Shown here: positions 1-64,000 of the stretch, piece by piece | Position numbering within the stretch: the stretch's first letter is position 1 | Layout of the letters: each line of letters begins with the position of its first letter | Assembly (NCBI GenBank): GCA_020063565.1 | Contig: JAICDB010000001.1 | Coordinates: forward strand, 33,056 to 97,055 | Source: Clostridiales bacterium | Lineage (GTDB): Bacteria; Bacillota; DSM-16504; Desulfitibacterales; JAICDB01 | Reading direction: 5' to 3' | Length of the DNA stretch: 64,000 bases | Notes under the pieces: generated by a model | What the model was told of the DNA's origin: nothing | Seen by the model: the letters and a program-made list of their open reading frames with translations, nothing else | Databases searched by the model: none | Translations under genes and position numbers: made by a program

Positions 1-156
1 TAAGCTGGCTGCAGTAAAAAAGCTTGTTAAAGAAGCAGTAGAAACCTTTGAAATGCGTTAAACTGGATTATATTTTTATTTACAATTTGTTGATAAATAT
101 GTGATATTTAAGTTTTATCATAGTATTCAGCAAAAATTTTTCTGGGAGGAGAGAAA

Positions 157-615
157 ATGAGAAAGATATTACTTTTATTGTTTTTAGGTGCATTTCTTTT
201 AGCTGTTTCTCCGGACGCTTTTGCTCACGGTAGCGGGGCAGGTAAAGTTGATGCTCCGACATATGTACGCCAGGCTATTGCATTTCTGGAGGGAACGAAC
301 AATGCGGAAGCAGCTGAAGAGCGAGTACAGGATGCCCTTATACTCCAAAGTGATGAGGTAAACCCGGAGTTGCTTAGAAAAGCTCAGCAGGCATTAAAAA
401 ATTCCAATTTGGAAGAGGCCAAGGCACTGCTGGTAAAAGCTCTGGGCAAAGAACCTGCTGAGGCGGAAGAACTGGCGCTTCGTACTGGTTTTAAAGGTAG
501 CTTGGTAAATTATGCGGCGCTGTTCTTGGGAGCAATATTTATTGTAAGCGGAGTGTTAATAATTAGAAAGAAGACACCAGCTGTCCGGAAAGAAGGAGGG
601 ATTATTGGTGGCTAA
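157..615 (+). CDS. Small exported / C-terminally membrane-anchored helical protein, unknown function
   Basis: 152-aa ORF with a GGGAGGAG RBS just upstream of ATG 157. The N-terminus MRKILLLLFLGAFLLAVSPDAFA is signal-peptide-like, and there is a hydrophobic helix AALFLGAIFIVSGVLII near the C-terminus. The 3' end overlaps the start of the cytochrome b gene. Confidence 0.6.
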   Translation: MRKILLLLFLGAFLLAVSPDAFAHGSGAGKVDAPTYVRQAIAFLEGTNNAEAAEERVQDALILQSDEVNPELLRKAQQALKNSNLEEAKALLVKALGKEPAEAEELALRTGFKGSLVNYAALFLGAIFIVSGVLIIRKKTPAVRKEGGIIGG

Positions 616-2056
616 AGATAGAGCGTTGGAAAACTCAGACCGGGGATTAAGAACCTGGATCAGGGAACGACTTGCTATGGGAAATTTAGATTATCAAGTA
701 CCGGGGTATGCCAATACCTTAGCTTTTTCTTTGGGGGGAGTTACATTAATCAGTTTTTTAATCTTGGTAATTTCAGGGATCATATTAGCCCAGTTTTATA
801 AACCTGATCCAGCTGCTGCAAACGGCAGTCTCAGGATGCTGATGACGCAAATTAACATGGGGAACATATTGCGGGGAGTACACTTCTGGGCTGCTCAAGT
901 AGCAATGGTTACTTTAATATTACATTTACTGAGGGTTTTTATTTACGGCTCTTATAAACGTCCTAGAGAAATCAACTGGCTTATAGGAGTAGGATTATTC
1001 TTCGGTATGATAGGATTGTATTATACGGGAACTGTTCTGAAATGGGACCAGGAAGCTCTTGAGGCTTTAGCCCATACAAAGGAAGTAGCCGAGCTGGCAG
1101 GTGTTTTTGGTTTGTTTTTTACTGATAAATTTGCTCAAGGGGCTCATCTTTTAACAAGGATGTATTCTATACACATCAGTTTGTTACCGCTATTAGTAGT
1201 AGGATTACTTACAATTCACCTGCTGCTGGTAAAAGGATTAAAGATTTCACCGTTACCCTGGGATAATGTAAGCAGCGGTGATAACCAAAGTTTTTCTCAG
1301 CACCTTGTTAACTTGAGCGGTTATGGTTTTATACTGTTAGGAGTTATAACAATACTGGCAGTTTTATTGCCTCCCGAATTAGGGCCTGTTCCGGTAGAAG
1401 GAATTGAAGCTACAAAACCTCCCTGGCTCTTTTTAGGTATCTTTTCCATTGAAAATTGGACCGGCTTACAGGGGCTAATTTGGGCAAGTGTTCTTCTGGC
1501 GCTGGGGCTTGTGGCCGTTCCCTTCATTGACCGTGCTGCTACTAACAATATTAAACAACGTAAACCTATAGTTGGCGCCGGTATATTGATAGTTATTTTT
1601 GCTTTGGCTTTAACGGTTAACGGCTATGTAGCCGAGCCGGAGCAGCATTTAGATATGGGAGAAGAAGTAGAGCAAGTAAATACAGATTTAGACAACCAGT
1701 CTCCTGCTTCTGAGGATTCAGCTGAAAAAACGGCCGAAGAAGAAATAGATTCTGTACTGGCGCCTGAAATTAAAAAACTAAATAACGCTCTGGTTGTTAT
1801 GGAAGAAATTGAGAAAGCTGTAAAGGCAAATGATTTTCACGAAGCGGTGGAAAAAGCAGGGGAACTGGATGAGATACTAGACGCCATAAATGCGCAAATA
1901 GCAGCAAAGGACAAGGAAAGGGCGGCAGATCTAAAGGAACACGTTCATGAACTGGTTGAAATACTGGAAAAGCCGCAACCCGATCTTGAGGAAGTGAATG
2001 ATTTGATTGTCCATACTGAAGAAAGTGTTGAAAAGGCAGTAAGCTTATTTGAGTGA
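605..2056 (+). CDS. Di-haem cytochrome b (b6 + subunit IV-like fusion) with a long acidic C-terminal extension
   Basis: 483-aa ORF; GGAGG at 595-599; start TTG 605 or GTG 608. There are two His pairs in hydrophobic helices: VHFWAAQVAMVTLILH (i/i+14) and IHISLLPLLVVGLLTIH (i/i+15, b6-type spacing). PPWLFL sits where bc1/b6f proteins carry PEWY. The last ~130 aa are E/D/K-rich. Confidence 0.75.
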   Translation: MVAKDRALENSDRGLRTWIRERLAMGNLDYQVPGYANTLAFSLGGVTLISFLILVISGIILAQFYKPDPAAANGSLRMLMTQINMGNILRGVHFWAAQVAMVTLILHLLRVFIYGSYKRPREINWLIGVGLFFGMIGLYYTGTVLKWDQEALEALAHTKEVAELAGVFGLFFTDKFAQGAHLLTRMYSIHISLLPLLVVGLLTIHLLLVKGLKISPLPWDNVSSGDNQSFSQHLVNLSGYGFILLGVITILAVLLPPELGPVPVEGIEATKPPWLFLGIFSIENWTGLQGLIWASVLLALGLVAVPFIDRAATNNIKQRKPIVGAGILIVIFALALTVNGYVAEPEQHLDMGEEVEQVNTDLDNQSPASEDSAEKTAEEEIDSVLAPEIKKLNNALVVMEEIEKAVKANDFHEAVEKAGELDEILDAINAQIAAKDKERAADLKEHVHELVEILEKPQPDLEEVNDLIVHTEESVEKAVSLFE

Positions 2057-2070
2057 TGATAGAAATGAAA

Positions 2071-2107
2071 GAACCTTGCAGGTTGACACTGCAGGGTTCT
2101 CATTTTC
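2071..2107. terminator. Bidirectional intrinsic terminator between the cytochrome b gene and the convergent histidine kinase gene
   Basis: Inverted repeat GAACCTTGCAG (2071-2081) / CTGCAGGGTTC (2089-2099), followed by CATTTTC. Confidence 0.6.
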
Positions 2108-2141
2108 TACAGTAAAGGATGTTTCGTATATTCACTAAAAT

Positions 2142-3560
2142 TTATTTTTCATTTCGCCAGAGTGGTAGAGTGAAGTAAAAAGTACTTCCCTGGCCTAATT
2201 CACTTTTTACACCAATTGAACCTTTGTGGGCTTCAACGAGCATTTTTGTAATGGCGAGTCCGAGGCCGGCCCCTCCCTCTTCACGTTTCCTGGTTTTATC
2301 TATCTTGTAAAAGCGATCCCAGATATATTCCTGTTCTTCTTTTGCAATTCCGGGTCCGAAATCTTTAATCCAGACAGTAGCTTCTGAAAGGTCTTTTTTG
2401 ATACCTATTATTATTGCACTTTTTGGTGGGCTAAACTTAATTGCATTACCCACAAGATTTAAAATAACCTGTTTAATTCGGTACGGGTCTGCTAACACGT
2501 AAGTTTTACCCGTAAAATTCAGTTCGGGTCTTAAGTCTTTTTTTAGAAATTGAGGTTCTTTTTCTGCCAGTATTTCTAAAATTAACTCCTGTAAATCTAC
2601 CTTTTGCAATTCCAGTTTGATATCCCCGTGTTCAATTCGGGACAGTTCCAGCATATCGTTAATTAAGCCATTAACCCTCTCGATTTCTTTAATGGATAGA
2701 GAAACGTATTTTTTTTCTTCCTGTGGGTTGAAGGCTTTATCGTCAATTCCCTGCAGAACACCGCTTATAAAAGAGATAGGGGTTCTCAGTTCATGGGAGA
2801 TGTTGGCGATAAAATCTTTACGCATTTTTTCCGCTTTGGCCAATTGACCGGCCATGTGATTAAAACTTTGGGCCAATGCGCCCAGTTCATCTTTGGATTT
2901 GACAGTTACACTACCGGAAAAATCTCCTTTGGCGATTTTAGAGGCTACCCTGCTCATATCTTGAAGTGGGCGGCTAAAATATTTGCTAAGGAAATAGGTT
3001 AATATGGTAGCAATCAATGCTGCCAAAATGATGACAATGGCACTTAAACGACGCAGTTGGATGGAAGCGGCGGCCACATCATACATGGGGGAATGCAATG
3101 AAACTCCTCCGACTACTTTACCGTTTATAGTCAGTGGAACGGCAACTGACATCAAGTTAATTTTTGGTTCGGAGGTAATTTTACTAACCGTTTTTCCCTT
3201 GAGAACTTTATTAATATCTTGTTCGGTGAAATAGTCTTCAGTTAGATGTGAAGTGAAGGCCTCTAAGCTTTGGTTTACCTGTTGTTTGTCTGCCTCAACA
3301 GGAAAAATGCTAATTTCGGAATTATATCTGTGAGCTATTCCTTTAATTTCTTTTGTTAATTCTTTTTTAGGAATGTTTCTTTCTAGATATGTTTCAGTTA
3401 AAGAGTTAATTTCTTTTCCTGCTTTAATTAGTCTTTTTTCCTTTTCTGAGGTATAAAAGCTCGTATATACGTAAGAAAGAAGAAATAATAAAATAATTAC
3501 TGTAATTAAAATTACGGCTAAAGAAGATAGCAGCAGGCGGCCAAAGATTCCTTTAATCAT
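2142..3560 (-). CDS. Sensor histidine kinase (two TM helices, extracytoplasmic loop, HAMP, HisKA, HATPase_c)
   Basis: 472-aa ORF with H-box SHELRTPISFI, N-box LVGNAIKFSP and G-boxes DFGPGI and GGAGLGLAI. It overlaps the upstream response regulator gene by 8 nt. Confidence 0.9.
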   Translation of the reverse strand: MIKGIFGRLLLSSLAVILITVIILLFLLSYVYTSFYTSEKEKRLIKAGKEINSLTETYLERNIPKKELTKEIKGIAHRYNSEISIFPVEADKQQVNQSLEAFTSHLTEDYFTEQDINKVLKGKTVSKITSEPKINLMSVAVPLTINGKVVGGVSLHSPMYDVAAASIQLRRLSAIVIILAALIATILTYFLSKYFSRPLQDMSRVASKIAKGDFSGSVTVKSKDELGALAQSFNHMAGQLAKAEKMRKDFIANISHELRTPISFISGVLQGIDDKAFNPQEEKKYVSLSIKEIERVNGLINDMLELSRIEHGDIKLELQKVDLQELILEILAEKEPQFLKKDLRPELNFTGKTYVLADPYRIKQVILNLVGNAIKFSPPKSAIIIGIKKDLSEATVWIKDFGPGIAKEEQEYIWDRFYKIDKTRKREEGGAGLGLAITKMLVEAHKGSIGVKSELGQGSTFYFTLPLWRNEK

Positions 3561-4242
3561 TATTCTTCACCTCAAATTTATAACCGACACCCCAGACGGT
3601 TTTTAACTTGCCGGACTGGTTATGGGGTTTTAATTTTTTTCTAATTCGTTCAATATGAACATCCACAGTTCTGGTTGACCCCGCAAAATCATATCCCCAA
3701 ACCTGATCCAACAACTGCTGTCTGGTAAATACTTTATTTGTATTACAGGCCAGAAAGTATAAAAGTTCCAGCTCTTTAGGCGGTAAAATTATTTCCTCTT
3801 CACCAACAGTTACGGTATAGGTGTCAGCATTGATTGTTATGCCGGGAAATACTAATTTATTGAGCTCTATACCTGTAGGGCGAAAGCGCCTGAGGACTGC
3901 TCTGACTCTAGCTACCAGTTCCTTGAAATTAATAGGTTTTACTACATAATCGTCAGCGCCTAGTTCCAGTCCTAAAACCTTTTCAAATTCTTCATCTTTC
4001 GCAGTTATCATAATTATGGGGATATCGCTGATTTTCCTGATTTCACGGCATACCTGCCAGCCATCAAGTCCAGGCAACATTATATCTAGTAAAACCAAAT
4101 CAGGAGCTTCTTCCTGAAAAAGCTTTAACCCTTTTAACCCATCATGTGAAATTGATACTTCAAAACCTTCTTTTTTAAGGTAAAGCTTAATTAGGTGGCA
4201 CAGATTTTCAGAGTCTTCAATTACTAAAATCTTTTGGTTCAT
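3553..4242 (-). CDS. OmpR-family response regulator
   Basis: 229-aa ORF. Receiver motifs are KILVIEDS and DLVLLDIMLPGLDG; the winged-helix C-terminus is VWGYDFAGSTRTVDVHIERIRKKL. Confidence 0.9.
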   Translation of the reverse strand: MNQKILVIEDSENLCHLIKLYLKKEGFEVSISHDGLKGLKLFQEEAPDLVLLDIMLPGLDGWQVCREIRKISDIPIIMITAKDEEFEKVLGLELGADDYVVKPINFKELVARVRAVLRRFRPTGIELNKLVFPGITINADTYTVTVGEEEIILPPKELELLYFLACNTNKVFTRQQLLDQVWGYDFAGSTRTVDVHIERIRKKLKPHNQSGKLKTVWGVGYKFEVKNND

Positions 4243-4301
4243 GACAGCAATGCTCCCTATATTTTTTGTTAAGAGTATTGTATAATTTTTTATCTACAAA
4301 T

Positions 4302-4335
4302 AAAAGACGGCAACATTTACAAGTTGCCGTCTTTT
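4302..4335 (-). terminator. Intrinsic terminator downstream of the Met/Gly-rich peptide gene
   Basis: Perfect 13-bp inverted repeat AAAAGACGGCAAC / GTTGCCGTCTTTT with a 8-nt loop and flanking A/T runs. Confidence 0.7.
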
Positions 4336-4343
4336 AAAGGTTT

Positions 4344-4613
4344 TTACCAGCCCATCATACCGGATCCCATCATACCGGATCCCATCATTCCATATCCGCC
4401 CATCATGCCATTGCAGTAGTCATACATCTGACGGAAGAAATCCTCATCATATTCAAGTCCTCTTTTTTCTGCAATCTGTTTTTGCAGCTCGTACATCTGC
4501 TGATAGAGCGCTTTAAGCTCTTCATTTTGCGTAGTATTGTCTGCTGCAAAAACGGGTACTGCCATCACTACTAAAAGCGCTACTATCAGTAAACCAATTA
4601 ATTTTCTTTTCAT
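4344..4613 (-). CDS. Small secreted protein with a helical LxxLYQQ segment and a C-terminal Met/Gly-rich repeat tail (GMMGS x3)
   Basis: 89-aa ORF with signal peptide MKRKLIGLLIVALLVVMAVPVFA and GGAGGAA RBS. The C-terminus is NGMMGGYGMMGSGMMGSGMMGW. Confidence 0.7.
   Translation of the reverse strand: MKRKLIGLLIVALLVVMAVPVFAADNTTQNEELKALYQQMYELQKQIAEKRGLEYDEDFFRQMYDYCNGMMGGYGMMGSGMMGSGMMGW
4351..4410 (-). repeat. 15-nt in-frame tandem repeat encoding the GMMGS tail
   Basis: CCCATCATACCGGAT occurs twice perfectly (4351-4365, 4366-4380), followed by two degenerate copies. Confidence 0.8.
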
Positions 4614-4787
4614 AATTGATTCCTCCTTTGAGAAAAGTTTATGTTTATATCTTGCTTATAGTATAGCCGCGATTTTTGACAAATCTGTGAAACAAAAATG
4701 AAGATTTTTTGAACTTTTTTCCATAATGAGATTTAGTTTGAAAGTTTTAATAACAAGAAATTATTAATTAGTGAAAGGAAGAATTTT

Positions 4788-4892
4788 ATGGACCTTAACC
4801 GCTTAACTCAAAAATCTCTAGAAGCCCTGCAGCAAGCAGAAACAAAGGCTTTACGGTACGGTAAAAGAATATATAGACTGCTGGCTTTATAA
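4788..4892 (+). pseudogene. Truncated remnant of a Clp-ATPase (ClpB-like) N-terminal domain
   Basis: 34-codon ORF with a GAAAGGAAG RBS. MDLNRLTQKSLEALQQAETKALRYG matches the start of the Clp_N repeat of ClpB-type chaperones. The sequence then diverges (KRIYRLLAL) and stops, and no remainder of the roughly 860-aa protein follows. Confidence 0.5.
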
Positions 4893-4897
4893 AACTA

Positions 4898-4924
4898 AAG
4901 TGCATCTCAATGTAGATGCACTTT
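4898..4924 (-). terminator. Hairpin terminator immediately after the 717-aa gene
   Basis: AAAGTGCATCT / AGATGCACTTT inverted repeat with a 5-nt loop; there is a T-run on the minus strand. Confidence 0.55.
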
Positions 4925-7076
4925 ACTGTTTCTCTTCCAAAAGAAAAAGTGTTAATAATAATGACTTTTGCAGTAGCTCGCCCCGGTATATTGCTTCATG
5001 GGGTGTATAGAGATTCGAACTGGCAGGAGACAGGCCGCAAATCACCGGAATATCCTTAGGAACCTCTCCTGCTGCAGAGGGTAATAAGCTCGATTCAATT
5101 TCAAAGGGCAGTTTCCAGGCTTCGCTGATGGTTTTAAGTTTTGAGATTATAGCTTTATTATTACCGTTCCTGAAGAGGGGTGGGCGCTCCTCTATTTTTT
5201 CAACATAGGAACGAATGCTTTTAGAATTTGCTGTCAATATTTTTTTAATTTGACATTCTATATCGTCTGCCAGTTTTGAATCGAGATACGTTAGATATAC
5301 CATGGCGCGAACCCTGTGGGGGAGCAATATGCTGTATCTTTCCGAATGAACATCCTGCACCGCTACAGATAATTTTTTGTCTTGCTGACTCAGGTTTACA
5401 ATTTTTTCAACCCTTTGTAAAAACCATGTTAAAACATCCACCTGTCTGCTGCGAAGGCCGATTCGCAAAGGATCTCCTTCAATAAGAATACTGAACTTTC
5501 GTGACCCGCGACGTTGATTTACAATTTTTCCGCCACGGTAGCCAGGCTGAAGAACCATAACTTGTTTGGCATTTTTTGCTGCCTCACGTAAAATCGAACC
5601 GCTGTATCGCATGCCCCTGCCTTCGTCTGAATAAACAAAAACTCCCACTTTCGTGGTTCCGAGCTGCTTAACATAGCGTAGCGCGCTTAGTGCTTGGAGT
5701 ATACAGACAATACCTGCGCGGCTCGAGGCAATTCCTTCACCGTAAAGTAGTTCGGGATCCCGGCGAAAAGGAATGGGATACCCTTCCTTATCTTTGGGCA
5801 CGTCTACAGGTACCACAAGCAATGTACCACCACTAAATCCTGCCTTTGTCTCCCAGGTCCATGTTGACCTCATATTAGTGAATTCCTCTACAGGACTAAA
5901 TCCCTGTTTTTTTAAGCGTTCATCAAGTTTTCTGACGACAGCGCTTATTCCCACCGGGTCGTTAGTTCTGCTTGGTAGATTTGTCCAAAACTTTAAGTCC
6001 TTTTCCATCTTATCTCTATTTTCAGTTAAAAAATTAAAAATAGCTGCTTCTTTATTATTAAGTGAATCATTGATAGCAGGGATTTTTTTGTCGCCAAAAT
6101 AACGTTTAGCTGCAATATCAATTAATCTATTAACGAGCGCTGTATAATCTAAACCTACTTTCTCTGCTGCATAAACAAAAGATCCTGTAAGGCCGAGACT
6201 GGCCATAGAATTTACTTCTAAAATATACGGATTACCTTCTTTATCTATACGAAAATCTACCCGAGCGCTATCAAAACAGCCGAGGGCTTTGAAAGTAGTA
6301 ATTGCAAGAGATTGGATGTGTTTAGTTTCTTGCGGTGAAAGGGGCGCAGGGCAGATTTTTTCAACCCTATTTTTACTTATGCCTTTTTTATCTTCATAAG
6401 TAAAAATTTTCTCTCCTTCGCTAAAAATTAGTTCAACAGGAGGTAAAGCTTCCACGGGGTCGTTGCCCATTAAAGCCACATTTACTTCCCGTCCATCAAT
6501 ATATTCTTCTACTAAAGTAGGTTTTTGAAATTTTTCATAGATATCTTTTACTCCATTACGAAGTTCACTTTCATTATGAACAATTCTCAGTCCAAAGGAA
6601 ACAGCTTCGTCTTTTGGTTTAACAATTAAAGGATAAGTCAAATCTTCAGTTAATGGTGAATCCGGCTTATCAAGAACAGTGAATCTTGGCGTGGGTAATC
6701 CCTTTTGCATTAAAATCATTTTAGTTACAACTTTATCCAGTGCAATTGCATGGGTTGTAGGATCTGAGCCCACGTAGGGTATACCGAGCATTTCAAGTAT
6801 TCCTGGTACATGCATATAACGTCCTCGCCCTTGAATTCCATAGCTAAGGTTAAAAACAAGCCCGGGACGTTCTCCTGAGATAACGGAAGGCATAAATTCT
6901 TCCAGCTTGCGAATTATGTTTTTATCTCCTTCAAACGCTTTAACCTGATGCCCACCGACTTTTAGCGCCTCTTTGATTTTATTTATTGTTTCAAGACCAT
7001 ACTTCTCGCGATTGGGAACACCAAATAAATTGATAACTGCTTGGCTTTCACGATTGTAAATTATAGCAATTTTCAT
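4923..7076 (-). CDS. Fusion protein: D-Ala-D-Ala-ligase-like ATP-grasp domain plus C-terminal M20-peptidase-like domain with degenerate metal ligands
   Basis: 717-aa ORF. The N-terminal ~330 aa look like the Ddl/ATP-grasp family (MKIAIIYNRES..., YPLIVKPKDEAVSFGL, ILEVNSMASL). The C-terminal ~380 aa resemble M20/ArgE-type hydrolases (LYGEGIASSRAG, VYSDEGRG, YTPHEAI). Confidence 0.65.
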   Translation of the reverse strand: MKIAIIYNRESQAVINLFGVPNREKYGLETINKIKEALKVGGHQVKAFEGDKNIIRKLEEFMPSVISGERPGLVFNLSYGIQGRGRYMHVPGILEMLGIPYVGSDPTTHAIALDKVVTKMILMQKGLPTPRFTVLDKPDSPLTEDLTYPLIVKPKDEAVSFGLRIVHNESELRNGVKDIYEKFQKPTLVEEYIDGREVNVALMGNDPVEALPPVELIFSEGEKIFTYEDKKGISKNRVEKICPAPLSPQETKHIQSLAITTFKALGCFDSARVDFRIDKEGNPYILEVNSMASLGLTGSFVYAAEKVGLDYTALVNRLIDIAAKRYFGDKKIPAINDSLNNKEAAIFNFLTENRDKMEKDLKFWTNLPSRTNDPVGISAVVRKLDERLKKQGFSPVEEFTNMRSTWTWETKAGFSGGTLLVVPVDVPKDKEGYPIPFRRDPELLYGEGIASSRAGIVCILQALSALRYVKQLGTTKVGVFVYSDEGRGMRYSGSILREAAKNAKQVMVLQPGYRGGKIVNQRRGSRKFSILIEGDPLRIGLRSRQVDVLTWFLQRVEKIVNLSQQDKKLSVAVQDVHSERYSILLPHRVRAMVYLTYLDSKLADDIECQIKKILTANSKSIRSYVEKIEERPPLFRNGNNKAIISKLKTISEAWKLPFEIESSLLPSAAGEVPKDIPVICGLSPASSNLYTPHEAIYRGELLQKSLLLTLFLLEEKQ

Positions 7077-7296
7077 TCCTTCACCTCTGACATAATTTAT
7101 AAAAGTATTATTAGCAAATAAGAAGTATTCGCTAAAAGTATTTTTTCTCCTGCATTACTCAAAAATTAATATTTAATAATCAGAAACTAGGTATACTTGC
7201 AATTTTTATGAAAGAAAATAATAGTTACGAGAAGGCTAAGAATAAAAATGAGCTAGCTTAACAGTAGCTGTTAAACTAGCTCGACTTTTTTCTGTA

Positions 7297-8367
7297 TTAA
7301 AAACCAGATATAATTTCATACAGCGTATTACGCTGAGCGGGTTTTTTTCCGGCATCCCTGATTACATTAATAATCTCATCCTTAGTCATGCGGAAGGAAG
7401 CTCCTGCTGCTTGAACCACATTTTCCTCCAGCATGGTACTACCGAAATCGTTGGCGCCAAAGCTTAAAGCAATCTGCGCCACTTTGGGTCCCTGGGTAAC
7501 CCAGGATACCTGGATATTTGGGATGTTATCAAGATAGATTCTGGAGACCGCCAGCATTTTCAAGTATTCCCAGGAGGATTTTTCCGTTCCCCCAAGGGCG
7601 GTGTTAGCTGGTTGGAAACTCCAGGGGATAAATGCGGTAAAGCCACCAGTTTTATCCTGCAAGCTGCGAATAGCTTCCAGATGGGTTATTCGTTGCGTAA
7701 ATGTTTCAATGCTCCCGAACATCATGGTGGCTGTTGTTTTTAGACCAACATTATGTGCTGTTTCCATAACTTTTAGCCAGTTTTTTGCATCTACCTTTCC
7801 CGGACTTAATTTTTGTCGAACTTCATCAGCTAAAATTTCTGCTCCTCCGCCTGGGATTGAATCCAGTCCGGCTTCCACCAGCTTTTGCAATACTTCTTCT
7901 ATGGAAAGATTTGATTTCTTGCTCAAATAAAAAATTTCCACAGGAGAAAGACAATGAAGATGTATATTATATCTTTTTTTAATTGCGCGGAATAACTCTA
8001 TGAAGTAGTCTAAATCAAGATTAGGGTGAAGTCCACCCTGCATTAAAATTTGAGTGCCTCCCAAGGCAATAGTTTCCTCAATTTTTTCAAATATTTCTTC
8101 TGTTTCAAGTATATAGGATTCAGGGTGATGTACAGGACGGTAAAAAGCACAAAACGCACAGGCGGATTCACAAACATTGGTATAATTTATATTCCTGTCC
8201 ACCACAAAGGTGACAGTTTCATTTTTATGTATTCTCTGTCTGATTCGGTCGGCAGCAAATCCGAGATCCAGTAAATTTCCTTTTTCCAGTAGAAGCAAAG
8301 CCTCACCGGCTTCAATTCTTTCTCCGGCTATTGCTTTGGTTAAAATTTTTTCAAGCAATGTTTTCAC
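7297..8367 (-). CDS. mqnC: Radical SAM enzyme of the MqnC/MqnE family, probably cyclic dehypoxanthine futalosine synthase
   Basis: 356-aa ORF with cluster motif NINYTNVCESACAFCAF and a GGGAEI motif; it is translationally coupled to mqnA. The assignment of MqnC versus MqnE rests on recalled motif similarity only. Confidence 0.6.
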   Translation of the reverse strand: MKTLLEKILTKAIAGERIEAGEALLLLEKGNLLDLGFAADRIRQRIHKNETVTFVVDRNINYTNVCESACAFCAFYRPVHHPESYILETEEIFEKIEETIALGGTQILMQGGLHPNLDLDYFIELFRAIKKRYNIHLHCLSPVEIFYLSKKSNLSIEEVLQKLVEAGLDSIPGGGAEILADEVRQKLSPGKVDAKNWLKVMETAHNVGLKTTATMMFGSIETFTQRITHLEAIRSLQDKTGGFTAFIPWSFQPANTALGGTEKSSWEYLKMLAVSRIYLDNIPNIQVSWVTQGPKVAQIALSFGANDFGSTMLEENVVQAAGASFRMTKDEIINVIRDAGKKPAQRNTLYEIISGF

Positions 8368-9193
8368 CCCACAGGTTGATTTTTACAGATTCGGGAAGCA
8401 GAGCGTTTTTAAAGGACAAATTATAAAAATGCTGTAAACCTTCAAGATGGTCCCCTGTTAAATCATAGTTTAACTGATTTTGAAAATAGTGCTTTAAGCG
8501 CCTTGGGCTTAAACCTGTTTCTTTTGCTGCCGCCGCTATAATAGGTTTCAAATTTTGTTGGCTGATGGACTTGGCCTTTAGCATACTTTTCCATACCCTG
8601 ACTACCTGCTCGCGGTGGTTTTTGACATAGGATCGCCTGACCACCCAGAGGGCAAAAACCATCTTATATCCGGAAAATTCCAGCCATTCCTGACCCAAGT
8701 CGTAAATATATAATCCTTTTTTATTCTGAACTGCTGTTAAAGCTTTATCACCTATAACAAGCGCTCCCTCAGCAAGAGCAAGCATTTCATCAAGTCCTTT
8801 TCCGGACTTAAGGAATTGAGGTTTTACCCTGTAATATTCGTTAAACAGAATCTGTAATAAAGCTGCTGAAGTAGCAGATTCTGCCGTTAAAAAGACCGGT
8901 GCGCCGTTTAGTTTATGAACAGGAACTTTGCTTATCAAACAAACGCTGCCAACCTCTCCATGGGATGAGATGGAAAGCTGAGGAAGAATAAAAACCTGCT
9001 GGTGAAAACGAGCATATTCTATTGAAGATATAGCAGTGATGTCCAGTTGCCCCTGTTCAAACATCAGGTTTAATTCAGCGGGAGGGCGGGATATAAGATT
9101 GGCCGGTATATTTATGCAACCTGTTTCTATGGGATGAAAAATAGGCAGACAGTTCACGTAAGATACCCGGCCCAGTTTGGGAAAATTATTCAT
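8351..9193 (-). CDS. mqnA: Chorismate dehydratase (futalosine pathway step 1)
   Basis: The ORF was trimmed to the ATG preceded by a GGAAGGGTGGGAAG RBS. MNNFPKLGRVSYVNCLPIF and the periplasmic-binding-protein-like fold are typical of MqnA. The gene is embedded between two Mqn radical SAM genes. Confidence 0.75.
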   Translation of the reverse strand: MNNFPKLGRVSYVNCLPIFHPIETGCINIPANLISRPPAELNLMFEQGQLDITAISSIEYARFHQQVFILPQLSISSHGEVGSVCLISKVPVHKLNGAPVFLTAESATSAALLQILFNEYYRVKPQFLKSGKGLDEMLALAEGALVIGDKALTAVQNKKGLYIYDLGQEWLEFSGYKMVFALWVVRRSYVKNHREQVVRVWKSMLKAKSISQQNLKPIIAAAAKETGLSPRRLKHYFQNQLNYDLTGDHLEGLQHFYNLSFKNALLPESVKINLWGENIA

Positions 9194-10313
9194 CTTCCCA
9201 CCCTTCCTTGATGACGTTATAAAGGGTATCACGTTCTACAGGAATCCGGCCCGCTTCCTTAATTAAGTCAATAAATTGTTTCCTAGGTTGGTATTGGGGT
9301 GTTTCAGCGCCGGCATCATGGACAATTTTTTCTTCCATGACAGTGCCGTCCAGGTCGTCAACACCAAAAGCCAGGGAAATTTGAGCAACCTTTGGTGTCA
9401 CCATAATCCAAAAGGCCTTGATGTGGTCAAAATTGTCCAAAAGCAAGCGGGCGATAGCCAGTACCTTCAGGTCTAGATAACCTGTTGTACCGGTAAGAGA
9501 ACTGAATTTCGTGTTCTTAGGGTGGAAGGGCAATGGAATAAAGGTTAAGAAACCTCCGGTTTCGTCTTGTAATTCCCTCAGCTTTAGTAAGTGATCTACC
9601 CGGTCTTCCGCAGATTCGATATGCCCGTAGAGCATGGTTGCATTAGTACGTAATCCTAAATTATGTGCGATTCGGTGTACTTCCAGCCATTTTTCACCAC
9701 TGATTTTGTTGGGGCAGATCTTTTGCCTGACCTGGGAATTAAATATTTCTGCTCCTCCTCCGGGGAGAGATCCGAGGCCTGCGTCTTTTAATTTCAGCAG
9801 TGTTTCTTCTATTGATAATCGAGCAGTCCTACTCATAAACTCTATCTCTACTGCATCAAAAGCCTGGATATGTACTTGAGGCATTTCCTCTTTAACCGTT
9901 TTCAATAACTCGATATAGTAATCCAGGGAAAGGCGACTGTATAAACCACCTACGATGTGAATTTCCGAGACATTTTGCTTGCGGGCTTTTATTACTTTTT
10001 CCCTTACCTGTTCTAAAGAGAGAATATAACCCTCAGGATGACCTTCCTCTTTACCAAAGGCACAGAAGGAACACAAACATTCGCAAATATTTGTCGGGTT
10101 GATATGGGCATTATTTATAAAATAGGTCCTGTCACCGACCTTCTGTTTCCTTACATAGTCTGCCAATTGGCCAATTGCCAACAGGTCGTTACTCATCATT
10201 AATTTAATACCGTCAGCCCTGGTTAAGCGTTCTCCACGTAAAACTTTGCTGCTGATGGATTCCAGAGGACTTCCATGAAAATTCCTTTCAATCTTTTCGG
10301 CCAGACTTAGCAT
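9186..10313 (-). CDS. mqnE: Radical SAM enzyme of the MqnC/MqnE family, probably aminofutalosine synthase
   Basis: 375-aa ORF with cluster motif HINPTNICECLCSFCAF and a GGGAEIF motif. The MqnE versus MqnC call is tentative. Confidence 0.55.
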   Translation of the reverse strand: MLSLAEKIERNFHGSPLESISSKVLRGERLTRADGIKLMMSNDLLAIGQLADYVRKQKVGDRTYFINNAHINPTNICECLCSFCAFGKEEGHPEGYILSLEQVREKVIKARKQNVSEIHIVGGLYSRLSLDYYIELLKTVKEEMPQVHIQAFDAVEIEFMSRTARLSIEETLLKLKDAGLGSLPGGGAEIFNSQVRQKICPNKISGEKWLEVHRIAHNLGLRTNATMLYGHIESAEDRVDHLLKLRELQDETGGFLTFIPLPFHPKNTKFSSLTGTTGYLDLKVLAIARLLLDNFDHIKAFWIMVTPKVAQISLAFGVDDLDGTVMEEKIVHDAGAETPQYQPRKQFIDLIKEAGRIPVERDTLYNVIKEGWEDE

Positions 10314-10316
10314 ATT

Positions 10317-11162
10317 CTACCTCCTTGCAGTACCTATATTCTCTTCTCTCAAAAGGGTAGGTTTCCGTAATTCGCGACAACTACAGTCTCGGGATAAATC
10401 TACTTCTCTTAGTGCATTTAGAATTATTTGCCCGAATTTCAGGGCATCATTGAAAAAGATCTCCTTTAGCTCCTTGTGTTCCCACGGCTTTACTATCCCT
10501 TCACCGTAATTTACCACCAGATTTATGCTGGCGTAACATGCTCCTATCTCCCTTGCCAGGTATACTTCCGGCGCTAAGCTTTGCCCTACAATATCAGCTC
10601 CCCATTGGTAATAAAGATTTGTCTCGGCGGGGCTTTCGAAGTGTCTGCCGTCAGTAACCACATATGTACCACGACTAAACACCCGGTTTAAAGGATTGGC
10701 CTGTGCCTGCTCCAACAGGACCCGGTGAAGGTAAGGACAGATAGGCTGGCGCATTATGCACAGGTAATCTTCTGTTAAATGAACATTACGACGAACAGAA
10801 TGGTCAATATAATCGGTTGGTATGACGATATCCCGCAAATCAAGCAGATGGTTAACGCTACCTACACCGCCTTCTGAAATGATCTGTTTTACGCCTGCCT
10901 GCTTGAGAACCCAAAAGACTTGCTGGGAACTCTTTGCCCAGCTGACACCGCGTTGCCTTCCGTGCATCTTCATTGTTAGGATCTTATTTCCGGCAATCTC
11001 AAACAACTTAAATGGTGGACTATTCCCAAAGGGTGTATCAAAAACCAGGTTTTTTTGTAAAACGATTACATCAGAAAAATTTAAGTCTTCGGGGAAGTTA
11101 AGAGAAAAAGTACCGGACCCGCCGATAAACGCTAGGGTGGCTTCGGGTATCCTCTGTAGCAT
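10317..11162 (-). CDS. MTAP-like purine nucleoside phosphorylase family protein, first gene of the mqn operon
   Basis: 281-aa ORF. IGGSGTF phosphate-loop-like N-terminus, GTYVVTDGRHFESPAE and DIVGQSLAPE resemble the 5'-methylthioadenosine phosphorylase family. Confidence 0.65.
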   Translation of the reverse strand: MLQRIPEATLAFIGGSGTFSLNFPEDLNFSDVIVLQKNLVFDTPFGNSPPFKLFEIAGNKILTMKMHGRQRGVSWAKSSQQVFWVLKQAGVKQIISEGGVGSVNHLLDLRDIVIPTDYIDHSVRRNVHLTEDYLCIMRQPICPYLHRVLLEQAQANPLNRVFSRGTYVVTDGRHFESPAETNLYYQWGADIVGQSLAPEVYLAREIGACYASINLVVNYGEGIVKPWEHKELKEIFFNDALKFGQIILNALREVDLSRDCSCRELRKPTLLREENIGTARR

Positions 11163-11274
11163 AAATCTACTCCTTCCTTAGTGATTGATTTTTCAGTACT
11201 GATTCTTGACTTTGAAAAAAAGCTTATTAAATACCTCTGCCAAAAAATGAATAGCGATTCATAATTTCACTAGT

Positions 11275-11303
11275 ATTGTATTCCCTACCCCGGTATTTGT
11301 CAA
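11275..11303 (-). promoter_or_regulatory. Sigma-A-type promoter for the mqn operon
   Basis: On the minus strand: TTGACA (11298-11303), 17-nt spacer, TACAAT (11275-11280). Confidence 0.5.
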
Positions 11304-11357
11304 CAGTTTAAGGTATGTTAGAGCCCCGAGAAGCAGTAAGTACTATAGAAAATTGCT

Positions 11358-12527
11358 TTAGTAAATAAGACCCATTTCCTTGCCTACTTGATTAAAAGCA
11401 TGAAGCGCCAGGTCTAAATCATCTTTAGTATGAGTAGCCATGACCGTAACTCTGATTCTGCTAGTGTTTGGCGGTACCGTTGGTGGCCGGATACCGGGGG
11501 CAAATACCCCCCGCTCTAATAAAGCCTGTGTTATTTGCATTGTTTTTTGGTTATCGCCTATAAGTATGGGTATGATGGGTGATTCTTGGGCCAATAAGCG
11601 ATACCCTTGCTTTTGAAGCCCAGACCTTAAATAACGAGCATTAGCCCGGAGCTTTTCAAGAATTTCCGGGTTTTGTTCAATTATTCGGATAGCAGCTATA
11701 GCGGCACCAATTGCTGCTGGCGGGAGGGCTGTAGAAAAAATAAAGCTTCTGGCCTTATTTCTCAAATAATCAATCAATTCCCGTTGTCCCGCTACATAAG
11801 CCCCGGCACTCCCCAGGGCCTTACTCAAAGTTCCCATCTGAATCAGCATTCTTCCTTCCAGATTAAAATACTCAGCCGTACCTGCACCCCGCTTGCCCAA
11901 AACACCAGTAGCATGAGCATCATCAACCATAACCAAGGCATCATATTTTTGAGCTATAGCTATAATTTCCGGTAGCGGGGCGATGTCGCCATCCATGCTG
12001 AAAACTCCATCAGTAACAATAAGACGCCGTCGGTACTCTTGCGTTTGCTGCAATATTTTTTCCAAGTTAACCATATCTTTATGACGGTAAATTTTCTTTT
12101 CTGCCCGGCTAAGCCGACAGGCGTCAATTATACTGGCATGGTTTAGCTCATCACTAATAACAACATCTTTTTTTCCAGTCAGTGCTGTAATTACTCCTAA
12201 ATTAGCCATGTAGCCGTTGTTAAAGATAATTGCTGCTTCTGTTTTTTTAAATCGAGCAATTGCATTTTCTAGTTTCTCAAAAAGCCGAAGATTGCCAGTG
12301 GTTAGGCGTGAGCCACCGGCGCCGGTACCCCACTTGGCAACAGCCTTTCTTGCTGACGCTTTAATTTCGGGATGCTCAGTCAATCCTAGGTAGTTATTGG
12401 AAGAAAGTAGAATGCAAGGCTTTCCGTCGACAATTGTCCGGGCAGCTTGGGGACCGTCTAACCATTTTATTTGGCGGTAAAGATTATGCTTTTTAAGGTA
12501 CATTAACTCATCTTTCAAGAAGTCCAT
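11358..12527 (-). CDS. bioF: 8-amino-7-oxononanoate synthase
   Basis: 389-aa ORF with the alpha-oxoamine synthase pattern (DDAHATGVLG, GTLSKALGSAG with PLP lysine). Its start overlaps the bioW stop (TAATG). Confidence 0.85.
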   Translation of the reverse strand: MDFLKDELMYLKKHNLYRQIKWLDGPQAARTIVDGKPCILLSSNNYLGLTEHPEIKASARKAVAKWGTGAGGSRLTTGNLRLFEKLENAIARFKKTEAAIIFNNGYMANLGVITALTGKKDVVISDELNHASIIDACRLSRAEKKIYRHKDMVNLEKILQQTQEYRRRLIVTDGVFSMDGDIAPLPEIIAIAQKYDALVMVDDAHATGVLGKRGAGTAEYFNLEGRMLIQMGTLSKALGSAGAYVAGQRELIDYLRNKARSFIFSTALPPAAIGAAIAAIRIIEQNPEILEKLRANARYLRSGLQKQGYRLLAQESPIIPILIGDNQKTMQITQALLERGVFAPGIRPPTVPPNTSRIRVTVMATHTKDDLDLALHAFNQVGKEMGLIY

Positions 12528-13387
12528 TACTTAGATGCTCCTTTTAATGCAGAATGGGCAATTTGCTTAAAGTCGTCATAAGTTATTTCCCCATTAACTT
12601 TACCCAGCTTTGTTATCAAGTATGGTTCTTGCTCTAACCGATAAATAGTTTTTTCCAGCTCGGAGCAGGCAGGGTCTACAAAGAATATCCTCCCACCCCG
12701 CGCACTGCCCTTCTCTTTCAAGTGGTTAAAGCGAAGATAACCAAACTTGCTGGAAGCAACATAGCCGGCTGTATAACTGGGGTCATCGGACCAGCATAAT
12801 TCACCTACTATCGCTGGAAACAATGAAACTTTAGTGGCTAGGCAAAGCGCTTCCCGTACATGGTTGTTATTCAGGCCGTACCTGCTCAATTGATGTGCCA
12901 GTTCCCGGGCTGCCTCCGGTTTATAGTCAATTCGGGATACACGTATTCCCCGGCTTAAGTCGGGTTCCAAACGCTGCCCGGTTTTAATATCCATCAGAAT
13001 GGCGCCACGCATGTTAGCTCCATTAGGGGCAGGACCTTGCAACAGGTGGTGGAAACTTTGTTCAATTATTGTTCGATTAATTCCTAGAAGTTCAAGAATT
13101 TTCTTAGCCATTTCCCGACCTTCGAAATAATTTGTTGTTTTTATGGTATATATAGGGAGAGATGTCACTTCTCGAATGTTTTCAGTATTGAGCATTTCAA
13201 TATTTAGGTTAATATAATCGGGGTAACCGCGTTCATGTTGTTGAGCTCGATATATCAATTGTCTGATAGTATCCATAATCTCTTTTTCTTTAACTATCCG
13301 TTCCGCTCCTGAAATATGTTTACCCCCACACTCGTGAGGACCGCCTTGTGCGGCACGCATCCTAATACTATACAAATTTTTGTTCAT
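12527..13387 (-). CDS. bioW: 6-carboxyhexanoate-CoA ligase (pimeloyl-CoA synthetase)
   Basis: The ORF was trimmed to MNKNLYSIRMRAAQGGPHECGGKHISGAERI, a conserved BioW N-terminus, with an AAGGTGGGA RBS upstream of ATG 13387. Confidence 0.8.
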   Translation of the reverse strand: MNKNLYSIRMRAAQGGPHECGGKHISGAERIVKEKEIMDTIRQLIYRAQQHERGYPDYINLNIEMLNTENIREVTSLPIYTIKTTNYFEGREMAKKILELLGINRTIIEQSFHHLLQGPAPNGANMRGAILMDIKTGQRLEPDLSRGIRVSRIDYKPEAARELAHQLSRYGLNNNHVREALCLATKVSLFPAIVGELCWSDDPSYTAGYVASSKFGYLRFNHLKEKGSARGGRIFFVDPACSELEKTIYRLEQEPYLITKLGKVNGEITYDDFKQIAHSALKGASK

Positions 13388-13462
13388 CTGTCCCACCTTA
13401 CCGATAATTTGAGTATTTTTTAAACTATTAGTTAACCTATATTTCAATTATGGTTTACGTTT

Positions 13463-13491
13463 ATATTAATGTTTTAGAAATTATGTGTCAA
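13463..13491 (-). promoter_or_regulatory. Putative bioW-bioF promoter
   Basis: On the minus strand: TTGACA (13486-13491), 17-nt spacer, TAATAT (13463-13468). Confidence 0.5.
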
Positions 13492-13493
13492 CA

Positions 13494-13525
13494 TTGTTAA
13501 CCTTATTAATAAATATGGTTGACAA
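13494..13525. promoter_or_regulatory. BirA-type biotin operator (bioO) shared by the divergent bio operons
   Basis: TTGTTAACC-N14-GGTTGACAA inverted repeat, matching the Firmicutes BirA site architecture (TGTTAACC-N14/15-GGTTAACA). It abuts the -35 of the bioW promoter and overlaps the -35 of the bioB promoter. Confidence 0.75.
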
Positions 13526-13547
13526 AAAAATTACATTAATATATTAT
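13519..13547 (+). promoter_or_regulatory. Putative bioB-bioD-bioA promoter
   Basis: TTGACA (13519-13524), 17-nt spacer, TATTAT (13542-13547). Confidence 0.55.
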
Positions 13548-13628
13548 ATCCAATAAAGTATTGCCAATATTTTAAAAAGGATGCGTTGGTATACCAAAAT
13601 TACTCTTCTCCTAAAAGGGGGTTTAGCT

Positions 13629-14606
13629 ATGATAAAACTCATATCAGAAGTAACACAAAAAATATTAAAAGGAGGACAAATTACCTATAAGGAGTCAATA
13701 AAATTTATAAATATAGAAGAAAATGATAAGGATTCTTTACAGGCTTTATTCGAGGGAGCAGACGAGATAAGGAAAAAGTTTGCAGGAAAAAAAGTTGATT
13801 TATGCACGATAATGAATGCGAAGTCCGGAAAATGTTCTGAGGACTGCAAGTTTTGTGCTCAATCTGCCCATTATAAAACCGGTATAGATGAATACAAACT
13901 GCTGAATTATGAAAAGGTTTTAGAAAGGGCAAGGGAGATGGAGAGGGCAAAAGTTCACAGGTTTTCTCTTGTAACTAGTGGAAAGGGTTTAAATAATGAG
14001 GAATTTGAGAAAATAGTGAAAATTTACAGAAAATTGAGCGAGGATACCAATTTGAAGTTATGTGCCTCCCATGGAGTTATAACCTATGAACAGGCTTTAA
14101 AATTAAAAGATTCGGGAATTACCATGTATCACCATAATATAGAAACCAACAGAGATTTTTACGGCAACATTTGCACAACTCATTACTACGAAGAAAGAAT
14201 AGAAACAATTAAAAATGCAATGAAGGCAGGACTTGACATTTGTTGCGGCGGTATTATAGGTATGGGGGAAAGCAGGGAAGATAGAGTCAAAATGGCCTTC
14301 GAAATACGGGATTTAGGAGTGAAGTCCATTCCAATTAACGTATTGAATCCAATCAAAGGTACTCCTTTAGAGAATCAGGAGATATTATCTCCCTTTGAAA
14401 TATTGAAAACAATGGCTTTATATAGGTATATTCTTCCTGACAGCTACATTAGATATGCTGGAGGAAGGAAGGCATTGAGGGATAAGCAAAATATAGGATT
14501 CAGAGCCGGTGTGAATGCGGCTTTGGTTGGAGATTATCTAACGACCGTTGGAAGCAATATTGATGAAGATAAAGATATGATAATTAATGAAGGACTGGAA
14601 ATTTAA
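13629..14606 (+). CDS. bioB: Biotin synthase
   Basis: The ORF was trimmed to the ATG after an AAGGGGG RBS. It has the radical SAM motif CSEDCKFCAQS and typical BioB segments (YHHNIETN, CCGGIIGMGES). Confidence 0.9.
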   Translation: MIKLISEVTQKILKGGQITYKESIKFINIEENDKDSLQALFEGADEIRKKFAGKKVDLCTIMNAKSGKCSEDCKFCAQSAHYKTGIDEYKLLNYEKVLERAREMERAKVHRFSLVTSGKGLNNEEFEKIVKIYRKLSEDTNLKLCASHGVITYEQALKLKDSGITMYHHNIETNRDFYGNICTTHYYEERIETIKNAMKAGLDICCGGIIGMGESREDRVKMAFEIRDLGVKSIPINVLNPIKGTPLENQEILSPFEILKTMALYRYILPDSYIRYAGGRKALRDKQNIGFRAGVNAALVGDYLTTVGSNIDEDKDMIINEGLEI

Positions 14607-14639
14607 CAGAAATATATAATTTTTCAAGAGGTGTTAATT

Positions 14640-15365
14640 TTGAACAGAGGGGTATTTATTGTAGGTACCGATACGGAAGTTGGTAAGACTATCATCACTG
14701 CAGGAATAGTTTATGTATTAAAAAAGAATGGAATAAATGCATGTAGTTTTAAAGCCGTACAGAGTGGAGGTATTGTAAAGAATGGAAAACTGGTTTCGGG
14801 TGACACACAACTGGTTAAAAGAGTATGCAATATCGAAGAAAATGAAAATTTAATGAATCCTTACTGCTTAAAAGCTCCAGTATCCCCTCATCTTGCGGCA
14901 AGATTAGAAAAAGTTACGATCAATAGAGAGAAAATATTAAGCGCATACAAAAAGTTATCCCAAAAATATGATTACATAATTGCTGAAGGAGCCGGCGGAT
15001 TAATTGTTCCAATAATAGAAGATAAGTATTTTATGTATGATTTAATTAAGGATTTAGATCTTCCGATTATTATTGTTGCGCATGCAGGTGTAGGTATGAT
15101 AAATCACACAGCTTTAACCGTAAAGGTTGCCGAAAGTATCGGTTTAGATGTAAAGGGAATCATTATTAACAAGTTTACAAACAAACTGCATGAAAAAGAT
15201 AATATTGAAGTTATTAAAAATATTACAGGTAAAAAAATAATAGCTGTAATAGATGAAATAGAAAAATTTGAATATGACGGCGGCGATTTTAGAAGACTTA
15301 AGTCTGAATTTAAAAAGAAAATAAAAATCGATATATTATTAAATTCAATGAAGAGGGAGTTTTAA
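14640..15365 (+). CDS. bioD: Dethiobiotin synthetase
   Basis: P-loop GTDTEVGKT and EGAGGLIVP. Start TTG 14640 is preferred because the AGAGGTG RBS (14627-14633) overlaps the alternative GTG at 14631. Confidence 0.85.
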   Translation: MNRGVFIVGTDTEVGKTIITAGIVYVLKKNGINACSFKAVQSGGIVKNGKLVSGDTQLVKRVCNIEENENLMNPYCLKAPVSPHLAARLEKVTINREKILSAYKKLSQKYDYIIAEGAGGLIVPIIEDKYFMYDLIKDLDLPIIIVAHAGVGMINHTALTVKVAESIGLDVKGIIINKFTNKLHEKDNIEVIKNITGKKIIAVIDEIEKFEYDGGDFRRLKSEFKKKIKIDILLNSMKREF

Positions 15366-15366
15366 T

Positions 15367-16713
15367 ATGAATTCACTACAAACTAAAGACTTAAACTATA
15401 TCTGGCATCCTTGTTCTCAAATGAAGGATTATGAAGATTTCCCTCCTATAGTTATTGACAGAGGTAAGGGCGTATTTTTATACGATGTAGACGGAAATAA
15501 ATATTTAGATGCTGTATCTTCATGGTGGGTAAATCTTTTTGGACATAGCAATAAAAGAATAAATAAAGCAATAGCCAGTCAGCTTGAAAAATTAGAACAT
15601 GTTATCTTTGTGAATTTCTCCCATGAACCCGCAATAGAATTATCCGAAAGAATAGTAGGTATGACACCTGAAGGCTTGAATAAGGTTTTTTTTGCTGATA
15701 ACGGTTCTTCAGCGGTAGAAGCAGCTTTAAAGCTAAGTTTCCAGTATTTCCAGCAAACAGGTAAACTCAAAAAGACAAAATTTGCGGCTATAACAGACTC
15801 GTACCACGGAGAAACAACAGGAGCTCTGTCTGTAAACAATATAGACTTATATAGTAAGATATATAAACCAATACTTTTAAATACATTTAAGGTTGAAGGC
15901 CCTGATTGTTTCAGATGTAAATACAGCTTAAACAGAGATATCTGCAATGCAGAATGTTTTGAACATATGGAAGAAACCATAAAAGAACATCACGAAGAGA
16001 TAGCCGGAGTAATAATTGAACCAATGGTTCAGGGAGCAGCTGGAATGAAAATTTACTCTCCTATTTATCTGAAAAAGCTAAGAAAACTATGTGATGATTA
16101 CGATGTTCATTTAATAGCAGACGAAATAGCTGTTGGATTTGGAAGAACTGGAAAAATGTTTGCTTGTGAACATGCTGGAATATCCCCCGATATTATGTGT
16201 CTTTCAAAGGGATTAACTGCAGGCTATCTACCGCTAGCACTTATGCTGACAACTGATGAAATATACAAAGCATTTTATGACGAATACACTTCTCTCAAGG
16301 CGTTTCTACATAGCCATAGTTATACAGGAAATCCGATAGGTTGTGCAGTGGCCAATGAAACTTTGAATATATTCGAAGACGAAAAAGTACTTGAAAAAAA
16401 TATGGTGAAGTCAAGGTTTCTAAAAGAAAAGGCAGTGGAATTGCTTTTAGATCATCCCAATGTAGGGGAATTCAGACAGCTTGGAATGATAGCAGCTGTA
16501 GAACTTGTAAAAAACAAAGAAACAAGGGAAACTTTTGATTGGAAAAAAAGAGTAGGATACAAAATTTATAGAATTGCACTAAAACACGGTGTATTGCTGC
16601 GTCCTTTAGGAAACGTTATTTATTTCATGCCTCCTTATGTAATAAGCGAGGAAGAAATAGACTTAATGATTAGCGTGGCTAGAAAATCAATAAATGAGTA
16701 CTTTGAAACGTAA
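15367..16713 (+). CDS. bioA: Adenosylmethionine-8-amino-7-oxononanoate aminotransferase
   Basis: 448-aa class III aminotransferase (WHPCSQMKD, DEIAVGFGRTGKMF, LSKGLTAGYLP). Confidence 0.9.
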   Translation: MNSLQTKDLNYIWHPCSQMKDYEDFPPIVIDRGKGVFLYDVDGNKYLDAVSSWWVNLFGHSNKRINKAIASQLEKLEHVIFVNFSHEPAIELSERIVGMTPEGLNKVFFADNGSSAVEAALKLSFQYFQQTGKLKKTKFAAITDSYHGETTGALSVNNIDLYSKIYKPILLNTFKVEGPDCFRCKYSLNRDICNAECFEHMEETIKEHHEEIAGVIIEPMVQGAAGMKIYSPIYLKKLRKLCDDYDVHLIADEIAVGFGRTGKMFACEHAGISPDIMCLSKGLTAGYLPLALMLTTDEIYKAFYDEYTSLKAFLHSHSYTGNPIGCAVANETLNIFEDEKVLEKNMVKSRFLKEKAVELLLDHPNVGEFRQLGMIAAVELVKNKETRETFDWKKRVGYKIYRIALKHGVLLRPLGNVIYFMPPYVISEEEIDLMISVARKSINEYFET

Positions 16714-16872
16714 AATGCTTTCAGCTAAAATGGAAGTATATATTAATATCAGAAACAGGATGGCTCTAGATATAATTGCTGGCTTGTTTTTTTATTGATA
16801 ATATCCGAAAAAGTATACATTTAAAATTGAACTGAAAAAAGTAAAAATAAAAAAAATAAAGAAAATAATTCC

Positions 16873-16901
16873 TTGATTATTTTTTCTGATGAGATTATAA
16901 T
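16873..16901 (+). promoter_or_regulatory. Putative promoter of the riboswitch-bza transcript
   Basis: TTGATT (16873-16878), 17-nt spacer, TATAAT (16896-16901). Confidence 0.5.
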
Positions 16902-16922
16902 TTAAATAGAAAATCAAAGATG

Positions 16923-17174
16923 CAAATAGGTGCCTCCACCGGAGGGTAAAAGGGAATCGGGTGAAAATCCCGAACGGTCCCGCCACTGTAACCGTGGAGC
17001 TGCTTTGCATAATCCACTGTTTGGCACTTAACCCGGTACTAACTTAAAGGTTAATCATTACTAACATTAAAGTCTGAAAGCATTGAGTAAACCAATAAGT
17101 TAGCATTGGGTTAAGTGCCGGATGGGAAGGGGTAAAGCAAGCAATGATGCGGAAGTCAGGAAACCTGCCTGTTT
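16923..17174 (+). promoter_or_regulatory. Cobalamin (AdoCbl) riboswitch aptamer
   Basis: The conserved core is GGTGCC...AAAAGGGAATCGGGTGAAAATCCCGAACGGTCCCGCCACTGTAA (B12 box GCCACTG) with a 3' part GGGAAGG...GAAGTCAGGAAACCTGCC. P1 is closed by CAAATAGG (16923-16930) and CCTGTTTG (17167-17174). A long variable hairpin is closed by GGCACTTAACCC (17022-17033) and GGGTTAAGTGCC (17108-17119). Confidence 0.85.
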
Positions 17175-17221
17175 GTGAGCTGGTCTCTCAATGCAAGAGG
17201 CTATAGCTTGAGGATGATGGT

Positions 17222-17272
17222 AAAGTCCTCAGCCATAGGATTTTTATGGCTGAGGACTTTTTTTATTTATAA
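17222..17272 (+). terminator. Riboswitch expression-platform terminator
   Basis: AAAGTCCTCAGCCATA / TATGGCTGAGGACTTT 16-bp stem followed by a TTTTTTATTT tract, about 20 nt before the bzaA RBS. Confidence 0.8.
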
Positions 17273-17291
17273 AAATAGGGAGGGGAAAATA

Positions 17292-18596
17292 ATGGCATTA
17301 TTAAGAAACAGTGCTCTACAAGGTACTATTACACCTGAAATGGAGCAAGTAGCTCAAAAGGAGGGAGTTAGCCCGGAATTTATCAGACAGAAGGTTGCAG
17401 AGGGGAAAATTGTCATACTCCGCAATACTAACCACCACAATGTTGTTCCGGTAGCAATAGGTGATGGACTGCAAACCAAGGTAAGTGCCAGCGTTGGTTT
17501 ATACGGCAGAAATACAAGTATCAGTGAAGAGATAGCTAAAATCAAGGTAGCTGCTGAAGCGGGAACCGATGCCATCATGGATTTAAGTGTAAGCGGCGAT
17601 ATCGATACCATGCGCAAAGAAGCACTTGCCGCCACATCCAAACCGCTGGGAACATTACCCTTGTATCAGGCGCTGGCAGAAGCAAGCCAAAAATATGGCT
17701 CATCTTTGAAGATGAAAGTTGAAGACCTTTTTGAAGTTATTGAACGTCAAGCAGCAGATGGAGTAGACTTTCTGGCGCTTCACTGCGGTACTACCATGGA
17801 TGTTATAGAACGTGCCAAAAGGGAAGGTAGAATAGATCCGCTTGTCAGTTACGGGGGATCACACCTTATAGGCTGGATGGTACATAATGGGAAGGAAAAT
17901 CCTCTTTATGAAAATTTCGACAGGGTTTTGGAGATTGCCGCCAAGTATGATGTAACAGTCAGTTTTGCCGATGGTATGAGACCGGGTTGCCTAGCTGATT
18001 CTTTAGACGGTGCCCAGGTTCAAGAGTTGGTGATTCTGGGAGAATTAGTTCAACGTACTAGAGAGGCCGGAGTTCAGGTAATGGTTAAAGGGCCGGGCCA
18101 TGTTCCCCTTGATCAACTTAAGGCAACTATCACGTTACAAAAGAGTCTTTGTAAAGGCGCCCCTTACTTTGTCTTTGGTCCCCTTGTAACGGATACTGCT
18201 GCAGGTTATGACCATATCAGCGCTGCCATCGGGGGAGCAATAAGTTCATGGGCGGGAGCAGAGTTTTTATGCTATGTAACTCCTGCCGAACATATCGGGC
18301 TTCCGGATAAAGATCAGGTACGGCAAGGTGTAGTGGCTGCCCGGATTGCTGCCCATTGTGGTGATCTGGCTAAAGGAATGCCGGAAGCAGTGAAATGGGA
18401 CCTGGAAATGTCACTGGCAAGAAGAGAGCTTGACTGGGAAAAGCAGATTTCACTGGCTATAGATCCTGTTACTACCGAAAGGGTATGGAAAGAGAGAAGT
18501 GGAGATTTTTCATCGAAATGTTCAATGTGCGGACAATATTGTGCAATGGAGATAGTTTCCCAGTATTTGGGTAATGACAAAAAACACGTTTGTTAA
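17292..18596 (+). CDS. bzaA: ThiC-family radical SAM enzyme, 5-hydroxybenzimidazole synthase subunit
   Basis: The ORF was trimmed to ATG 17292, after a GGGAGGGGAAAA RBS and downstream of the terminator. ThiC-like sequence runs throughout, with a C-terminal CSMCGQYC cluster motif. Its context matches the bza operon: cobalamin riboswitch, second ThiC paralogue, cobT, methyltransferases. Confidence 0.8.
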   Translation: MALLRNSALQGTITPEMEQVAQKEGVSPEFIRQKVAEGKIVILRNTNHHNVVPVAIGDGLQTKVSASVGLYGRNTSISEEIAKIKVAAEAGTDAIMDLSVSGDIDTMRKEALAATSKPLGTLPLYQALAEASQKYGSSLKMKVEDLFEVIERQAADGVDFLALHCGTTMDVIERAKREGRIDPLVSYGGSHLIGWMVHNGKENPLYENFDRVLEIAAKYDVTVSFADGMRPGCLADSLDGAQVQELVILGELVQRTREAGVQVMVKGPGHVPLDQLKATITLQKSLCKGAPYFVFGPLVTDTAAGYDHISAAIGGAISSWAGAEFLCYVTPAEHIGLPDKDQVRQGVVAARIAAHCGDLAKGMPEAVKWDLEMSLARRELDWEKQISLAIDPVTTERVWKERSGDFSSKCSMCGQYCAMEIVSQYLGNDKKHVC

Positions 18597-18613
18597 AGGA
18601 AGGGTGATAAATT

Positions 18614-19894
18614 ATGACTCAGGTTTTAGCCGCTCGTGCCGGAAAAATAACTGAAGAGATGGAAATTGTTGCTGCCCAGGAAAATGTGGATGTGGAATTT
18701 ATCAGACAGGGAGTTGCTGAAGGAACAATTGTTATTCCAAAGAATAAAAAACGCGACCGTTCCAAGATTTGCGGCATCGGGAAAGGTTTAGACATTAAGG
18801 TAAACGCTCTAATCGGTACTTCAAGTGACCGGGACCAGATGGAAATGGAAGCCAGAAAGTTAAAAGCTGCAGAAGAGGCAGGCTGTCACTCCTTCATGGA
18901 TTTAAGCACGGGAGGAGACATTGACGGTATGAGAAGGCAAACGCTGTCCCTGGCATCTGTTGCTGTAGGAAGTGTGCCCCTTTACCAGGCCGGAGTTGAA
19001 GCCATTCGAAAAAGAGGAAGCATTGTAGAGATGACACCTGATGATATGTTTGAAACTATAGAAAAACAGGCGGCGGATGGTCTGGATTTTATGGCTATCC
19101 ACAGCGCCTTGAATTTTGATGTTCTCAAAACCCTGCAGAAGACAGGCAGGGTTACCGATGTTGTGAGTCGCGGCGGTTCCTTCATGACAGGTTGGATGTT
19201 TCACAACCAGAAAGAAAATCCGCTTTATGAACAATTTGACCGTTTACTGGCCATTATGAAGGAATACGATGTTGTTCTGAGCGTTGGTGATGCCATTCGC
19301 CCCGGTTCTACTGCCGACTCATTAGATCAGGCACAGTTAAAAGGGTTAATGGTTGCAGGTGAACTGGTAAAAAAAGCTTTAGAAGCAGGGGTACAGGTTA
19401 TGGTAGAAGGCCCGGGGCATGTTCCGTTAAATCACATTGAAACTACCATGCTTCTCCAAAAAAGATTGTGCTACAATGTACCTTACTATATTTTGGGCTT
19501 TTTGGCCACCGATATAGCCCCGGGCTATGACCACATAACCGGTGCCATTGGTGGAGCGTATGCCGGCATGTGCGGGGCGGACTTTTTGTGCTATCTGACT
19601 CCCGCCGAACATTTGGGATTACCCACTGAAGAAGATGTTAGAGCAGGTGTTGTAGCAACAAGGATTGCTGCCCATGCAGCCAATATTTCTAGGAGAAGGC
19701 AGGGGGCTTGGGAAAAGGATCTAGAAATGGCAAAAGCCCGGGTTGCGCTTGACATGGATAGGCAGATTGAACTTGCTTTAAGCTCCGACAAATTACTGGA
19801 AGCAAAAGCTAAAAGTTATGATGTTCATACATGTGCAGTATGCGGGGATAAATGCGCAGCGCAAGTTGCTGCAGAATATTTTGGCATTGCCTAA
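18614..19894 (+). CDS. bzaB: ThiC-family radical SAM enzyme, 5-hydroxybenzimidazole synthase subunit (second paralogue)
   Basis: 426-aa ThiC paralogue with a C-terminal CAVCGDKC motif, located directly between bzaA and cobT. Confidence 0.8.
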   Translation: MTQVLAARAGKITEEMEIVAAQENVDVEFIRQGVAEGTIVIPKNKKRDRSKICGIGKGLDIKVNALIGTSSDRDQMEMEARKLKAAEEAGCHSFMDLSTGGDIDGMRRQTLSLASVAVGSVPLYQAGVEAIRKRGSIVEMTPDDMFETIEKQAADGLDFMAIHSALNFDVLKTLQKTGRVTDVVSRGGSFMTGWMFHNQKENPLYEQFDRLLAIMKEYDVVLSVGDAIRPGSTADSLDQAQLKGLMVAGELVKKALEAGVQVMVEGPGHVPLNHIETTMLLQKRLCYNVPYYILGFLATDIAPGYDHITGAIGGAYAGMCGADFLCYLTPAEHLGLPTEEDVRAGVVATRIAAHAANISRRRQGAWEKDLEMAKARVALDMDRQIELALSSDKLLEAKAKSYDVHTCAVCGDKCAAQVAAEYFGIA

Positions 19895-19966
19895 ACGGGA
19901 GCAGATGGCCCTATTTATGTGCCATGCTCTAGATTTGTATTATTAAGTTGTGAAGGGGGTATCAAA

Positions 19967-21034
19967 ATGGAGTTGAAACTGGAAACAGTAACGAAAGGTA
20001 TTGAGCCGGTAAGTCAGGAATGGCGCATGAAGGCAAGGGACTATTTAAAAAACCTGGCAATTCCCCAGGGAAGCCTGGGGGAACTTCTCAACCTGGCAGA
20101 ACAGCTGGCTGCCATTAAAGAGACTTTAAAGCCCTCCGTCAAAAAGAAAATAGTAGTTACCATGGCCGGAGACCACGGTGTAGTTGAAGAGGGGGTAAGT
20201 GCCTTTCCTCAAGAAGTAACCCCTCAGATGGTAGCCAATTTTGTTGCAGGGGGGGCAGCCATCAATGTACTGTCAGAGGTAGCCGGTACCCGGGTGATTG
20301 TTGTGGATATGGGAGTTGCTGCTGATTTAAGTGAATTGGTTGAAAAAGGAGATATCCTTTCCTATAAGGTTGATTATGGTACCAAAAATATGACCCAAGG
20401 TCCTGCCATGACAAGGGAGCAGGCCAAAAAAGCTCTGGAGGCAGGAATAGAAATTGCCGGCAAACTGGTTGAAGAAGGGGTTGAACTACTTGGAACCGGG
20501 GATATGGGGATCGGAAATACAACTCCGAGCAGTGCAATTCTAGCCGCAATGACGGGATGTTCTGTTCGTGAAGCAACCGGAAGAGGAACAGGACTGGATG
20601 ATGTAGCTTTGGAGAATAAGGTACGTGTTATCCAAAAAGCGCTGGAAGTTAACCAGCCTGATCCGAATGATGCCATGGATGTGCTTGCCAAGGTAGGAGG
20701 GTTTGAAATCGGCGGAATTGCTGGATTGATATTGGGTGCAGCGTATCATAAAGTGCCTGTAGTAGTAGACGGTTTCATATCAACAGCCGGAGCGCTTATT
20801 GCCAGAGGGCTGGCACCAAACTCTGTGGACTATATGATTGCTTCGCACAAATCTGTTGAAGCTGGTCATAAATATATGTGGAAAGAGCTGGGCCTGCGAC
20901 CTTTGCTTGACTTGAATTTCCGCCTGGGAGAAGGAACCGGGGCGGCTGTGGCAATGAATATTGTGGAATCTGCCGCCCAGGTGATAAGTAAAATGCTTAC
21001 CTTTGAGGATGCCGGGGTAAGCAGAAATGTTTAA
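19967..21034 (+). CDS. cobT: Nicotinate-nucleotide:benzimidazole phosphoribosyltransferase
   Basis: The ORF was trimmed to MELKLE after a GAAGGGGG RBS. GDMGIGNTTPSSA and the DGFISTAGAL segments are typical of CobT. Confidence 0.9.
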   Translation: MELKLETVTKGIEPVSQEWRMKARDYLKNLAIPQGSLGELLNLAEQLAAIKETLKPSVKKKIVVTMAGDHGVVEEGVSAFPQEVTPQMVANFVAGGAAINVLSEVAGTRVIVVDMGVAADLSELVEKGDILSYKVDYGTKNMTQGPAMTREQAKKALEAGIEIAGKLVEEGVELLGTGDMGIGNTTPSSAILAAMTGCSVREATGRGTGLDDVALENKVRVIQKALEVNQPDPNDAMDVLAKVGGFEIGGIAGLILGAAYHKVPVVVDGFISTAGALIARGLAPNSVDYMIASHKSVEAGHKYMWKELGLRPLLDLNFRLGEGTGAAVAMNIVESAAQVISKMLTFEDAGVSRNV

Positions 21035-22565
21035 CCATGATCCTCAGGCCTCCGGCCCCCAGTATCTTGAAGACCTGGCTACCGGCTACTGGTTTTCGGA
21101 AGTGCTCTTTACAGCGGTTGAAATGGAGATTTTTACCTTTCTCGATCCTGCCGGCAAAAGTCTTGACGAGATTACAAAAGAACTGAACTGTGATTGTAAA
21201 GCCATGGAGCGTTACCTGCATGCACTTTGTGCCCTGGGACTCCTGACCTGCTACGATAATTTCTTTTACAACACAAAAATCTCTTCAGAATACCTTGTAA
21301 AAGGTAAAGAAGACTACCAGGGGGATTCTATTCTCTGGCGGAAATACCTGGCTTCTTACTGGGGGGATCTCAGGGCTTGCCTTGAAGCAGGCGGAAGGGT
21401 GAAATTTGCCCCACCCGGGGAAGATTCTGAAAGTTTAGTAGCACGTATTCGCAGGTATATTAGTGCAATGGATCGTGTGGCGCGGACAAAGGTTAAGGAA
21501 ATTACCCCCATATTTGCTGGTTTAGCGCTGGAAGGAAATATCCTTGATGTGGGGGCAGGCTCCGGTGCTTTTGCGGCAGGCTTTTTAGAAATTTTCCCAG
21601 AGATGAGGGCTACCCTCATGGATATTCCCGAAGTTCTGGATTATTCCCAGGAGCTAATGAGGGAAAGGGGACTGGCTAACAGAATATCCTTTTGTCAGGC
21701 AAATATCCTGGAACCCTGGCCTGCGGGTAAAGGGCAGTTCGATTTAATTTTACTTTCCAACATCGTCCATGCTTATTCTGAAAGAGAGGTTCCCCATATT
21801 TTAAAAAGTGCTGCGGAGTGTCTGAAACCGGAAGGCTTTTTGCTGGTACATGATTTCTTTTTGGAACATTTTCCGCAAAAAGCTGCCCTTTTTGATTTGA
21901 ATATGTTTATCAACACCTACAACGGCAAGGTTTTTGCGGGGAAATGGATTCGAGAACAAATAAAAAATTATAACTTGTATGCTACTGAGCTGATTCCCTT
22001 GGAGACGGATACAGCTGTTATTATAGCTGCAAAAAATGAGAAAAGTTTGGAAAGCCTTTTAGTGGATCTTACATCTCGTTTGGTTGCCAGGATTAAGGCT
22101 TTAGGATTTCACAAGGTTTGCCCTATTTCGGTAGAAAATATTCATGTTTCTGACTGGACGGATGTACGCTGCCGGTTCGGGTGTGAATACTATGAAAAAC
22201 CCCATTGCCCGCCAAACAGTCCTTCGCCTGAGAAAACAAAAAATATGCTGAAGGATTATACCCGGGCACTTCTTTTGGAAGGGGAACCTCCCACAAGGAA
22301 CTTCCAAAAAATTGTCCTGCAGGCTGAAAAAGAGGCTTTTAAGGCAGGTTTTTATAAAGCTTTTGCTTATTGGGCAGGGCCTTGCTCCCTCTGTGATAAC
22401 TGTGCTACGGATGGTGTATGCAAAAGACCCGGGGATACCAGGCCTTCCATGGAAGGGTCCGGTATCGATGTCTTTGAAACGGTCAGGCGTTCCGGAATAA
22501 ACTTGCGGACGCTTAATTGTAAGGATGACTTTGTCAAGTATTTTGGCCTCGTGCTATTGGAGTGA
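21027..22565 (+). CDS. bzaC: SAM-dependent O-methyltransferase fused to a Cys-rich metal-binding C-terminal domain (BzaC-type)
   Basis: 512-aa ORF. The methyltransferase glycine loop is ILDVGAGSGAF. The C-terminal ~170 aa carry CRFGCEYYEKPHCPP and GPCSLCDNC (DUF2284-like). The gene overlaps the cobT stop. Confidence 0.75.
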   Translation: MFNHDPQASGPQYLEDLATGYWFSEVLFTAVEMEIFTFLDPAGKSLDEITKELNCDCKAMERYLHALCALGLLTCYDNFFYNTKISSEYLVKGKEDYQGDSILWRKYLASYWGDLRACLEAGGRVKFAPPGEDSESLVARIRRYISAMDRVARTKVKEITPIFAGLALEGNILDVGAGSGAFAAGFLEIFPEMRATLMDIPEVLDYSQELMRERGLANRISFCQANILEPWPAGKGQFDLILLSNIVHAYSEREVPHILKSAAECLKPEGFLLVHDFFLEHFPQKAALFDLNMFINTYNGKVFAGKWIREQIKNYNLYATELIPLETDTAVIIAAKNEKSLESLLVDLTSRLVARIKALGFHKVCPISVENIHVSDWTDVRCRFGCEYYEKPHCPPNSPSPEKTKNMLKDYTRALLLEGEPPTRNFQKIVLQAEKEAFKAGFYKAFAYWAGPCSLCDNCATDGVCKRPGDTRPSMEGSGIDVFETVRRSGINLRTLNCKDDFVKYFGLVLLE

Positions 22566-22570
22566 TTATT

Positions 22571-23896
22571 ATGCGTGTTTTACTGGTTCAAGCGCTGTCT
22601 ATGGAGGAAGCGGCTCCCGAAAGGGTTTATCCAATCGGAATTGTCACTCTCGCCACCCATATTCAGGATAAAGGCTATGAGGTGGAAATTTTGGACATGA
22701 ATCTTGCAGCAGACCCCTATGGGGCATTAAAAGAGAAACTTATAAGTTTCCGGCCGGAGGTGGTGGGTTTATCCCTCCGAAACATTGATCCCCTGGCCAA
22801 TAAGACCAGCTCCCTTATACCGCCTTTTGTTGTAGCGGTTCGTATGGTTTCCAAAATCCTACCCGAAGCCTGGATTATTGTAGGAGGTACCGGTTTTTCC
22901 CTTTTCCCGGAAAGAATAATGCTTGAGCTACCTGAAATTCATTATGGAATCGTGGGGGAGGCCGAAATATCCTTCCCGGCCCTGCTTTCTTCCCTGGAGA
23001 ATCCTCCCGCCCTGAAAGGTCTCTGCCTGCGGGAAGGTAACGGGGTAAAAGTTATACCGCCTTCTCAAGAGTTTGATATGACTCATAATTATCTACCTCC
23101 TTCCAGGAATTTGCTGGACCCATCCCCTTACCTGAAAATCAACAGCTATGTTCCGTCTATAGGAATTGAAACAAAGAGGGGATGTCCTTTTCAGTGTGCA
23201 TACTGTGTCTACCCTGACCTCCAGGGGAAAAAGTTGCGCTACCGCCCACCAGCCGGGGTTGTGGACGAGCTGGAGTTTTTACATAAAGAGTATGGTATTG
23301 AGAGATTTCACTTTAATGACCCGGTAGTAAACATCCCCCACGGGCACCTGGAAGCAATTTGTCAGGAAATACACCGCAGGGGGCTGAAAGTCAAGTGGGG
23401 TGGCTTTTTCCGGGAAGATCACCTGAATGAAGATAATGTTGCCCTCTTTGAAAAGGCAGGTTGTGAATGTTTTGCTTTTTCTCCTGACGGTCTCTGCCAG
23501 GAATCACTGGATATACTGGGCAAAAATCTTGCTGAAGGGGACATTTTAAAGGCTGCTGACCTTGTTGCCAAAACTGACGTAATCAGTATCTACCATTTTA
23601 TGGTCAATGTACCCGGTGAGACGGAAAGGACCATCGAGAAGGGGATTCGACTCCTGGAACGTATCTATGAACTGCATAGTAAAAAGAGGAACCTGGGAAC
23701 GGTTATTCTGAATAATATTCGGATTTTACCCGGTACACCTATAGAAACTATTGCCAGGGAAAAAGGGGTTATAGGACCGGAAACGGACCTTTTGTATCCA
23801 ACTTACTATAACCCCAAACCCTTTGATACCTTGAGATACCGTCTGGAAACCCTTCATCTTTGTAAAAACGTATTTATGTGGCAGGGGGTGAAATAG
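22571..23896 (+). CDS. bzaD: B12-binding-domain radical SAM methyltransferase (BzaD-type)
   Basis: The N-terminal B12-binding-like domain is followed by GIETKRGCPFQCAYCVY. ATG 22571 is preferred because GGAG lies at 22558-22561. Confidence 0.7.
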   Translation: MRVLLVQALSMEEAAPERVYPIGIVTLATHIQDKGYEVEILDMNLAADPYGALKEKLISFRPEVVGLSLRNIDPLANKTSSLIPPFVVAVRMVSKILPEAWIIVGGTGFSLFPERIMLELPEIHYGIVGEAEISFPALLSSLENPPALKGLCLREGNGVKVIPPSQEFDMTHNYLPPSRNLLDPSPYLKINSYVPSIGIETKRGCPFQCAYCVYPDLQGKKLRYRPPAGVVDELEFLHKEYGIERFHFNDPVVNIPHGHLEAICQEIHRRGLKVKWGGFFREDHLNEDNVALFEKAGCECFAFSPDGLCQESLDILGKNLAEGDILKAADLVAKTDVISIYHFMVNVPGETERTIEKGIRLLERIYELHSKKRNLGTVILNNIRILPGTPIETIAREKGVIGPETDLLYPTYYNPKPFDTLRYRLETLHLCKNVFMWQGVK

Positions 23897-23900
23897 TAAA

Positions 23901-25403
23901 ATGAAGATACTTTTACTGGAGCACCCGCGGAGCATCAGTGCGGAACGATGTAATGACATAGCCAATGCTCCCCTTTCGGCATGCCTGCTTAGCGGTTATG
24001 CAGCCGGCATGTTGAAGAGTCAGGGATATGAAGTGGAAATTGTGGAAGGTTACCTTGAAAAACTCTCCTATAAAGAAATTCTGGAGCGGGTCAGGACAGT
24101 AAAACCAGATGTTCTGGGAGTTCACATGGTTTATCACTGGAAGAGTGACAGTAAACTTTATGATTTTTTGGAGAATATTAAAAATGAGGGAATTGCCCCG
24201 TATATTACGGCTTATGGTTTTTACCCCACCTTTGCATATCAAGGAATTTTACAAGAATGCCCAGTGATTGATTCCGTTATCCTGGGAGAGCCGGAGCTGA
24301 CTTTTGCCGAGCTGGCTGAGGCACTTTCCTGCCATGCATCCCCGGAGGATGTCAGGGGGCTTGCTTATAGGGATGAACAGGCGAAAATTGTTTACAGCCG
24401 GCGGGAGCTTGTGGAAGATCTGGATAGCCTTCCTTTTCCAGTGCGAACAGATGTCTCGTTCAGTATTGGTGAGGTAAACATTCTGGGAAGCCGGGGATGC
24501 TACGGAGCGTGTACCTTTTGCTATATTAACCCGTTCTACGGCCGGGGTTCCAAATGGCGGGCGCGAAGTCCCGAGAATATTGTTGCCGAGATAGATGAGA
24601 TTATTTCGGAACGTAATATGAGATATTTCTACTTTACAGATCCTAACTTTTTCGGTCCCGGTGGAAGGGGGCAGGAAAGGGCTTTACGCCTGGCTTCACT
24701 TCTCAAATCACGAAACATTCGCTTTGGAATTGAAGCCAGGGTCAATGACATCCATGATCAAACCATTGCTGCACTGGTGGAGGCAGGCCTTCGCCACATT
24801 CTAATTGGTCTGGAGAGCGGCAAGGACGAATCCCTGAAAAGGTTGAATAAAATGACCACAGTAGCCCAGAATGAAAGCGCTCTAAAGATTCTTCGCAAAA
24901 ACGGCATAGAACCGAATATAGGGTTTATAATGTTTGAGCCTGATTCTACTTTGGAGGATATTCGAATTAACTTTGAGTTCCTTAAGAGAAACCACCTTCT
25001 TAAAAATCTTGAGACTACGGTCAACGTGCTTTATCACCACCAGATTATCCTGCAGGGAACTAAAGCTTATAAAATGCTTCAAGAGGAAGGACGTTTGGAA
25101 ATTTCACCCTATTCAATCTATGAGGCAAGTACGGCATATGCTAACTCGCAGGTGGCTACTTTGGCACGGATCATGAGAGATATCACCAACTATATTTTCT
25201 CTCGTCTGGAAGAAATCTGGAACGGAAAGGTAGCGGAACCGGAAGAGGCTTCCGAAAAATATGCTAAAATTAATAGGCTGCTGGTGGAATGGTTCGAAAA
25301 TATATTAACAGATCTAGAAAACGGGAAAAATTTTTCGGATGAAGAAAAAAATGTCTATGTACGTGATGCTGAAAAAGCGATAGATGAAGTGTTAAATTGT
25401 TGA
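23901..25403 (+). CDS. bzaE: B12-binding-domain radical SAM methyltransferase (BzaE-type)
   Basis: 500-aa ORF with an N-terminal B12-binding-like domain and the radical SAM motif GSRGCYGACTFCYI; it is the last methyltransferase of the bza gene order. Confidence 0.7.
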   Translation: MKILLLEHPRSISAERCNDIANAPLSACLLSGYAAGMLKSQGYEVEIVEGYLEKLSYKEILERVRTVKPDVLGVHMVYHWKSDSKLYDFLENIKNEGIAPYITAYGFYPTFAYQGILQECPVIDSVILGEPELTFAELAEALSCHASPEDVRGLAYRDEQAKIVYSRRELVEDLDSLPFPVRTDVSFSIGEVNILGSRGCYGACTFCYINPFYGRGSKWRARSPENIVAEIDEIISERNMRYFYFTDPNFFGPGGRGQERALRLASLLKSRNIRFGIEARVNDIHDQTIAALVEAGLRHILIGLESGKDESLKRLNKMTTVAQNESALKILRKNGIEPNIGFIMFEPDSTLEDIRINFEFLKRNHLLKNLETTVNVLYHHQIILQGTKAYKMLQEEGRLEISPYSIYEASTAYANSQVATLARIMRDITNYIFSRLEEIWNGKVAEPEEASEKYAKINRLLVEWFENILTDLENGKNFSDEEKNVYVRDAEKAIDEVLNC

Positions 25404-25450
25404 TTTACAATATTGAGTTTTATTTTAATACTAGAGGGGAAGCAAAACAT

Positions 25451-25825
25451 ATGCACTCAAAAGTTTTTGTCTACGGTACCTTAATGCAGGGTAGATGCAA
25501 TCACTATTTATTAAAGAATAGTACTTTTATCGGCAAAGGAATGGCAAAAGGGGTAGGTCTATATACAGTAAGCTCTGACTATCCTGGCGCTGTGTTGGAA
25601 AAGGGAGAAACGGTACTCGGTGAAATCTACCAAGTAAATTCCAGTACTTTACAAGCTTTAGATGAACTTGAGGATAATGAAATTCTTTATAAAAGAGAGC
25701 TATTGCCTATTGAATTGGAAAAGGGTGGTAAAATTATAATAGCATGGATTTATCTCTGGTTAGGAAAAATTTCTCCGGATTGCAAAATTCCGTTAAAAGA
25801 ACAGCCCTGGAAAAAAGCTACTTAA
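25451..25825 (+). CDS. Gamma-glutamylcyclotransferase-like (AIG2/GGACT family) protein
   Basis: The ORF was trimmed to MHSKVFVYGTLMQG (YGTL motif) after an AGAGGGGAAG RBS. A conserved Glu sits in VLGEIYQV. The gene starts 48 nt after bzaE with no terminator between. Confidence 0.7.
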   Translation: MHSKVFVYGTLMQGRCNHYLLKNSTFIGKGMAKGVGLYTVSSDYPGAVLEKGETVLGEIYQVNSSTLQALDELEDNEILYKRELLPIELEKGGKIIIAWIYLWLGKISPDCKIPLKEQPWKKAT

Positions 25826-25933
25826 ATAAAAATATATTAAAAGCGCAGGATTTTTTATATTGGGCAAGAAATTAAATCATCAATGGTACAATATAAATAT
25901 AGACAAATTAAATTATATTTTAGGGTGAGTATT

Positions 25934-26614
25934 ATGCAAAAAATTCTTATTGTAGATGATGAAGAAAATATTGTCGAATTAATTGAATATAATCTTAAAA
26001 ATGCTGGATTTAAGACCATATGTGCCATGAATGGCGAAGATGCACTGGAATTAGCAGGCAAGGAAAATCCCGATTTAATAATACTGGATGTAATGATGCC
26101 TTCTATGGATGGTTTTGATGTAGTTCGAGCCTTGAGACGGGAAAGTAAGGTTCCTGTGCTAATGTTAACTGCACGCACTGATGAATTTGATCGCGTTTTG
26201 GGGCTGGAGCTGGGGGCAGATGACTATTTGACAAAGCCATTTAGTATGCGAGAATTGATTGCTCGAGTTAAAGCAATATTACGCAGGACGGAAAAGGAAC
26301 AAAAAGAAGAGAAAAATCAGATCAAAGCAGGTCCAATCTTTATGGATATAGACAGCCATAAAGTTTTTGTTAACGAAGAAGAAATACAACTCACAGCTAA
26401 AGAGTATGAACTTCTTAAGCTTTTTATAACTAATAAAGGACGGGTTTTCACAAGGGAAGAGTTGCTGGACAAGTTATGGGGCTATGATTATTATGGCGAT
26501 ACACGTACCATCGATGTTCATGTCAGGCATCTGAGAGAAAAACTTGAAACTGATTCGAAAAAACCAGAATATATAAAAACTGTCAGAGGAGTAGGTTATA
26601 AATTTGAGGAGTGA
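25934..26614 (+). CDS. phoP: Phosphate-regulon response regulator (OmpR family)
   Basis: MQKILIVDDEENIV, DLIILDVMMPSMDG and the wHTH TRTIDVHVRHLREKL. It is followed by a PhoR-type kinase and pstB-phoU. Confidence 0.8.
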   Translation: MQKILIVDDEENIVELIEYNLKNAGFKTICAMNGEDALELAGKENPDLIILDVMMPSMDGFDVVRALRRESKVPVLMLTARTDEFDRVLGLELGADDYLTKPFSMRELIARVKAILRRTEKEQKEEKNQIKAGPIFMDIDSHKVFVNEEEIQLTAKEYELLKLFITNKGRVFTREELLDKLWGYDYYGDTRTIDVHVRHLREKLETDSKKPEYIKTVRGVGYKFEE

Positions 26615-26618
26615 CATA

Positions 26619-28388
26619 ATGTTTCAAAGTATTCGAGGTCGCATTTTATCAACCAATTTATTTTTAATTTTAACAGCTATGATTGTATTAGGAATTGCCT
26701 TAATTTGGCCGTTACAAAATTATTTTTTATCCAATTTGAAGGATGATATGGTTAATCGATCTCAATTGGTATCCCGTTTACTGGAACAAGAAGTAATTAA
26801 CGGTAATTATAGCAATGTTGATAAACAGGCCAAGCTAATAGGTGAAAAAATAAATACAAGAATAACCATTATACTACCCGATGGTAAAGTAATTGCAGAT
26901 TCTGAATCTAACCCTCAAGATATGGACAACCATAGTAACAGGCCGGAAATTAAAAAAGCCTTTTCCGGTGAAGTTGCCTCACGAAGCAGGTATAGTACGA
27001 CACTTGATACTGAAATGATGTATGTGGCACTTCCTATAAAAAAAGATGGTGAAATAGTAGCGGTTACGAGGTTAGCTTTGCCTTTAACCGAAATCGCTAA
27101 AATATTTTTTAGATTAAGAACTATCCTCATTACAGGAATATTAATTGCGGCAGCTATAGCAATCTTTTTAAGCATAAAATTAACTAGAGGCCTAACTGAA
27201 CCTATAGAAGCTATCAGTGACGGAACCCGTAAAATCGCTGCAGGAAACCTGGAGACTAAGGTTTATTCAGGTACAAACGATGAAATAGGTGAATTGGGAA
27301 AATACATCAACATTATGACAGCTACCCTTAGGGAAAAAATAGATGAAATTTCTCAACAAAAGAGTAGACTTGAAAATATTCTTAATACCATGGTCAGTGG
27401 TGTTATTGTCCTTGATTACCATGGAATGGTTAAAATAATAAACCCTGCAGCCGAAGAGATTTTTGGAATAAGTGGATTGATTTCTGAAGGGAAACATAAC
27501 CTGGAGGTAATAAGACATTATGGCCTCAATGAAAAGATAAAACAGTGTCTAAAGGAAGAAAAGACTATAGATTACGAATTTACTATATTTCACCCCGAAG
27601 AAAAAATCTTACAATGCTACCTTGCTCCAGTATACAGGGATAAAGAAATTGCAGGGGCTACCCTTGTTTTTCATGATATTACTACTTTAAGAAGGCTTGA
27701 AAAGATGAGGGCTGACTTTGTTGCTAATGCCTCTCATGAATTAAGAACTCCATTAACTGCCATAAAGGGTTACGCTGAGACTTTATTGGATGGAGCCCTA
27801 GAAGACGAAAAAATTAGCAGAAAGTTTGTTACTATCATCAATAAAGAAGCAGATAGGTTAATGAAATTAGTTGAAGAGCTCCTGACCTTATCTCGGGTTG
27901 AATCAAACGGTTCAGAAATTAATTTAGAATCGGTAGATATCCGGGCAGTTATAAAAGCGGTTTCTGAAGAAATGAAACAGAGGTTCTCAGATAAAAACAT
28001 TTCCCTCTCTTTGGGTTTGCCGGAAAAGCTGGCAGCGGTTAAAGCAAATTCTAACCGCATTAAGCAAGTAATGGTTAATTTGCTTGATAATGCCTTAAAA
28101 TATACTCCTGAAGGCGGAAGTGTAACAGTTAGGGCATATGAAGAAGATGAAGATGTTATGATTAGTGTGAAGGACACAGGTATTGGAATACCTCCCAAAG
28201 ATATTCCCAGGCTTTTTGAACGGTTTTATCGCGTCGATAAAGGGCGATCAAGGCAGCTAGGAGGTTTTGGTTTAGGGCTTTCAATCGTAAAGCACATTGT
28301 ACACTCTTTTGGCGGTGAAATTGGTGTAGAAAGTACCGTAAATGAAGGTAGTACTTTTTGGTTTAGATTACCAAAATATAGTAAATAA
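26619..28388 (+). CDS. phoR: Phosphate-sensing histidine kinase (TM, HAMP, PAS, HisKA, HATPase_c)
   Basis: H-box SHELRTPLTAIKGY, then LLDNALKYTP, DTGIGI and GGFGLGLSIV. ATG 26619 is preferred because GAGGAG lies at 26606-26611. Confidence 0.8.
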   Translation: MFQSIRGRILSTNLFLILTAMIVLGIALIWPLQNYFLSNLKDDMVNRSQLVSRLLEQEVINGNYSNVDKQAKLIGEKINTRITIILPDGKVIADSESNPQDMDNHSNRPEIKKAFSGEVASRSRYSTTLDTEMMYVALPIKKDGEIVAVTRLALPLTEIAKIFFRLRTILITGILIAAAIAIFLSIKLTRGLTEPIEAISDGTRKIAAGNLETKVYSGTNDEIGELGKYINIMTATLREKIDEISQQKSRLENILNTMVSGVIVLDYHGMVKIINPAAEEIFGISGLISEGKHNLEVIRHYGLNEKIKQCLKEEKTIDYEFTIFHPEEKILQCYLAPVYRDKEIAGATLVFHDITTLRRLEKMRADFVANASHELRTPLTAIKGYAETLLDGALEDEKISRKFVTIINKEADRLMKLVEELLTLSRVESNGSEINLESVDIRAVIKAVSEEMKQRFSDKNISLSLGLPEKLAAVKANSNRIKQVMVNLLDNALKYTPEGGSVTVRAYEEDEDVMISVKDTGIGIPPKDIPRLFERFYRVDKGRSRQLGGFGLGLSIVKHIVHSFGGEIGVESTVNEGSTFWFRLPKYSK

Positions 28389-28416
28389 CACCCAAAAAAG
28401 TTTTGGGTGTTTTTTC
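28388..28416 (+). terminator. Intrinsic terminator after phoR
   Basis: ACACCCAAAA / TTTTGGGTGT stem followed by TTTTT. Confidence 0.8.
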
Positions 28417-28455
28417 TTAACAAAATCTTAACATTAGATTAATTAAGTCATAACA
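28417..28455 (+). promoter_or_regulatory. Pho-box array (PhoP binding site) in front of pstB
   Basis: Four hexamers spaced 11 bp apart: TTAACA (28417), TTAACA (28428), TTAATT (28439), ATAACA (28450). They match the Bacillus-type TT(A/T/C)ACA-N5 repeat and are followed by a -10-like TATACA at 28463-28468. Confidence 0.7.
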
Positions 28456-28535
28456 CTGAAGCTATACACTGGAAATAGTCCCATCAACACTGGATGTATT
28501 GTTTTTAGACGGGTAGTTAATACGGAGGTGCCATA

Positions 28536-29291
28536 ATGAACAAAAAAATTGATGTACGAAATCTCGACTTATTTTATGGGAATTTTCAAGCTTTAAAAGA
28601 CATAAATATTGACATAAAAGAGAAGGACATTACTGCGTTAATTGGTCCTTCAGGCTGCGGAAAATCTACTTTTTTAAGGGTTTTAAACCGTATGAATGAT
28701 TTGATACCTGATGTCACTATAAAAGGTCAGGTACTTATGGATGGAAAAAATATTTATGATAAGCATATAGATGTGGTAGAATTAAGAAAAAAAGTAGGTA
28801 TGGTTTTTCAAAAGCCGAATCCATTTCCAATGAGTATCTATGATAATGTTGCTTATGGTCCCCGTATCCACGGTATAAAGGATAAAAAAAAGCTGGATGA
28901 GATAGTAGAACGTAGCTTAAAACAGGCAGCCTTATGGGACGAGGTTAAAGACAGATTAAATAGCGGAGCATTAGGGATTTCCGGTGGTCAACAGCAGAGA
29001 TTATGTATTGCAAGGGTACTGGCTGTTGAACCTGAAGTATTGTTAATGGATGAACCAACATCCGCACTAGATCCTATCTCTACATTAAGAGTAGAAGAAC
29101 TGGCCCAGGAACTGAAAAAGGATTACACAATTGTTATTGTAACCCATAATATGCAGCAGGCTGCAAGGATATCAGATCATACTGCATTTTTCTTAAATGG
29201 TGAAATGATAGAATTTGGTGAAACAGAGGTAATCTTTACTAAGCCCAAGAATAAGAAAACTGAAGACTACATTACAGGTAGGTTCGGCTAA
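28536..29291 (+). CDS. pstB: Phosphate ABC transporter ATP-binding protein
   Basis: 251-aa ORF with Walker [10 protein letters not shown], signature SGGQQQRL, Walker [12 protein letters not shown] and the PstB-typical N-terminus. Confidence 0.9.
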
Positions 29292-29306
29292 GGAAGGAGG
29301 TTAAAA

Positions 29307-29963
29307 ATGCCGCGTTTAAATTTTCATAACAGCCTTAAAGAATTACAACAACAAATTTTAGCCATGGGCGGACTAGTAGAAGAATCAATCGCAAATTCGA
29401 TTAAATCTCTCGCTGAGCAAAATGTAGAGTTGGCGCAAAAAGTTATAGACGGTGATGATAAAATAGATGAGCTGGAACTTGAAATAGAAGACCAATGCTT
29501 AAAATTAATTGCTACACAGCAGCCAATTGCAAAAGATTTACGAAAAATAGCAACAGGTTTAAAAATAATTTCAGATTTGGAACGGATGGCAGACCATGCA
29601 GTTGATATATCAAGGGTAGCAAAAAGATTGGCCGATGAACCATTGATTAAGCCATTAATAGATATACCCCGCATGGCGGATTTGGCTCAAAAAATGGTCA
29701 AGGACTCATTGGATGCTTATGTTAATGAAGATTTAGATACAGCACGCAGTCTAGCAAATGATGATGATCAGGTAGATCATTTACATTCTCAAATTTTCCG
29801 TGAACTTTTAACCTTTATGATGGAAGATCCTAAAACCATAAAACAGGCTACCCAGTTATTATTTGTTAGCAGGTATTTGGAGAGAATTGCCGATCTTTCC
29901 ACTAATATTGGAGAAGCGGTAATTTATTTGGTGACCGGAGAACGACAGGATTTGAATGATTAA
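29307..29963 (+). CDS. phoU: Phosphate signalling complex protein PhoU
   Basis: 218-aa ORF with two PhoU repeats (ERMADHAVDI and ERIADLSTNI). Confidence 0.9.
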   Translation: MPRLNFHNSLKELQQQILAMGGLVEESIANSIKSLAEQNVELAQKVIDGDDKIDELELEIEDQCLKLIATQQPIAKDLRKIATGLKIISDLERMADHAVDISRVAKRLADEPLIKPLIDIPRMADLAQKMVKDSLDAYVNEDLDTARSLANDDDQVDHLHSQIFRELLTFMMEDPKTIKQATQLLFVSRYLERIADLSTNIGEAVIYLVTGERQDLND

Positions 29964-29999
29964 ACTTGTGTAAAAATTTAATAGACAAGGAAGTGAATG

Positions 30000-30036
30000 C
30001 CCCGGTTAGACTCGTTGAACCGGGATTATTTTTTTA
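30000..30036 (+). terminator. Intrinsic terminator after phoU
   Basis: CCCGGTT / AACCGGG stem followed by ATTATTTTTTT. Confidence 0.6.
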
Positions 30037-30101
30037 AAAAATTCGTATATCCCCTTGGGTATATGTAAACTCTAATACAAACACCCAAGGGAGGTATAAT
30101 T

Positions 30102-30356
30102 ATGGATAAATGGTTTTGGGTTTTTCTTTCCCTTTTATTGTATACGGGGATTTGTTTTATTGGAGGTTTAAAAATAACAGTGGGATTAGGAATATTTTTC
30201 GGAGGAGCCGTAGCCTGGGCTATTATTATAAATGAATTTCTAGAAGTAAGTAACAAACGTAAAATAGAATATCTTAAGATGTTTACTTTAATTAAACCCA
30301 ATACCTTCAAAGCATTTACTCCTCTTCTGAAAAAATTGGAAGAAAAAGAGAAATAA
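30102..30356 (+). CDS. Small two-TM membrane protein, unknown function
   Basis: 84-aa ORF with a strong RBS (AAGGGAGG) 7 nt upstream. It has two hydrophobic helices and a K/E-rich tail. Confidence 0.55.
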   Translation: MDKWFWVFLSLLLYTGICFIGGLKITVGLGIFFGGAVAWAIIINEFLEVSNKRKIEYLKMFTLIKPNTFKAFTPLLKKLEEKEK

Positions 30357-30510
30357 AGGTAGAATAAAAGCGATGCAACGAAATGTAGTTGCTGAAACAG
30401 GTATGGATTGAAGAAAGTTTTCAAGAGCTGGATGAAAATTCTCGAAAGGGTTCTACAAGAAGAATCCTGTTGAAGTATCTCAAGAAGATATGGAGGTAAT
30501 GCTGAAAAGA

Positions 30511-30535
30511 AATCCCCCACTTCAAATGGGGGATT
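30511..30535 (-). terminator. Hairpin terminator after the hydrogenase-like gene
   Basis: AATCCCCCA / TGGGGGATT stem; on the minus strand it is followed by TCTTTT. Confidence 0.6.
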
Positions 30536-30541
30536 GAAAAG

Positions 30542-32050
30542 TTATTTGTAATTTCTGTGGACTTTAAAATCATTCTGCAGTTTCTTCGCATTTTCTATAG
30601 TATCTGTTTTAGCGCTTTTACCGTATTTATCAACAAGCACCCTGGCTTTATTTGGCCTTACCAGTACGGCTGGACCGCCCACACATCCTTCCTGACACGC
30701 CATTCCTTCAATAAAGTTTCCTTCAAACTTACCGGCCTTTAAAGCTTTCAAAGCTTTGATGCATTCATCAATTCCGTTACATATTACAGGTTTTATATCT
30801 AATTCAGCATTTAATTCTTTAACCGTATTTACAATTGCCTGTGTAACGCCTCCGCTTCTGGCAAAACATCTTCCAAGCTCACTTGCGTTTTCTTCTTCAG
30901 AGTCTTCACAGTCCTGAGGATTTATTTCTGCCCCTTCCAGCATGGCGCAGATTTCTTCAAATGTCAGCACGTGATCTATTGAGCCGGCTAATTCTTCATC
31001 TATAATTTCTTCTTTTTTAGCTATACACGGCCCGATAAAGACAACTTTTTTATCGGGACAATCATTTTTAAGTTTTCTTCCCAGTGCCACCATGGGAGAA
31101 ACTATTGTTGATAAATTTGCTACTAGCTCAGGGTAGTTTTTACGTACCAGGTTTACAAAGGCAGGACAGCAGGAACTCATCATGAAATCTGCTTCATTAT
31201 CTTTAGTTTTTTCTATAAATTCCATAGCCTCGTTATAAGCAACCAAATCGGCGCCTGCAGCAACCTCGTAAACTTCTGAAAAGCCCAGTTTCTTTAAAGC
31301 ATTTTTAATTTGAGCAGGACTAACTTTCGCACCAAATTGGCCGGCAAAGGCGGGAGCAATTATTGCTGTAATATTTTTACCGCTTGTTAATTCCTCTAGA
31401 ACGTTTATAAGGCTTGATTTTGAAGTTATTGCACCAAAGGGACATGCATTAACACAAGCTCCGCAGCTTATGCATTTTTCGTAATCTATAGTAGCTTTTC
31501 TGTCTTCGCTTATTGATACTGCACTTACGGGACATACTCCCCTGCAGGGGCGCATAACATCAGAAATGGCGTTATAAGGACAAACATTTTTACATTTTCC
31601 GCATTCTATACACAGTTTTTGATTAATGTAGGCCTGTCTGCCGATAAAGCTAATGGCACCTTTCGGACATGCCTCCATACACTTGTGGGCAACACAGCCC
31701 CTACATGCTTCGGTGACTGTGAAACGGTTTATGGGACATTCATCGCAGGCCACATCTATCACCTGAACAATAGGGCCTTCTAAATTATTACTGCTATGTT
31801 TATAGTCATCTCCCAACCTTGAATGTTGATCTCCGGTTGTGGGTTCTATACCCATTGCAAGCCTGATTCTTTCAGTTATTACAGCTCTTTCTTTATATAC
31901 ACAGCAGCGGTGCCTTGCTTTATTTCCTTTAATTATAAGGTGCGGCAAGTCGTTTATTTGATCTTTAAACTTACCTTTAATAAATAAGCGAGTTATTTCC
32001 CTGGTCACCTCGTGGTTTATTTTTTGGACTTCTGTTTCAAATTTACGCAT
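30542..32050 (-). CDS. [FeFe]-hydrogenase-like protein (multiple N-terminal 4Fe-4S motifs plus H-cluster-type domain with variant motifs)
   Basis: 502-aa ORF with several CxxCxxCxxxCP ferredoxin motifs (CIECGKCKNVCP, CISCGACVNACP). H-cluster-like motifs are SSCCPAF (L1), GPCIAKKEE (L2) and EGMACQEGCVGGP (L3). Confidence 0.7.
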   Translation of the reverse strand: MRKFETEVQKINHEVTREITRLFIKGKFKDQINDLPHLIIKGNKARHRCCVYKERAVITERIRLAMGIEPTTGDQHSRLGDDYKHSSNNLEGPIVQVIDVACDECPINRFTVTEACRGCVAHKCMEACPKGAISFIGRQAYINQKLCIECGKCKNVCPYNAISDVMRPCRGVCPVSAVSISEDRKATIDYEKCISCGACVNACPFGAITSKSSLINVLEELTSGKNITAIIAPAFAGQFGAKVSPAQIKNALKKLGFSEVYEVAAGADLVAYNEAMEFIEKTKDNEADFMMSSCCPAFVNLVRKNYPELVANLSTIVSPMVALGRKLKNDCPDKKVVFIGPCIAKKEEIIDEELAGSIDHVLTFEEICAMLEGAEINPQDCEDSEEENASELGRCFARSGGVTQAIVNTVKELNAELDIKPVICNGIDECIKALKALKAGKFEGNFIEGMACQEGCVGGPAVLVRPNKARVLVDKYGKSAKTDTIENAKKLQNDFKVHRNYK

Positions 32051-32441
32051 ATACTACACCTCCCTTGAGAACAGCTCTAAGAATAACATATACCAATATT
32101 AAATTTCAATAGAAAAATTAGGTACAAAGTAAAATTCCTGGCTCCTTGAATAGAACCATGGTTAATAGTATTACTTTAATTTATTATTCTCCGTCAGTTC
32201 CGGGCAAATTTTATCAACGTTATGGCAGCAGTCATTTCCCTAATCTCATATGAGGGCCCCTCGTCCTTTTTCAAATAATATATGTATAAAATTTCTTTTA
32301 GGTTAATATATCTTTGAAGGCAAAATGCTTTTATTCTCTTTTTTATAGGATATGTTTTGTAGTTAGTAACTGCGCAAGCCACCGTGCAATATTATTTCGG
32401 ATTTGATAAACTGGTAATGGGAAGGAGGGTGTAGTTCTGTA

Positions 32442-34187
32442 ATGAAAGAATTTATGACCTTAAAACCATTTTTCCAGGATAACAAGTTAAGCTATGCCAT
32501 CGGGGCCACATGGCTTGTAATCACAGATCTTTTACAGCTTGTAATTCCTAAATTGCTTGGCATAATTACAGATAGCATAGAAAAGTCTGCATCTCCCAAA
32601 GTCCTTTTTAAATATGCACTTTTAATTTTGATTATTGCTTTGGCAACTGCCTTTTCGCGTTATTTCTGGAGAATTTATGTTTTGGGCACGGCACGTAGAC
32701 TGGAATACTTTTTACGAAACAAGCTATTTTCACATCTCCAGACATTAGATCCCAAATTTTATGATAATCATAAAACCGGAGATTTAATGGCTTTGGCCAC
32801 AAACGATATAGGCGCCATCCGGATGACATTTGCAGGTGGACTTATAATGACTGTTGATGCATTATTTATAACAGTGTTTGCAGTAATAATTATGTTAACC
32901 ACCATTAACGTAAAGTTGACTTTGATTGCTCTTTTACCAATGCCTTTGATAGCTTTAATTGTTACCAGGTTTAACAGGGTCGTACATAACCGTTTTAAAA
33001 AGGTGCAAAAAGCCTTTGCTTCGCTAACCGATATGATGCATGAAAATGTTTCTGCTGTGAGGGTTATTAAGACTTTTGTTCAGGAAAAAAATCAAGTCAA
33101 AAAGTTTAATAGCTACAGTCAAAAAGTTGTGGATACGAATTTACATTTAGTTAGAGTTACGGGTATTTTTTACCCGCTGGTTCAATACCTGTCGGCATTA
33201 AGTTTATTAATAGTTTTGGGTTATGGGAGCGTTTTAGTTATAATCGGGGAAATCTCCTTAGGGGATTTCATATCATTTAACGGTTATCTTGCAATGCTCA
33301 CCTGGCCGATGATGGCTATGGGATGGGTTATAAATATTGTCCAGCGTGGCGCCGCTTCAATGTCCAGGATTAATGATATTTTAAATGAGAAACCCGAAAT
33401 TTATGAATACCCGGAAGCAGATCAAAATATTAAAGAGTTAAAGGGAAAAATTGAATTTTGCAACCTAAATTTTTCCTATGATCATAAAAATTTAGTACTT
33501 AAAAATTTTTCACTAACTATAAACCCTGGAGAAACAGTTGCAATTTTGGGGCGAACCGGAAGCGGAAAGTCAACTATTGTTGATGTTATTCTTAGGCTGT
33601 ATGATGTGGGCAGGGGAGAACTATTTATTGATGACCGCGAAATTCATGAAATTCCTTTAAAAACATTAAGGAAGAATATAGGCTATGTTCCCCAGGACAG
33701 CTTTTTATTTTCCACTACAATAGAAGAAAATATTGCCCTGGCAGATAACTATGTATCTCGAGAAAAAATCATAGCTGCTGCAAAGGTTGCCGGTATATAT
33801 GAGGAGATAGTCGATATGCCGGATGGGTTCGAGACAGTTGTTGGCGAGCGGGGAATTACGCTTTCGGGTGGTCAAAAACAAAGAATTGCCATAGCAAGGG
33901 CTGTAATTAAAGATCCACCAATTTTAATACTTGACGATAGTTTATCTGCAGTTGATACAAATACTGAAGAGAAAATACTAAAAGAACTGGCAAGAATCAG
34001 AAAAAACCGCACTACAATTATAATTTCTAACCGCATATCTACCATTAAAGATGCTGATAAGATAGTTGTTTTAGAGGGAGGACAAATAGTACAGGAAGGA
34101 ATTCATCAAGAACTGCTGGATAACAAGAAAGGTCAATATTATCGTCTTTATCAAAAGCAGCTTTTAGAAGATGAAAATTCAGCTTAG
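32442..34187 (+). CDS. ABC exporter, fused permease/ATPase (heterodimer partner 1)
   Basis: 581-aa ORF with six TM helices, then Walker A GRTGSGKST, signature LSGGQKQR and Walker B LILDDSLSAVD. Confidence 0.85.
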   Translation: MKEFMTLKPFFQDNKLSYAIGATWLVITDLLQLVIPKLLGIITDSIEKSASPKVLFKYALLILIIALATAFSRYFWRIYVLGTARRLEYFLRNKLFSHLQTLDPKFYDNHKTGDLMALATNDIGAIRMTFAGGLIMTVDALFITVFAVIIMLTTINVKLTLIALLPMPLIALIVTRFNRVVHNRFKKVQKAFASLTDMMHENVSAVRVIKTFVQEKNQVKKFNSYSQKVVDTNLHLVRVTGIFYPLVQYLSALSLLIVLGYGSVLVIIGEISLGDFISFNGYLAMLTWPMMAMGWVINIVQRGAASMSRINDILNEKPEIYEYPEADQNIKELKGKIEFCNLNFSYDHKNLVLKNFSLTINPGETVAILGRTGSGKSTIVDVILRLYDVGRGELFIDDREIHEIPLKTLRKNIGYVPQDSFLFSTTIEENIALADNYVSREKIIAAAKVAGIYEEIVDMPDGFETVVGERGITLSGGQKQRIAIARAVIKDPPILILDDSLSAVDTNTEEKILKELARIRKNRTTIIISNRISTIKDADKIVVLEGGQIVQEGIHQELLDNKKGQYYRLYQKQLLEDENSA

Positions 34188-36259
34188 TGGGTGATATTTT
34201 GAGTAAAAATAGATCTTTTCAAGAAAAAGAGATAGAGGGAAAAGTTTATGACTTGCAACTACTAAGAAGAATACTGTCATATGCCAAACCGTACTGGCTG
34301 TTGATTGTAATTTCCGTAATACTTGTTTTCATTATAACAGCCGTAGATTTGGCCAGGCCCTATTTAATTAAAATTGCAATTGATGAACATATTAAAGGTT
34401 ATACTGCTCCCATGGTTTCCTTTTTACCTGAAGAATCCCCTGTCAAGGGAGTTCATTATAAAGGTAGAATTTATGTGAGGGAGACGGAGCTTTCACAAGA
34501 ATTTCCAGAAAAAGCTAGATTCCAGTTAATAAAGTACCAGGGAAAATACTTCCTGATTCAGGGAGTGATAAACCCTGATAAAGATTATGGAGTTATGGAG
34601 AAAAACGGGCAAACCTTTCTAAAACAAGGAAAATCTATTTATCAGGCAAGGCCCCTTTCTAGAAGTGAAGCGCGTATCTTTAGGGAAAAAGATATAAAAG
34701 ATGTTACCAGACTGGGGTTAATATATTTTGTAATAGTTACGGCAGCTTTATTTATTAATTATGGCCAAAATTACCTTCTACAATTTACAAGTCAAAAAAT
34801 TGTTTACGACCTCAGGGAAGACGTTTTTACCCACCTGCAAAAATTATCCCTTGCTTTTTTTGATAAAAATCCCGTGGGCAGGCTTGTAACGAGGGTAACG
34901 AACGATACTGCTACTCTTAATGAACTATTTACTGAAGTTTTAATCAATATGGTGAAGGATTTCTTTATAGTCCTGGGAATCATAATTATCATGCTCAAAT
35001 TGAATTGGAAGCTTGCTATAATCAGTTATATTTCTATCCCTCTGACTTTATTGTCAACTTATATCTATAAAAAGGTAGCCCAGGATGCATACAGAAAGGT
35101 ACGGGTTAAACTGGCTGAGTTAAACTCTACTTTACAGGAAAATATCTCCGGTATGCGCATAGTTCAGATTTTCGGCCAGCAGTACAATAAATTTAAGGAG
35201 TTTGATAGTATAAATTTACAAAATCTGCAGGCAGAAATCAAAGCCTTAAAAGCAGAGGCTTTTTTCAGACCTTCCATGGATCTCATTTATTCTTTTGTAC
35301 TTGCCTTGCTGGTCTGGTATGGGGGAAGGGACGTTCTACAAGGGACTATCCAATTTGGGGTATTGTATGCATTTATAAATTATACTGAAAAATTGTTTAG
35401 ACCCATCAATGATATGACGCAAAAATTTACCCTCATGCAAAATGCTGTGGTTGCATCAGAAAGGATTTTTATGCTCTTGGATGAAGAAGAAACCATCACA
35501 GATCCGCTGCACCCTAAGAAATTTGCTGACTTTAAAGGAGAAATTGTCTTTAAGGATGTTTGGTTTGCCTATGAAGATGAAGAATGGGTTTTAAAGGATG
35601 TCAGCTTTGAGATTAAACCGGGAGAGACTGTGGCATTTGTAGGGCCTACAGGTTCAGGAAAGACAACAATTACAAACTTAATTACCAGGCTTTATAATAT
35701 TCAAAAGGGTGAAATTTTAATTGATGGCATAAATATTAAGGATTTAAAGCAGAATGATATTAGAAAAATGGTAGCCGTTGTGATGCAGGATGTTTTTCTC
35801 TTCTCTGGAAATATTTTGTCAAATATAACGCTGGATTCACCTGAAATAAGTGAAGAAAAGGCAAAAAAAGCTGCAAGATACGTTAATGCAGAAGAGTTTA
35901 TTAAGAAATTACCAGGCGGATATTATTACGAGGTTAAAGAACGTGGCGCCACACTTTCGGCCGGGCAAAGGCAACTGATAGCATTTGCAAGGGCCCTGGC
36001 ATTTGATCCCAAGGTACTGATTTTAGATGAGGCCACTGCAAGCATCGATACCCAGTCTGAAATTTTAATACAGGATGCATTAAATAAATTAACTGCTTAT
36101 AGAACAACAATTGTAATTGCCCACAGGCTTTCAACAATTAAAAATGCAGATAAAATAATAGTTCTTCATAAAGGAAGAATAAAAGAGATGGGAACACACC
36201 ATGAGCTACTAGCTGAAAGGGGAATGTATTACAGGCTTTACAAGCTGCAATGGACATAA
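34187..36259 (+). CDS. ABC exporter, fused permease/ATPase (heterodimer partner 2) with a ~100-aa insertion between TM1 and TM2
   Basis: 690-aa ORF with Walker A GPTGSGKTT, signature LSAGQRQL and Walker B LILDEATASID. Its start overlaps the partner's stop. The sizes (581/690 aa) recall YheI/YheH-type pairs. Confidence 0.85.
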   Translation: MGDILSKNRSFQEKEIEGKVYDLQLLRRILSYAKPYWLLIVISVILVFIITAVDLARPYLIKIAIDEHIKGYTAPMVSFLPEESPVKGVHYKGRIYVRETELSQEFPEKARFQLIKYQGKYFLIQGVINPDKDYGVMEKNGQTFLKQGKSIYQARPLSRSEARIFREKDIKDVTRLGLIYFVIVTAALFINYGQNYLLQFTSQKIVYDLREDVFTHLQKLSLAFFDKNPVGRLVTRVTNDTATLNELFTEVLINMVKDFFIVLGIIIIMLKLNWKLAIISYISIPLTLLSTYIYKKVAQDAYRKVRVKLAELNSTLQENISGMRIVQIFGQQYNKFKEFDSINLQNLQAEIKALKAEAFFRPSMDLIYSFVLALLVWYGGRDVLQGTIQFGVLYAFINYTEKLFRPINDMTQKFTLMQNAVVASERIFMLLDEEETITDPLHPKKFADFKGEIVFKDVWFAYEDEEWVLKDVSFEIKPGETVAFVGPTGSGKTTITNLITRLYNIQKGEILIDGINIKDLKQNDIRKMVAVVMQDVFLFSGNILSNITLDSPEISEEKAKKAARYVNAEEFIKKLPGGYYYEVKERGATLSAGQRQLIAFARALAFDPKVLILDEATASIDTQSEILIQDALNKLTAYRTTIVIAHRLSTIKNADKIIVLHKGRIKEMGTHHELLAERGMYYRLYKLQWT

Positions 36260-36310
36260 ATTTTTTTTAGTATTGATTAAATTCGCTGCTGATACTAAAA
36301 TTATAGATAA

Positions 36311-36337
36311 CAAATATATAATATTGCAAACTTACAA
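36311..36337 (+). promoter_or_regulatory. Promoter/operator element upstream of yihQ, shared with the pfk-operon leader
   Basis: CAAATATATAATATTGCAAACTTACAA contains a TATAAT (36317-36322). It shares 18 of 19 nt with 43114-43132, and AATATTGCAAA.TTACAAA with 43251-43269. Confidence 0.55.
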
Positions 36338-36358
36338 AAAATTGTCAGGGGGTCCAAA

Positions 36359-38368
36359 ATGATTAAAGTAAAAGAAGATGGTAAGCTGCTGGTTATTGAT
36401 TTTAATGGATTTGAAATTGTAAAACATTCAAATGAGATTCCTTTCCTGCACGTTGGAAGCGGTACTGCAAATTATGACATGCTTAATGGAAACTTTGAAA
36501 TTGAAGAACATTTAAATGAAAAAATTGCCTTAACCGATTACACTGTTTTGGAAGAAAAAGCTACTTCAGTTAAAGTGAAATTTTCAAGAAACGAAGTGTA
36601 CGCGGTAACTGTAAACTTTACAGAAGTTGATGGAAGGCTACATATTGATTTCCAAGAAAAACCGAAAGGCCTGAATAGAAGCTGGATAAAAATAGCTGCA
36701 CAGGAAAATGAACATATATACGGGTGCGGTGAACAGTTTTCTGAGCTTGACCTCAAGGGCAAAAAGGTTCCCTTATGGGTATCGGAGCAGGGGGTGGGCA
36801 GAAATAAAAAGGATTACCTGACCTTCCAGGCAGATGTACATGCCGGGGCAGGTGGTGACTGGTATACTACCTATTATCCCCAGCCTACTTTTGTGTCCTC
36901 TAAAAACTACTGGTGCCATGTAGAAGACTCCCACTATATGGAATTTGACTTTAGAAATGATTTGTACCATGAGCTATGTGTCTGGAGCATTCCTTCAAAG
37001 GTTATCATATCTAAAAAAAATACTGCCCTGGAAGTTCTTGAAGATTTAACAGCTTACCTGGGAAGGCAGCCTGAACTTCCTGACTGGTCCTATGATGGAG
37101 TATGGCTGGGATTACAGGGTGGTACGGAAACTGTACTTAAAAAACTTGAAAATGCTCAAAATCACGGCCTGAAGGTTGTTGCCTTATGGTGTCAAGACTG
37201 GGAAGGTAAGCGCATAACTGACTTTGGAAAACGACTTTTCTGGAATTGGGAATACCACAAAGAAATGTATCCGGATCTACCACAAACGATTAAAGAGCTC
37301 AATGAAAAGGGGATTAAGTTTTTAGGCTATATCAACACCTTCCTTGCTACTGATGGTGAAATGTATAAGGAAGCCACTAAAAAAGGTTATATAGTAAAAG
37401 ATAATGAAGGCAAAGATTATGAGGGAGCCAAGGATATGCCTGCTGTACTAATGGACTTTACTAATCCGGAAGCAGTTAATTGGATTAAAAATATAATTAA
37501 AGAAAATATGATAGGGATTGGTTTATCAGGCTGGATGTGTGATTTTGGGGAGTACCTGCCAACCGATGCTGTATTATACTCCGGTGAAAGTGCAGAAAGT
37601 TATCATAACAAGTATCCTGCAGAGTGGGCAAAGATAAATAGGGAAGCTGTCGAAGAAGCAGGCAAATTGGGCGAGGTAGTTTTCTTTACCAGGGCCGGTT
37701 ATACCGGTACTTCCAGATATTCACTTTTAATGTGGGCAGGTGACCAAACTGTTAACTGGAGTTTAGATGATGGTCTTGCCTCTGTAATACCTGCTGCTCT
37801 CTCCTTGGGAATGAGTGGCTTTGGAATATCCCATTCTGATATTGGTGGTTACACCTCACTTTACGGTGTAAAAAGGACCAAGGAACTGTTTATGAGATGG
37901 GCCGAAATGGCAGCATTCACACCTGTTATGAGAACCCATGAAGGAAACAGGCCTGATGACTGCTGGCAGTTTGACTCAGATGAAGAGACCTTATTACATT
38001 TTGCAAAGATGAGCAAAATCTATACCCATCTCAAGCCATACATTAAAGACGTAGTAAAAGAAAATGCGGAAAAGGGAATTCCCGCACAACGCCATCCGTA
38101 TATCCATTATGAAAATGATGAGGAACTTCACAAGTTGAAATACCAGTACCTCTTCGGCAGGGATTTGATGGTAGCCCCTGTTTATGAGGAAAATAAAACT
38201 AGCCGCAAGCTGTATCTGCCGGAAGATAATTGGATCCATGTTTGGACAGGAAAAGAATATGGTAAAGGGTATCATGAAGTTGAAGCTCCCTTAGGAGAAA
38301 TTCCCGTATTCTATAGGAAGGGCTCACAGTATGAAGACCTCTTTAAGCAAATTGCTGATATAAAGTAG
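36359..38368 (+). CDS. yihQ: GH31 sulfoquinovosidase (YihQ-type)
   Basis: The 669-aa ORF is colinear with my recollection of E. coli YihQ over the whole length: HIYGCGEQFS, PLWVSEQGVGRNK, LGRQPELPDW, QDWEGKRITDFGKRLFWNW (R-x-x-W sulfonate-pocket pair), GWMCDFGEYLPTD (nucleophile Asp), MWAGDQTVNWSLDDGLASV (acid/base Asp), HSDIGGYTS (pocket Tyr), THEGNRP. Confidence 0.8.
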   Translation: MIKVKEDGKLLVIDFNGFEIVKHSNEIPFLHVGSGTANYDMLNGNFEIEEHLNEKIALTDYTVLEEKATSVKVKFSRNEVYAVTVNFTEVDGRLHIDFQEKPKGLNRSWIKIAAQENEHIYGCGEQFSELDLKGKKVPLWVSEQGVGRNKKDYLTFQADVHAGAGGDWYTTYYPQPTFVSSKNYWCHVEDSHYMEFDFRNDLYHELCVWSIPSKVIISKKNTALEVLEDLTAYLGRQPELPDWSYDGVWLGLQGGTETVLKKLENAQNHGLKVVALWCQDWEGKRITDFGKRLFWNWEYHKEMYPDLPQTIKELNEKGIKFLGYINTFLATDGEMYKEATKKGYIVKDNEGKDYEGAKDMPAVLMDFTNPEAVNWIKNIIKENMIGIGLSGWMCDFGEYLPTDAVLYSGESAESYHNKYPAEWAKINREAVEEAGKLGEVVFFTRAGYTGTSRYSLLMWAGDQTVNWSLDDGLASVIPAALSLGMSGFGISHSDIGGYTSLYGVKRTKELFMRWAEMAAFTPVMRTHEGNRPDDCWQFDSDEETLLHFAKMSKIYTHLKPYIKDVVKENAEKGIPAQRHPYIHYENDEELHKLKYQYLFGRDLMVAPVYEENKTSRKLYLPEDNWIHVWTGKEYGKGYHEVEAPLGEIPVFYRKGSQYEDLFKQIADIK

Positions 38369-38382
38369 TTTTTATAACATGA

Positions 38383-38416
38383 AAAGCCAACTCACGCCTG
38401 TGTGGGTTGGCTTTTA
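38383..38416. terminator. Bidirectional terminator between yihQ and the convergent transglycosylase gene
   Basis: AAAAGCCAACTCAC / GTGGGTTGGCTTTT stem with flanking A/T runs. Confidence 0.75.
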
Positions 38417-38428
38417 ATATTGAGTTTT

Positions 38429-39085
38429 TTAATTTTGCTTTTGTTTTTCTACAGATTTTAAAATCGTTCTGGAATAAGCGCTTCTGCTGGTACCATGATA
38501 TTCCTTATATTTTTTTAGACCGTACATTCCCCTGTTATAGGCTGTTAAAGCATCATGCCAGTTATGATATTTTTGATATAAATAGTTTAAATACCAGAGT
38601 CCCATTTTCATATTTAATTCAATGTTGTATGCCATATCATAAGTAAAATCTTTTATGCCAATTTTTTCGGCAAGCCAGGGGCTTGTATTGTCGTTAAGCT
38701 GGAAAAGTCCGCGATCGTATGTATCGTTCCATTCATTATAACAAGTTAATTTAGGATCAAAGTTACTTTCCAGCCTAACAACCTCATATGCCAGTTCCAA
38801 AGGTATATTATACGATGCCGCAATATTTTGTAGTGTCCGGATAAGCTCAACGGAAGTACCAGCTTTTTCAGCCAGTTGCTTTTGTTTTTCTGTGATATAA
38901 GTATAAGTTTCCAAGGTGTTTTTTTCTATGTTTTTTAATTGTGTATCCAGCATGCTTACCTTCTCTTCTATTTTTTGTAAGCTGCCTTCAATAACTTGTG
39001 GTGACCTATTAAATGCCAGGTTTGCAATTGGAAAAAATAAGATCAATGTTACAAAGACGGTCACCAAAAGCCACACTTTTTTCAT
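38429..39085 (-). CDS. Membrane-anchored lytic transglycosylase (SLT domain) with coiled-coil linker
   Basis: 218-aa ORF with an N-terminal TM helix and the SLT motifs VRLESNFDP (catalytic Glu-Ser) and GLFQLN. Confidence 0.8.
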   Translation of the reverse strand: MKKVWLLVTVFVTLILFFPIANLAFNRSPQVIEGSLQKIEEKVSMLDTQLKNIEKNTLETYTYITEKQKQLAEKAGTSVELIRTLQNIAASYNIPLELAYEVVRLESNFDPKLTCYNEWNDTYDRGLFQLNDNTSPWLAEKIGIKDFTYDMAYNIELNMKMGLWYLNYLYQKYHNWHDALTAYNRGMYGLKKYKEYHGTSRSAYSRTILKSVEKQKQN

Positions 39086-39369
39086 TTTAGTTAACCTCCT
39101 TAATTTTCCATATAAGGTAATTTTTTATTATTAACAAAGACGCATATCAGTTTAACATAATTTACTACTACTGGCAATGGATAAATCTTGCAGAATTTTT
39201 AGCATAAATTTAATAAAAAAACAAGGAGCAAAAAAATCTAAAGATATTTCCAATTGTTCCAAAATGCTATACTCCGACGTGTAATATTTATTGTAAACCT
39301 TGATTTTATAAGGAATAATTTATACAATATGGAATTGTAATTTAGATGTATTAGGGAGGCGTATTTTAA

Positions 39370-40440
39370 TTGACTAAAGTTTGGTTTACTTCTGTAAAAG
39401 AAAATGCTTCTACACATGAAATTTCGGAAAAGGTACTTAAATTATATAATGAAGCGGATTTTCAGAAGATATTTACCAAAGATGAGTTTACTGCTGTAAA
39501 AATACATTTTGGAGAGAAAAACAATACAGGCCATATCAAACCTGAGTGGATTAAGGCTTTATTAGAAAAAATCAAAGAAAGCGGCTGCAAACCTTTTTTA
39601 ACCGATACAAATACTTTGTATAAGGGTCAGCGTCAAAATTCGGTTGATCATTTAATGCAAGCCTATGAACACGGTTTTACCATAGAAAATGTAGGAGTAC
39701 CTGTGATTATCGCTGACGGACTTCTTTCTAAAAATTTTTCCGAAGTGACAATTGAGGGGAAACACTTTAACTCTGTCAAAATTGCAAATGATATTTTACA
39801 CAGCGAATCACTCGTTGTTTTAAGCCATATGACCGGACATGTCTTAAGCGGACTTGGTGCAGCCATTAAAAACCTGGCCATGGGTGCTGCTCCTCGAAGT
39901 GGTAAACAAGTGCAGCATGCTGATGTAAGACCGGAGGTTAAAGGAGAAAAATGTAAAGCGTGTAGAAAGTGTATCGAGTGGTGTCCAAAGGATGCAATAG
40001 AAATCTATGACGGTGTTGCAGTTATTGATGTTGAGAAATGTTATGGCTGTGGAGAGTGTATTGCTACCTGCCGTTATGAAGCAATAGATTTTTCCTTTAA
40101 ATCATCAAGCGGACTTTTACAGGAAAAAATGGCCGAATATGCTTTCGGTGCTGTAAGGGATAAAGAGGGGAAAGTCTGCTATTTCAATTTTTTAACCCAT
40201 TTTACCAAAGAATGTGACTGTTATGGGAAAGCCCAGGACAAGGAAACTGAGGACATCGGTATTTTAGCTTCATACGATCCTGTGGCTATCGACCAGGCTT
40301 CAGTTGACCTCTTGAAGGATAGAGCAGGAGAGGACCTCCTGAGAAAACTCTGGCCGGAAAATGATTATAATATCCAACTTGGTCATGCAGAAAAAATTGG
40401 ACTGGGAACTAGAGACTATGAACTTATACAAATAAATTAA
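39370..40440 (+). CDS. DUF362-family protein with inserted 2x[4Fe-4S] ferredoxin domain
   Basis: 356-aa ORF with TTG start after a GGGAGG RBS. CKACRKCIEWCPKDAI and CYGCGECIATCRYEAI are embedded in a DUF362-like scaffold. Confidence 0.65.
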   Translation: MTKVWFTSVKENASTHEISEKVLKLYNEADFQKIFTKDEFTAVKIHFGEKNNTGHIKPEWIKALLEKIKESGCKPFLTDTNTLYKGQRQNSVDHLMQAYEHGFTIENVGVPVIIADGLLSKNFSEVTIEGKHFNSVKIANDILHSESLVVLSHMTGHVLSGLGAAIKNLAMGAAPRSGKQVQHADVRPEVKGEKCKACRKCIEWCPKDAIEIYDGVAVIDVEKCYGCGECIATCRYEAIDFSFKSSSGLLQEKMAEYAFGAVRDKEGKVCYFNFLTHFTKECDCYGKAQDKETEDIGILASYDPVAIDQASVDLLKDRAGEDLLRKLWPENDYNIQLGHAEKIGLGTRDYELIQIN

Positions 40441-40443
40441 CTA

Positions 40444-40472
40444 AAAAGCGCCGAAAAGCCCGGCGCTTTTTG
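40444..40472. terminator. Bidirectional terminator
   Basis: AAAAGCGCCG / CGGCGCTTTT stem with a 7-nt loop, flanked by A and T runs. Confidence 0.75.
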
Positions 40473-40482
40473 ATTGTTTAAC

Positions 40483-41100
40483 TTATAAGCAAAATTCTTT
40501 AATTCTTTTTTTCTGTAATTCGCCATCTAAATAAATACTAAACATATCATCTTTTTTTTCAATTTTTTGGAGAGCTTCTTTTGCTTCAGGTGTACCAATG
40601 CTATGTAAAGCAAAGGCAGCAAATCCTTTGATGGTTTGATCTTTAGAATTTAAAAACTGTTCTATTTCAGGGATATACTCTTCGATTAACTCCGGAGCTT
40701 TTAAAGCTATTCTTCCTAAAGCCCAGAGGACGTACCCTCTGATGTTTTCATCTTCCAAAAAACAGGCTAAATTAGAAATAAAGTTTTGATATTCCTTTGG
40801 ATTATGGCGAATAATCTCTCCAATAACCTGAGCTGAACTCCAGGGAGTACCACCTGATTCATCATTAAGGCTCCAAAAAAATCTCCGTATTATATCTCTG
40901 ACCAATTCCGGTTTTTGCTGAGATATACTACCACAAACCAGCCCCAGCGCTTCAATAGCTCGCCAGGTAAGAACCGAATTTAAGTCGTATAGAAATACCT
41001 GCAGGTATTTCAAGGTAGATCTTTTTTGAATTCCTAATTGTACGATTCCGGCAAAGTCTTTTTCTTCTAGCATTTTCTTGAGGGTATTTTTTAAACTCAT
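40483..41100 (-). CDS. HEAT/ARM-like repeat protein, unknown function
   Basis: 205-aa ORF, all-helical, with repeated WRAIEALG / LWALGRIA / AAFALHSIG HEAT-type signatures. Confidence 0.5.
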   Translation of the reverse strand: MSLKNTLKKMLEEKDFAGIVQLGIQKRSTLKYLQVFLYDLNSVLTWRAIEALGLVCGSISQQKPELVRDIIRRFFWSLNDESGGTPWSSAQVIGEIIRHNPKEYQNFISNLACFLEDENIRGYVLWALGRIALKAPELIEEYIPEIEQFLNSKDQTIKGFAAFALHSIGTPEAKEALQKIEKKDDMFSIYLDGELQKKRIKEFCL

Positions 41101-41189
41101 CCTAGAATCACCCTTTAATGATAGTAATAGTAACTTATACTATTACTATTCTTCAAAAGTTTAAAAATACCTGCTTTATTGATATTATC

Positions 41190-42029
41190 TTAATCGTTTT
41201 CTATGTTTTTTATAATTTCACCATATATTTCTGGACGGCGAGACTCTAGATAAAATCTATTTCGCATTAAGTCGGATTTATTCTTGCGTATGGAGTCTAA
41301 CTTGCTGCTTTTCAGAGTAACAACCAGCATTTCTTCGTCTTTATCTGAAGTTTCAGCAATTAAATTTCCTAAAGGATCAAATACCATACACCCTCCTTGG
41401 TAATTGATACCTTCGCCGTTATCTCCATAATGATTACAGGTAACAAGATATAATGAATTGTCATAGGCCCTGGCAGGTAAATATTTTAGCCAACTTTCTT
41501 TTCTTTTTTCTAAAGACATAGGAGTGGCATGGGGCAAAAAAACAACCTCTGCACCTTGAAGTGCTTGGATAGTGGTTACTTCAGGAAAGTGGCAGTCGAA
41601 ACATAATTGAATTCCAAATTTAGCCTTTGAATATGAAAAAGTTTTTACTTTGTCTGCTGGTCTGAAATAATGTTGTTCCGTAACTCCAAGGTGTGTTTTA
41701 CGGTATTTATCTATTCTTCCATCAGGATAAATAACTGCTTGAGTAATAAAAGGCTTGCTTTCAGATTTCTCTATTAAACCTGCTAAAATGATGATATTGT
41801 GTTTTTCAGATAATCCTTGCAGGTAGTTGCAACTTTGACCGTGAAGGGGTTCAGCCAGATCCTTGGCTTTTTTTAAAGTATAGCCTTGAATACTTAATTC
41901 CGGAAAGCAGATAATATCTACAGTTTGAGCGTGAGCTTTCTTAATAAATTCTTCCATTTTTTTAAGATTTTTAGAAATTTCCCCTACAGATGACTGCATC
42001 TGTACTGCCGCAATCCTAACATCTTCCAT
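41190..42029 (-). CDS. Carbon-nitrogen hydrolase (nitrilase superfamily)
   Basis: 279-aa ORF. The Glu-Lys-Cys triad contexts are CFPELSIQGY, YRKTHL and GIQLCFDCHFPE. Confidence 0.8.
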   Translation of the reverse strand: MEDVRIAAVQMQSSVGEISKNLKKMEEFIKKAHAQTVDIICFPELSIQGYTLKKAKDLAEPLHGQSCNYLQGLSEKHNIIILAGLIEKSESKPFITQAVIYPDGRIDKYRKTHLGVTEQHYFRPADKVKTFSYSKAKFGIQLCFDCHFPEVTTIQALQGAEVVFLPHATPMSLEKRKESWLKYLPARAYDNSLYLVTCNHYGDNGEGINYQGGCMVFDPLGNLIAETSDKDEEMLVVTLKSSKLDSIRKNKSDLMRNRFYLESRRPEIYGEIIKNIEND

Positions 42030-42184
42030 AACTTTACGCTCCCAACATAAAGATGTGATAATCTTAGTTTATAATAAAGTAGAAAGTTAAGCAAAAAAAA
42101 GAGAAATTATATTTACCAGGATAATTAAAAAAATGAGAACCTTAAAAAAAATTCAAATTGGAATTAAATGGTTGCAAAATTTTC

Positions 42185-42237
42185 TTGAAATATGTGTTCT
42201 TTACATTATAATAAAAGTAAAGTTTGTAATATTACAA
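42185..42237 (+). promoter_or_regulatory. gntR promoter with a perfect palindromic operator just downstream of the -10
   Basis: TTGAAA (42185-42190), 16-nt spacer, TATAAT (42207-42212), then the 14-bp perfect palindrome TTGTAATATTACAA (42224-42237), which fits the GntR-type GT..AC architecture. Confidence 0.65.
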
Positions 42238-42258
42238 AAAATTGGGGAGCGGGAGACC

Positions 42259-43035
42259 ATGCAAAATAGTATTCAGAATTTAGATGCTATGCCATTACAC
42301 TACCGTATTGCATATGAATTGAGAAATAAGCTCCAGAAGGGCTATTGGAAGCCCGGTGACCTGTTTCCTACTGATAAGCAGCTTATGGAACAGTATAATG
42401 TGAGCAGTACTACAGTGCGCAGAGCTATATACGAATTAGTACAGGAAGGATGGCTTGAAAGAAAGCCTGGTAAAGGAACATTTGTAAGAAATCAAATGGT
42501 GGAAAACCTTCGTAAGCTGACAGGTTTCTTTGAAGAAATTCAATCTAAAGGTATGGTTCCGAGTGCAGAAATTATCAAAAGTGAGATTGTAACGGTAGAT
42601 AATAATTTATTGCAGGAAATTCCTCTTTTGCAGGATTTCAATGTTTCTAAGGTATATTTAATTAAAAAAATTCATAAAATGAACAATACACCTGTTGTTT
42701 ATGTGAAAAGTTTTTGGCCTGTTGATATAGGAACTGAAATTGCAAAATATGATCTAACTAAGCAAGGTGTATATAGCATTGTTCAAGATGAATTGGGGAT
42801 TTTACTGAGAGAGGCGTCCCAGACAATTTCAGCCGGTTTAGCTGATAAAGAAGAAGCTGAGGCGTTAAATATAGCGGAAAAGGCTCCAATTTTAGTTATG
42901 AACAGGGCTACCTACAGCAATGAAAGGCTTTTAGAGGTTGCTGTAAACTCCTACAGGGCGGATTTATATAGTTATAAAATTATCTTAAGTCGTAATGATA
43001 TCAAAAAGAATGCAGGCATGGTATTAAATGCCTAA
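42259..43035 (+). CDS. GntR-family (HutC/UTRA subfamily) transcriptional regulator
   Basis: The ORF was trimmed to ATG 42259 (GGGGAGCGGGAG RBS), because the longer ORF would include its own promoter and operator. The wHTH is LFPTDKQLMEQYNVSSTTVRRAIYELVQEGWLERKPGKGTFV, followed by a UTRA-like C-terminal domain. Confidence 0.85.
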   Translation: MQNSIQNLDAMPLHYRIAYELRNKLQKGYWKPGDLFPTDKQLMEQYNVSSTTVRRAIYELVQEGWLERKPGKGTFVRNQMVENLRKLTGFFEEIQSKGMVPSAEIIKSEIVTVDNNLLQEIPLLQDFNVSKVYLIKKIHKMNNTPVVYVKSFWPVDIGTEIAKYDLTKQGVYSIVQDELGILLREASQTISAGLADKEEAEALNIAEKAPILVMNRATYSNERLLEVAVNSYRADLYSYKIILSRNDIKKNAGMVLNA

Positions 43036-43075
43036 AATAAATTTTTTTGTATTGTCCAAAAATTACAGAAATGCA

Positions 43076-43105
43076 TTGACAGTACAATCAATTCAACTTT
43101 ATAAT
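43076..43105 (+). promoter_or_regulatory. Candidate promoter of the pfk-aldolase-ABC-isomerase operon
   Basis: TTGACA (43076-43081), 18-nt spacer, TATAAT (43100-43105). A second TATAAT at 43120-43125 lies inside the element shared with yihQ. Confidence 0.5.
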
Positions 43106-43201
43106 TATGTTAGCAAATATATAATATTACAATATTTCATTTTAATTAAAAATATGGTGTTATAATTACTTTAAGGGTTTATTAATTTTTTTAATTAAAT
43201 A

Positions 43202-43268
43202 TTGTAATATTACAAATTGTAATATTACAAAAGAATTTTTGCAATAATTAAATATTGCAAAATTACAA
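43202..43268 (+). promoter_or_regulatory. Operator array: two tandem perfect TTGTAATATTACAA palindromes plus a degenerate third copy and a 10-bp-arm inverted repeat
   Basis: The perfect copies are at 43202-43215 and 43217-43230, a 15-bp period. TTGCAAAATTACAA lies at 43255-43268. TTTTGCAATA / TATTGCAAAA is an inverted repeat at 43237-43262. Confidence 0.7.
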
Positions 43269-43327
43269 ATGTACAAATTTACAACTTACAACTTTAATTA
43301 AAATTTTTCTGCATGAGGTGATTCACT

Positions 43328-44524
43328 TTGGTTAAAGCAATTGAAGGAAACCTTCTGGTAGGTCAATCAGGAGGGCCCACACCGGTAATTAATGCTAGTT
43401 TAGCGGGAGTTATCTCTGAAGCACAAAGACATAGTAACGTCAAAACTATCTATGGAATGGAGAATGGAATTGAAGGTTTGCTACAAGGCAAGCTTAAAAA
43501 GATTCCAGAAATGTCAGAAAAAAATATCCAATTGCTGGCATCCACACCTGCCTCTGCTTTGGGAAGCTGTAGATATAAGGTGCAGGATGACGATTACCCT
43601 AAGCTTTTGCAAATATTTAAAGAAAATAATATCAGGTACTTCTTTTACATTGGTGGAAACGACTCCATGGATACATGCAACAAAATAGCCAAGCTCGCAG
43701 AGGCTGAGGGCTATGAAATGTATGTTATGGGAGTGCCTAAAACAATTGATAATGACTTGCCTCTCACTGATCACTGCCCCGGATTTGGAAGTGCAGCTCG
43801 TTTTACTGCAGTTAGTACTCTAGGAACAGGTCGCGATCTTGAAGCAATGAAAACATTTGATGATGTAACCATTGTGGAAATTATGGGTCGCCATGCTGGC
43901 TGGCTGGCTGCTTCCTCAGCGCTTTTGAAAAGGGATGTCAAAGATGCGCCACACTTAATTTACTTACCTGAAAGAACCTTTAAAATGGATAAATTCATAG
44001 AAGATGTAAAGACAGTTCATAAGGAATTAGGATATGTATTTGTAGCAATAGGAGAAGGCATTAGAGATGAAAGTGGAGAGTTTATTGGAGCAAAGAATGC
44101 TGTAAAAGATGCCTTCGGACATATTGCAATAGCCCTTAGTGAAGGACCTGCAGCTTATCTGGCAAGGACAGTAAACAAAGAACTTGGCCTGCAAGCTCGC
44201 TACAATCGAAGTGGTACAATTCAGCGAGCTTATTCAGAATCTGTCTCTGATGCTGATAGAAATGAAGCATTTATGGTTGGACAAAAGGCAGTAGAGCTTG
44301 CAGTAAAAGGTGAAACAGGAAAGATGGTAACCCTGGTTAGGGGAGAGGGAACGGAGTATAAGTGTACAACAGGAACAGCTTCCCTTGAGAAGGTGGCTAA
44401 TGTTGAAAAAGTAGTTCCAGACGAATTTATTAACGCTGAAGGCAATTTTGTAACTGAAGCATTTAAGGAATACGCATTGCCACTACTTGGAAGTAATTTG
44501 CCGGAGTATTATAGATTTAAGTAA
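43328..44524 (+). CDS. PfkA-family sugar-phosphate/sulfosugar 1-kinase with PPi-type signature residues
   Basis: 398-aa ORF with TTG start 8 nt after GAGGTG. PFK motifs are SGGPTPVINA, IGGNDS (E. coli IGGDGS), GVPKTIDND (E. coli GLPGTIDND) and EIMGRHAGW. Confidence 0.75.
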   Translation: MVKAIEGNLLVGQSGGPTPVINASLAGVISEAQRHSNVKTIYGMENGIEGLLQGKLKKIPEMSEKNIQLLASTPASALGSCRYKVQDDDYPKLLQIFKENNIRYFFYIGGNDSMDTCNKIAKLAEAEGYEMYVMGVPKTIDNDLPLTDHCPGFGSAARFTAVSTLGTGRDLEAMKTFDDVTIVEIMGRHAGWLAASSALLKRDVKDAPHLIYLPERTFKMDKFIEDVKTVHKELGYVFVAIGEGIRDESGEFIGAKNAVKDAFGHIAIALSEGPAAYLARTVNKELGLQARYNRSGTIQRAYSESVSDADRNEAFMVGQKAVELAVKGETGKMVTLVRGEGTEYKCTTGTASLEKVANVEKVVPDEFINAEGNFVTEAFKEYALPLLGSNLPEYYRFK

Positions 44525-44560
44525 TAGCAACTAGATAAAATTTTTGGGAGAGGTGTTAGT

Positions 44561-45412
44561 ATGAGTTTAGTGACATTAAAAGAAGTAATGGAGCCAAAAG
44601 ACGAAGCATTTGCTGTTGGAGCATTTAGTACTTATGACTTAAGCAGCGCTCTGGGCATAGTAGAAGGAGCTGAAGCAGTTAACCTGCCTGTTATTGCAAT
44701 GATGGGTGCACCGGTTCTTAATGTACCTGGTAATGAGAAAGTTGCTGAAACATTGATTTCATTAGCTAAAATGTCAAGTGTACCTGTTGTTGTGCATTTG
44801 GACCATGCCAAAGATTTTGCAACTTGCATGAAAGCTATTAAGTTAGGATTCAGTTCGGTTATGATTGATGGTTCGACATTAAGTCTGGAAGAAAATATTG
44901 CAGTTACCAATAAAGTAACTGAGGCTGCAAAAGCAGTAGGTGTTTCAGTAGAAGCAGAACTGGGAGCGCTTGCCGGAATTGAAGACGGAGAAGAGGTTAA
45001 GGCTCAAAAAATGACAAATCCCGAGCACATGAAAACATTTTTAGAAGCAACGGATGTTGACGGGTTAGCTGTTTCAATCGGTAATGCCCATGGATTGTAC
45101 AAGGGTGAACCTAACCTGAACTTTGAATTACTTGAAAAGCTGAACGACTTAAGTGATGTTCCCCTCATAATGCATGGTGGAACCGGTCTTACTCAAGAAC
45201 AGTTTGCCAAGGGAATTCAACTGGGAATTAAAAAGATCAATATTGGAACTGAGATCAAAAAGACAACAATTGAAACCTTTATAGAAACACACGGCAAAAA
45301 TGAAAGCGCCTGGGATATGATTGGTATTCCGAAGGCGTGCAGGGAAGCTATTTCTAAAGTTGTTGCTGACAAATTGAAATTTTATAGAAGCGGTTGGAAG
45401 GAACTGGTTTAG
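44561..45412 (+). CDS. Class II (metal-dependent) ketose-bisphosphate aldolase, FbaA/GatY/KbaY family
   Basis: 283-aa ORF with VVHLDHAKD, EAELG, IGNAHG and MHGGTG, which are characteristic of class II FBP/tagatose-bisphosphate aldolases. Confidence 0.8.
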   Translation: MSLVTLKEVMEPKDEAFAVGAFSTYDLSSALGIVEGAEAVNLPVIAMMGAPVLNVPGNEKVAETLISLAKMSSVPVVVHLDHAKDFATCMKAIKLGFSSVMIDGSTLSLEENIAVTNKVTEAAKAVGVSVEAELGALAGIEDGEEVKAQKMTNPEHMKTFLEATDVDGLAVSIGNAHGLYKGEPNLNFELLEKLNDLSDVPLIMHGGTGLTQEQFAKGIQLGIKKINIGTEIKKTTIETFIETHGKNESAWDMIGIPKACREAISKVVADKLKFYRSGWKELV

Positions 45413-45463
45413 TTGGTTGTTGACCAGTAATTGGTTGTGCCAAGCATGAAAGGGAGTGTAAAT

Positions 45464-46570
45464 ATGGCAGAAGTTAAGCTTCAGGGGATATACAAGAGGT
45501 TTAAGGATACAGTTGCAGTATCAAACTTTAACCTGGAAATCAAAGACGGTGAATTCATAGTTCTGGTAGGACCTTCCGGATGTGGGAAAAGTACAACCCT
45601 GAGAATGGTTGCCGGTTTGGAACAACCTTCAGAAGGTAAAATTTATATTGGTGATAAGGACGTAACCTATGCTGAACCCAAAAACAGAGATATAGCAATG
45701 GTATTTCAGGATTATGCGCTATATCCTCATATGAACGTATTTAAGAATATGGCATTTGGATTGCAGTTAAGAAAAATGCCCAAGGACGAAATAAAGAAGA
45801 GGGTGGAGACTGCAGCAGAACGCTTGGGAATTTCACATCTGTTGCATAGAACTCCGAGACAGCTATCAGGTGGTCAGCGTCAGAGGGTAGCTTTGGGAAG
45901 ATCGATTGTAAGGGATCCCCAGGTATTCTTGATGGACGAGCCGCTTTCTAACCTTGACGCTAAATTAAGGGTGCAAATGAGGGCTGAAATAGTTAAGCTC
46001 CAGAAAGGTTTAAATACAACTACTATCTATGTAACTCATGATCAGGTAGAAGCCATGACAATGGGTGATAGGATAGTTGTAATGAAGGATGGCTTTATGC
46101 AGCAAGTAGGTACTCCTTCAGAGATTTATCATGAACCTGCCAACATGTTTGTAGCTGGCTTTGTAGGTTCTCCTAGCATGAACTTTATTGAGGGAGAATT
46201 TGTTCAAAAGGACGGTAAATGCTTCTTTACAGCTCAAGGTATCGAAGTAGAATTACCCGGAAAGCTTTCCGACAAATCATTGTCTTCTAAGTCAGTAGTG
46301 CTTGGCATTCGTCCTGAGGATATTAGGGTAGATGTGGAAAAAACAGACAACTTAACATCTCCTGTGGAATGTAAAGTTGAATTAATTGAAGATCTAGGCG
46401 CCGAAGAAATTGTCTTTCTAAAAACAAAGGGTGGCCAAGAATTTAAAGCACGTATTTCAAGCGACCTTAGTAAAGCTCAAGCTGGTAATAATGTAAATGC
46501 ATATTTCAAGCTTAATAAGATTCATATCTTTGATGCTGAAGAAGGCAGTAAGGTACCCCTTTCTGCTTAA
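45464..46570 (+). CDS. Sugar ABC importer ATPase (MsmX/UgpC/MalK type)
   Basis: The ORF was trimmed to MAEVKLQGIYKRF after an AAAGGGAG RBS. It has Walker [10 protein letters not shown], signature LSGGQRQR, Walker B FLMDEPLSNLD and a C-terminal regulatory (TOBE-like) domain. Confidence 0.9.
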   Translation: MAEVKLQGIYKRFKDTVAVSNFNLEIKDGEFIVLVGPSGCGKSTTLRMVAGLEQPSEGKIYIGDKDVTYAEPKNRDIAMVFQDYALYPHMNVFKNMAFGLQLRKMPKDEIKKRVETAAERLGISHLLHRTPRQLSGGQRQRVALGRSIVRDPQVFLMDEPLSNLDAKLRVQMRAEIVKLQKGLNTTTIYVTHDQVEAMTMGDRIVVMKDGFMQQVGTPSEIYHEPANMFVAGFVGSPSMNFIEGEFVQKDGKCFFTAQGIEVELPGKLSDKSLSSKSVVLGIRPEDIRVDVEKTDNLTSPVECKVELIEDLGAEEIVFLKTKGGQEFKARISSDLSKAQAGNNVNAYFKLNKIHIFDAEEGSKVPLSA

Positions 46571-46696
46571 AAATCTTTAGACTTCATAAAGGGGGTGGGG
46601 TAAAGAGTAAAAGATAACAAGTCAGTCTTAATAAAATTCTAGGAATGTAAATTACGGGACGATTTAATCTATTTAATTTATGGGAGGGTGAACAAT

Positions 46697-47962
46697 TTGA
46701 ACTTCAAGAAGCTGAGTGTGTTGGCAATTGTAGTATTGTTGGTTGGTGCATTTGTTGTAGGTTGTGGTGGAGGAAATGATGAACCTGCAGATCAAGGCGC
46801 AGATTCCGGTGAAAAACAAGTAACAATTAGATTTGCTCACTGGCGTGGAGAAGATAAGGAAGCATTTGAAAAAGTAATTGCTAAGTTCAATGAAGAATAT
46901 CCAAACATCAAAGTTCAGCAGGATATTAGTGGCTCAGAGCAGTACAGAGCAAAAATACAAGCAGAATTGCAATCAGATGCCGGACCTGACGTTTTCACTA
47001 CTTTCCCCGGTGCACATTTTGCTACTTTACAGGAAGCAGGAGTATATGCCGATCTTTCAGGCGCTGAATTCCTGGATCGTTTCTCCCCTCACCTGTTACT
47101 GGCAGGACAGGCTGATGGAAAACAATATGCAGTTCCATACCAGCTGGTATTCAATATCCCCGTATACAATAAAGGGTTATTTGAAAAAGCAGGTGTAGAG
47201 CCTGCAGACAGTTGGGAAGGATTCTTGGAAATGTGTCAGACTTTAAAGGATAACGGTATTACACCTATCATCTTTGACAGTGAAATTGGCCCCGGCCAAT
47301 TTATGAACCCAATGTTAATGAACAATATGCCTACCGATGATGCCTTAACCAGGGTAGAAAAAGGCGAGCTTAAGTTGACAGATGACTGGTTCGTTAAAAC
47401 TCTTGCTCAATTTAAAGAACTTAAGGACAAAGGATTTATGCAGGATGACGTACTTGGAACCAGAAAAGCTGGCGCTGCTGCGTTATTTGCTCAGGAACAA
47501 GGCGCCATGTTAGCTCAAGGGTCATATATGATGGCATCTAACAAACAGCAAAACCCCGATATCAAGCAGGGACTACTTGCACCAATAACAGTACCGGCAG
47601 ATCAAGCAAAGTATGAAGGTATCCATACTTCAACATTTATGATTGGTATTAATGCAAAATCCGAAAAACAAGAAGCTGCTAAGAAGTTTATGGAATTCTT
47701 GTTTAGACCGGAAATTTCCGCAATGTATGCTAATGTAACAGGACAAATGTTGACAGTTAATGGTGTTGAATATGAATCGCCTGAATTAAATGAACAGGCT
47801 AAGTGGCTAGAGAAGAAGACATTATTCCAGCCTAGATACACTTTGACAGTTCAAGAAGTTGAGGATGCAATAGTAAACTCAATTAAAGACGTATTAGGTG
47901 GTATGTCGCCTGAAGAAGCTGCTGCTAAGGCTCAGGAAGAAGTTGAAAGATCTATTAAATAA
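46697..47962 (+). CDS. Extracellular solute-binding lipoprotein (carbohydrate family 1)
   Basis: TTG 46697 lies 9 nt after GGGAGG. The lipoprotein signal has the lipobox FVVGC, and the body is a typical sugar SBP. Confidence 0.85.
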   Translation: MNFKKLSVLAIVVLLVGAFVVGCGGGNDEPADQGADSGEKQVTIRFAHWRGEDKEAFEKVIAKFNEEYPNIKVQQDISGSEQYRAKIQAELQSDAGPDVFTTFPGAHFATLQEAGVYADLSGAEFLDRFSPHLLLAGQADGKQYAVPYQLVFNIPVYNKGLFEKAGVEPADSWEGFLEMCQTLKDNGITPIIFDSEIGPGQFMNPMLMNNMPTDDALTRVEKGELKLTDDWFVKTLAQFKELKDKGFMQDDVLGTRKAGAAALFAQEQGAMLAQGSYMMASNKQQNPDIKQGLLAPITVPADQAKYEGIHTSTFMIGINAKSEKQEAAKKFMEFLFRPEISAMYANVTGQMLTVNGVEYESPELNEQAKWLEKKTLFQPRYTLTVQEVEDAIVNSIKDVLGGMSPEEAAAKAQEEVERSIK

Positions 47963-48040
47963 GGTTTAGAGGGATACTTTCAGCGACAAGAGAGAGGGCA
48001 TGTACCTCTCTCTTATCCTGATAACTAAGGAGGAAAAAAT

Positions 48041-48919
48041 ATGAAAAAGTACTGGGGGCTCTTACCATTTATCATACCAGGGGTCATATTATATACAATC
48101 TTTTTTGCCATACCCTTAGTTTCCTCACTGGCTCTTAGTTTTACAGACTGGAACGGTATATCCCCTGATTATAATTTTGTTGGCTTAAGCAATTATGTTG
48201 AGATGATTACAGATGACCCTATTTTCCATCAAACATTTGGTAACAACCTAAAATACATGTTTTTTGTAGTTATCTTCCAGACATTATTTGCACTTATTTT
48301 TGCCATGTTTTTGGCTAAAAACAGTAAACTCAATGTTTTCTACAGGGCGCTATTCTTTTTCCCCACTGTTATCGCTTCAGTTTCGGTGGCTTTTATCTGG
48401 ATCTTTGTTTATGATCCAAGCATCGGTTCATTAAATACAATCCTTAAATTATTTGGCCTGGACTTTTTGAAACAGTCCTGGTTGGGGGACAAAAACATTG
48501 CAATTTACAGCCTTGCTATAACACAGGTTTGGATGCATACTGGACAGGTGATGATAATCTTTATAGCAGGTTTACAATCTATACCAAAATCACTGTATGA
48601 GGTTGCCAGAATAGAAGGAGCATCAAGGTGGCAGACCTTCCGTAATGTAACATGGCCGCTTTTAGCTCCTGCTGCAACAATTGTTGTAGCATATACCACA
48701 TTGCAGTCATTCAAGGCATTTGACCTCATTCTGGCAATGACCGATGGTGGACCATCCTATGCAACTGAAATATTATCACTCTTTATTTACCACGAAGCAT
48801 TTAGAAACTTCAAATTTGGCTATGCTGCAGCATCAGCGGTGATCTTCTTAATTATCGTATCATTGATTACAATAATTCAATTTAGAATTTTAAATGCCAA
48901 TAAGGTAACCTACAATTAA
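48041..48919 (+). CDS. Sugar ABC permease (UgpA/MalF type)
   Basis: 292-aa ORF with six TM helices and the EAA-loop sequence EVARIEGASRWQTFRNVTWPLL. Confidence 0.9.
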   Translation: MKKYWGLLPFIIPGVILYTIFFAIPLVSSLALSFTDWNGISPDYNFVGLSNYVEMITDDPIFHQTFGNNLKYMFFVVIFQTLFALIFAMFLAKNSKLNVFYRALFFFPTVIASVSVAFIWIFVYDPSIGSLNTILKLFGLDFLKQSWLGDKNIAIYSLAITQVWMHTGQVMIIFIAGLQSIPKSLYEVARIEGASRWQTFRNVTWPLLAPAATIVVAYTTLQSFKAFDLILAMTDGGPSYATEILSLFIYHEAFRNFKFGYAAASAVIFLIIVSLITIIQFRILNANKVTYN

Positions 48920-48933
48920 GGGGTGTATATCAA

Positions 48934-49806
48934 GTGAGTAATTCAAAATTAGATTTACAAAAAGCAGACAAAAAACCAAAAGAAAATATTACGAAGGTTG
49001 ATATTTGGAGACAGTTTCCTCTCCTCATTTATGCAATAATTATCATTACACCTCTTTCACTGGTATTTTTTGCAACTTTTAAAAACCTTAAGCAGCTATA
49101 TTCAGATCCTTTGGGGGTACCTGAAAGTTGGAGCCTTGCCAACTATAAAGCGCTCTTTGCAAATGAGAATATGTTGATATACTTTAAAAACAGTGTAATA
49201 GTAACGTGTATTTCTGTTTTCAGTATTCTTTTACTTGCAAGTATGATTGCCTATGCAATAGTAAGATTACCGAAGTGGATAGGAAATATAGTCTTTGGGT
49301 TTGTAGTAGTGGGAATGATGGTACCTACTCAGGTGAATATGATACCACAGTATCTTTTACTGGATAGACTTAATCTATTGGATAAGCATCTGGGGTTAAT
49401 CTGCGTAACGGTGGCTACATTTTTACCTATTGCAGTATTTATTTTAACAGGATTTATGAAAACTTTGCCGAAAGGTTTAATTGAAGCCGCAAGCATCGAT
49501 GGCGCCTCACACTGGCAAATTTACTCAAGGGTGATGTTGCCTTTATCCGGTCCGTCTCTTGCTACGACAGCTATTTTCTGCTTTGTTATTGTCTGGAACG
49601 ATCTTCTTTATCCGCTGTTGTTCATAAAGTCGGACAGCTTAAAGACAATGCCCCTGGCGCTGCTAGAATTCCAGGGTCAGTATTTGACAAACTACCCAAT
49701 GATTTTCTCGGGAGTAGTGGTAGCTTCTATTCCGATGATTATAATTTATGTTTTCCTTCAGCGCTACTTTATTGCCGGTATGACAGCAGGATCTATGAAA
49801 GGATAA
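48934..49806 (+). CDS. Sugar ABC permease (UgpE/MalG type)
   Basis: 290-aa ORF with the EAA-loop sequence EAASIDGASHWQIYSRVMLPL. Confidence 0.9.
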   Translation: MSNSKLDLQKADKKPKENITKVDIWRQFPLLIYAIIIITPLSLVFFATFKNLKQLYSDPLGVPESWSLANYKALFANENMLIYFKNSVIVTCISVFSILLLASMIAYAIVRLPKWIGNIVFGFVVVGMMVPTQVNMIPQYLLLDRLNLLDKHLGLICVTVATFLPIAVFILTGFMKTLPKGLIEAASIDGASHWQIYSRVMLPLSGPSLATTAIFCFVIVWNDLLYPLLFIKSDSLKTMPLALLEFQGQYLTNYPMIFSGVVVASIPMIIIYVFLQRYFIAGMTAGSMKG

Positions 49807-49932
49807 GTAGAAGTATATTTATATTATGTAAGATTAATGTAATGTCCGGGAACTGTGGAGGGTTTCACTGTTTCTGGAGCTGTGTTAAATGCAAAGTTTG
49901 TAATAATACAAGATTTCTTAGGAGGGCAGTTT

Positions 49933-51273
49933 ATGGAAACCTTAAAACCTGTATACCTGCCAATGGGTAGAACTACATTCCATATGGAAAGTGCCACTGA
50001 TTACTACAACCGTTCCTGTAAAGTAATCAAAGAACTTGCCCCGGGGGCAGAAATGCCGCAAGAATTACTTACTGATTTAGATATGTTAAACAACTATCTT
50101 GATGAAATCAAAAATAAGGATATAGATATTGCAGTTGTTCAAAGTACTACCTTTGTAGATGCTACCTTTACAATAGAAATCGTCAGAAAGCTTTCCTGTC
50201 CCGTATTAGTATGGTGTGTGCGAGAACCCGTTATTGATGGTAGTCGCCTCAGATTAAACTCTCTAACCGGTGGTTTTGCTGCCGGCAATACTTTAAGTAC
50301 CTTTGGCAGAACATTTGATTTTGTATTCGGTAATCCCGAAGAGGAACAAGTGCAGAAAAAATTATCTGCATACTTCAAAGCTGCATCTGTTGTAAAGGGA
50401 TTGAAGAACTTGACTTTAGGGGTAGTAGGAAATGTACCTCCGGGCTTTTTCTTTGGAGAAGAACTCAGTATGAATCTCTTAAATGTCATAGGTGCAAAAT
50501 TGGAACGCTTAGACCTTAACAGTCTGATTCAAGAGGCGAAAGAATTGAAAACCGGTGAGTATGAAGAGGCACTTGCAGAATTGAAGGAGAAAATCTTCGG
50601 CATTGAAGAAATTGAAGAGGAACAAGTAGATAAAAACGCTCGCTTTAGAACAGTTCTTAAAAAACATGTGGAAGAAAAAGGAATTAAGGCAATTGCTAGT
50701 CGTTGCTGGCCTACAGTATTCCAGGAGTATAATGCTGCAATTTGTGCCACCCTTTCTTTATTTACTGAAGAAGGAATTGTATCTTCCTGTGAAGCTGATA
50801 TTGGCGGCGCAATCAGCATGTATATCCAGAAACAAATTACAGGAGAACCTCCATATTTCGGAGACCCTGTTTCATTAGATGAAGAAAAGAATTCTATTAT
50901 TTACTGGCATTGTGGTGCAGGAGCTTGTTCACTTGCTAGAACCGATACAGGCGCCCGCGCAGGAAGACATCCTAACCGTAAGCTTGGGCTGTCATTGGAA
51001 TTTGGTCTTAAGGACGGCAGGGTTACAGTTTGCCGCTTCGGTAAGGGGCCAAACGGTTACCGTCTTTTTATCATGGCTGGTGAAGCGCTGGATGAACCTC
51101 AAAAGTTTCTTGGAACATCTGTTGAAGTACGCCCTGACGGAAATGCAGCTGAAATTGTAAATTCAGCAATTAATGAAGGTTGGGAACCTCACTTTTCAGT
51201 GGTTTACGGAGATATAACCGAGGAGTTAAAGGCTGTAGCCAAACTATTAAACATTGAAGTTGTAGAGTATTAA
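49933..51273 (+). CDS. L-fucose/L-arabinose isomerase-family aldose-ketose isomerase (short form)
   Basis: The ORF was trimmed to METLKPVYLP after an AGGAGGG RBS. The family resemblance (SSCEADIGGA, YWHCGAG, GWEPHFSVVYGD) is recalled by eye and not verified. Confidence 0.6.
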   Translation: METLKPVYLPMGRTTFHMESATDYYNRSCKVIKELAPGAEMPQELLTDLDMLNNYLDEIKNKDIDIAVVQSTTFVDATFTIEIVRKLSCPVLVWCVREPVIDGSRLRLNSLTGGFAAGNTLSTFGRTFDFVFGNPEEEQVQKKLSAYFKAASVVKGLKNLTLGVVGNVPPGFFFGEELSMNLLNVIGAKLERLDLNSLIQEAKELKTGEYEEALAELKEKIFGIEEIEEEQVDKNARFRTVLKKHVEEKGIKAIASRCWPTVFQEYNAAICATLSLFTEEGIVSSCEADIGGAISMYIQKQITGEPPYFGDPVSLDEEKNSIIYWHCGAGACSLARTDTGARAGRHPNRKLGLSLEFGLKDGRVTVCRFGKGPNGYRLFIMAGEALDEPQKFLGTSVEVRPDGNAAEIVNSAINEGWEPHFSVVYGDITEELKAVAKLLNIEVVEY

Positions 51274-51288
51274 GAGAGGGGACCTGTG

Positions 51289-52401
51289 ATGCTTGCCGCC
51301 GATTTGCAAAAGGAGATAGCAGTAAAAGAAGAACGAGTGAACAAGCTAATAAAAGAAAAAGGTTTAGACGGTATTTGCCTTTTTAAGGCTGCTAACTTTC
51401 ACTGGTTTACAGCCGGTGGAACCAACAGGGTTGTGACAGGTTCTGAAAAGGGATGTGCCGTAATATTAATTATGGAAGGTAAGAAGTATTTAATTTCACC
51501 TTCCAATGAAATCGACAGGCTCCTTGCAGAACAACTCCCCGATCAAGGTTTTGAGAGATGTACTTTCTACTGGTATGAAACTCCCATGAAAGTAATCAAA
51601 GAACTAGCCGGAGATAAGAGGCTAGGTAGTGATATAGCAGTTCCGGGAATGACTGAGATCGGAGTTGATATAGACAGGTTGCGCTTTTCCCTGACATCGC
51701 AGGAAGTGGAAAAGGCAAGAAAAATTGCGGAAATCTCCTCTCGTGAAACAGCAGCATTATGTGCTAGTCTCAAACCAGGCATGACCGAATATGAGATAAC
51801 GGCTTTACTTTCTGAAACACTTTTAAGAGAAGGGATAAATCCTGCAGTACTACTTGTTGGTACTGATGAGAGGGTGTTTACCTGCAGGCACCCGGTACCT
51901 GTAGAAAAGAAACTTCAAAAGTATGCACTCATCAGTCTGGTAGGGGAAAAGTGGGGATTGCACGTTACACTGACTCGTGCAGTATATTTTGGCAGCCTGC
52001 CGGAAGATTTGAAGAAAAAACAGGAACTTGTCAATCGGGTGGATGCCACATTTATAGCAAATACCATTGCAGGAAAGATGAGTGATGATGTATTTAATGC
52101 AGGTAAAGAAGAATATGCTTGTGTTGGCTATCCTGATGAATGGAAAATGCATCACCAGGGTGGAGCCATAGGATATGCTCCCCGTGAATATCGTGGCGGG
52201 GAAGGCAGAAATGAAAAAGTTATAGTAAATCAAATGTTTGGGTGGAACCCAACACTGCAGGGAACAAAAAGTGAAGATACAATTTTAGTTAATGCTAAAG
52301 GAATTCCAACTATAATAACGAATGTACCCGGGTGGTGGCCTACCCAGGAAATTAACGTAAATGATTCAATTATAAATCGTCCCATGATTTTAGAAATATA
52401 G
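51289..52401 (+). CDS. M24 (creatinase/prolidase, pita-bread fold)-like protein lacking most metal ligands
   Basis: 370-aa ORF with a creatinase/prolidase-type N-domain and a pita-bread C-domain. By-eye alignment to PepP/prolidase motifs shows D->L, D->T, H->G and E->N at four of the five metal-ligand positions. Confidence 0.6.
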   Translation: MLAADLQKEIAVKEERVNKLIKEKGLDGICLFKAANFHWFTAGGTNRVVTGSEKGCAVILIMEGKKYLISPSNEIDRLLAEQLPDQGFERCTFYWYETPMKVIKELAGDKRLGSDIAVPGMTEIGVDIDRLRFSLTSQEVEKARKIAEISSRETAALCASLKPGMTEYEITALLSETLLREGINPAVLLVGTDERVFTCRHPVPVEKKLQKYALISLVGEKWGLHVTLTRAVYFGSLPEDLKKKQELVNRVDATFIANTIAGKMSDDVFNAGKEEYACVGYPDEWKMHHQGGAIGYAPREYRGGEGRNEKVIVNQMFGWNPTLQGTKSEDTILVNAKGIPTIITNVPGWWPTQEINVNDSIINRPMILEI

Positions 52402-52410
52402 GTTATTTTC

Positions 52411-52468
52411 AGGCCGCCCCCTTTCCTCCTAATCCTCCTCCCGGGATTGGGGGCTGGCTGTTTTTTTA
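52411..52468 (+). terminator. Strong intrinsic terminator inside the operon, between the M24-like gene and the moaD-like gene
   Basis: CAGGCCGCCCCC ... GGGGGCTGGCTG stem enclosing a C/T-rich loop, followed by TTTTTTT. Confidence 0.65.
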
Positions 52469-52497
52469 ATTTCACTTTTTCATTGGGGGTTTTTTTG

Positions 52498-52722
52498 ATG
52501 ATTACCGTTAAATTTAGCCCTGGAACAAAAGCCTATAAAAAACACGGTTCCCGGATTGAAATGACTTGGCAAGACGGAACTATTGATGATTTACTTGCCA
52601 AATTGGCAGTTGACAAAAGGGAAGTAGGTAGTGTTCTTGTCAATAATTCTCCCAAAAATTTAGATGAAAAATTGCAGGATAACTGTGAAGTTTATATCCT
52701 CCCTGTAATTTGCGGTGGTTAA
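52498..52722 (+). CDS. ThiS/MoaD-like beta-grasp protein ending in Gly-Gly
   Basis: 74-aa ORF trimmed to MITVKF. The C-terminus is ...LPVICGG. It lies immediately upstream of the ferredoxin and AOR genes, as in AOR maturation/accessory arrangements. Confidence 0.6.
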   Translation: MITVKFSPGTKAYKKHGSRIEMTWQDGTIDDLLAKLAVDKREVGSVLVNNSPKNLDEKLQDNCEVYILPVICGG

Positions 52723-52752
52723 TAGAAACTGGAAGATTAGGGTGGTGAAATA

Positions 52753-53235
52753 ATGTCCAGAAAAGTATTGACAGTTGAAAAAAGCAAGTGTATTGGTTGC
52801 AGAATTTGTGAACAGTGGTGTAGCTTGACCCATCACGGTGTAATAAACCCTGCCAAAGCAAGGGTAAAGGTAACTCGAATTGAAGAATCCGGTGTTGATG
52901 TGCCTGTTATTTGTACCCAGTGCAGCAAGGCTGCATGTATAGCAGCATGTCCTGAAGGCGCTTTATCCAAAAATTCTAAAACAGGTGCAATAAAGGTAGA
53001 TAAGGAAAAATGTACTGCGTGCAGAAAATGTGTAACTGCTTGCCCTAATGCTGCAATATCAGTCCACCCGGAAGATGAGTATGTTTTAATCTGTGATTTG
53101 TGTAACGGCAAGCCCAAATGTGTGGAAAACTGTCCTGAAAAAGCTCTGCAGTATCTCCCCATTGAAACCAGTGAACGAATTTATAGAAGCAAAGTAGTCA
53201 GGGATACTGCAAAAGGGGGTAAGCGCTGTGGCTAA
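52753..53235 (+). CDS. 4x[4Fe-4S]-type polyferredoxin (AOR electron-transfer subunit)
   Basis: 160-aa ORF with four Cys clusters (CIGCRICEQWC, CTQCSKAACIAACP, CTACRKCVTACP, CDLCNGKPKCVENCP). It overlaps the AOR start. Confidence 0.85.
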   Translation: MSRKVLTVEKSKCIGCRICEQWCSLTHHGVINPAKARVKVTRIEESGVDVPVICTQCSKAACIAACPEGALSKNSKTGAIKVDKEKCTACRKCVTACPNAAISVHPEDEYVLICDLCNGKPKCVENCPEKALQYLPIETSERIYRSKVVRDTAKGGKRCG

Positions 53236-55030
53236 TCTAGGAGCAGTCAACGGAAAACTTTTAAGGGTTAACCTAACAACTGGTAACGCTATAGTAGAGG
53301 ATATACCTCAAGAAATATATACAAAATATTTTGGCGGCAGGGGTGCCGGGACCAGGTATCTCTTCGATGAAGTGCCTACAGATACTGATCCTTTAAGTGA
53401 AAATAACAAGCTGATATTTTTAAACGGCCCTATGGCCGGTACCATGGCTCCCGGAAGCAACAAAATAGCAGTGACTTTTAAATCCCCTGCTACAAACGGT
53501 ATTGCTTCATCACTATGTGGTGGTCATTTTGGTCCTGAGTTGAAGTTTGCAGGTTATGATGCTTTGATAATTGAAGGAAAATCTGAAAAGCCTGTTTACC
53601 TCTGGATTCAAAATGATGAAGTTCAAATTAAAGATGCTTCTTCATACTGGGGCAAAAATATTCCTGAAACAGGAGAAGGAATTAAGAAGGAACTTGGTGG
53701 AGACGAAAACATTCATGTAGCTTGTATCGGCCCGGCAGGAGAAAACTTAAATGTAATAGCCTGCATTACAGCCGAAAGACACAGGGAATTTGGACGCCCC
53801 GGTGCCGGAGCTGTTATGGGTTCTAAGAACTTAAAAGCAATAGCTATCAAGGGAACTCAAGATGTTAAGCCTGCTAAAGCAGGAAAAATGGCTAATTATG
53901 TTAAGGAACTGTATAAAGAGTTTGCAAACAATCCCAAGGCAAACGCCAGAAGAAACTATGGAACAGTTGAAATGGTAGACGGTATCAATAAGCTCGGATT
54001 TTGGTCCACAAGAAACTTCAGCCAGGGGCAGTTTGAAGGTGCCGACAAATTAACAGGTCCAATGATGAGGCAGGAGATAGTTGTAGAAGACACTTCCTGT
54101 TATGCATGTCCTATTGCCTGCGGTAAAGTTTCCTGTGTAGAATCCGAAAAATACGGTACAGTTCATATCGAAGGGCCTGAATTTGAGACATTGGGGCTTT
54201 TAGGGCCAAACTGCGGCATAGGTGATTGGGAATATATCCTGAAAGCCGCAGAAGTATGTGACTATAACGGTATGGATACGATTTCTGCCGGGGCAACAGT
54301 ATCCATGGCTATGGAATGCTATGAAAAAGGAATAATTACAAAAGAAGATACCGGTGGTATAGAATTAAAATTCGGAAACGGTGAAGCATTGATTGCAATC
54401 CTGGAGAAAATGGCAAAAAGAGAAGGAATCGGCGATATTTTGGCTCAAGGGTTAAAGGTAGCTGCAGAGAAGTTTGGTGCGCCTGAACTGGCAATGCACA
54501 GCAAGGGAGTTTCGCCTGCAACCTATGACCCAAGAGGCAGCAAGGGGATGGCAGTAACCTATGCCACTTCACCTAAGGGTGCCCATCATATGATATCACC
54601 GACTATGGGGGCAGAAATTGCAGGTGACCGTTTTGCAGAAACAGGAAAGGCAGCTATGATCAAGGATACCCAGATCCAAATGGCGCTTGTCGATTCACTT
54701 GGTTACTGTTCAAGTATGAGATTTGTAATGCAGGTCGACCATCAGCTTGAACTCTTCAAGCTTTCCACAGGTTTGGAAATGACTAAGGAAGACTTTTATA
54801 CTGTGGGAGAACGGGTGCTCAACCTTGAAAGGCAGTATAACGTAAACTGCGGCATGACCAGAAAAGACGACAGCCTCCCCAAGAGATTCCTCAAGGAAGC
54901 AATGGAGGACGGTCCTAGCAAAGGACAAACAATAAACCTGGATTTAATGCTCGATGAGTTTTATGCGGAAATGGGCTGGGATAAAGACGGTAAACCAACA
55001 GAAGAAAAATTGGCAAGCCTTGGATTATAA
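53228..55030 (+). CDS. Tungsten-type aldehyde:ferredoxin oxidoreductase (AOR family)
   Basis: 600-aa ORF with the AOR N-terminal domain (GKLLRVNLTTG...YFGGRGAG), the cluster-binding context CYACPIACGK, and full-length resemblance to the AOR family. Confidence 0.85.
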   Translation: MANLGAVNGKLLRVNLTTGNAIVEDIPQEIYTKYFGGRGAGTRYLFDEVPTDTDPLSENNKLIFLNGPMAGTMAPGSNKIAVTFKSPATNGIASSLCGGHFGPELKFAGYDALIIEGKSEKPVYLWIQNDEVQIKDASSYWGKNIPETGEGIKKELGGDENIHVACIGPAGENLNVIACITAERHREFGRPGAGAVMGSKNLKAIAIKGTQDVKPAKAGKMANYVKELYKEFANNPKANARRNYGTVEMVDGINKLGFWSTRNFSQGQFEGADKLTGPMMRQEIVVEDTSCYACPIACGKVSCVESEKYGTVHIEGPEFETLGLLGPNCGIGDWEYILKAAEVCDYNGMDTISAGATVSMAMECYEKGIITKEDTGGIELKFGNGEALIAILEKMAKREGIGDILAQGLKVAAEKFGAPELAMHSKGVSPATYDPRGSKGMAVTYATSPKGAHHMISPTMGAEIAGDRFAETGKAAMIKDTQIQMALVDSLGYCSSMRFVMQVDHQLELFKLSTGLEMTKEDFYTVGERVLNLERQYNVNCGMTRKDDSLPKRFLKEAMEDGPSKGQTINLDLMLDEFYAEMGWDKDGKPTEEKLASLGL

Positions 55031-55096
55031 TATAATATCGGCCGGTAGCCCTTTTATGGGCACCGGCTGTAATTATGGTAGAAAAGAAGGGTTAAA

Positions 55097-55993
55097 ATGC
55101 CAGGATTGGTAAGTGTTTTAGTGGCTGCAACGGGTAATGGACTCTATCTAACTTTAAGTAAGCTTGTATTAGCTTCAAACTCCCCGGTACTCTTTGGTTT
55201 TTTTGTAATGGGCCTTACGGTACTTGTGATAGGAAGCTATATTGTCTATAAATTCGGTTTTAAAAAAGCTGTAGAAATCATTTTAAATTACTGGGTATTT
55301 CTGGTTATAGTGGGGTGTTTCAGTTCTTTATTAAATTTTCTTAATTTTGCAGGTTTAATATACAGCAGTGCCATTAACTCGGCAATTATTAACAGGCTCG
55401 ATGTCTTTTTTACTGCCTTACTTGGAGGAATATTTTTTGGTGAAAGACTTCAAAAGAATGATTGGCTAGCAGTACTTTTTATGATGCTAGGTGTATTTTT
55501 GGTATTAAGGATTGATTTTTCGCAGTTAACATTAAATACTGGAGATATTTTCTTTCTTATAAGCACTTTTTTGCAGGCGGTTAATGCCCAGTTCATACGT
55601 TATAAACTTACAGAAGTCCCCGGGCCTATCATAGCATTTTGTAACACAGGTATTTGCACAACTGTATATTTGTTTTCAAGTATCTTTTTGGAATACTGGG
55701 TTCAAATACAAGGTTTTGCCGGTTTTAGATTAATAACAATTATCTGCGGTTTACTCTTTGTTTTACAATTACTCTTGTATTATGGCGGGCTGAAAAAATT
55801 ACCTACCTGGCTGGCAAGAGCTTTGTATCTAGTAGCTCCGGTAGTTGGTACTGTCAGCAGCATTCTGTTATTAAACGAAAATTTTTATATAGAACAACTC
55901 TATGGAATGCTGCTTGTAGGAATTGGTGTTATCATTATATCTCTAGGACAGAAGAAAGTTAAAAAAAATCAAATATTGAAAGAAAGTATATAA
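55097..55993 (+). CDS. EamA/DMT-family transporter (10 TM)
   Basis: 298-aa hydrophobic ORF with duplicated 5-TM EamA-like halves. Confidence 0.75.
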   Translation: MPGLVSVLVAATGNGLYLTLSKLVLASNSPVLFGFFVMGLTVLVIGSYIVYKFGFKKAVEIILNYWVFLVIVGCFSSLLNFLNFAGLIYSSAINSAIINRLDVFFTALLGGIFFGERLQKNDWLAVLFMMLGVFLVLRIDFSQLTLNTGDIFFLISTFLQAVNAQFIRYKLTEVPGPIIAFCNTGICTTVYLFSSIFLEYWVQIQGFAGFRLITIICGLLFVLQLLLYYGGLKKLPTWLARALYLVAPVVGTVSSILLLNENFYIEQLYGMLLVGIGVIIISLGQKKVKKNQILKESI

Positions 55994-56070
55994 TTTTATA
56001 TATAACATTCCCTGCAATCCCTTAGTATCATTAGTAGTACCGGTTTTTATTATGGGTAAGTTGGGAACAA

Positions 56071-56112
56071 CGCAATTTGATATTGCTGTGCAATATTATA
56101 TTGCGTTTCTTG
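56071..56112 (+). promoter_or_regulatory. Long AT-rich hairpin / double palindrome in the glpK upstream region (terminator-like or operator)
   Basis: CGCAATTTGATATTGC-TGT-GCAATATTATATTGCG is a 16-bp stem with one mismatch and one G-T pair, followed by TTTCTT. It contains two GCAAT-N5-ATTGC palindromes (56072-56086, 56090-56104); a third copy lies at 56165-56179. Confidence 0.5.
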
Positions 56113-56323
56113 GATCTTAATAGTATTTAGACATAGTTGTGGTTTTTAATTCATATATTAAACTGCAATTATATATTGCATTAATTTTAGTTACTAAGAA
56201 GTTAGTCATATAAGTTGATGTTTATGATGTATATAGTATAGACTCACTAACTTACCTGTTTTGGCATAAATTTTGCGTTATTTATTTTTATATTAATGAA
56301 ATAAATCGGGGAGGGTTTAAAAA

Positions 56324-57814
56324 ATGGCAAAATATCTTTTGGCACTTGACCAGGGGACAACCAGTTCCAGGGCAATTCTTTTCAACCGCAAGGGAGAAAT
56401 TATTAAACAGTATAACCAGGAATTTAAACAGATTTACCCTCAACCTGGTTGGGTGGAACATGACCCGGAAGAAATCTGGGAAACACAACTGGCAGTAGCA
56501 CAGAAGGTATTAAAGGAAACCGGTGTGCAACCTGAAGAGGTTGCTGCCATAGGAATTACAAATCAAAGGGAAACCACCGTTATTTGGGATAAAAACACTG
56601 GTAAACCACTCTACAATGCCATAGTTTGGCAGTGCCGCAGAACAGCTGCAATCTGTAATGAATTAAGAGAAAAGGGTTTGGCCGAACCAATCCGAAAGAA
56701 GACAGGCCTCGTTTTGGATGCTTATTTTTCAGGTACCAAAATTAAGTGGCTTCTGGATAACGTTGAAGGCTTAAGAAAAAAGGCAGAAAATGGTGAAGTT
56801 TTTTGCGGAACGATAGATTCCTGGCTAATTTACAAGCTTACAGGTGGAAAGGTCCATGCAACCGATTACTCAAATGCCTCCAGAACAATGCTCTATAACA
56901 TTCATGAATTAAAATGGGATGAGGGGATACTTAAAAAACTAGATATTCCCGCAAAAATTTTACCTGAAGTTAGACCTTCCAGTGGCGATTTTGGTGTTAC
57001 TGTAAAAGAACTTTTTGGAGCCCAAATCCCAATTGCAGGTGTAGCAGGCGACCAGCAGGCGGCTTTATTCGGACAATGTTGTTTTGAAGAAGGTATGGCT
57101 AAAAACACCTATGGAACAGGTTGCTTTATGCTTAAAAATACAGGTACAGAACCTGTTCAGTCTCAAAACGGGCTGTTGACCACAATTGCTTGGGGGATGG
57201 GAGATAAAGTATATTATGCCCTGGAGGGAAGCATCTTTATTGCAGGTGCCGTTGTGCAGTGGCTTCGTGATGAACTGGGAATGATTAAAGATGCCGCGGA
57301 ATCTGAAGAGCTGGCTTTAAAGGTAGAAGATACCGGAGGCGTGTACCTTGTACCGGCTTTTGTAGGTTTGGGAGCGCCCCACTGGGATATGTACGCCAGG
57401 GGTACAATGGTTGGCATAACAAGGGGAACCAATAAAAATCATATTGTACGTGCAGCGCTAGAGGCAATTACGTATCAAGTTAAAGATGTTGTGCAGGTAA
57501 TGCTTGAAGATTCCGGTCTTGATCTCAAGAAACTTCGTGTAGACGGTGGAGCTGTAAAAAATAACTTCCTCATGCAGTTCCAATCTGATATGTTACAGGT
57601 TCCTGTAGAAAGACCGCAAGTAAATGAAACAACTGCCCTGGGAGCAGCATTTTTAGCAGGCCTGGGGATTGGTTTTTACAGCGACATTAGAGAAGTGGAA
57701 GAAACCTGGCAGTTGGATAAGACCTTTGAGCCCCAAATGGATGAATTACAAATGGAAGAAAAATACCAGGGCTGGAAAAAGGCAGTAGATAGGGCAAAAG
57801 GTTGGGTATCGTAG
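56324..57814 (+). CDS. glpK: Glycerol kinase
   Basis: 496-aa ORF; [18 protein letters not shown] and the rest are typical of the FGGY family and GlpK. The RBS is GGGGAGGG. Confidence 0.95.
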
Positions 57815-57830
57815 AAGGAGGAATGACTCC

Positions 57831-59354
57831 ATGGGAAACTGGTTTAAAGTTATTATCATCGGGGGAGGCGCGACAGGTACCGGTATTCTCCGTGATCTGG
57901 CACTGAGGGGAGTAGATTGCCTGCTTCTTGAAAAAGAAGACTTTGCGACCGGTACAAGCGGCCGTTTTCACGGACTTTTGCACAGCGGTGCCCGTTATGC
58001 GGTTAAAGATCCCCATTCCGCCGAAGAATGCATCCAGGAAAACAAAATTTTAAAACAAATTGCTCCCGGTTGTGTGGAAGATACAGGAGGCTTGTTTGTC
58101 GCTACAGGTGAGGATGACCTTGCATACAGTGAAAAATGGCTTGAGGGTTGTAAAAATGCAGGGATAGAAGTGCAAGAAATATCTCCTCAGGAAGCGCTCT
58201 TGGAAGAACCTCGCCTGGCTAAGAATATAAAAAAGGTTTACCGCGTACCGGATGCTGCAATAGACGGTTTTCGCCTTTGTGCGGCTAATGTACGTTCTGC
58301 CGAAAAGAAAGGCGCTCAGGCCAGGAATTATACTGAAGTTATAGATATTATAAAAGAAGGTAACAAAGTAAAAGGAGTCATAGCCAAAGATTTGGTAACG
58401 GGAAAAGAAGAAGAAATTTACTGTGACATGATAATAAATGCAGCAGGGGCCTGGGCAGGGAAAATAGCTGCCATGGCCGGAGTGGATGTAAATATCGTGC
58501 CTGATAAAGGTGTTCTAGTTGTCTTCAATCATAGATTTACAAAAAATGTAATAAACAGGCTTAGGCCTCCCGGTGATGGTGATATTTTCGTTCCCCATGG
58601 CAGTGTAACTATTTTTGGAACAACCTCCAGAGAAACAACCGACCCTGAAGATAACGGAGCTACTAAAGAGGATGTATTAGCATTACTTGGAGAAGGTAGA
58701 AAGCTCATACCTGATTTAGATGAAATAAGGCTTATCAGAGCCTTTGCAGGGGTCCGCCCCCTCTACCAGCCGGATGGCGGGGGAACCGGGAGAAATGCAA
58801 CCAGAGATTTTTCTTTAATCGACCATGAAAAAGAGGCTGGGATTACAGGCATGGTCTCAGTAGTTGGCGGAAAACTTACCACATTTCGCCTGATGGCAAA
58901 TGCAGTTTCTGATTATGTCTGTACTATTCTCAAGATACCCGGTGAAAGTGTTACCGACCAAGAACCTTTAGTTGATGATTTTTGTAGACTAAAGCCCAAT
59001 TCGAAGAAGGAATTCCTTTGCCAGTGCGAGCAGGTAACTGAAGATATGCTTTTAGAAGCTGTAGAAGGCAAAAAGCGTATCTCATTAAGCGATGTCAGGC
59101 GTCTGACACGCCTGGGAATGGGACCCTGTCAGGGGACATTCTGTACCTTTAGGGCGGCCGGATTTTATCAAAAACAGAAGAAACTATCAGTTTCTCAAGT
59201 GAATGCTATGTTAGAAGAACATGTGCAGGAGCGCTGGAAAGGGAATCATCCTGTTCTTTGGGGAGGCCAGGCCCAGGAAGCTGAGATTACACGCGGAGTT
59301 TATTTAAGTCTTCTTAACCTGGATAAGCTGGAGAGGTGTGATGGTAATGTATGA
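57831..59354 (+). CDS. glpA: Anaerobic glycerol-3-phosphate dehydrogenase subunit A
   Basis: 507-aa ORF with the FAD fold IIIGGGATGTG and a C-terminal BFD-like [2Fe-2S] segment (CQCEQVT...GMGPCQGTFC). Confidence 0.85.
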   Translation: MGNWFKVIIIGGGATGTGILRDLALRGVDCLLLEKEDFATGTSGRFHGLLHSGARYAVKDPHSAEECIQENKILKQIAPGCVEDTGGLFVATGEDDLAYSEKWLEGCKNAGIEVQEISPQEALLEEPRLAKNIKKVYRVPDAAIDGFRLCAANVRSAEKKGAQARNYTEVIDIIKEGNKVKGVIAKDLVTGKEEEIYCDMIINAAGAWAGKIAAMAGVDVNIVPDKGVLVVFNHRFTKNVINRLRPPGDGDIFVPHGSVTIFGTTSRETTDPEDNGATKEDVLALLGEGRKLIPDLDEIRLIRAFAGVRPLYQPDGGGTGRNATRDFSLIDHEKEAGITGMVSVVGGKLTTFRLMANAVSDYVCTILKIPGESVTDQEPLVDDFCRLKPNSKKEFLCQCEQVTEDMLLEAVEGKKRISLSDVRRLTRLGMGPCQGTFCTFRAAGFYQKQKKLSVSQVNAMLEEHVQERWKGNHPVLWGGQAQEAEITRGVYLSLLNLDKLERCDGNV

Positions 59355-60621
59355 TGTTATAGTAATAGGTTCCGGTCTTTCAGGTTTAATATCTGCTTCT
59401 GTTTCCTCAAAGGCAGGTAAAAGTGTACTGGTAATTTCTAAAGGTCTCGGTAATATTTATTCTTCATCGGGATTTATAGATATTCTGGGATATTATCCTC
59501 CTGAAAGAAAACTGCCCCGTAAAAATATCAAAGAAGGCATGAAAGAATTATGTGCTTTTGGATCCCAGCACCCGTATAAAATTATCGGGCAAGAAGCTGT
59601 AGATGAGGCATGTGACTTTTTTATTAATTTAACTGAAATAATCGGCTACCCTTATTCAGGAAATAGTGAAGAAAACAAATTGCTTCCTACTGCTGCGGGA
59701 GCGCTTGCGCCTACTGCACTTGTTCCGCCTACTGCAACCTGTAATATTGCTGACTTTGAAAAGATTCTAGTGGTTGGTTTTGAAGAATATATAGACTTTT
59801 ACCCTTCCTATGTGGCAGAAAATCTGAAATGTGAATTTAAAAAACACAATTTAAATGCAGATGTGGAAAGTAAAACCGTGAAACTGGGTCTAGATACAAC
59901 AAGGGAACTTAATAGTTATGATATAGCTGTTCAAATGGAAAATTCCCAAATTTTTAACAGAGTTGTTGACGTATTAAAGGGTAAAGTGGGTAAAAATACA
60001 CTGGTGGCTATGCCCGCAGTCCTAGGGGTCACAAAATGGCAGCAGGTGTACTATGGCTTGAAAGAAGAACTAAACTGTGAAATTCTGGAGATTCCCACTT
60101 TGCCCCCTTCAATAACAGGTATGCGACTGGCTGAGGGTATAAAAGATTATCTTTCATCCCTTGAGGTAGAATTTCATATGGGCTATCAGGCTAAGGGAAT
60201 AACAGGGGATGGAACCTGCCAGGGAATTACAGTGGAATCTGCCGGAGGAAAAATTAAAACCTATAAAGCTGAAAGTTATGTCCTGGCCACCGGGGGGATA
60301 CTTGGAGGTGGAATTAACTCCACTCAAAGAACTTTTGAAGAAATGGTTTTCGGTATTCCGGTAGCAGCGCCTGACGGGAACTGGTCCGTAAATGACTTTT
60401 TTGCACCTGGCGGGCAGCCATATGCTTACAGCGGGATTAAGGTTAACGAAAAGCTTAATCCCCTTGATGAAAAGGGAAATGTTTTATTAGCAAATGTATA
60501 TTGCGCCGGAAAAAATTTAGCAGGTTATGACCCCTTTGTAGAAAAAAGCGGTAACGGGGTAGCTCTCACAACTGGTTATCAAGCTGGAGTGGCTGCCGTT
60601 AAAGGATGTGATCGCAAGTGA
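59341..60621 (+). CDS. glpB: Anaerobic glycerol-3-phosphate dehydrogenase subunit B
   Basis: MYDVIVIGSGLSG flavoprotein N-terminus. The start is ambiguous (GTG 59338, ATG 59341 or ATG 59347) and overlaps the glpA stop. Confidence 0.8.
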   Translation: MVMYDVIVIGSGLSGLISASVSSKAGKSVLVISKGLGNIYSSSGFIDILGYYPPERKLPRKNIKEGMKELCAFGSQHPYKIIGQEAVDEACDFFINLTEIIGYPYSGNSEENKLLPTAAGALAPTALVPPTATCNIADFEKILVVGFEEYIDFYPSYVAENLKCEFKKHNLNADVESKTVKLGLDTTRELNSYDIAVQMENSQIFNRVVDVLKGKVGKNTLVAMPAVLGVTKWQQVYYGLKEELNCEILEIPTLPPSITGMRLAEGIKDYLSSLEVEFHMGYQAKGITGDGTCQGITVESAGGKIKTYKAESYVLATGGILGGGINSTQRTFEEMVFGIPVAAPDGNWSVNDFFAPGGQPYAYSGIKVNEKLNPLDEKGNVLLANVYCAGKNLAGYDPFVEKSGNGVALTTGYQAGVAAVKGCDRK

Positions 60622-61802
60622 GTGATAACAGAAAAGAAATGCTGGACTTCTGCCTTAAGTGCAGTATTTGTCATACCCAATGTCCTATGGTTGCCAAAAA
60701 CCCCTCATACCCGGGGCCAAAACACCTTGGTCCCGAGGCAGAAAGGCTAAGACTGACAGGGAAAAATCCTTCTCGTGATGAGCAGAATAAATACCTGTCA
60801 TATTGCCTGAACTGCAAGCGCTGTGATGAGGCTTGCCCTCATGGAGTTAAACCCTCTGTCTATAATGTGAAAAACAAAACTTCTATAAATAATGCAGGCC
60901 AGGAAAGCTTAAGGGACTGGATTTTGGCTCACAATGACTGGTGGGGAAGAATAGCAGGTAAAATGCCGGGAGTAAGTAACTTCTTTCTTAAGAACCCCTT
61001 TATCAAAACGGGTATGAGCCTTCTTGGTATTGCACCGCAAAGAAGCTTTCCTGCCTATAAATCTAAAAAGTTAAAAATAGCAAGGGATACGAAAGATAAA
61101 AAAGCTGTCTATTTCCGCGGCTGCTATGCACGTTCCAATGAACCTGATATCGCCCAGTCTGTCATAAAATTGCTAGAATATGCGGGCTACCAGGTGGAAA
61201 TAGCGCCTCTGGGCTGCTGCGGAACTCCTGTGATAAGTAACGGTCTAATGACCGAAGCGAAAAAAATAGCGGAGAAAAATATTCAGACCCTATGCCAATA
61301 TGTGGAGAAAGGCTATAAAATTGTCAGCAGCTGCCCGAGCTGTACGCTGACTTTGAAAGAAGAATACGATGAATTTTTTGATATTCCAGGTAGCAAAAAA
61401 GTGTCTCAAAGTGTGTGGGATATCTTTGAACTGCTTCTACACGACAATGTAGAATTTCCTGGTTCGAATAAAAAATTTTCAAGGGTAATTTATCATGTTC
61501 CCTGCCACTTAAAAGCGCAGGGTATAGGAACACCGGCAGCTAACCTTATAAGAAAATATGTGGTTAACTCATTAAAGGTTATGGACAAGTATTGCTGCGG
61601 AATCTCAGGAACATTTGGATTCAAGAAGGAAAAATACGACTTGTCAATGAAAATAGGAAATGACCTTTTTGAAGAAATTAAAAAAGAGCCTTATTCGCTG
61701 GTATTAACCGACTGCGGTACTTGTAAGCTGCAGATCGAACAGGGGACGGGATTACATGTGATTCATCCCGTTGTTATACTGGCAGAAACAATTGAAAAAT
61801 AA
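60618..61802 (+). CDS. glpC: Anaerobic glycerol-3-phosphate dehydrogenase subunit C (Fe-S/CCG domain)
   Basis: 394-aa ORF with CLKCSICHTQCP and CLNCKRCDEACP clusters and two CCG-type Cys motifs (GCCGTP, YCCGISG). Confidence 0.85.
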   Translation: MSDNRKEMLDFCLKCSICHTQCPMVAKNPSYPGPKHLGPEAERLRLTGKNPSRDEQNKYLSYCLNCKRCDEACPHGVKPSVYNVKNKTSINNAGQESLRDWILAHNDWWGRIAGKMPGVSNFFLKNPFIKTGMSLLGIAPQRSFPAYKSKKLKIARDTKDKKAVYFRGCYARSNEPDIAQSVIKLLEYAGYQVEIAPLGCCGTPVISNGLMTEAKKIAEKNIQTLCQYVEKGYKIVSSCPSCTLTLKEEYDEFFDIPGSKKVSQSVWDIFELLLHDNVEFPGSNKKFSRVIYHVPCHLKAQGIGTPAANLIRKYVVNSLKVMDKYCCGISGTFGFKKEKYDLSMKIGNDLFEEIKKEPYSLVLTDCGTCKLQIEQGTGLHVIHPVVILAETIEK

Positions 61803-61908
61803 CGTAAGATTCTATTTATTAATAGCTTGAAAATCAAGGAAGAATGTTGATAAATGCTTTAAGTTAGTATATACTATGTATATACTTTAAAATGAGAGGA
61901 AGAATAGC

Positions 61909-62145
61909 GTGAAATCTCAAGTTAGAAAATGGGGCAATAGCCTCGGAATTCGAATACCTAAATTACTTGCAAAACAGGTAGGAATTGATGAAGGGACTCC
62001 CGTAGACATAGAGATAGCAGGTGAAAAAATTGAAATAAAACCCAGTGCAAAAATTACTTTAAAAGAACTCGTCTACCGCATTACTCCGGAGAACATGCAC
62101 GGTGAAGTGGATTGCGGTGAACCTAAGGGGCGAGAGGAATGGTAG
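61909..62145 (+). CDS. mazE: MazE/PemI-type antitoxin (SpoVT/AbrB fold)
   Basis: 78-aa ORF; VRKWGNSLGIRIPK is the typical swapped-hairpin motif. It overlaps the mazF start. Confidence 0.85.
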   Translation: MKSQVRKWGNSLGIRIPKLLAKQVGIDEGTPVDIEIAGEKIEIKPSAKITLKELVYRITPENMHGEVDCGEPKGREEW

Positions 62146-62477
62146 GAGAATATACTCCCGAACGTGGAGACATTGTATGGCTTCAGTTCAATCCACAGGC
62201 AGGGCATGAGCAAGCTGGAAGAAGACCTGCGCTGGTAATATCCCCTGCACTTTATAATGGGAAGGTAGGTTTAGCGTTATTATGCCCTATAACATCAAAA
62301 GAGAAAGGATACCCGTTTGAAGTAAAGCTTCCGGATAACCTGGAAATCAATGGAGTAGTATTAGCAGACCAGGTAAAAAGCCTTGATTGGCGAATAAGAT
62401 ATGCAGAATTTATTTGTAAAACCCCGGAGGAAATAACAGAAGAAGTACAGGAGAAAATCAGGTTACTAATAGACTAA
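62139..62477 (+). CDS. mazF: MazF/PemK-type endoribonuclease toxin
   Basis: 112-aa ORF with GDIVWLQFNPQAGHEQAGRRPALVISP and ADQVKSLDW, typical of the PemK family. Confidence 0.9.
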   Translation: MVGEYTPERGDIVWLQFNPQAGHEQAGRRPALVISPALYNGKVGLALLCPITSKEKGYPFEVKLPDNLEINGVVLADQVKSLDWRIRYAEFICKTPEEITEEVQEKIRLLID

Positions 62478-62478
62478 C

Positions 62479-62505
62479 TCCCCAGCAAAAACTGGGGAAT
62501 TTTTA
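62479..62505 (+). terminator. Intrinsic terminator after mazF
   Basis: TCCCCAG / CTGGGGA stem followed by ATTTTT. Confidence 0.7.
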
Positions 62506-62600
62506 TGTGCGCTCAGCATGGGCGTTGTCTATAGGGTGAAAGATAACTGCTATATACCGACGTACAGTGAACCTACTGTTTTTTTATGAAGTGGTATCAA

Positions 62601-62717
62601 TTAATCTTGCTGGTTAATGATATTTTTATCTTTAAATTCACACTTACCGTTAGTGCAAATTCCACCAACATAGAATAAACATGTTACAACTTTGCACTCA
62701 CTACAGTTCTTTGTCAT
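62601..62717 (-). CDS. Unannotated 38-aa Cys-rich small ORF
   Basis: This ORF is not in the supplied track because it is under 60 aa. It has an ATG 5 nt after a GGGGGTG RBS and translates to MTKNCSECKVVTCLFYVGGICTNGKCEFKDKNIINQQD (five Cys). Confidence 0.35.
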   Translation of the reverse strand: MTKNCSECKVVTCLFYVGGICTNGKCEFKDKNIINQQD

Positions 62718-62789
62718 GTTCGCACCCCCATATATTCGCATTACTGTATACAATTATACCACTGTTGTTGGTAAATAGCAAGCCTTTTC

Positions 62790-63638
62790 TTATGTTTCTA
62801 TTGAGGATTTCACGGAAGATATTATTTCACCATCCTTATTCCACTTAATTGCCCGGTAAAAGGCATCATGATAAAATATAAACCAAGCTTCTTCCTGCAT
62901 ACTTTCCTTAACCCATTTCTCCTTGATATAAATTGAATCCATTGGATAATCATCATAAGCTGTCACCCAGAGGGATGACCTGTGGGCATGTGTGGGCAGC
63001 AAGTCTCCCATATGAATACACTTTTCGCCTTCTTTCTCAATTACAACTATGCTGTGACCGTCACTGTGCCCGCCGGTATGTACTATTGTTAAACCTGGCA
63101 ATACTTCCAGAGACTTTTCGAAAGTCACTACCTGTTCGGAAATAGCTTCCCAGTTTTTTCTCCAGTATGTATTTTGGGAACGGATGTTGGGATTTCTCAT
63201 TTCATTCCATTCCTTCCGGGAGGTTATGATTTGCGCTTTTGGAAATGTTGAAACAAACTGATCACCTGCTAACTTTGTGAGGCCGCAGGCGTGGTCAAAG
63301 TGCAGATGTGTCATCAAGACGTAATCTATTTCTTCAGGATTTGTTCCCAATTCTTTGAGGGATGCTTCAATCCGAGACTCCTCAGTGCAACCAAAATTTC
63401 TTTTCTGTTTTTCGGTCAGTTTTTCGTTTCCTATCCCCGAATCTACAATCACTTTTTTACAGTTAATTTCAAAATATATTGGGTCATTAACATGTTTAAC
63501 CTGATTGTTTTCATTGGCAGGATAGCGCTTGCTCCATAATGGCTTTGGGACCACACCAAACATAGCGCCGCCGTCAAGATGAACGATACCTCCCTTTAGC
63601 CAGGTTAGTGTTAGATTTTTTAATTGAAGTTGGTCCAT
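62790..63638 (-). CDS. Metallo-beta-lactamase-fold hydrolase
   Basis: 282-aa ORF with the HxHxDH motif THLHFDHACG and downstream His/Asp ligands (HTGGHSDGH). Confidence 0.8.
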   Translation of the reverse strand: MDQLQLKNLTLTWLKGGIVHLDGGAMFGVVPKPLWSKRYPANENNQVKHVNDPIYFEINCKKVIVDSGIGNEKLTEKQKRNFGCTEESRIEASLKELGTNPEEIDYVLMTHLHFDHACGLTKLAGDQFVSTFPKAQIITSRKEWNEMRNPNIRSQNTYWRKNWEAISEQVVTFEKSLEVLPGLTIVHTGGHSDGHSIVVIEKEGEKCIHMGDLLPTHAHRSSLWVTAYDDYPMDSIYIKEKWVKESMQEEAWFIFYHDAFYRAIKWNKDGEIISSVKSSIET

Positions 63639-63784
63639 GCAAATCCCTCCATATTGGTAATATTATTTACATTATAAAATAATATCGGATCTATAGCTAT
63701 CTTTATAAAATTTTATGATATAATTAAAAATATAAACGAGAATGCTGTTTAGTTATATCAACATATATAGTGGGAGGTTTCTCC

Positions 63785-64000
63785 ATGAAAAATGGTAAAA
63801 ACGGGATAAAGTCAATAGATAAAGCATTAGATGTTCTTGAAACTTTGGCTTCCGAAAATAGAGCCATTGGGGTAACCGAATTAAGTAAAATTCTTAATAC
63901 AAACAAAAGTACTCTCCATGGAACTTTATCGACGTTACTGAATAGGGGATATCTCGATCAAGATCCGGAAACAGGCAAATACAAACTAGGCCTTGCTATA
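63785..64000 (+). CDS. IclR-family transcriptional regulator, N-terminal part (runs off the window)
   Basis: ATG 63785 lies 7 nt after GGGAGG. IKSIDKALDVLETLASENRAIGVTELSKILNTNKSTLHGTLSTLLNRGYL is a typical IclR wHTH. The frame stays open to position 64000. Confidence 0.75.
   Translation, partial: MKNGKNGIKSIDKALDVLETLASENRAIGVTELSKILNTNKSTLHGTLSTLLNRGYLDQDPETGKYKLGLAI

Follow-up and report, generated by a model that had tools for sequence, protein, structure and literature searches.

GH31 sulfoquinovosidases (SQases), which release the plant sulfo-sugar from the glycerol to which it is bound, are built from an N-terminal beta-sandwich, a (beta/alpha)8 barrel and a C-terminal beta domain. 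The founding member is E. coli YihQ (PDB 5AED, 5AEE, 5OHT), whose gene lies within the yih cluster, flanked by yihP and yihR, with the DeoR-type CsqR as regulator. The Q/E-RWY sulfonate-recognition motif, and the R301-W304-Y508(H2O) pocket of YihQ, have been defined previously (PMC12780224, PMC8006165). Two further enzymes from Bacillota, Bacillus megaterium BmSQase (8R56, identified as such from its title in our fold search) and E. rectale SftG (6PNR), the latter with published activity on pNP-SQ (PMC11968277), serve transaldolase-type (sulfo-TAL/SFT) pathways, and sulfo-EMP2 clusters that include YihQ, of the Bacillus urumqiensis type, have been reviewed (PMC9594981).

We analysed a 64-kb stretch of genomic DNA (hereafter the window) from a 2.36-Mb, 81%-complete assembly, in which a candidate SQase gene and a candidate sulfoquinovose (SQ) pathway operon lie several kilobases apart. 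The relevant features are:

36273-36301, + strand: SQase promoter-like site, -35 TTGATT, 17-nt spacer, -10 TAAAAT (consensus scan, 9/12)
36311-36329, + strand: operator-like box CAAATATATAATATTGCAA (exact 19-mer with one R position)
36347-36352, + strand: ribosome-binding site AGGGGG, 6 nt before the SQase ATG (direct sequence reading)
36359-38368, + strand: predicted sulfoquinovosidase gene, GH31, YihQ/SftG type (homology, signature residues, predicted fold)
38382-38415: hairpin, stem of 14 bp, in the gap where the SQase and SLT genes converge (RNA folding)
42133-43035, + strand: GntR/HutC-type regulator, presumed box-binding repressor (Pfam GntR and UTRA; winged helix plus UTRA)
42224-42237: perfect palindrome TTGTAATATTACAA, between the gntR promoter and the probable true gntR start at 42259
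43076-43268, + strand: control region of the pathway operon, with a perfect sigma-70 consensus promoter at 43076-43105
43328-55993, + strand: sulfo-EMP2-like operon (Pfam and NCBIfam matches)
56089-56100: box-like 12-mer TGCAATATTATA in the gap before glpK (genome-wide motif scan)
56324-61802: glpK and glpABC-like genes (Pfam FGGY, DAO and CCG domains)

As in the B. urumqiensis-type clusters and two Paenibacillus loci (L020, L021), the window combines a SqvD/SftI isomerase, a PFK-family kinase, a class II aldolase, a GntR regulator and a CUT1 importer. In Paenibacillus, the SQase gene is part of the operon, with the permease genes on one side and the isomerase gene on the other; here and in four Clostridia/Peptococcales MAGs it stands apart as a unit of its own, at 3.3-6.5 kb upstream of gntR. 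The locus also departs from that of E. coli, in that the SQase gene lies behind four unrelated genes, the regulator is of the GntR/HutC type, and the downstream pathway consists of non-orthologous sulfo-EMP2 enzymes. In contrast to the transaldolase-type pathways served by BmSQase and SftG, the window holds a kinase/aldolase operon whose enzymes end with a tungsten-type aldehyde oxidoreductase.

The sulfoquinovosidase gene and its product

The ORF at 36359-38368 starts with ATG and encodes a 669-aa GH31 protein, the product of the sole GH31 gene in the 81%-complete assembly; no hydrophobic signal sequence was seen at the N-terminus of its translation. The initial annotation had read this protein as YihQ-like, carrying the SQase signature in a handful of short motifs. 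All of these (FGKRLFWNW, HSDIGGYTS, WMCDFGEYLPTD and MWAGDQ) were present in the translation, and when the protein was aligned by MAFFT to YihQ of E. coli K-12 (from NC_000913.3), seven residues fell at homologous positions. These comprise the sulfonate pocket R292, W295 and Y498 (YihQ R301, W304 and Y508), the catalytic nucleophile D395 and acid/base D462 (YihQ D405 and D472), and Q253 and Q279 (YihQ Q262 and Q288). The protein thus carries the identical Q-Q-R-W-D-D-Y pocket and catalytic set of YihQ, with which it shares 53% identity over the full length and the same three domains, and the Q/E-RWY motif is complete (Q279, R292, W295, Y498). The D472N mutant chain of 5AEE departs from the wild type exactly opposite D462.

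Full-length phmmer matches in the PDB were to four characterised SQases, namely those of B. megaterium (8R56, 3e-249), E. coli (5AED, 2e-248), E. rectale (6PNR, 5e-233) and A. tumefaciens (5OHS, 3e-193), while the best non-SQase GH31 enzyme was YicI (1e-44). The NCBIfam model PRK10426 scored 983 bits (cut-off 553), and the three-domain GH31 architecture was recovered with PF13802, PF01055 and PF21365, all above their gathering cut-offs. An AlphaFold model (pLDDT 84.8, pTM 0.88) superimposed on SQase crystal structures with TM scores of 0.92-0.95 in a fold search (0.94 for YihQ, 0.95 for BmSQase and 0.93 for SftG, the latter two, from the same phylum as the window, being the best sequence and fold matches), against 0.72 for YicI. 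The GH31 phylogeny that had been proposed as a check placed the protein inside the YihQ-like clade, far from YicI and on a long stem; with 121 homologues, YihQ and YicI as the single outgroup and root, this FastTree analysis is a coarse placement test.

The legacy label 'alpha-glucosidase', borne by the NCBIfam model and by most homologue source names, could be taken to mean a generic GH31 alpha-glucosidase or alpha-xylosidase. It is, however, the old name of the YihQ family, PRK10426 being the YihQ equivalog and E. coli yihQ now being annotated as a sulfoquinovosidase, and matches to true glucosidases or xylosidases were some 200 orders of magnitude weaker and lacked the pocket residues. We give this reading practically no weight. 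Sequence, signature residues, tree placement and the predicted fold fully support identification of the protein as a recognisable SQase, which makes it a further member of the already known GH31 sulfoquinovosidase family, of the CAZy GH31_13 type.

The Arg/Trp pair had also been put forward as a feature that generic GH31 enzymes lack. This holds for the xylosidase YicI, which has D or A (depending on the alignment) at the Arg position and F at the Tyr position, but among the closest homologues 36 of 121 carry Gln in place of Arg. Both pocket positions, Arg and Tyr, vary among close homologues, and the equivalents of D395 and D462 are invariant (121/121). Judged from these alignments, R-x-x-W is less diagnostic for the SQase clade than assumed, though it is present in the protein described here. 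As a separate observation, at least one homologue with Gln for the sulfonate-binding Arg sits in an SQ cluster; the G003 protein is a natural example of the Gln variant.

Probable transcript boundaries and the shared operator-like box

The neighbourhood was as initially annotated: an ABC exporter pair upstream (32442-36259, + strand), a convergent SLT transglycosylase downstream (38429-39085, - strand), and then DUF362/ferredoxin, HEAT and C-N hydrolase genes, four genes in all before the operon's regulator at 42133. Measured from the SQase gene, gntR is 3.8 kb and the operon kinase 5 kb away. The terminator ascribed to the gene was also found. The hairpin at 38382-38415 (dG -21.3 kcal/mol, z -4.18, 0 of 200 shuffles as stable) is followed by a U-rich tail and has T-runs on either side, so that it is probably a bidirectional intrinsic terminator; a simple terminator scan did not list it, and it emerged from RNA folding of the region. 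The gene had further been called monocistronic. Its own 3' terminator agrees with this, but a search of the 99-nt gap behind the ABC exporter genes found no terminator, for which reason we regard the gene as likely monocistronic, with some read-through from the exporter genes possible.

Just downstream of the promoter-like site (a type of match that is common in this AT-rich region, with 61 found against 40 expected) lies the 19-nt box. Its core ATATAATATTGCAA (36316-36329) matches the palindrome TTGTAATATTACAA at all but 3 of 14 positions, as a degenerate copy of it. In the window, as in the whole 2.36-Mb genome, the exact 19-nt box occurs at only one other place, 43114-43132 in the control region of the pathway operon, with 0.02 occurrences expected per 64 kb, and at both places it starts 8-9 nt past the -10 hexamer. 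The operon control region additionally holds two perfect palindromes (43202-43230) and a degenerate copy (43255-43268), and a further perfect palindrome lies behind the gntR promoter (TTGAAA-16-TATAAT, 42185-42212). The likely true gntR start is M43, at 42259, and orthologues of 255-260 aa adjoin the operons of relatives. The 12-mer core TRYAATATTRYA has 15 genomic copies, six of them within the 20-kb locus and all six in 5' regions; outside the locus, most box-like 12-mers of the genome fall within ORFs or precede unrelated genes. In an upstream-region alignment, the -35 and -10 hexamers and the box were kept 5' of the SQase gene in five genomes at ~70% protein identity, and the box core was conserved 5' of the orthologues in L014-L017.

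Taken together, these observations suggest that the SQase gene probably belongs to the regulon of the local GntR protein. One could instead suppose a true SQase whose transcription is constitutive or comes mainly from read-through of the ABC exporter genes, with the box an AT-rich coincidence or a remnant. The exporter genes are on the same strand, 99 nt upstream and without a detected terminator between, the box has three mismatches to the perfect palindrome, and the promoter matches at 9 of 12 positions. Against this, the exact 19-mer is confined to two sites in 2.36 Mb and keeps the same offset from the -10 hexamer at both, and four other genomes, none with an ABC exporter upstream of the SQase gene, retain the box as well as the two hexamers. 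We consider an SQase outside GntR control unlikely.

Detachment from the operon in relatives

The claim that the gene 'sits alone' stood as far as physical separation is concerned (~4 kb). The layout is, however, not as unusual as had been supposed, given that the four closest relatives share the layout and that the box is shared with the operon. In those four relatives, the closest with enough flank, the SQase gene (68-71% protein identity) lies at the distances upstream of gntR given above. The Clostridia and Bacillota MAG SQases at this level of identity (L014-L018, and P0003, named 'sulfoquinovosidase' by NCBI) resemble ours in being detached upstream of gntR with a conserved promoter and box, and the L014-L018 MAGs differ in their filler genes and in the reversed order of aldolase and kinase within the operon. 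The fillers are SLT, DUF362, HEAT and C-N hydrolase genes in the window, and GH116, LOG-family, polysaccharide deacetylase, 2-hydroxyacid dehydrogenase and TrmB genes in relatives. A composition profile across 30-46 kb showed no anomaly that would mark the four fillers as a recent insertion. In half of the 16 SQase loci sampled, the available flank contained nothing recognisable as a sulfo-EMP or EMP2 gene. Since the four nearest relatives share the layout and half of the loci show no such gene in the flank, detachment is, on this comparative evidence, characteristic of the lineage rather than peculiar to this genome; the shared 19-nt box, together with the same two observations, is also what ties the SQase to the pathway. 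A genomic link between the SQase gene and sulfoquinovose catabolic genes was found in the window, and it is kept in L014, L016, L017, L018 and G003.

The operon itself encodes, in order, a PFK-family kinase, a class II aldolase, an ABC importer (ATPase, binding protein and two permeases), an SftI/SqvD-type SQ isomerase (the only SftI-like isomerase gene in the 81%-complete assembly), an M24-like protein, a ferredoxin, a tungsten-type aldehyde:ferredoxin oxidoreductase and an EamA exporter. It is followed by the glp genes, as is the cluster in G003.

Three relatives have a GH116 gene on the SQase strand, 17-140 nt behind the SQase gene. This arrangement, the variable Arg and Tyr pocket positions of close homologues, and an importer cargo that is not fixed by comparison with the SQGro-binding SmoF (in a comparison of the operon's binding protein with solved structures, SmoF scored E 1e-10 and was outranked by many generic sugar-binding proteins) could point to a YihQ-clade enzyme for another 6-modified-glucose alpha-glycoside or a non-glycerol SQ conjugate, its detachment reflecting a partly separate role, perhaps linked to GH116. 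The protein described here nevertheless has the complete E. coli-type pocket, its gene shares a control box with the SQ isomerase/kinase/aldolase operon, and this genome has no GH116 gene behind it. A different substrate therefore appears very improbable.

More speculatively, the detached unit may be a conserved Clostridia/Peptococcales design and not an accident of rearrangement. The gene has its own promoter with a single degenerate operator, against four boxes (two of them perfect) for the operon, for which reason its basal expression could be leaky; leaky basal SQase would convert the first SQ-glycerol into the repressor-releasing sugar, and the variable cargo would indicate that insertions are tolerated at this site, between the two parts of a single regulon. 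We hold this idea only tentatively and think it rather doubtful.

Proposed role in sulfoquinovose catabolism

Our preferred reading, to which we assign a probability of roughly 0.88, is that of a cytoplasmic retaining SQase of the YihQ/SftG/BmSQase type, encoded in its own transcription unit within a GntR/HutC regulon and feeding the sulfo-EMP2-like operon and the glp genes. It draws on homology and signature residues, on the fold predicted for the protein, on a DNA box that is both shared and conserved, and on synteny in relatives; from these we infer what the substrate is, how it is imported, that GntR acts as its gene's repressor, and where the transcript begins and ends. The operon's CUT1-type ABC system would presumably take up sulfoquinovosyl glycerol, perhaps along with other SQ glycosides. 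Hydrolysis would proceed in two steps, with D395 attacking C1 as the nucleophile and D462 acting as acid/base, while R292, W295 and, through water, Y498 would hold the 6-sulfonate; the neutral Q253/Q279 pair corresponds to the E. coli form. Of the expected products, alpha-sulfoquinovose would pass to the operon at 43328-55993, and glycerol to glpK/glpABC at 56324-61802. Expression would be governed by the unit's own promoter-like site, the operator-like box just past the -10 hexamer and the terminator, under the predicted GntR/HutC repressor encoded at 42133-43035.

The SQase assignment fixes how a sulfoquinovose pathway begins in an uncultured anaerobe of subsurface, oil-facility and soil settings, whose unusual parts are the downstream PPi-type kinase and the tungsten aldehyde oxidoreductase. 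For SQase enzymology, the Arg-to-Gln exchange in ~30% of the nearest homologues may outweigh the enzyme at 36359-38368 itself. Finally, because yihQ may lie several kilobases off, tied in only by a shared operator, surveys that expect it within the cluster can overlook such pathways or link them wrongly.

Identity and sulfonate pocket of the GH31 protein

The initial annotation, made from the sequence alone, had read the GH31 gene at 36359–38368 (+) as a sulfoquinovosidase (SQase) carrying the full signature of that enzyme, an identification borne out by sequence matches, signature residues, fold and tree. The ORF starts with ATG, encodes 669 aa and follows a ribosome-binding site (AGGGGG, + strand, 6 nt upstream); the opposite strand has many stops and is closed. 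All the peptides originally quoted (FGKRLFWNW, HSDIGGYTS, WMCDFGEYLPTD and MWAGDQ) occur in its translation. A phmmer search against all PDB chains gave full-length matches to 8R56 (E = 3e-249; by its structure title, Bacillus megaterium SQase with bound sulfoquinovose (SQ)-aziridine), E. coli YihQ (5AED, E = 2e-248), 6PNR (E = 5e-233; Eubacterium rectale SQase SftG, with published pNP-SQ activity, PMC11968277) and Agrobacterium tumefaciens SQase (5OHS and 5OHY, E about 1e-193); the best match after these four SQases was the xylosidase YicI (E = 1e-44). The protein scored 983 bits against PRK10426, the NCBIfam YihQ equivalog (cut-off 553), and contained all three GH31 Pfam domains. The name "alpha-glucosidase" borne by PRK10426 is a legacy label; E. 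coli yihQ is now named sulfoquinovosidase in RefSeq. An AlphaFold2 model (26 homologues, pLDDT 84.8, pTM 0.88) reached TM-scores of 0.92–0.95 against the four SQase structures and 0.72 against YicI. As the annotation had anticipated, the protein fell inside a tight YihQ-like clade when 121 homologues and YihQ were joined in one tree with YicI as the root. It adds a further member to an already well-known enzyme family.

Alignment with YihQ and YicI from the annotated E. coli K-12 genome (overall identity 53% and 24%, respectively) paired the following residues.

Residues of the window protein and their counterparts in E. coli YihQ
Q253: Q262
Q279: Q288
R292: R301
W295: W304
D395: D405
D462: D472
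Y498: Y508

The published sulfonate pocket is Arg301-Trp304-Tyr508(H2O) (PMC8006165), and the recognition motif Q/E-RWY comprises Q288, R301, W304 and Y508 (PMC12780224); the Arg/Trp/Tyr set proposed earlier is homologous to these pocket residues. YicI carries neither the Arg nor the Tyr. The acid/base residue is pinned to D462: in the HMMER alignment, the mutant chain 5AEE (D472N) departs from the wild-type sequence precisely opposite this residue.

At the YihQ R301 position, 36 of the 121 closest homologues (about 30%) carry Gln (FGKQLMW), preceded by Lys/Arg in 35 of the 36; some Arg forms lack the preceding Lys/Arg (FGYR). The Gln forms include P0002 (L011:686–2698, codon CAG at L011:1562–1564), the SQase homologue of the related species genome G003, whose gene lies within an SQ cluster. 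Although its own residue is Arg (CGA), the window protein has several lineage-marking residues in common with the Gln group. We found no mention of an Arg-to-Gln variant at this position in the accessible SQase literature.

Gene neighbourhood and transcription unit

The surroundings matched the initial description: an ABC exporter pair, a convergent transglycosylase gene, intervening genes and the operon.

Features flanking the SQase gene
32442–36259 (+), ABC exporter half-transporter pair
38382–38415, hairpin between the convergent SQase and SLT genes, 14-bp stem, T-runs on either side, dG -21.3 kcal/mol, z -4.2
38429–39085 (-), SLT transglycosylase gene, convergent with SQase
39370–40440 (+), DUF362/ferredoxin gene
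40483–41100 (-), HEAT-repeat protein gene
41190–42029 (-), C-N hydrolase gene
42133–43035 (+), GntR/UTRA regulator gene
43328–55993 (+), pathway operon

The operon opens with genes for a PFK-family kinase, a class II aldolase, a CUT1 ABC importer and an SftI/SqvD-type SQ isomerase; next in order come those for an M24-like protein, a ferredoxin, a tungsten-type aldehyde:ferredoxin oxidoreductase and an EamA exporter. Its first part matches the sulfo-EMP2 scheme described in PMC9594981; a DUF4867 (SqvB) gene, which such clusters usually contain, is absent from the window. The M24/creatinase-fold protein (51286–52401) is encoded directly 3' of the isomerase, as is its G003 counterpart (57% identity). 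Two longest-ORF starts are probably too far upstream: that of gntR (42133–42261), for which M43 is likely (ATG at 42259, 3' of a ribosome-binding site and of a palindrome at 42224), and that of the isomerase (49855–49950), where the family match starts from residue 33 and the extended 5' part contains a near-perfect box (49898–49911). The source genome is a 2.36-Mb MAG, 81% complete, in which a GH31 gene and an SftI-like isomerase were each found once; near-identical DNA occurs in metagenomes of subsurface, oil-production-facility and soil origin.

The earlier view of the gene as monocistronic held in part. At its 3' end the T-run-flanked hairpin probably terminates the SQase transcript, but no terminator-like fold was found in the 99-nt gap separating the gene from the ABC exporter genes, and some transcription may read through from these genes into SQase. 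The same gap holds a promoter-like TTGATT-17-TAAAAT. Five genomes, with proteins only ~70% identical, keep the -35, the -10 and a downstream box in their aligned regions upstream of SQase, and the exporter genes adjoin SQase in no relative compared, which together argue for an independent promoter.

A shared operator-like box and the detached layout

The 19-mer CAAATATATAATATTRCAA occurs at 36311, beginning 9 nt past the SQase -10 hexamer, and at 43114, beginning 8 nt past the operon's perfect consensus promoter; 0.02 exact copies were expected in the window, and these two are the only ones in the whole genome. The 19-mer has as its core a degenerate version of the palindrome TTGTAATATTACAA, whose three perfect copies genome-wide all lie at this locus (one before gntR, two before the kinase gene). 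Of the 15 copies of the 12-mer TRYAATATTRYA in 2.36 Mb, six lie in a 20-kb stretch at this locus; each of the six is in a 5' region, one of them before glpK at 56089 (box-like TGCAATATTATA). In relatives, too, similar boxes stand before the SQase, gntR and operon genes. Because operator-like boxes are common to the SQase, gntR and operon promoters, also in relatives, the SQase gene, physically detached as it is, very probably belongs to the regulon of GntR, the presumed repressor.

SQase was found in one of 40 related species genomes, G003 (70% identity), embedded between aldolase and ABC importer genes. The nearest relatives in genome collections are Clostridia, Bacillota and Peptococcales MAGs (68–71% identity). 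At four such loci (L014, L016, L017, L018), SQase is followed by 3.3–6.5 kb of other genes and then gntR-aldolase-kinase, the same detached layout as in the window, although the filler genes differ from the window's (GH116, LOG-family, polysaccharide deacetylase, 2-hydroxyacid dehydrogenase, TrmB). In Paenibacillus (L020, L021), by contrast, SQase lies inside the operon. The available flanks of 8 of 16 loci, several on short contigs, held no recognisable sulfo-EMP/EMP2 or isomerase genes; many SQ clusters are known without a classical SQase gene (PMC10755693). The gene, initially regarded as alone and unusual, is indeed physically separate, but relatives share the layout and the box is common to SQase and operon: the detached SQase is a lineage trait, not a rarity.

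A GH116-family glycosidase gene (809–821 aa; L016:12025–14490, L017:4817–7246, L018:2240–4669) lies 17–140 nt 3' of SQase on the same strand in three close relatives, an arrangement that suggests an SQase–GH116 operon; no GH116 gene lies 3' of the window SQase. In G003 the class II aldolase gene is divergent from SQase and abuts molybdenum aldehyde-oxidase/xanthine-dehydrogenase-type genes (L010:15701–18439, L010:18583–19431), encoding a 2Fe-2S subunit and a split MoCo-binding subunit; no tungsten oxidoreductase, PFK-type kinase or gntR gene was detected in 39 kb of this genome. YihQ-like proteins (43–52% identity) also occur on Promethearchaeota (Asgard) and Bathyarchaeota MAG contigs (L023, L025, L026), with no recognisable sulfo-EMP or EMP2 genes in the available flanks. 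A Leptospirales MAG homologue (L028:10001–12017) is split between two frames, its motif positions one base out of register, reflecting either a frameshift in the gene or a faulty assembly.

Proposed route of SQ-glycerol use

No signal sequence was seen at the N-terminus of the translation, which predicts a cytoplasmic enzyme; SQ-glycerol has been argued to be the natural substrate of intracellular SQases (PMC12780224). SQ-glycerol would be imported, with the operon's ABC system as the obvious candidate, and then hydrolysed with retention by D395 and D462 while R292, W295 and Y498 hold the sulfonate. The resulting alpha-SQ would pass to the SftI-type isomerase, the kinase and the aldolase. Genes for GlpK and a GlpABC-like dehydrogenase (56089–61802 region of the window) follow the SQ cluster both here and in G003; glpK also lies near the Paenibacillus cluster L021. 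These positions, and the box before glpK, fit a use of the glycerol freed by the SQase, which would pass to GlpK and the GlpABC-like dehydrogenase.

Follow-up and report, generated by a model that had tools for sequence, protein, structure and literature searches.

A sulfo-EMP2 gene set in an anaerobic Clostridia bacterium, with a candidate aldehyde:ferredoxin oxidoreductase module at the end of the probable sulfoquinovose operon

Introduction

Sulfoquinovose (SQ) is a sulfo-sugar of plants. A 64-kb window of DNA (the whole stretch that was analysed, to which all coordinates refer) from an anaerobic Clostridia bacterium holds a string of genes that had been read as an operon for the breakdown of SQ or sulfoquinovosyl-glycerol (SQGro), undescribed as a pathway and assembled from non-canonical parts. 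The locus raises the question which sugar it serves, how much of its pathway is already known, and how that pathway ends. Every gene named in the original prediction is present, on the same strand and in the order given: a GntR/HutC regulator, a kinase, an aldolase, a sugar ABC importer, an isomerase, an M24-fold protein, a MoaD-like protein, a polyferredoxin, an aldehyde:ferredoxin oxidoreductase (AOR) and an EamA transporter. These genes, the two control regions before the regulator and the kinase, and the yihQ and glp genes described below all lie on the forward strand; the element before yihQ carries no strand.

The Pathway Core

The sulfo-EMP2 route is a published pathway, defined by the combination of the Pfam families PF02952, PF00365 and PF01116 (Liu 2021; PMC9594981, PMC10665668). 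The core of the window consists of an isomerase, a kinase and an aldolase of these same three families. The bacterium carries a sulfo-EMP2 gene set for SQ, the set has already been described, and the view of an undescribed pathway of non-canonical parts is to be given up for the core (PMC10665668, PMC9594981). The isomerase (FucI/AraA family, PF02952; 49933..51273, 446 aa from the start set by gene callers in an ORF of 49855-51273) has the SftI/SqvD-family profile NF048012, "sulfoquinovose isomerase SftI," as its sole NCBIfam match. It scores 536 bits, against 420 and 460 bits for the canonical sulfo-TAL isomerases of loci L174 and L175, with which it shares 46-47% identity; SftI proteins of sulfo-TAL clusters reach at least 420 bits on this profile and type-B isomerases about 300. 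These scores do not support the earlier proposal of an undescribed, non-orthologous enzyme at the isomerase step.

The PFK-family kinase (43328..44524; PF00365, 196 bits) is a candidate sulfofructose 1-kinase in the role of SqiK. It belongs to the PPi-PFK subfamily PRK14072 (495 bits, cut-off 273), has the PPi-PFKs 3HNO and 3K2Q as its best PDB matches, and shows the PPi-type signature in Asp104 and Lys124 (E. coli numbering); its phosphate donor is probably PPi. It had been argued that such a 1-kinase calls for a sugar that already bears an anion at C6. The argument is consistent with the kinase, since both Arg that contact the C6 anion have been kept (as equivalents of Arg243 and Arg252), but it loses force through the existence of paralogous kinase/aldolase/AOR operons apparently devoted to other sugars (locus L085). 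The class II (Zn) ketose-phosphate aldolase (44561..45412; PF01116, 272 bits), a candidate for the sulfofructose-1-phosphate aldolase role of SqiA, aligns with HpSqiA and YaSqiA (PDB 8Q58, 8Q57) at 175 bits and retains the His ligands. The Arg of the "DPRK" motif of fructose-bisphosphate aldolases, which binds the 6-phosphate, is replaced by Ile254 in the window and by Ala257 in SqiA, and it is absent from all cluster aldolases. As predicted, none of the window ORFs scanned gave a Pfam match typical of YihS, YihV, YihT, YihU or SlaB; a gene for YihU or SlaB may lie elsewhere in the genome.

The Terminal AOR Module

The novelty lies in how the pathway ends. Known clusters encode a NAD-dependent YihU reductase or a SlaB dehydrogenase, whereas the window carries a ferredoxin-linked AOR of the tungsten type in their place. 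The module begins with a MoaD/ThiS-like small protein (52498..52722; PF02597), whose ORF opens at 52447 and whose real start at 52498 gives 74 aa with the C-terminus VICGG; it is probably a sulfur carrier in the maturation of the AOR cofactor, and in L170 and L173 a similar gene likewise stands before the polyferredoxin-AOR pair. The AorA-type polyferredoxin (52753..53235), the likely electron-transfer subunit, has Fe-S partner subunits of the AOR family as its best PDB matches (9MQX_E, 6X6U_B, 8C0Z_C), and its gene runs 8 nt into that of the AOR. The AOR itself (53228..55030; AFOR_N, AFOR_C) belongs to the tungstopterin family, aligns with the Pyrococcus furiosus enzyme 1AOR at 490 bits with conserved cluster Cys and Glu/His equivalents, and is a candidate oxidase of sulfolactaldehyde (SLA) to sulfolactate. 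An EamA/DMT transporter (55097..55993; PF00892) follows as a candidate sulfolactate exporter; homologues stand near the AOR in L165 and L169, and the gene is deleted from the near-identical contig L167, in keeping with an accessory role. Gene content supports the predicted ending of the operon in an aldehyde-oxidising module and an exporter.

An alternative that we consider unlikely accepts a sulfo-EMP2 operon for SQ or SQGro and denies the AOR module the SLA step. The module would serve to scavenge a broad range of aldehydes, or to reduce acids, as a companion of sugar operons in these anaerobes; an enzyme encoded elsewhere would reduce SLA to DHPS (or oxidise it), and EamA would carry the resulting product out of the cell. 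AORs are broad-range enzymes, which speaks for this alternative. Furthermore, the orthologous operons L087/L171 and L172 have no AOR, so that the AOR is not obligatory, and the module is not specific to SQ, since it recurs in L085, an apparently non-SQ paralogous operon with an O-demethylase system and divergent isomerase and aldolase. Nor does the AOR clade have cationic residues peculiar to it that could indicate a pocket for a sulfonate. On the other side, an alternative SLA enzyme is absent from the window, L170 and L173, and the AOR clade (at least 61% identity) is tightly linked to kinase and aldolase: several members share contigs with homologues of the M24 protein, isomerase and kinase, and wherever the surroundings of a member were read, such homologues stand beside it. 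The same operator-like palindrome that marks the window genes precedes the polyferredoxin-AOR pair in L085 and L165.

The neighbouring genes bear on the product. Sulfolactate is a sulfonate analogue of malate. In L001 (Desulfitispora) and L169 (Dehalobacterium) the module adjoins a split SAF and GD_AH pair of the size of SuyA and SuyB, which by architecture and size is SuyAB-like, and a gene of the LarA malate-racemase type has the AOR as its neighbour in L169 and directly precedes gntR in L173. These neighbours point to sulfolactate as the product and would not fit DHPS. The DHPS-induced AOR of Desulfovibrio sp. DF1 has been proposed to act on SLA, but the activity trial was unsuccessful; it is the sole AOR ever tried on SLA, and it was inactive on this and on all other aldehydes tried (PMC6278857). 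This result favors the alternative, and the proposal itself takes away the implied novelty of linking an AOR to SLA. Sulfoglycolysis has not been described with an AOR step or an M24-like protein as a functioning component, and to this extent the original prediction stands.

The M24-Fold Protein

The protein encoded at 51286..52401 has the M24 (pita-bread) fold, with weak matches to PF00557 and PF01321. Three of its five metal ligands (D, D, H) are lost and a fourth is uncertain, in line with the predicted loss of the dinuclear metal site. Its AlphaFold model (pLDDT 94) resembles prolidase, creatinase, DoeA and DddP about equally (TM about 0.75). The wider M24-like family is found in pentose and hexose operons, and the gene is often accompanied by genes of the URO-D family. 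In every type-A locus it lies directly 3' of the isomerase gene, and the usual mutarotase SqvB is always absent; on contig L166, which is 99.8% identical, it is cleanly deleted. As judged from this comparison of loci, the protein is a non-essential accessory.

Our best guess, and a tentative one, is that it substitutes for the missing SqvB mutarotase. Slightly less probable is a hydrolase or lyase for some small anionic or zwitterionic side-substrate, for example a sulfonate formed as a by-product or SQ in a modified form, by analogy with creatinase, the ectoine hydrolase DoeA and the DMSP lyase DddP. The fold matches to these three enzymes, as good as those to prolidases, the many invariant Arg, His and Glu residues (R78, R133, R196, R201, R231, R300, H289, H290, E330) and the frequent URO-D-family company would suit such an enzyme. 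However, the pathway offers it no candidate substrate, since all chemical steps are already assigned, a natural near-identical strain dispenses with the gene, and its fixed place after the isomerase in loci devoid of SqvB favors the mutarotase substitute.

The Substrate and Its Regulon

A YihQ-type GH31 sulfoquinovosidase (36359..38368; PRK10426, 983 bits, cut-off 553) is encoded 3.8 kb upstream of the operon, where it had been predicted at about 4 kb. It matches the solved sulfoquinovosidases 8R56 and 5AED with an E-value of 1e-249 and keeps the GKRxxWNW and DIGGYT motifs in the alignment; no signal peptide was seen in it, and it is taken to be cytoplasmic. In L087 the distance from yihQ to the orthologous operon downstream of it is 7 kb, and in L173 yihQ is placed within the operon, between the kinase and the ABC genes, with M24, MoaD, polyferredoxin and AOR genes also present. 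Among the carriers, Thermanaerosceptrum fracticalcis DRI-13 is in culture.

The regulator (GntR HTH and UTRA domains, PF00392 and PF07702; 42259..43035) lies in a long ORF that opens at 42133. Its true start is probably the ATG at 42259, because GntR orthologues have 253-257 aa, with the N-terminus aligned to that of the L173 orthologue, and because the long ORF includes a promoter-like TTGAAA-16-TATAAT and, after it, a perfect copy of the palindrome TTGTAATATTACAA at 42224-42237 (together 42185..42237). The control region upstream of the kinase (43076..43268) comprises a perfect sigma-70 consensus promoter (43076-43105), an 18-mer shared with yihQ (43115-43132), two more perfect copies of the palindrome (43202 and 43217) and a degenerate one (43255). 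Within the 64 kb the 18-mer AAATATATAATATTRCAA is confined to two places, one before the kinase (43115) and one before yihQ (36312), where the copy AAATATATAATATTGCAA (36312..36329) agrees in 17 of 18 bases. The motif TAATATT[AG]CAA is found only five times over the 64 kb, each time ahead of yihQ, gntR or the kinase. With up to two mismatches the palindrome, common to these three promoters, has six matches against 0.7 expected, a number reached by none of 100 shuffles; an operator-like site also precedes the isomerase, at 49898. The predicted sharing of an operator-like element with yihQ is borne out, and relatives keep the palindrome before operon genes and before yihQ (in L087, about 40 nt upstream).

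Directly after the operon follow, as predicted, the genes for glycerol kinase and anaerobic glycerol-3-phosphate dehydrogenase (assigned by Pfam; 56324..61802, with glpK at 56324-57814 and glpABC at 57831-61802). Their adjacency to SQ genes is kept in six independent loci (L001, L087/L171, L170, L172, L173 and the sulfo-TAL cluster L175), as expected if the substrate is a glycerol glycoside. The ABC importer (45431..49806; assigned by Pfam and lipobox), a candidate for SQGro, consists of a MalK-type ATPase (45431-46570), a binding protein with the lipobox VVGC (46688-47962) and two permeases (48041-48919, 48934-49806); its orthologues (63-79% identity) are confined to type-A loci linked to yihQ and glp. 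The binding protein is only weakly similar to the SQGro binder SmoF (7NBZ, E 1e-10), no closer than to other sugar binders.

The assignment to SQ or SQGro is well supported by the upstream yihQ with its shared operator-like element, by yihQ inside the L173 operon, by the glp adjacency and by an aldolase devoid of the Arg for the distal phosphate, and the operon very probably serves their catabolism by sulfo-EMP logic, co-regulated with yihQ. That it instead serves a different sugar or glycoside, such as a neutral 6-deoxyhexose or a hexose modified otherwise at C6, cleaved to DHAP and a free aldehyde for the AOR, with a functionally separate yihQ, is very improbable: related kinase/aldolase/isomerase/M24 clusters of Moorella, Desulfosporosinus, Desulfitobacterium and Desulfitibacter, which have no yihQ in view and carry URO-D, Gfo/Idh and other genes, would fit it, as would the spread of the wider M24-like family and a binding protein that gives no SQ-specific signal, but the position of yihQ in L173, its operator element in two genomes, the glp genes and an isomerase that groups with proven-type sulfo-TAL SftI and not with type-B enzymes argue against it.

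Proposed Route

SQGro would enter by the ABC system and be cleaved by cytoplasmic YihQ to SQ and glycerol, the latter being converted to DHAP by GlpK and GlpABC. The SftI/SqvD isomerase would turn SQ into sulfofructose, the kinase would phosphorylate this at C1, probably from PPi, and the aldolase would release DHAP and SLA. The polyferredoxin/AOR pair, with a cofactor that the MoaD-like protein would help to mature, would oxidise SLA to sulfolactate, pass the electrons to ferredoxin and so replace YihU or SlaB; sulfolactate would leave through EamA, and the M24-fold protein would remain a non-essential accessory enzyme. For this reading as a whole, a GntR/HutC-controlled SQGro/SQ regulon that follows the sulfo-EMP2 route to a new terminal AOR module, we put the probability at roughly 0.6 on genomic grounds. 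Of the original interpretation, the SQ operon, its co-regulation with yihQ and its ending in AOR and exporter hold, and the undescribed core, the novel isomerase and the novelty of an AOR for SLA do not. The locus would represent the known sulfo-EMP2 pathway in a variant form, in which the terminal AOR module and the M24-fold protein are new to sulfoglycolysis.

Operon Organization

The operon is a cluster of the sulfo-EMP2 kind whose terminal module, made up of genes for a MoaD-like protein, a polyferredoxin, an AOR, and an EamA protein, is new. It opens with a GntR/UTRA regulator, followed in order by a PFK-family kinase (43328-44524), a class II aldolase (44561-45412), a MalK-type ATPase, a lipoprotein solute-binding protein (SBP; lipobox VVGC), two permeases, a FucI/AraA-family isomerase (49933-51273), an M24-fold protein (51286-52401), a ThiS/MoaD-like protein with a C-terminal Gly-Gly, the polyferredoxin, the AOR (53228-55030), and the EamA protein (55097-55993), after which glpK-glpABC begins. 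The original prediction had read this gene string and its positions correctly, as the ORF list and the Pfam and NCBIfam scans bear out. Intergenic gaps in the operon are short, the polyferredoxin and AOR genes share an 8-nt overlap, and no convincing plus-strand terminator was found inside the string. The gntR gene probably starts at 42259 rather than at 42133, because the longer ORF encloses a promoter-like site and a perfect palindrome, and the orthologues measure 253-257 aa. Gene callers place the starts of the isomerase and the MoaD-like gene at 49933 and 52498, and the isomerase sequence matches protein PWQ96_1706 at 100% identity.

The window stems from a Clostridia MAG, and the surrounding genes, for futalosine menaquinone, biotin, anaerobic benzimidazole (bza), and an [FeFe]-hydrogenase, fit a strict anaerobe. 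The bza lower-ligand cluster (17175-25403) comprises two ThiC-like genes, CobT, a methyltransferase with DUF2284, and two B12/radical-SAM genes. The stretch separating yihQ from the operon contains a gene (39370-40440) for a DUF362 protein that has a 4Fe-4S dicluster domain inserted. Genes for an SLT transglycosylase, a HEAT-repeat protein, and a CN-hydrolase flank it on the opposite strand, and no connection of the DUF362 protein to the SQ pathway was found. Directly 3' of glpC there is a MazE/PemK-type toxin-antitoxin pair (about 61.9-62.5 kb; PemK ORF 62139-62477), as seen in the gene calls of the near-identical contigs L166 and L167, the position of MazE being taken from L166.

The Sulfo-EMP2 Core

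The sulfo-EMP2 pathway comprises SqvB (PF16161), the isomerase SqvD (PF02952), the kinase SqiK (PF00365), and the class II aldolase SqiA (PF01116), after which sulfolactaldehyde (SLA) is processed by YihU or SlaB (PMC10665668, PMC9594981, PMC12890257). It is known from Bacillus urumqiensis and Megamonas rupellensis (Liu et al., 2021, as reviewed in PMC9594981 and PMC10665668). The window carries the same isomerase, kinase, and aldolase families, clustered with yihQ in a Firmicutes host, so that the core, which had been put forward as undescribed, is a published one. The predicted intermediates are also shared: sulfoquinovose (SQ), sulfofructose (SF), its 1-phosphate (SFP), and then DHAP plus SLA. 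What sets the locus apart, besides the terminal module, is a probably PPi-dependent kinase, the M24-fold protein that follows the isomerase in the place of SqvB, uptake by an ABC importer, and the fusion of the cluster to glpK-glpABC. The putative mutarotase SqvB (DUF4867) is absent from the scanned ORFs of the window. Neither did these ORFs include a PF03446, PF00171, or PF00465 protein of the kinds that act on SLA as YihU or SlaB, whose absence had been correctly anticipated; the MoaD-like protein, the polyferredoxin, and the AOR stand in their stead.

The isomerase has a sole NCBIfam match, NF048012 "sulfoquinovose isomerase SftI," at 536 bits against a curated equivalog cut-off of 700. The isomerases of two canonical sulfo-TAL control clusters, L174 (Eubacterium sp.) and L175 (Clostridium beijerinckii), reach only 420 and 460 bits; therefore the cut-off is narrow, and the isomerase of the window is at least as SftI-like as theirs. 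A comparison of the window isomerase with the PDB gave no match. The sulfo-TAL clusters of anaerobic Firmicutes (Eubacterium rectale, Clostridium symbiosum, and others, including both controls) share with the window YihQ and an SftI isomerase of 46-47% identity, and in C. beijerinckii also adjoining glp genes. Unlike the window, they employ a transaldolase in place of kinase and aldolase, together with an NAD_binding_2 SLA reductase, DUF4867, and a TauE exporter, the gene order in L174 and L175 being GH31, transaldolase, SLA reductase, DUF4867, isomerase, TauE.

By family (PF00365), gene context, and residues the kinase is a candidate SqiK: it is encoded with the isomerase and the aldolase, and it keeps all PfkA catalytic residues as well as the two Arg that hold the C6 anion. 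It bears the PPi signature, D112 and K138 (Asp104/Lys124 in E. coli numbering). It belongs to the PPi-PFK subfamily (PRK14072 above the cut-off; best structures the PPi-PFKs 3HNO and 3K2Q), and PPi is predicted with moderate confidence to be its phosphoryl donor. When specificity-determining positions were compared between five cluster sequences and 73 generic PPi-PFK sequences, catalytic and anion-binding residues were unchanged. The homologues in a kinase-anchored metagenome scan, at 52% identity or less, are housekeeping PPi-PFKs without the operon context. The aldolase keeps its Zn-binding His residues and scores 175 bits to HpSqiA and YaSqiA. At the position of the 6-phosphate-binding Arg of fructose-bisphosphate aldolases it has Ile254, and the crystallised SqiA enzymes likewise lack this distal-phosphate Arg, with Ala257 in its place.

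Probable Assignment to Sulfoquinovose

The linkage to a sulfoquinovosidase supports SQ as the substrate. YihQ (36359-38368) matches solved sulfoquinovosidases at E 1e-249 (5AED at E 2e-248) and PRK10426 at 983 bits, and in the alignment the motifs "fgkrlfwnw" and "sdiggyt" are kept along with the catalytic Asp segments. The motifs bearing the sulfonate-binding Arg, Trp, and Tyr are intact; the numbering of these residues is that of Speciale et al. (2016). On the similarity of their SBP, permeases, and isomerase, related loci can be sorted into two types. Type A comprises the window, L087/L171 (Clostridiaceae BRH_c20a), L172, L173, L170 from the cultured isolate Thermanaerosceptrum fracticalcis DRI-13, and the fragment L006; its members resemble the window at 64-68% identity for the full-length SBP, 67-79% for the permeases, and 51-56% for the isomerase. 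Genomic linkage to yihQ is found in the window (3.8 kb upstream of the operon), in L087 (7 kb upstream), and in L173, where a 65%-identical yihQ (949 bits on the E. coli YihQ model) forms part of the operon itself, with the kinase gene on one side and the ABC genes on the other. The L173 operon then runs on through isomerase, M24, MoaD, polyferredoxin, and AOR up to glpK.

Wherever a type-A locus reaches far enough, glpK-glpABC comes after the SQ genes; the same holds for Desulfitispora (L001) and for the sulfo-TAL cluster of C. beijerinckii. This arrangement fits import of sulfoquinovosyl-glycerol (SQGro), a glycerol glycoside that would be split in the cytoplasm. The importer is of the CUT1 sugar ABC class, like the SQGro importer SmoEFGH in the SQ cluster of Agrobacterium tumefaciens. 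The SBP scores only 45 bits to the SQGro binder SmoF (7NBZ), no nearer than to unrelated sugar binders, a level at which the comparison is uninformative about specificity. The genome paper of T. fracticalcis contains no mention of SQ, AOR, or glucosidase, and a paper on a sulfofucose pathway was set aside as a precedent, that route being of the ED type.

The yihQ linkage, the core families, and the adjacent glp genes thus agree with the original prediction of an SQ/SQGro substrate and sulfo-EMP-like logic. Its further argument, that the logic of the kinase alone implies a sulfonate, stands only in part. It is consistent with the retained Arg residues for the C6 anion, and weakened by the type-B loci (L085, L003, L007-L009, and L169 from Dehalobacterium), because these probably handle other sugars. 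In these loci both the isomerase (about 300 bits on SftI) and the aldolase have diverged, and additional genes encode URO-D, Gfo/Idh, or, in the case of L085, a complete O-demethylase set. The L085 operon (3465-18614), a paralogue from the same metagenome as L087, encodes in order an ABC importer, a divergent isomerase (31%), GntR (59%), kinase (70%), a divergent aldolase (40%), a URO-D methyltransferase, a corrinoid protein, a pterin-binding methyltransferase, polyferredoxin, and AOR (58%). It looks like a system for O-methylated sugar catabolism with the same kinase/aldolase/AOR logic. Features of both types come together in a large cluster of Desulfitibacter sp. BRH_c19 from rock porewater (L165). 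It combines two SftI-like isomerases (58 and 51%) and two URO-D genes with an AP_endonuc_2 TIM-barrel protein, Gfo/Idh, M24, EamA, polyferredoxin-AOR, and kinase.

The AOR Module and the Proposed Fate of Sulfolactaldehyde

The AOR consists of AFOR_N and AFOR_C and keeps the four cluster Cys and the active-site Glu and His found in tungsten AORs. It scores 490 bits to the tungsten AOR of Pyrococcus furiosus (1AOR), a closeness about usual for bacterial AORs, and 423 bits to AorAB(C) of Aromatoleum aromaticum (8C0Z). By family it is a tungsten-type and probably tungsten-dependent enzyme; the window holds no genes for tungsten uptake. The best matches of the polyferredoxin are the Fe-S subunits of AOR-family enzymes (9MQX_E, WOR5-S, AorA), and a MoaD-like maturation gene is part of the operon. 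In contrast to AorAB(C), no AorC-like FAD/NAD subunit is encoded in the operon. Since the AorA-like partner is present and the AorC-like gene is absent, the enzyme appears to be of the AorAB type and directed to ferredoxin, which is its likely electron acceptor. A ferredoxin-domain [FeFe]-hydrogenase large subunit is encoded about 4 kb upstream of yihQ (30542-32050, minus strand) and could serve as a sink for ferredoxin reduced by the AOR.

Tungsten AORs are known for amino-acid or aromatic aldehydes, whereas the AOR of the window is, by context, dedicated to a sugar operon. In a protein search 16 AORs have at least 61% identity, after which the values fall to 59% or less, the range of generic AORs. 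Homologues of M24, isomerase, and kinase occur on the same contigs as several of the 16, and they adjoin each AOR of this group whose surroundings were read (Desulfitispora, Dehalobacterium, Desulfitibacter, T. fracticalcis, and L173). More distant or partial AORs, in L085 (58%) and on contig L105, also lie beside kinase and aldolase genes. Three findings count against a role in SLA oxidation. A comparison of 17 clade members with 103 generic sequences gave five clade-specific positions, none of them an obvious sulfonate-binding cation. Furthermore, the AOR is missing from L087/L171 and L172, where an MFS transporter or nothing takes its place. A D-2-hydroxyacid dehydrogenase is kept divergently upstream of gntR in these loci (L087 5709-6695, L171 1-840, and L172 493-1470, all minus strand), and may be the SLA or sulfopyruvate enzyme of the AOR-less operons.

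The third comes from Desulfovibrio sp. DF1, the single precedent retrieved by a literature search that combined AOR or tungsten with SLA or SQ. In this organism a DHPS-inducible AOR in an organosulfonate cluster was proposed to convert SLA to sulfolactate, but the recombinant enzyme was inactive on SLA and all other aldehydes tried, and the study did not settle its role (Burrichter et al., 2018; PMC6278857). The DF1 gene lies beside a proven NAD-dependent SlaB in a second-tier pathway for DHPS (PMC6278857), whereas the window AOR stands without SlaB in a primary SQ pathway.

Neighboring genes in relatives point to sulfolactate as the product. A split pair of SAF (about 100 aa) and GD_AH (389 aa) proteins adjoins the module in Desulfitispora (L001) and Dehalobacterium (L169), with large subunits that are 76% identical. 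In size and architecture the pair resembles the sulfolactate sulfo-lyase SuyAB (subunit sizes from PMC6278857); the call is an architectural one, as no model for SuyAB exists in NCBIfam and the names given in the source are generic. A LarA homologue adjoins the AOR in L169, where it exceeds the cut-off for "malate racemase LarAH5," and another lies upstream of gntR in L173 (1-287). Sulfolactate is the sulfonate analogue of malate, and SuyAB requires the (R)-isomer, while SQ yields (S)-SLA. The LarA homologues hint at a Ni-pincer sulfolactate racemase. The neighborhoods with SuyAB-like or LarA genes span 269-5891 in L001, which also has a TRAP transporter, and 4958-10758 in L169; together with that of L173 they hint at a complete conversion of SQ to sulfite in single sulfite-reducing Firmicutes. 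Neither a SuyAB nor a LarA gene was found in the window, whose EamA protein fits the export of sulfolactate as a candidate exporter.

Taken together, the genes would describe a ferredoxin- and tungsten-based sulfoglycolysis of strict anaerobes, in which a PPi-dependent kinase phosphorylates SF, a dedicated clade of tungsten AORs oxidizes SLA to sulfolactate and delivers low-potential electrons, and a metal-free M24-fold enzyme acts as a new accessory of the SQ pathway, for instance as a mutarotase instead of SqvB. In the sulfite reducers Desulfitispora and Dehalobacterium the route would be coupled directly to a LarA-type sulfolactate racemase and SuyAB. We give this joint reading a probability of roughly one in three (0.35).

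The M24-Fold Protein

The model of the M24-fold protein (pLDDT 94) has the two-domain pita-bread fold of prolidase and creatinase. An M24 metallopeptidase has five metal ligands (Asp, Asp, His, Glu, Glu); here the first three are replaced or absent, one Glu is uncertain, and only the last, E330, is kept. Classing the protein as a peptidase would be wrong. Across 22 M24-like relatives, many Arg, His, and Glu residues are invariant. A fold search with the model returned generic matches to prolidase, creatinase, DoeA, and DddP, with no functional resolution.

In an M24-anchored genome scan, at least 594 species genomes carried the wider family. Its usual setting is a sugar operon, where FGGY kinases, AraA, AraD-like proteins, URO-D, and LacI regulators are the neighbors. 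Its members (L005-L084) are spread over Chloroflexota, Armatimonadota, Planctomycetota, Hadarchaeota, and other phyla. The metal-free M24-like proteins appear to be an uncharacterised family of sugar catabolism. Only the relatives with at least 47% identity lie in kinase/aldolase/isomerase clusters, the others in unrelated sugar operons. In type-A loci the M24 gene is always directly 3' of the isomerase gene and SqvB (DUF4867) is always missing, while the sulfo-TAL controls L174 and L175 do carry SqvB. A mutarotase-like helper of the isomerase is a weakly supported working guess for its function. Two Logan contigs that are 99.3-99.8% identical to the window have clean single-gene deletions: in L166 (99.8%) the M24-like gene is exactly deleted with its last ~30 nt left (window 51279-52371), and in L167 EamA is deleted (window 55080-56307). 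This suggests strain-level loss of both genes, which would therefore be dispensable accessories.

Regulation

Perfect copies of the palindrome TTGTAATATTACAA lie ahead of gntR (42224) and ahead of the kinase gene (43202 and 43217), the latter two downstream of a sigma-70 promoter that matches the consensus at 12 of 12 positions (43076-43105). With the degenerate copies at 43119, 43255, and 49898, the window holds six matches against 0.7 expected. The 18-mer AAATATATAATATTRCAA has its sole occurrences upstream of yihQ and upstream of the kinase gene. Similar palindromes precede operon genes in L087, L001, L170, L171, and L173, yihQ in L087, and the polyferredoxin-AOR pair in L085 and L165. Since these elements are common to the promoters of yihQ, of the operon, and, in L085 and L165, of the AOR pair, we infer that all of these belong to a single GntR regulon.

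Implications for Anaerobic Sulfoquinovose Turnover

In the current account of anaerobic SQ turnover, fermenters carry out NAD-linked sulfoglycolysis to DHPS, sulfolactate, or isethionate, and a second organism then respires the sulfonate. If the AOR acts as proposed, a ferredoxin-linked and probably tungsten-dependent oxidation of SLA would shift the redox and energy balance of SQ fermentation, making reduced ferredoxin available for H2 formation or ion pumping. The degradation of SQ by subsurface and digester Clostridia would then depend on tungsten, and AORs would acquire a defined physiological substrate. T. fracticalcis DRI-13 and Desulfitispora alkaliphila DSM 22410 are cultured carriers in which this can be tested directly. 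An anaerobe with the LarA/SuyAB coupling would by itself mineralize SQ to sulfite and then to sulfide, without the hand-over between two organisms, and the relatives that bear SuyAB-like and LarA genes suggest that the complete route from SQ to sulfide may be contained within a single Firmicutes.

Follow-up and report, generated by a model that had tools for sequence, protein, structure and literature searches.

Short AT-rich motifs precede a sulfoquinovosidase gene (yihQ), a gntR gene and a kinase-aldolase operon, and we consider it highly probable (about 85%) that they are the operators of the local GntR/HutC-type regulator, which would act as a pathway-specific repressor of a sulfo-EMP2-type sulfoquinovose (SQ) cluster. 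SQ is a plant sulfo-sugar. The initial annotation of this DNA had proposed that the regulator represses its own gene together with yihQ and the operon. This proposal is supported, at the level of sequence, by the rarity of the motif in the genome, by a PWM derived from relatives only, by orthologous loci and by a second genome (G003) with unlinked targets. The window, i.e. the whole stretch of 64,000 nt that was analysed, corresponds to positions 33056-97055 of contig C16; the genome scanned comprises 2,361,211 bp in 29 contigs with 39% GC.

All genes of the cluster lie on the forward strand. The first one (36359-38368) encodes a protein with Pfam GH31 domains, predicted to be a sulfoquinovosidase orthologous to YihQ, and it scores 983 bits against NCBIfam NF007746 (PRK10426, the E. 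coli YihQ equivalog; cut-off 553). Four unrelated genes (38429-42029) lie between the GH31 gene and the regulator gene (42259-43035), whose product of 258 aa contains a wHTH and a UTRA domain according to Pfam. By Pfam and NCBIfam, the following genes (43328-49806) code for a sqiK-like PFK-family kinase, a sqiA-like class II aldolase, a MalK ATPase, an SBP and two permeases. The kinase (PF00365, 1e-57) and the aldolase (PF01116, 8e-81) are encoded by adjacent genes and their substrates are predicted; PF00365 is the family of SqiK and PF01116 that of SqiA (PMC9594981). Genes assigned in the same way to an SQ isomerase (SftI/SqvD-like), an M24-fold protein, a ThiS-like protein, a ferredoxin, a tungsten-type AOR and an EamA exporter are found at 49933-55993. 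The isomerase is FucI-like, with Fucose_iso_C as its only Pfam domain, and its sole NCBIfam match is NF048012 (SftI) at 536 bits, where the equivalog cut-off is 700. Judged by its predicted gene products, the cluster is a sulfo-EMP2 type enzyme set (YihQ, SqvD/SftI, SqiK, SqiA) as described in PMC9594981. The M24-fold protein and the Fer4/AOR module occupy the places of SqvB or the YihR mutarotase and of the usual NAD(P)-dependent SLA reductase/dehydrogenase. A profile search gave no hit for PF16161 (SqvB, DUF4867) in this genome, which is 81% complete, and the control genomes were silent as well. Our literature search returned no paper linking sulfolactaldehyde with an aldehyde:ferredoxin oxidoreductase.

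The regulon had initially been deduced from three perfect 14-bp palindromes, and these were found exactly as described (TTGTAATATTACAA at 42224-42237, 43202-43215 and 43217-43230, the last two offset by 15 bp). The variant copies TTGCAAAATTACAA at 43255-43268 and TTGCAAACTTACAA at 36324-36337 are likewise present, as is the 19-mer said to be shared by the operon leader and the yihQ upstream region, where CAAATATATAATATTACAA (43114-43132) and CAAATATATAATATTGCAA (36311-36329) are identical at 18/19 positions. The 14-mer has six matches with at most two mismatches in the window against 0.71 expected, and none of 100 shuffles reached six. A genome-wide count, which the initial annotation had suggested as a check, yielded three exact copies, all of them in this locus, five copies with at most one mismatch (4/5 in the locus) and 45 with at most two. 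Six of the 45 lie in four intergenic regions of the locus with a total length of 746 bp, where 0.014 would be expected (binomial P ~8e-15). With three exact copies and 45 at up to two mismatches, the motif is thus not common in the intergenic DNA of this genome, and it is enriched in that of the locus. The matches in the window include a further one-mismatch copy, TTGTAATAATACAA at 49898-49911, in the 126-bp gap upstream of the isomerase gene, which had escaped the initial annotation. The 14-mer of yihQ is a three-mismatch match, one of 430 in the genome at up to three mismatches; it is weak alone and gains significance only through the longer conserved motif and the comparative data.

Orthologues of the regulator with 45-60% identity occur in Peptococcaceae-like MAGs, Desulfitispora alkaliphila, Desulfosporosinus, Desulfitobacterium, Desulforamulus and Moorella, and they mostly adjoin homologues of the aldolase, kinase, transporter, isomerase, M24, AOR and GH31 genes. 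In more than 20 genomes, operons for gntR, GH31, aldolase/kinase, transporter and AOR have the motif after the promoter and ahead of the start codon. Loci with orthologous regulators in Peptococcaceae-like MAGs, Desulfitispora, Desulfosporosinus, Desulfitobacterium and Desulforamulus carry it upstream of the regulator gene itself as well as of GH31, aldolase/kinase, ABC transporter and AOR operons. The promoters of the operon, the transporter and GH31 in these relatives carry TAATATTACAATATTATA, while the gntR promoters carry the opposite orientation, TTGTAATATTGTAATA; the occurrence of both orientations is as expected for a DNA-binding protein. Unbiased k-mer counting recovered AATATTACAA in 23 of 32 upstream regions, and the consensus of 55 sites reads ttTAT-AATATT-RC-AATATT-a.At. 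The site has GC at its centre in the Desulfosporosinus/Desulfitobacterium/Desulforamulus branch, where it thus becomes a perfect palindrome, AATATTGCAATATT. When ten orthologous promoters were aligned, the only invariant blocks were TTGAC, ATAAT and AATATT-AC-AATATT (AATATTACAATATT). The third block follows the -10 at a distance of 16-17 nt, and the operon promoter of the window, P1, fits this arrangement exactly.

Of 32 related loci, 17 have a site in the 300 nt that precede the regulator gene, and the remaining 15 have no site above 15 bits in this interval, so the motif is not universal in the protein family. The latter are Moorella/Neomoorella and other distant homologues (42-50% identity), the paralogue loci L020/L027, and L030, L043 and L019. 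In L043 the sites lie only downstream of gntR, and in L019 the stretch is masked. Among loci that did not contribute to training, the motif lies upstream of gntR, a divergent aldolase, MalK or Fer4 in L027, L031, L035-37, L043, L045 and L048. Fer4-AOR operons with a predicted operator were found in G003 and L027.

Based on this comparison, the definition of the motif can be refined: what has been conserved is not the 14-mer alone but AATATT-RC-AATATT as part of an 8-bp-periodic lattice, (RY-AATATT)n. The exact core AATATTRCAATATT has two copies in the genome, both in the operon leader, and 7 of the 158 genomic sites with at most two mismatches fall into the 746 bp (0.05 expected, P ~1e-13). 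The motif is essentially confined to the four intergenic regions of this genome. The PWM, constructed from 27 sites of 11 other genomes and zero sites from this one, was run over all 2.36 Mb and placed the predicted operators of the cluster at ranks 1, 2, 5, 8, 9 and 17. The probability of finding six of the top 20 sites within 746 bp is ~4e-17. Other high-scoring sites were rejected as regulon members because they lie inside coding sequence (C8:45976, C4:177193, C12, C15, C25, C27:202033), upstream of the unrelated murA (C4:134865) or, in the case of C10:92806, more than 500 nt from a prephenate dehydratase gene. On these grounds, the predicted regulon is local. The sole possible stray site is C27:6617, upstream of an SSF symporter gene.

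Upstream of yihQ, a probable promoter (TTGATT-17-TAAAAT, 36273-36301, forward strand) was deduced from a promoter scan with a score of 9/12. A TTGAAT-16-(T/G)TAAAT arrangement also precedes GH31 in L018, L022, L023 and L028. The predicted operator of the gene, ATATAATATTGCAAACTTACAA (36316-36337, forward strand), reaches 19.6 bits and rank 5; its core AATATTGCAAACTT lies at 36320-36333, and it includes TTGCAAACTTACAA. All five GH31 genes of the related loci (5/5), as well as that of G003, possess a site 20-55 nt upstream. The TATAAT at 36317-36322, initially noted in front of the yihQ site, is not the preferred -10, because the relatives keep a TTGAAT-16-TTAAAT promoter further upstream; it probably belongs to an operator half-site.

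The putative gntR promoter (TTGAAA-16-TATAAT, 42185-42212, forward strand) scores 11/12 and is the second-best promoter-like site between 36 and 56 kb. It is followed by a predicted auto-operator at 42216-42237, which contains the lattice AAGTTT-GT-AATATT-AC-AA and, at 42224-42237, the perfect TTGTAATATTACAA. This site obtains only 15.7 bits on the PWM of the relatives (rank 17), and its 14-mer extends from about +5 to +18 of the inferred TSS.

The best promoter-like site of the 20-kb scan is P1 of the operon (TTGACA-18-TATAAT, 43076-43105, forward strand; 12/12), which aligns with the -35 and -10 blocks that are invariant across nine orthologous promoters. The predicted primary operator O1, ATATAATATTACAATATTTCAT (43119-43140, forward strand), is situated 17 nt after the -10, a spacing shared with the relatives, and covers about +7 to +28 of P1. 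With 26.2 bits, genome rank 1 and an exact core at 43123-43136, one of two genome-wide, O1 has to be seen as the consensus primary operator and not as a degenerate copy. Two arrays follow in the leader. Array A (43194-43230; AATATT-GT-AATATT-AC-AAATT-GT-AATATT-AC; 23.9 bits, rank 2) holds both tandem perfect 14-mers and, on the minus strand at 43198-43211, the second exact core. Array B (43247-43290; AATATT-GC-AAAATT-AC-AAATGT-AC-AAATTT-AC-AACTT-AC; 17.6 bits, rank 9) comprises five 8-bp units (lag-8 autocorrelation, z = 4.0) and includes TTGCAAAATTACAA; it opens with a 26-mer that shares 92% identity with the beginning of array A. An extended -10, TGtTATAAT (43158-43166, forward strand), sits between O1 and the arrays and might represent a second promoter, although this is a speculative reading of the sequence and a good -35 is lacking.

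Beyond the three targets named initially, the isomerase sub-operon may be a fourth one. Its predicted internal operator, TTGTAATAATACAAGATTTCTT (49898-49919, forward strand; 17.7 bits, rank 8), is one mismatch away from the 14-mer and lies between a weak TTTCAC-16-TTAAAT and the RBS, with no convincing promoter in this gap. This site is less certain, as it has no counterpart upstream of the isomerase in relatives. Overall, the predicted operators coincide with the best promoter-like sites or follow them closely, and their placement after the -10 is no more than compatible with repression.

Several genomes carry motif-bearing targets that are separate from the main cluster or from the regulator gene. 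In G003, a Fer4-AOR-PFK-GntR operon on contig C2 has TTGTAAATATACAATATTGCAAAA in its promoter, and contig C6 harbours FBA, GH31, MalK-SBP-permeases, isomerase, M24 and EamA genes with the motif in both intergenic regions, one copy being exact. An exact site occurs in the divergent MalK/FBA region of G001, 18 kb from gntR, and in the BRH_c20a MAG a Fer4-AOR operon apart from the SQ cluster shows a 24.7-bit site after a TTGACA promoter. These three cases indicate that the motif tracks the SQ genes and the regulator and does not reflect mere adjacency. Across 61 relatives, the exact core was present in 3/5 genomes with an orthologue versus 5/56 without (P = 0.014), which is only modestly significant. 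G001 and G003 contain further exact sites; three of these fall into coding sequence and another precedes a histidine kinase gene, so that they are uninformative.

The regulator itself has a GntR wHTH domain (PF00392, residues 16-76, E = 3e-19) and a UTRA domain (PF07702, residues 97-237, E = 7e-25). Its nearest solved structures are NagR/YvoA (1e-29) and DasR (7e-21), with about 30% identity, and it aligns end to end with the NagR structures 4U0V and 2WV0. NagR (YvoA) of Bacillus subtilis and DasR of Streptomyces, which share the wHTH and UTRA architecture, are GntR/HutC repressors of amino-sugar use that act at dre sites. Like them, the regulator studied here would be a local repressor with several operators near promoters, the operators here being predicted. 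NagR binds GTGG-N6-CCAC, where Arg38 reads G-5, Arg48 G-4 and Gly69 G-7 (PMC4333415). In the corresponding columns the regulator has Lys40, Ser50 and Gly71, all three of them unchanged among five orthologues; the replacement of the two arginines that read GG by Lys40 and Ser50 fits a half-site with a single G. The dre site GTGG-TCTAGA-CCAC and TTGT-AATATT-ACAA both consist of two 4-bp half-sites 6 bp apart (PMC4333415). In NagR, the anionic sugar effector is held between two helix N-termini and basic residues, an arrangement that is partly conserved here: Arg133 is matched by Lys137 (invariant), Arg135 by His139, and the Ser-Ile-Tyr of the helix N-terminus by Gly-Val-Tyr (Gly170-x-Tyr172). By analogy, these pocket residues are weakly consistent with an anionic sugar ligand, for which SQ, SF and SFP are candidates. 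In contrast to NagR and DasR, the predicted operator consists almost entirely of A/T, each half-site having a single G, the sites form part of 8-bp periodic arrays with 2-7 units, and the targets are sulfoquinovose genes.

The 14-mer belongs to the same (RY-AATATT)n lattice as the core and is read 4 bp out of register to it. This results in two symmetric 14-bp readings, the originally noted TTGT-AATATT-ACAA and the AATA-TTRCAA-TATT of the core. Both registers are found as perfect long palindromes in relatives, with examples in L036 (28 bp, three hexamers) and in L043, where the palindrome extends to 22 bp. Conservation across genomes peaks in the AT hexamers and the central C, not in the GT/AC boxes. 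In most HutC operators a gap of 4 nt separates GT from AC, with the consensus NyGTMTAKACNy (PMC4494728). The predicted operator, where the gap between GT and AC in TTGT-AATATT-ACAA is 6 nt, does not match this consensus of the HutC subfamily. Documented exceptions are FarR, NagQ and SdhR (PMC4494728), hence the mismatch concerns the type of operator and not the membership of the protein. The NagR-like 4-6-4 geometry and the single-G TTGT half-site would favour, by analogy, the TTGT-AATATT-ACAA register for base-specific contacts.

Taken together, a model can be put forward in which, without inducer, dimers of the regulator occupy the (RY-AATATT)n lattice once per promoter, between +5 and +30, and, in addition, at the two downstream arrays of the 215-nt operon leader. 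The bound dimers would block open-complex formation, promoter escape or elongation (occlusion/roadblock). An anionic pathway sugar, such as SQ, sulfofructose or SF-1-phosphate, may bind the UTRA domain and free the DNA-binding domains, as in NagR. This would de-repress yihQ, gntR itself, the kinase-aldolase-transporter operon and the isomerase-AOR-exporter genes.

It is conceivable that the operator is genuine but belongs to some other transcription factor whose gene lies elsewhere, and that the adjacent GntR protein recognises another site. That close homologues can use other sites is illustrated by the GntR paralogue of L020/L027, which is 59-60% identical and whose own promoter has no motif; moreover, most targets in G003 are unlinked from the regulator. 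However, the regulator-containing operon of G003 (Fer4-AOR-PFK-GntR) does have the motif at its promoter, and the HutC orthologue is the only regulator gene consistently present in motif-bearing loci, with the motif directly upstream of it in 17/32. The GntR-type TTGT...ACAA boxes in NagR-like 4-6-4 geometry also argue for the local protein, and we consider another factor improbable. Less probable still is an action at the RNA level, where AU-rich hairpins of the 5' leaders would affect stability, attenuation or translation. Being located downstream of the likely TSSs, all the sites are transcribed, and the 229-nt leader folds better than its shuffles (z = -2.6; 2/200 as good), which is explained by the pairing of the tandem palindromes. 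Yet the motif has opposite orientations in the gntR and operon leaders, many copies (AATATTACAATATT) lack the self-complementarity of an RNA hairpin, the hairpins are not followed by a U-tract terminator, and what is conserved is a sequence at a fixed spacing from the -10 and not a structure. An Rfam E-value scan of 36200-50000 detected no family in the leaders; its only matches were weak and fell on a bidirectional terminator at about 40.4 kb.

Finally, the motif could be devoid of regulatory meaning, a by-product either of the AT-richness of promoters (TATAAT-like boxes, UP elements) or of a local duplication. The genome has 39% GC with AT-rich intergenic DNA, the yihQ 14-mer taken alone is just one of 430 three-mismatch matches, and arrays A and B have a duplicated 26-mer in common. 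Against this stand the rarity of the motif in the genome with its extreme local enrichment, its retention across genera despite diverged flanking sequence, and its presence at unlinked target loci. The PWM ranks, the core counts and the promoter alignment effectively refute a by-product, which leaves it the least credible of the explanations considered.

The one characterised regulator of SQ breakdown returned by our literature search is CsqR (YihW), a DeoR-family, auto-regulated and pathway-specific repressor of the E. coli yih SQ cluster including yihQ (PMC10991401, PMC9594981); for the Gram-positive and anaerobic sulfo-EMP2, sulfo-TAL and sulfo-TK clusters, it yielded a GntR gene by annotation only. 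CsqR has the same physiological role as proposed for the regulator here, but it belongs to the DeoR and not to the GntR/HutC family, its operator is unrelated, and it serves a Gram-negative sulfo-EMP cluster with non-orthologous enzymes. A GntR-family gene is annotated within the sulfo-TAL SQ cluster of Bacillus aryabhattai SOS1 (PMC7491151), which resembles our locus in having such a gene inside a Firmicute SQ cluster, compared by annotation alone. For that gene the search found annotation only, with no operator, effector or regulon described; likewise, it found no operator or characterised regulator for Gram-positive sulfo-EMP2-type clusters, and searching with the motif strings returned nothing relevant.

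What is new here is thus a predicted operator and regulon for a HutC local repressor of an SQ cluster. With its core defined as AATATT-RC-AATATT, the operator opens a way to test for the inducer of the pathway, and it may serve as a sequence marker to delimit SQ regulons in uncultured Peptococcaceae and Desulfosporosinus-like anaerobes. Moreover, the motif provides independent, regulon-based evidence that ties the physically separate yihQ to the same pathway. In other genomes it likewise ties unlinked Fer4-AOR operons to the pathway, which bears on the proposed ferredoxin-dependent oxidation of sulfolactaldehyde.

The mechanism suggested by our data is that of an ordinary local HutC repressor, and the 8-bp periodic arrays are the only unusual feature, and a mild one. 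In the operon leader, autocorrelation revealed a lag-8 periodicity with z about 4, and an 8-bp periodicity was also observed in L031 (seven units, z = 6.7) and in L029. Within the HutC subfamily, FarR/MngR and NagQ bind tandem direct repeats, TGTATTAWTT and TGGTATT, and GntR operators can contain weaker extra half-site boxes 7-12 nt from the palindrome centre (PMC4494728). The ATTACAA units at an 8-bp period resemble these repeats and extra boxes, the likeness being one at the level of the family. Unlike the FarR/MngR and NagQ sites, the sites described here have an 8-bp period and a self-complementary AATATT, so that inverted and direct readings coexist, and their arrays reach 5-7 units. As a tentative idea, to which we give rather low odds, the regulator may load cooperatively on (RY-AATATT)n, as at least two dimers or as a filament-like oligomer, instead of binding a single palindrome. 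If this were true, the self-complementary hexamer would make inverted and direct half-site arrangements equivalent, and the strength of repression would be set by how many units are present, from 2 to 7 according to promoter and species. Such an operator logic would be so far undescribed for HutC proteins, and the motif would then be a portable marker of an anaerobic SQ regulon that includes a ferredoxin-linked, tungsten-type AOR as the sulfolactaldehyde-oxidising step.

The ferredoxin (Fer4)-AOR operons that lie away from the sulfoquinovose (SQ) genes carry the same operator, an AATATT-RC-AATATT motif, directly 3' of a TTGACA promoter. We found this arrangement at ~6235-6262 of L014, a locus on contig C2 of genome G003, and at 17017-17038 of L027, a locus from a related metagenome-assembled genome (MAG). 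Since these SQ-unlinked operons have the operator, the tungsten-type AOR module of other genomes is predicted to be a conserved member of the regulon. The window's AOR module has no operator site of its own, and its control would rest on the site before the SQ isomerase gene (49898-49919) or on read-through. Elsewhere in the genome, the sequence AATATTGCAATTTT occurs at position 6617 of contig C27, with one mismatch to the core. It lies ~130 nt upstream of the gene for a 539-aa sodium:solute symporter family protein and is the sole intergenic near-consensus site outside the locus beside a plausible transport gene.

Units of ATTACAA / AATATT-RY are repeated at an 8-bp period in the window (43251-43290; five units, lag-8 autocorrelation z = 4.0) as well as in the related loci L031 (9900-9955; seven units, z = 6.7) and L029 (6908-6960). 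The number of units is greater than what one dimer can occupy, which suggests multi-dimer loading on these arrays. Further upstream in the operon leader, between the operator at 43119-43140 and the array at 43194-43230, a perfect extended -10 (TGtTATAAT) is located at 43158-43166, with no recognisable -35. It is a possible second promoter, which would be controlled by the downstream arrays only. The 5'UTRs of gntR (42232-42245) and yihQ (36332-36345) have the string TTACAAAAAATTG(G/T) in common, directly 5' of the RBS, and the gntR gene of G003 has CCAAAAATTGTCGAGGAG at the equivalent place before its RBS. The string shared by gntR and yihQ could be an operator flank or a translation-initiation context.

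Two related loci, L020 and L027, contain a paralogous cluster (positions ~4250-12850) with its own ABC transporter. The identities are 59-60% for GntR, about 70% for PFK, about 40% for the aldolase and about 30% for the isomerase, and the motif is missing at the cluster's own gntR. The cluster's likely role is in a related pathway that handles a different sugar, and its operator has probably diverged. In the related MAG locus L024, the transporter genes are bordered at ~3900-4080 and ~8500-8680 by long tandem runs of heptamers resembling CAACTA(C/A/T) and of the complementary sequence; these runs are unrelated to the operator.

The orthologous operon of Desulfitispora alkaliphila (L013), with neither GH31 nor isomerase nearby, has a 262-aa ORF (10074-10862) on the opposite strand between the aldolase and kinase genes. 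The ORF gave no Pfam match and is possibly a mobile-element insertion. A search of the window's whole genome for DUF4867 (SqvB) gave no match, with the search control silent and the genome 81% complete. A conserved M24-fold protein adjoins the isomerase in the window cluster and in its relatives.
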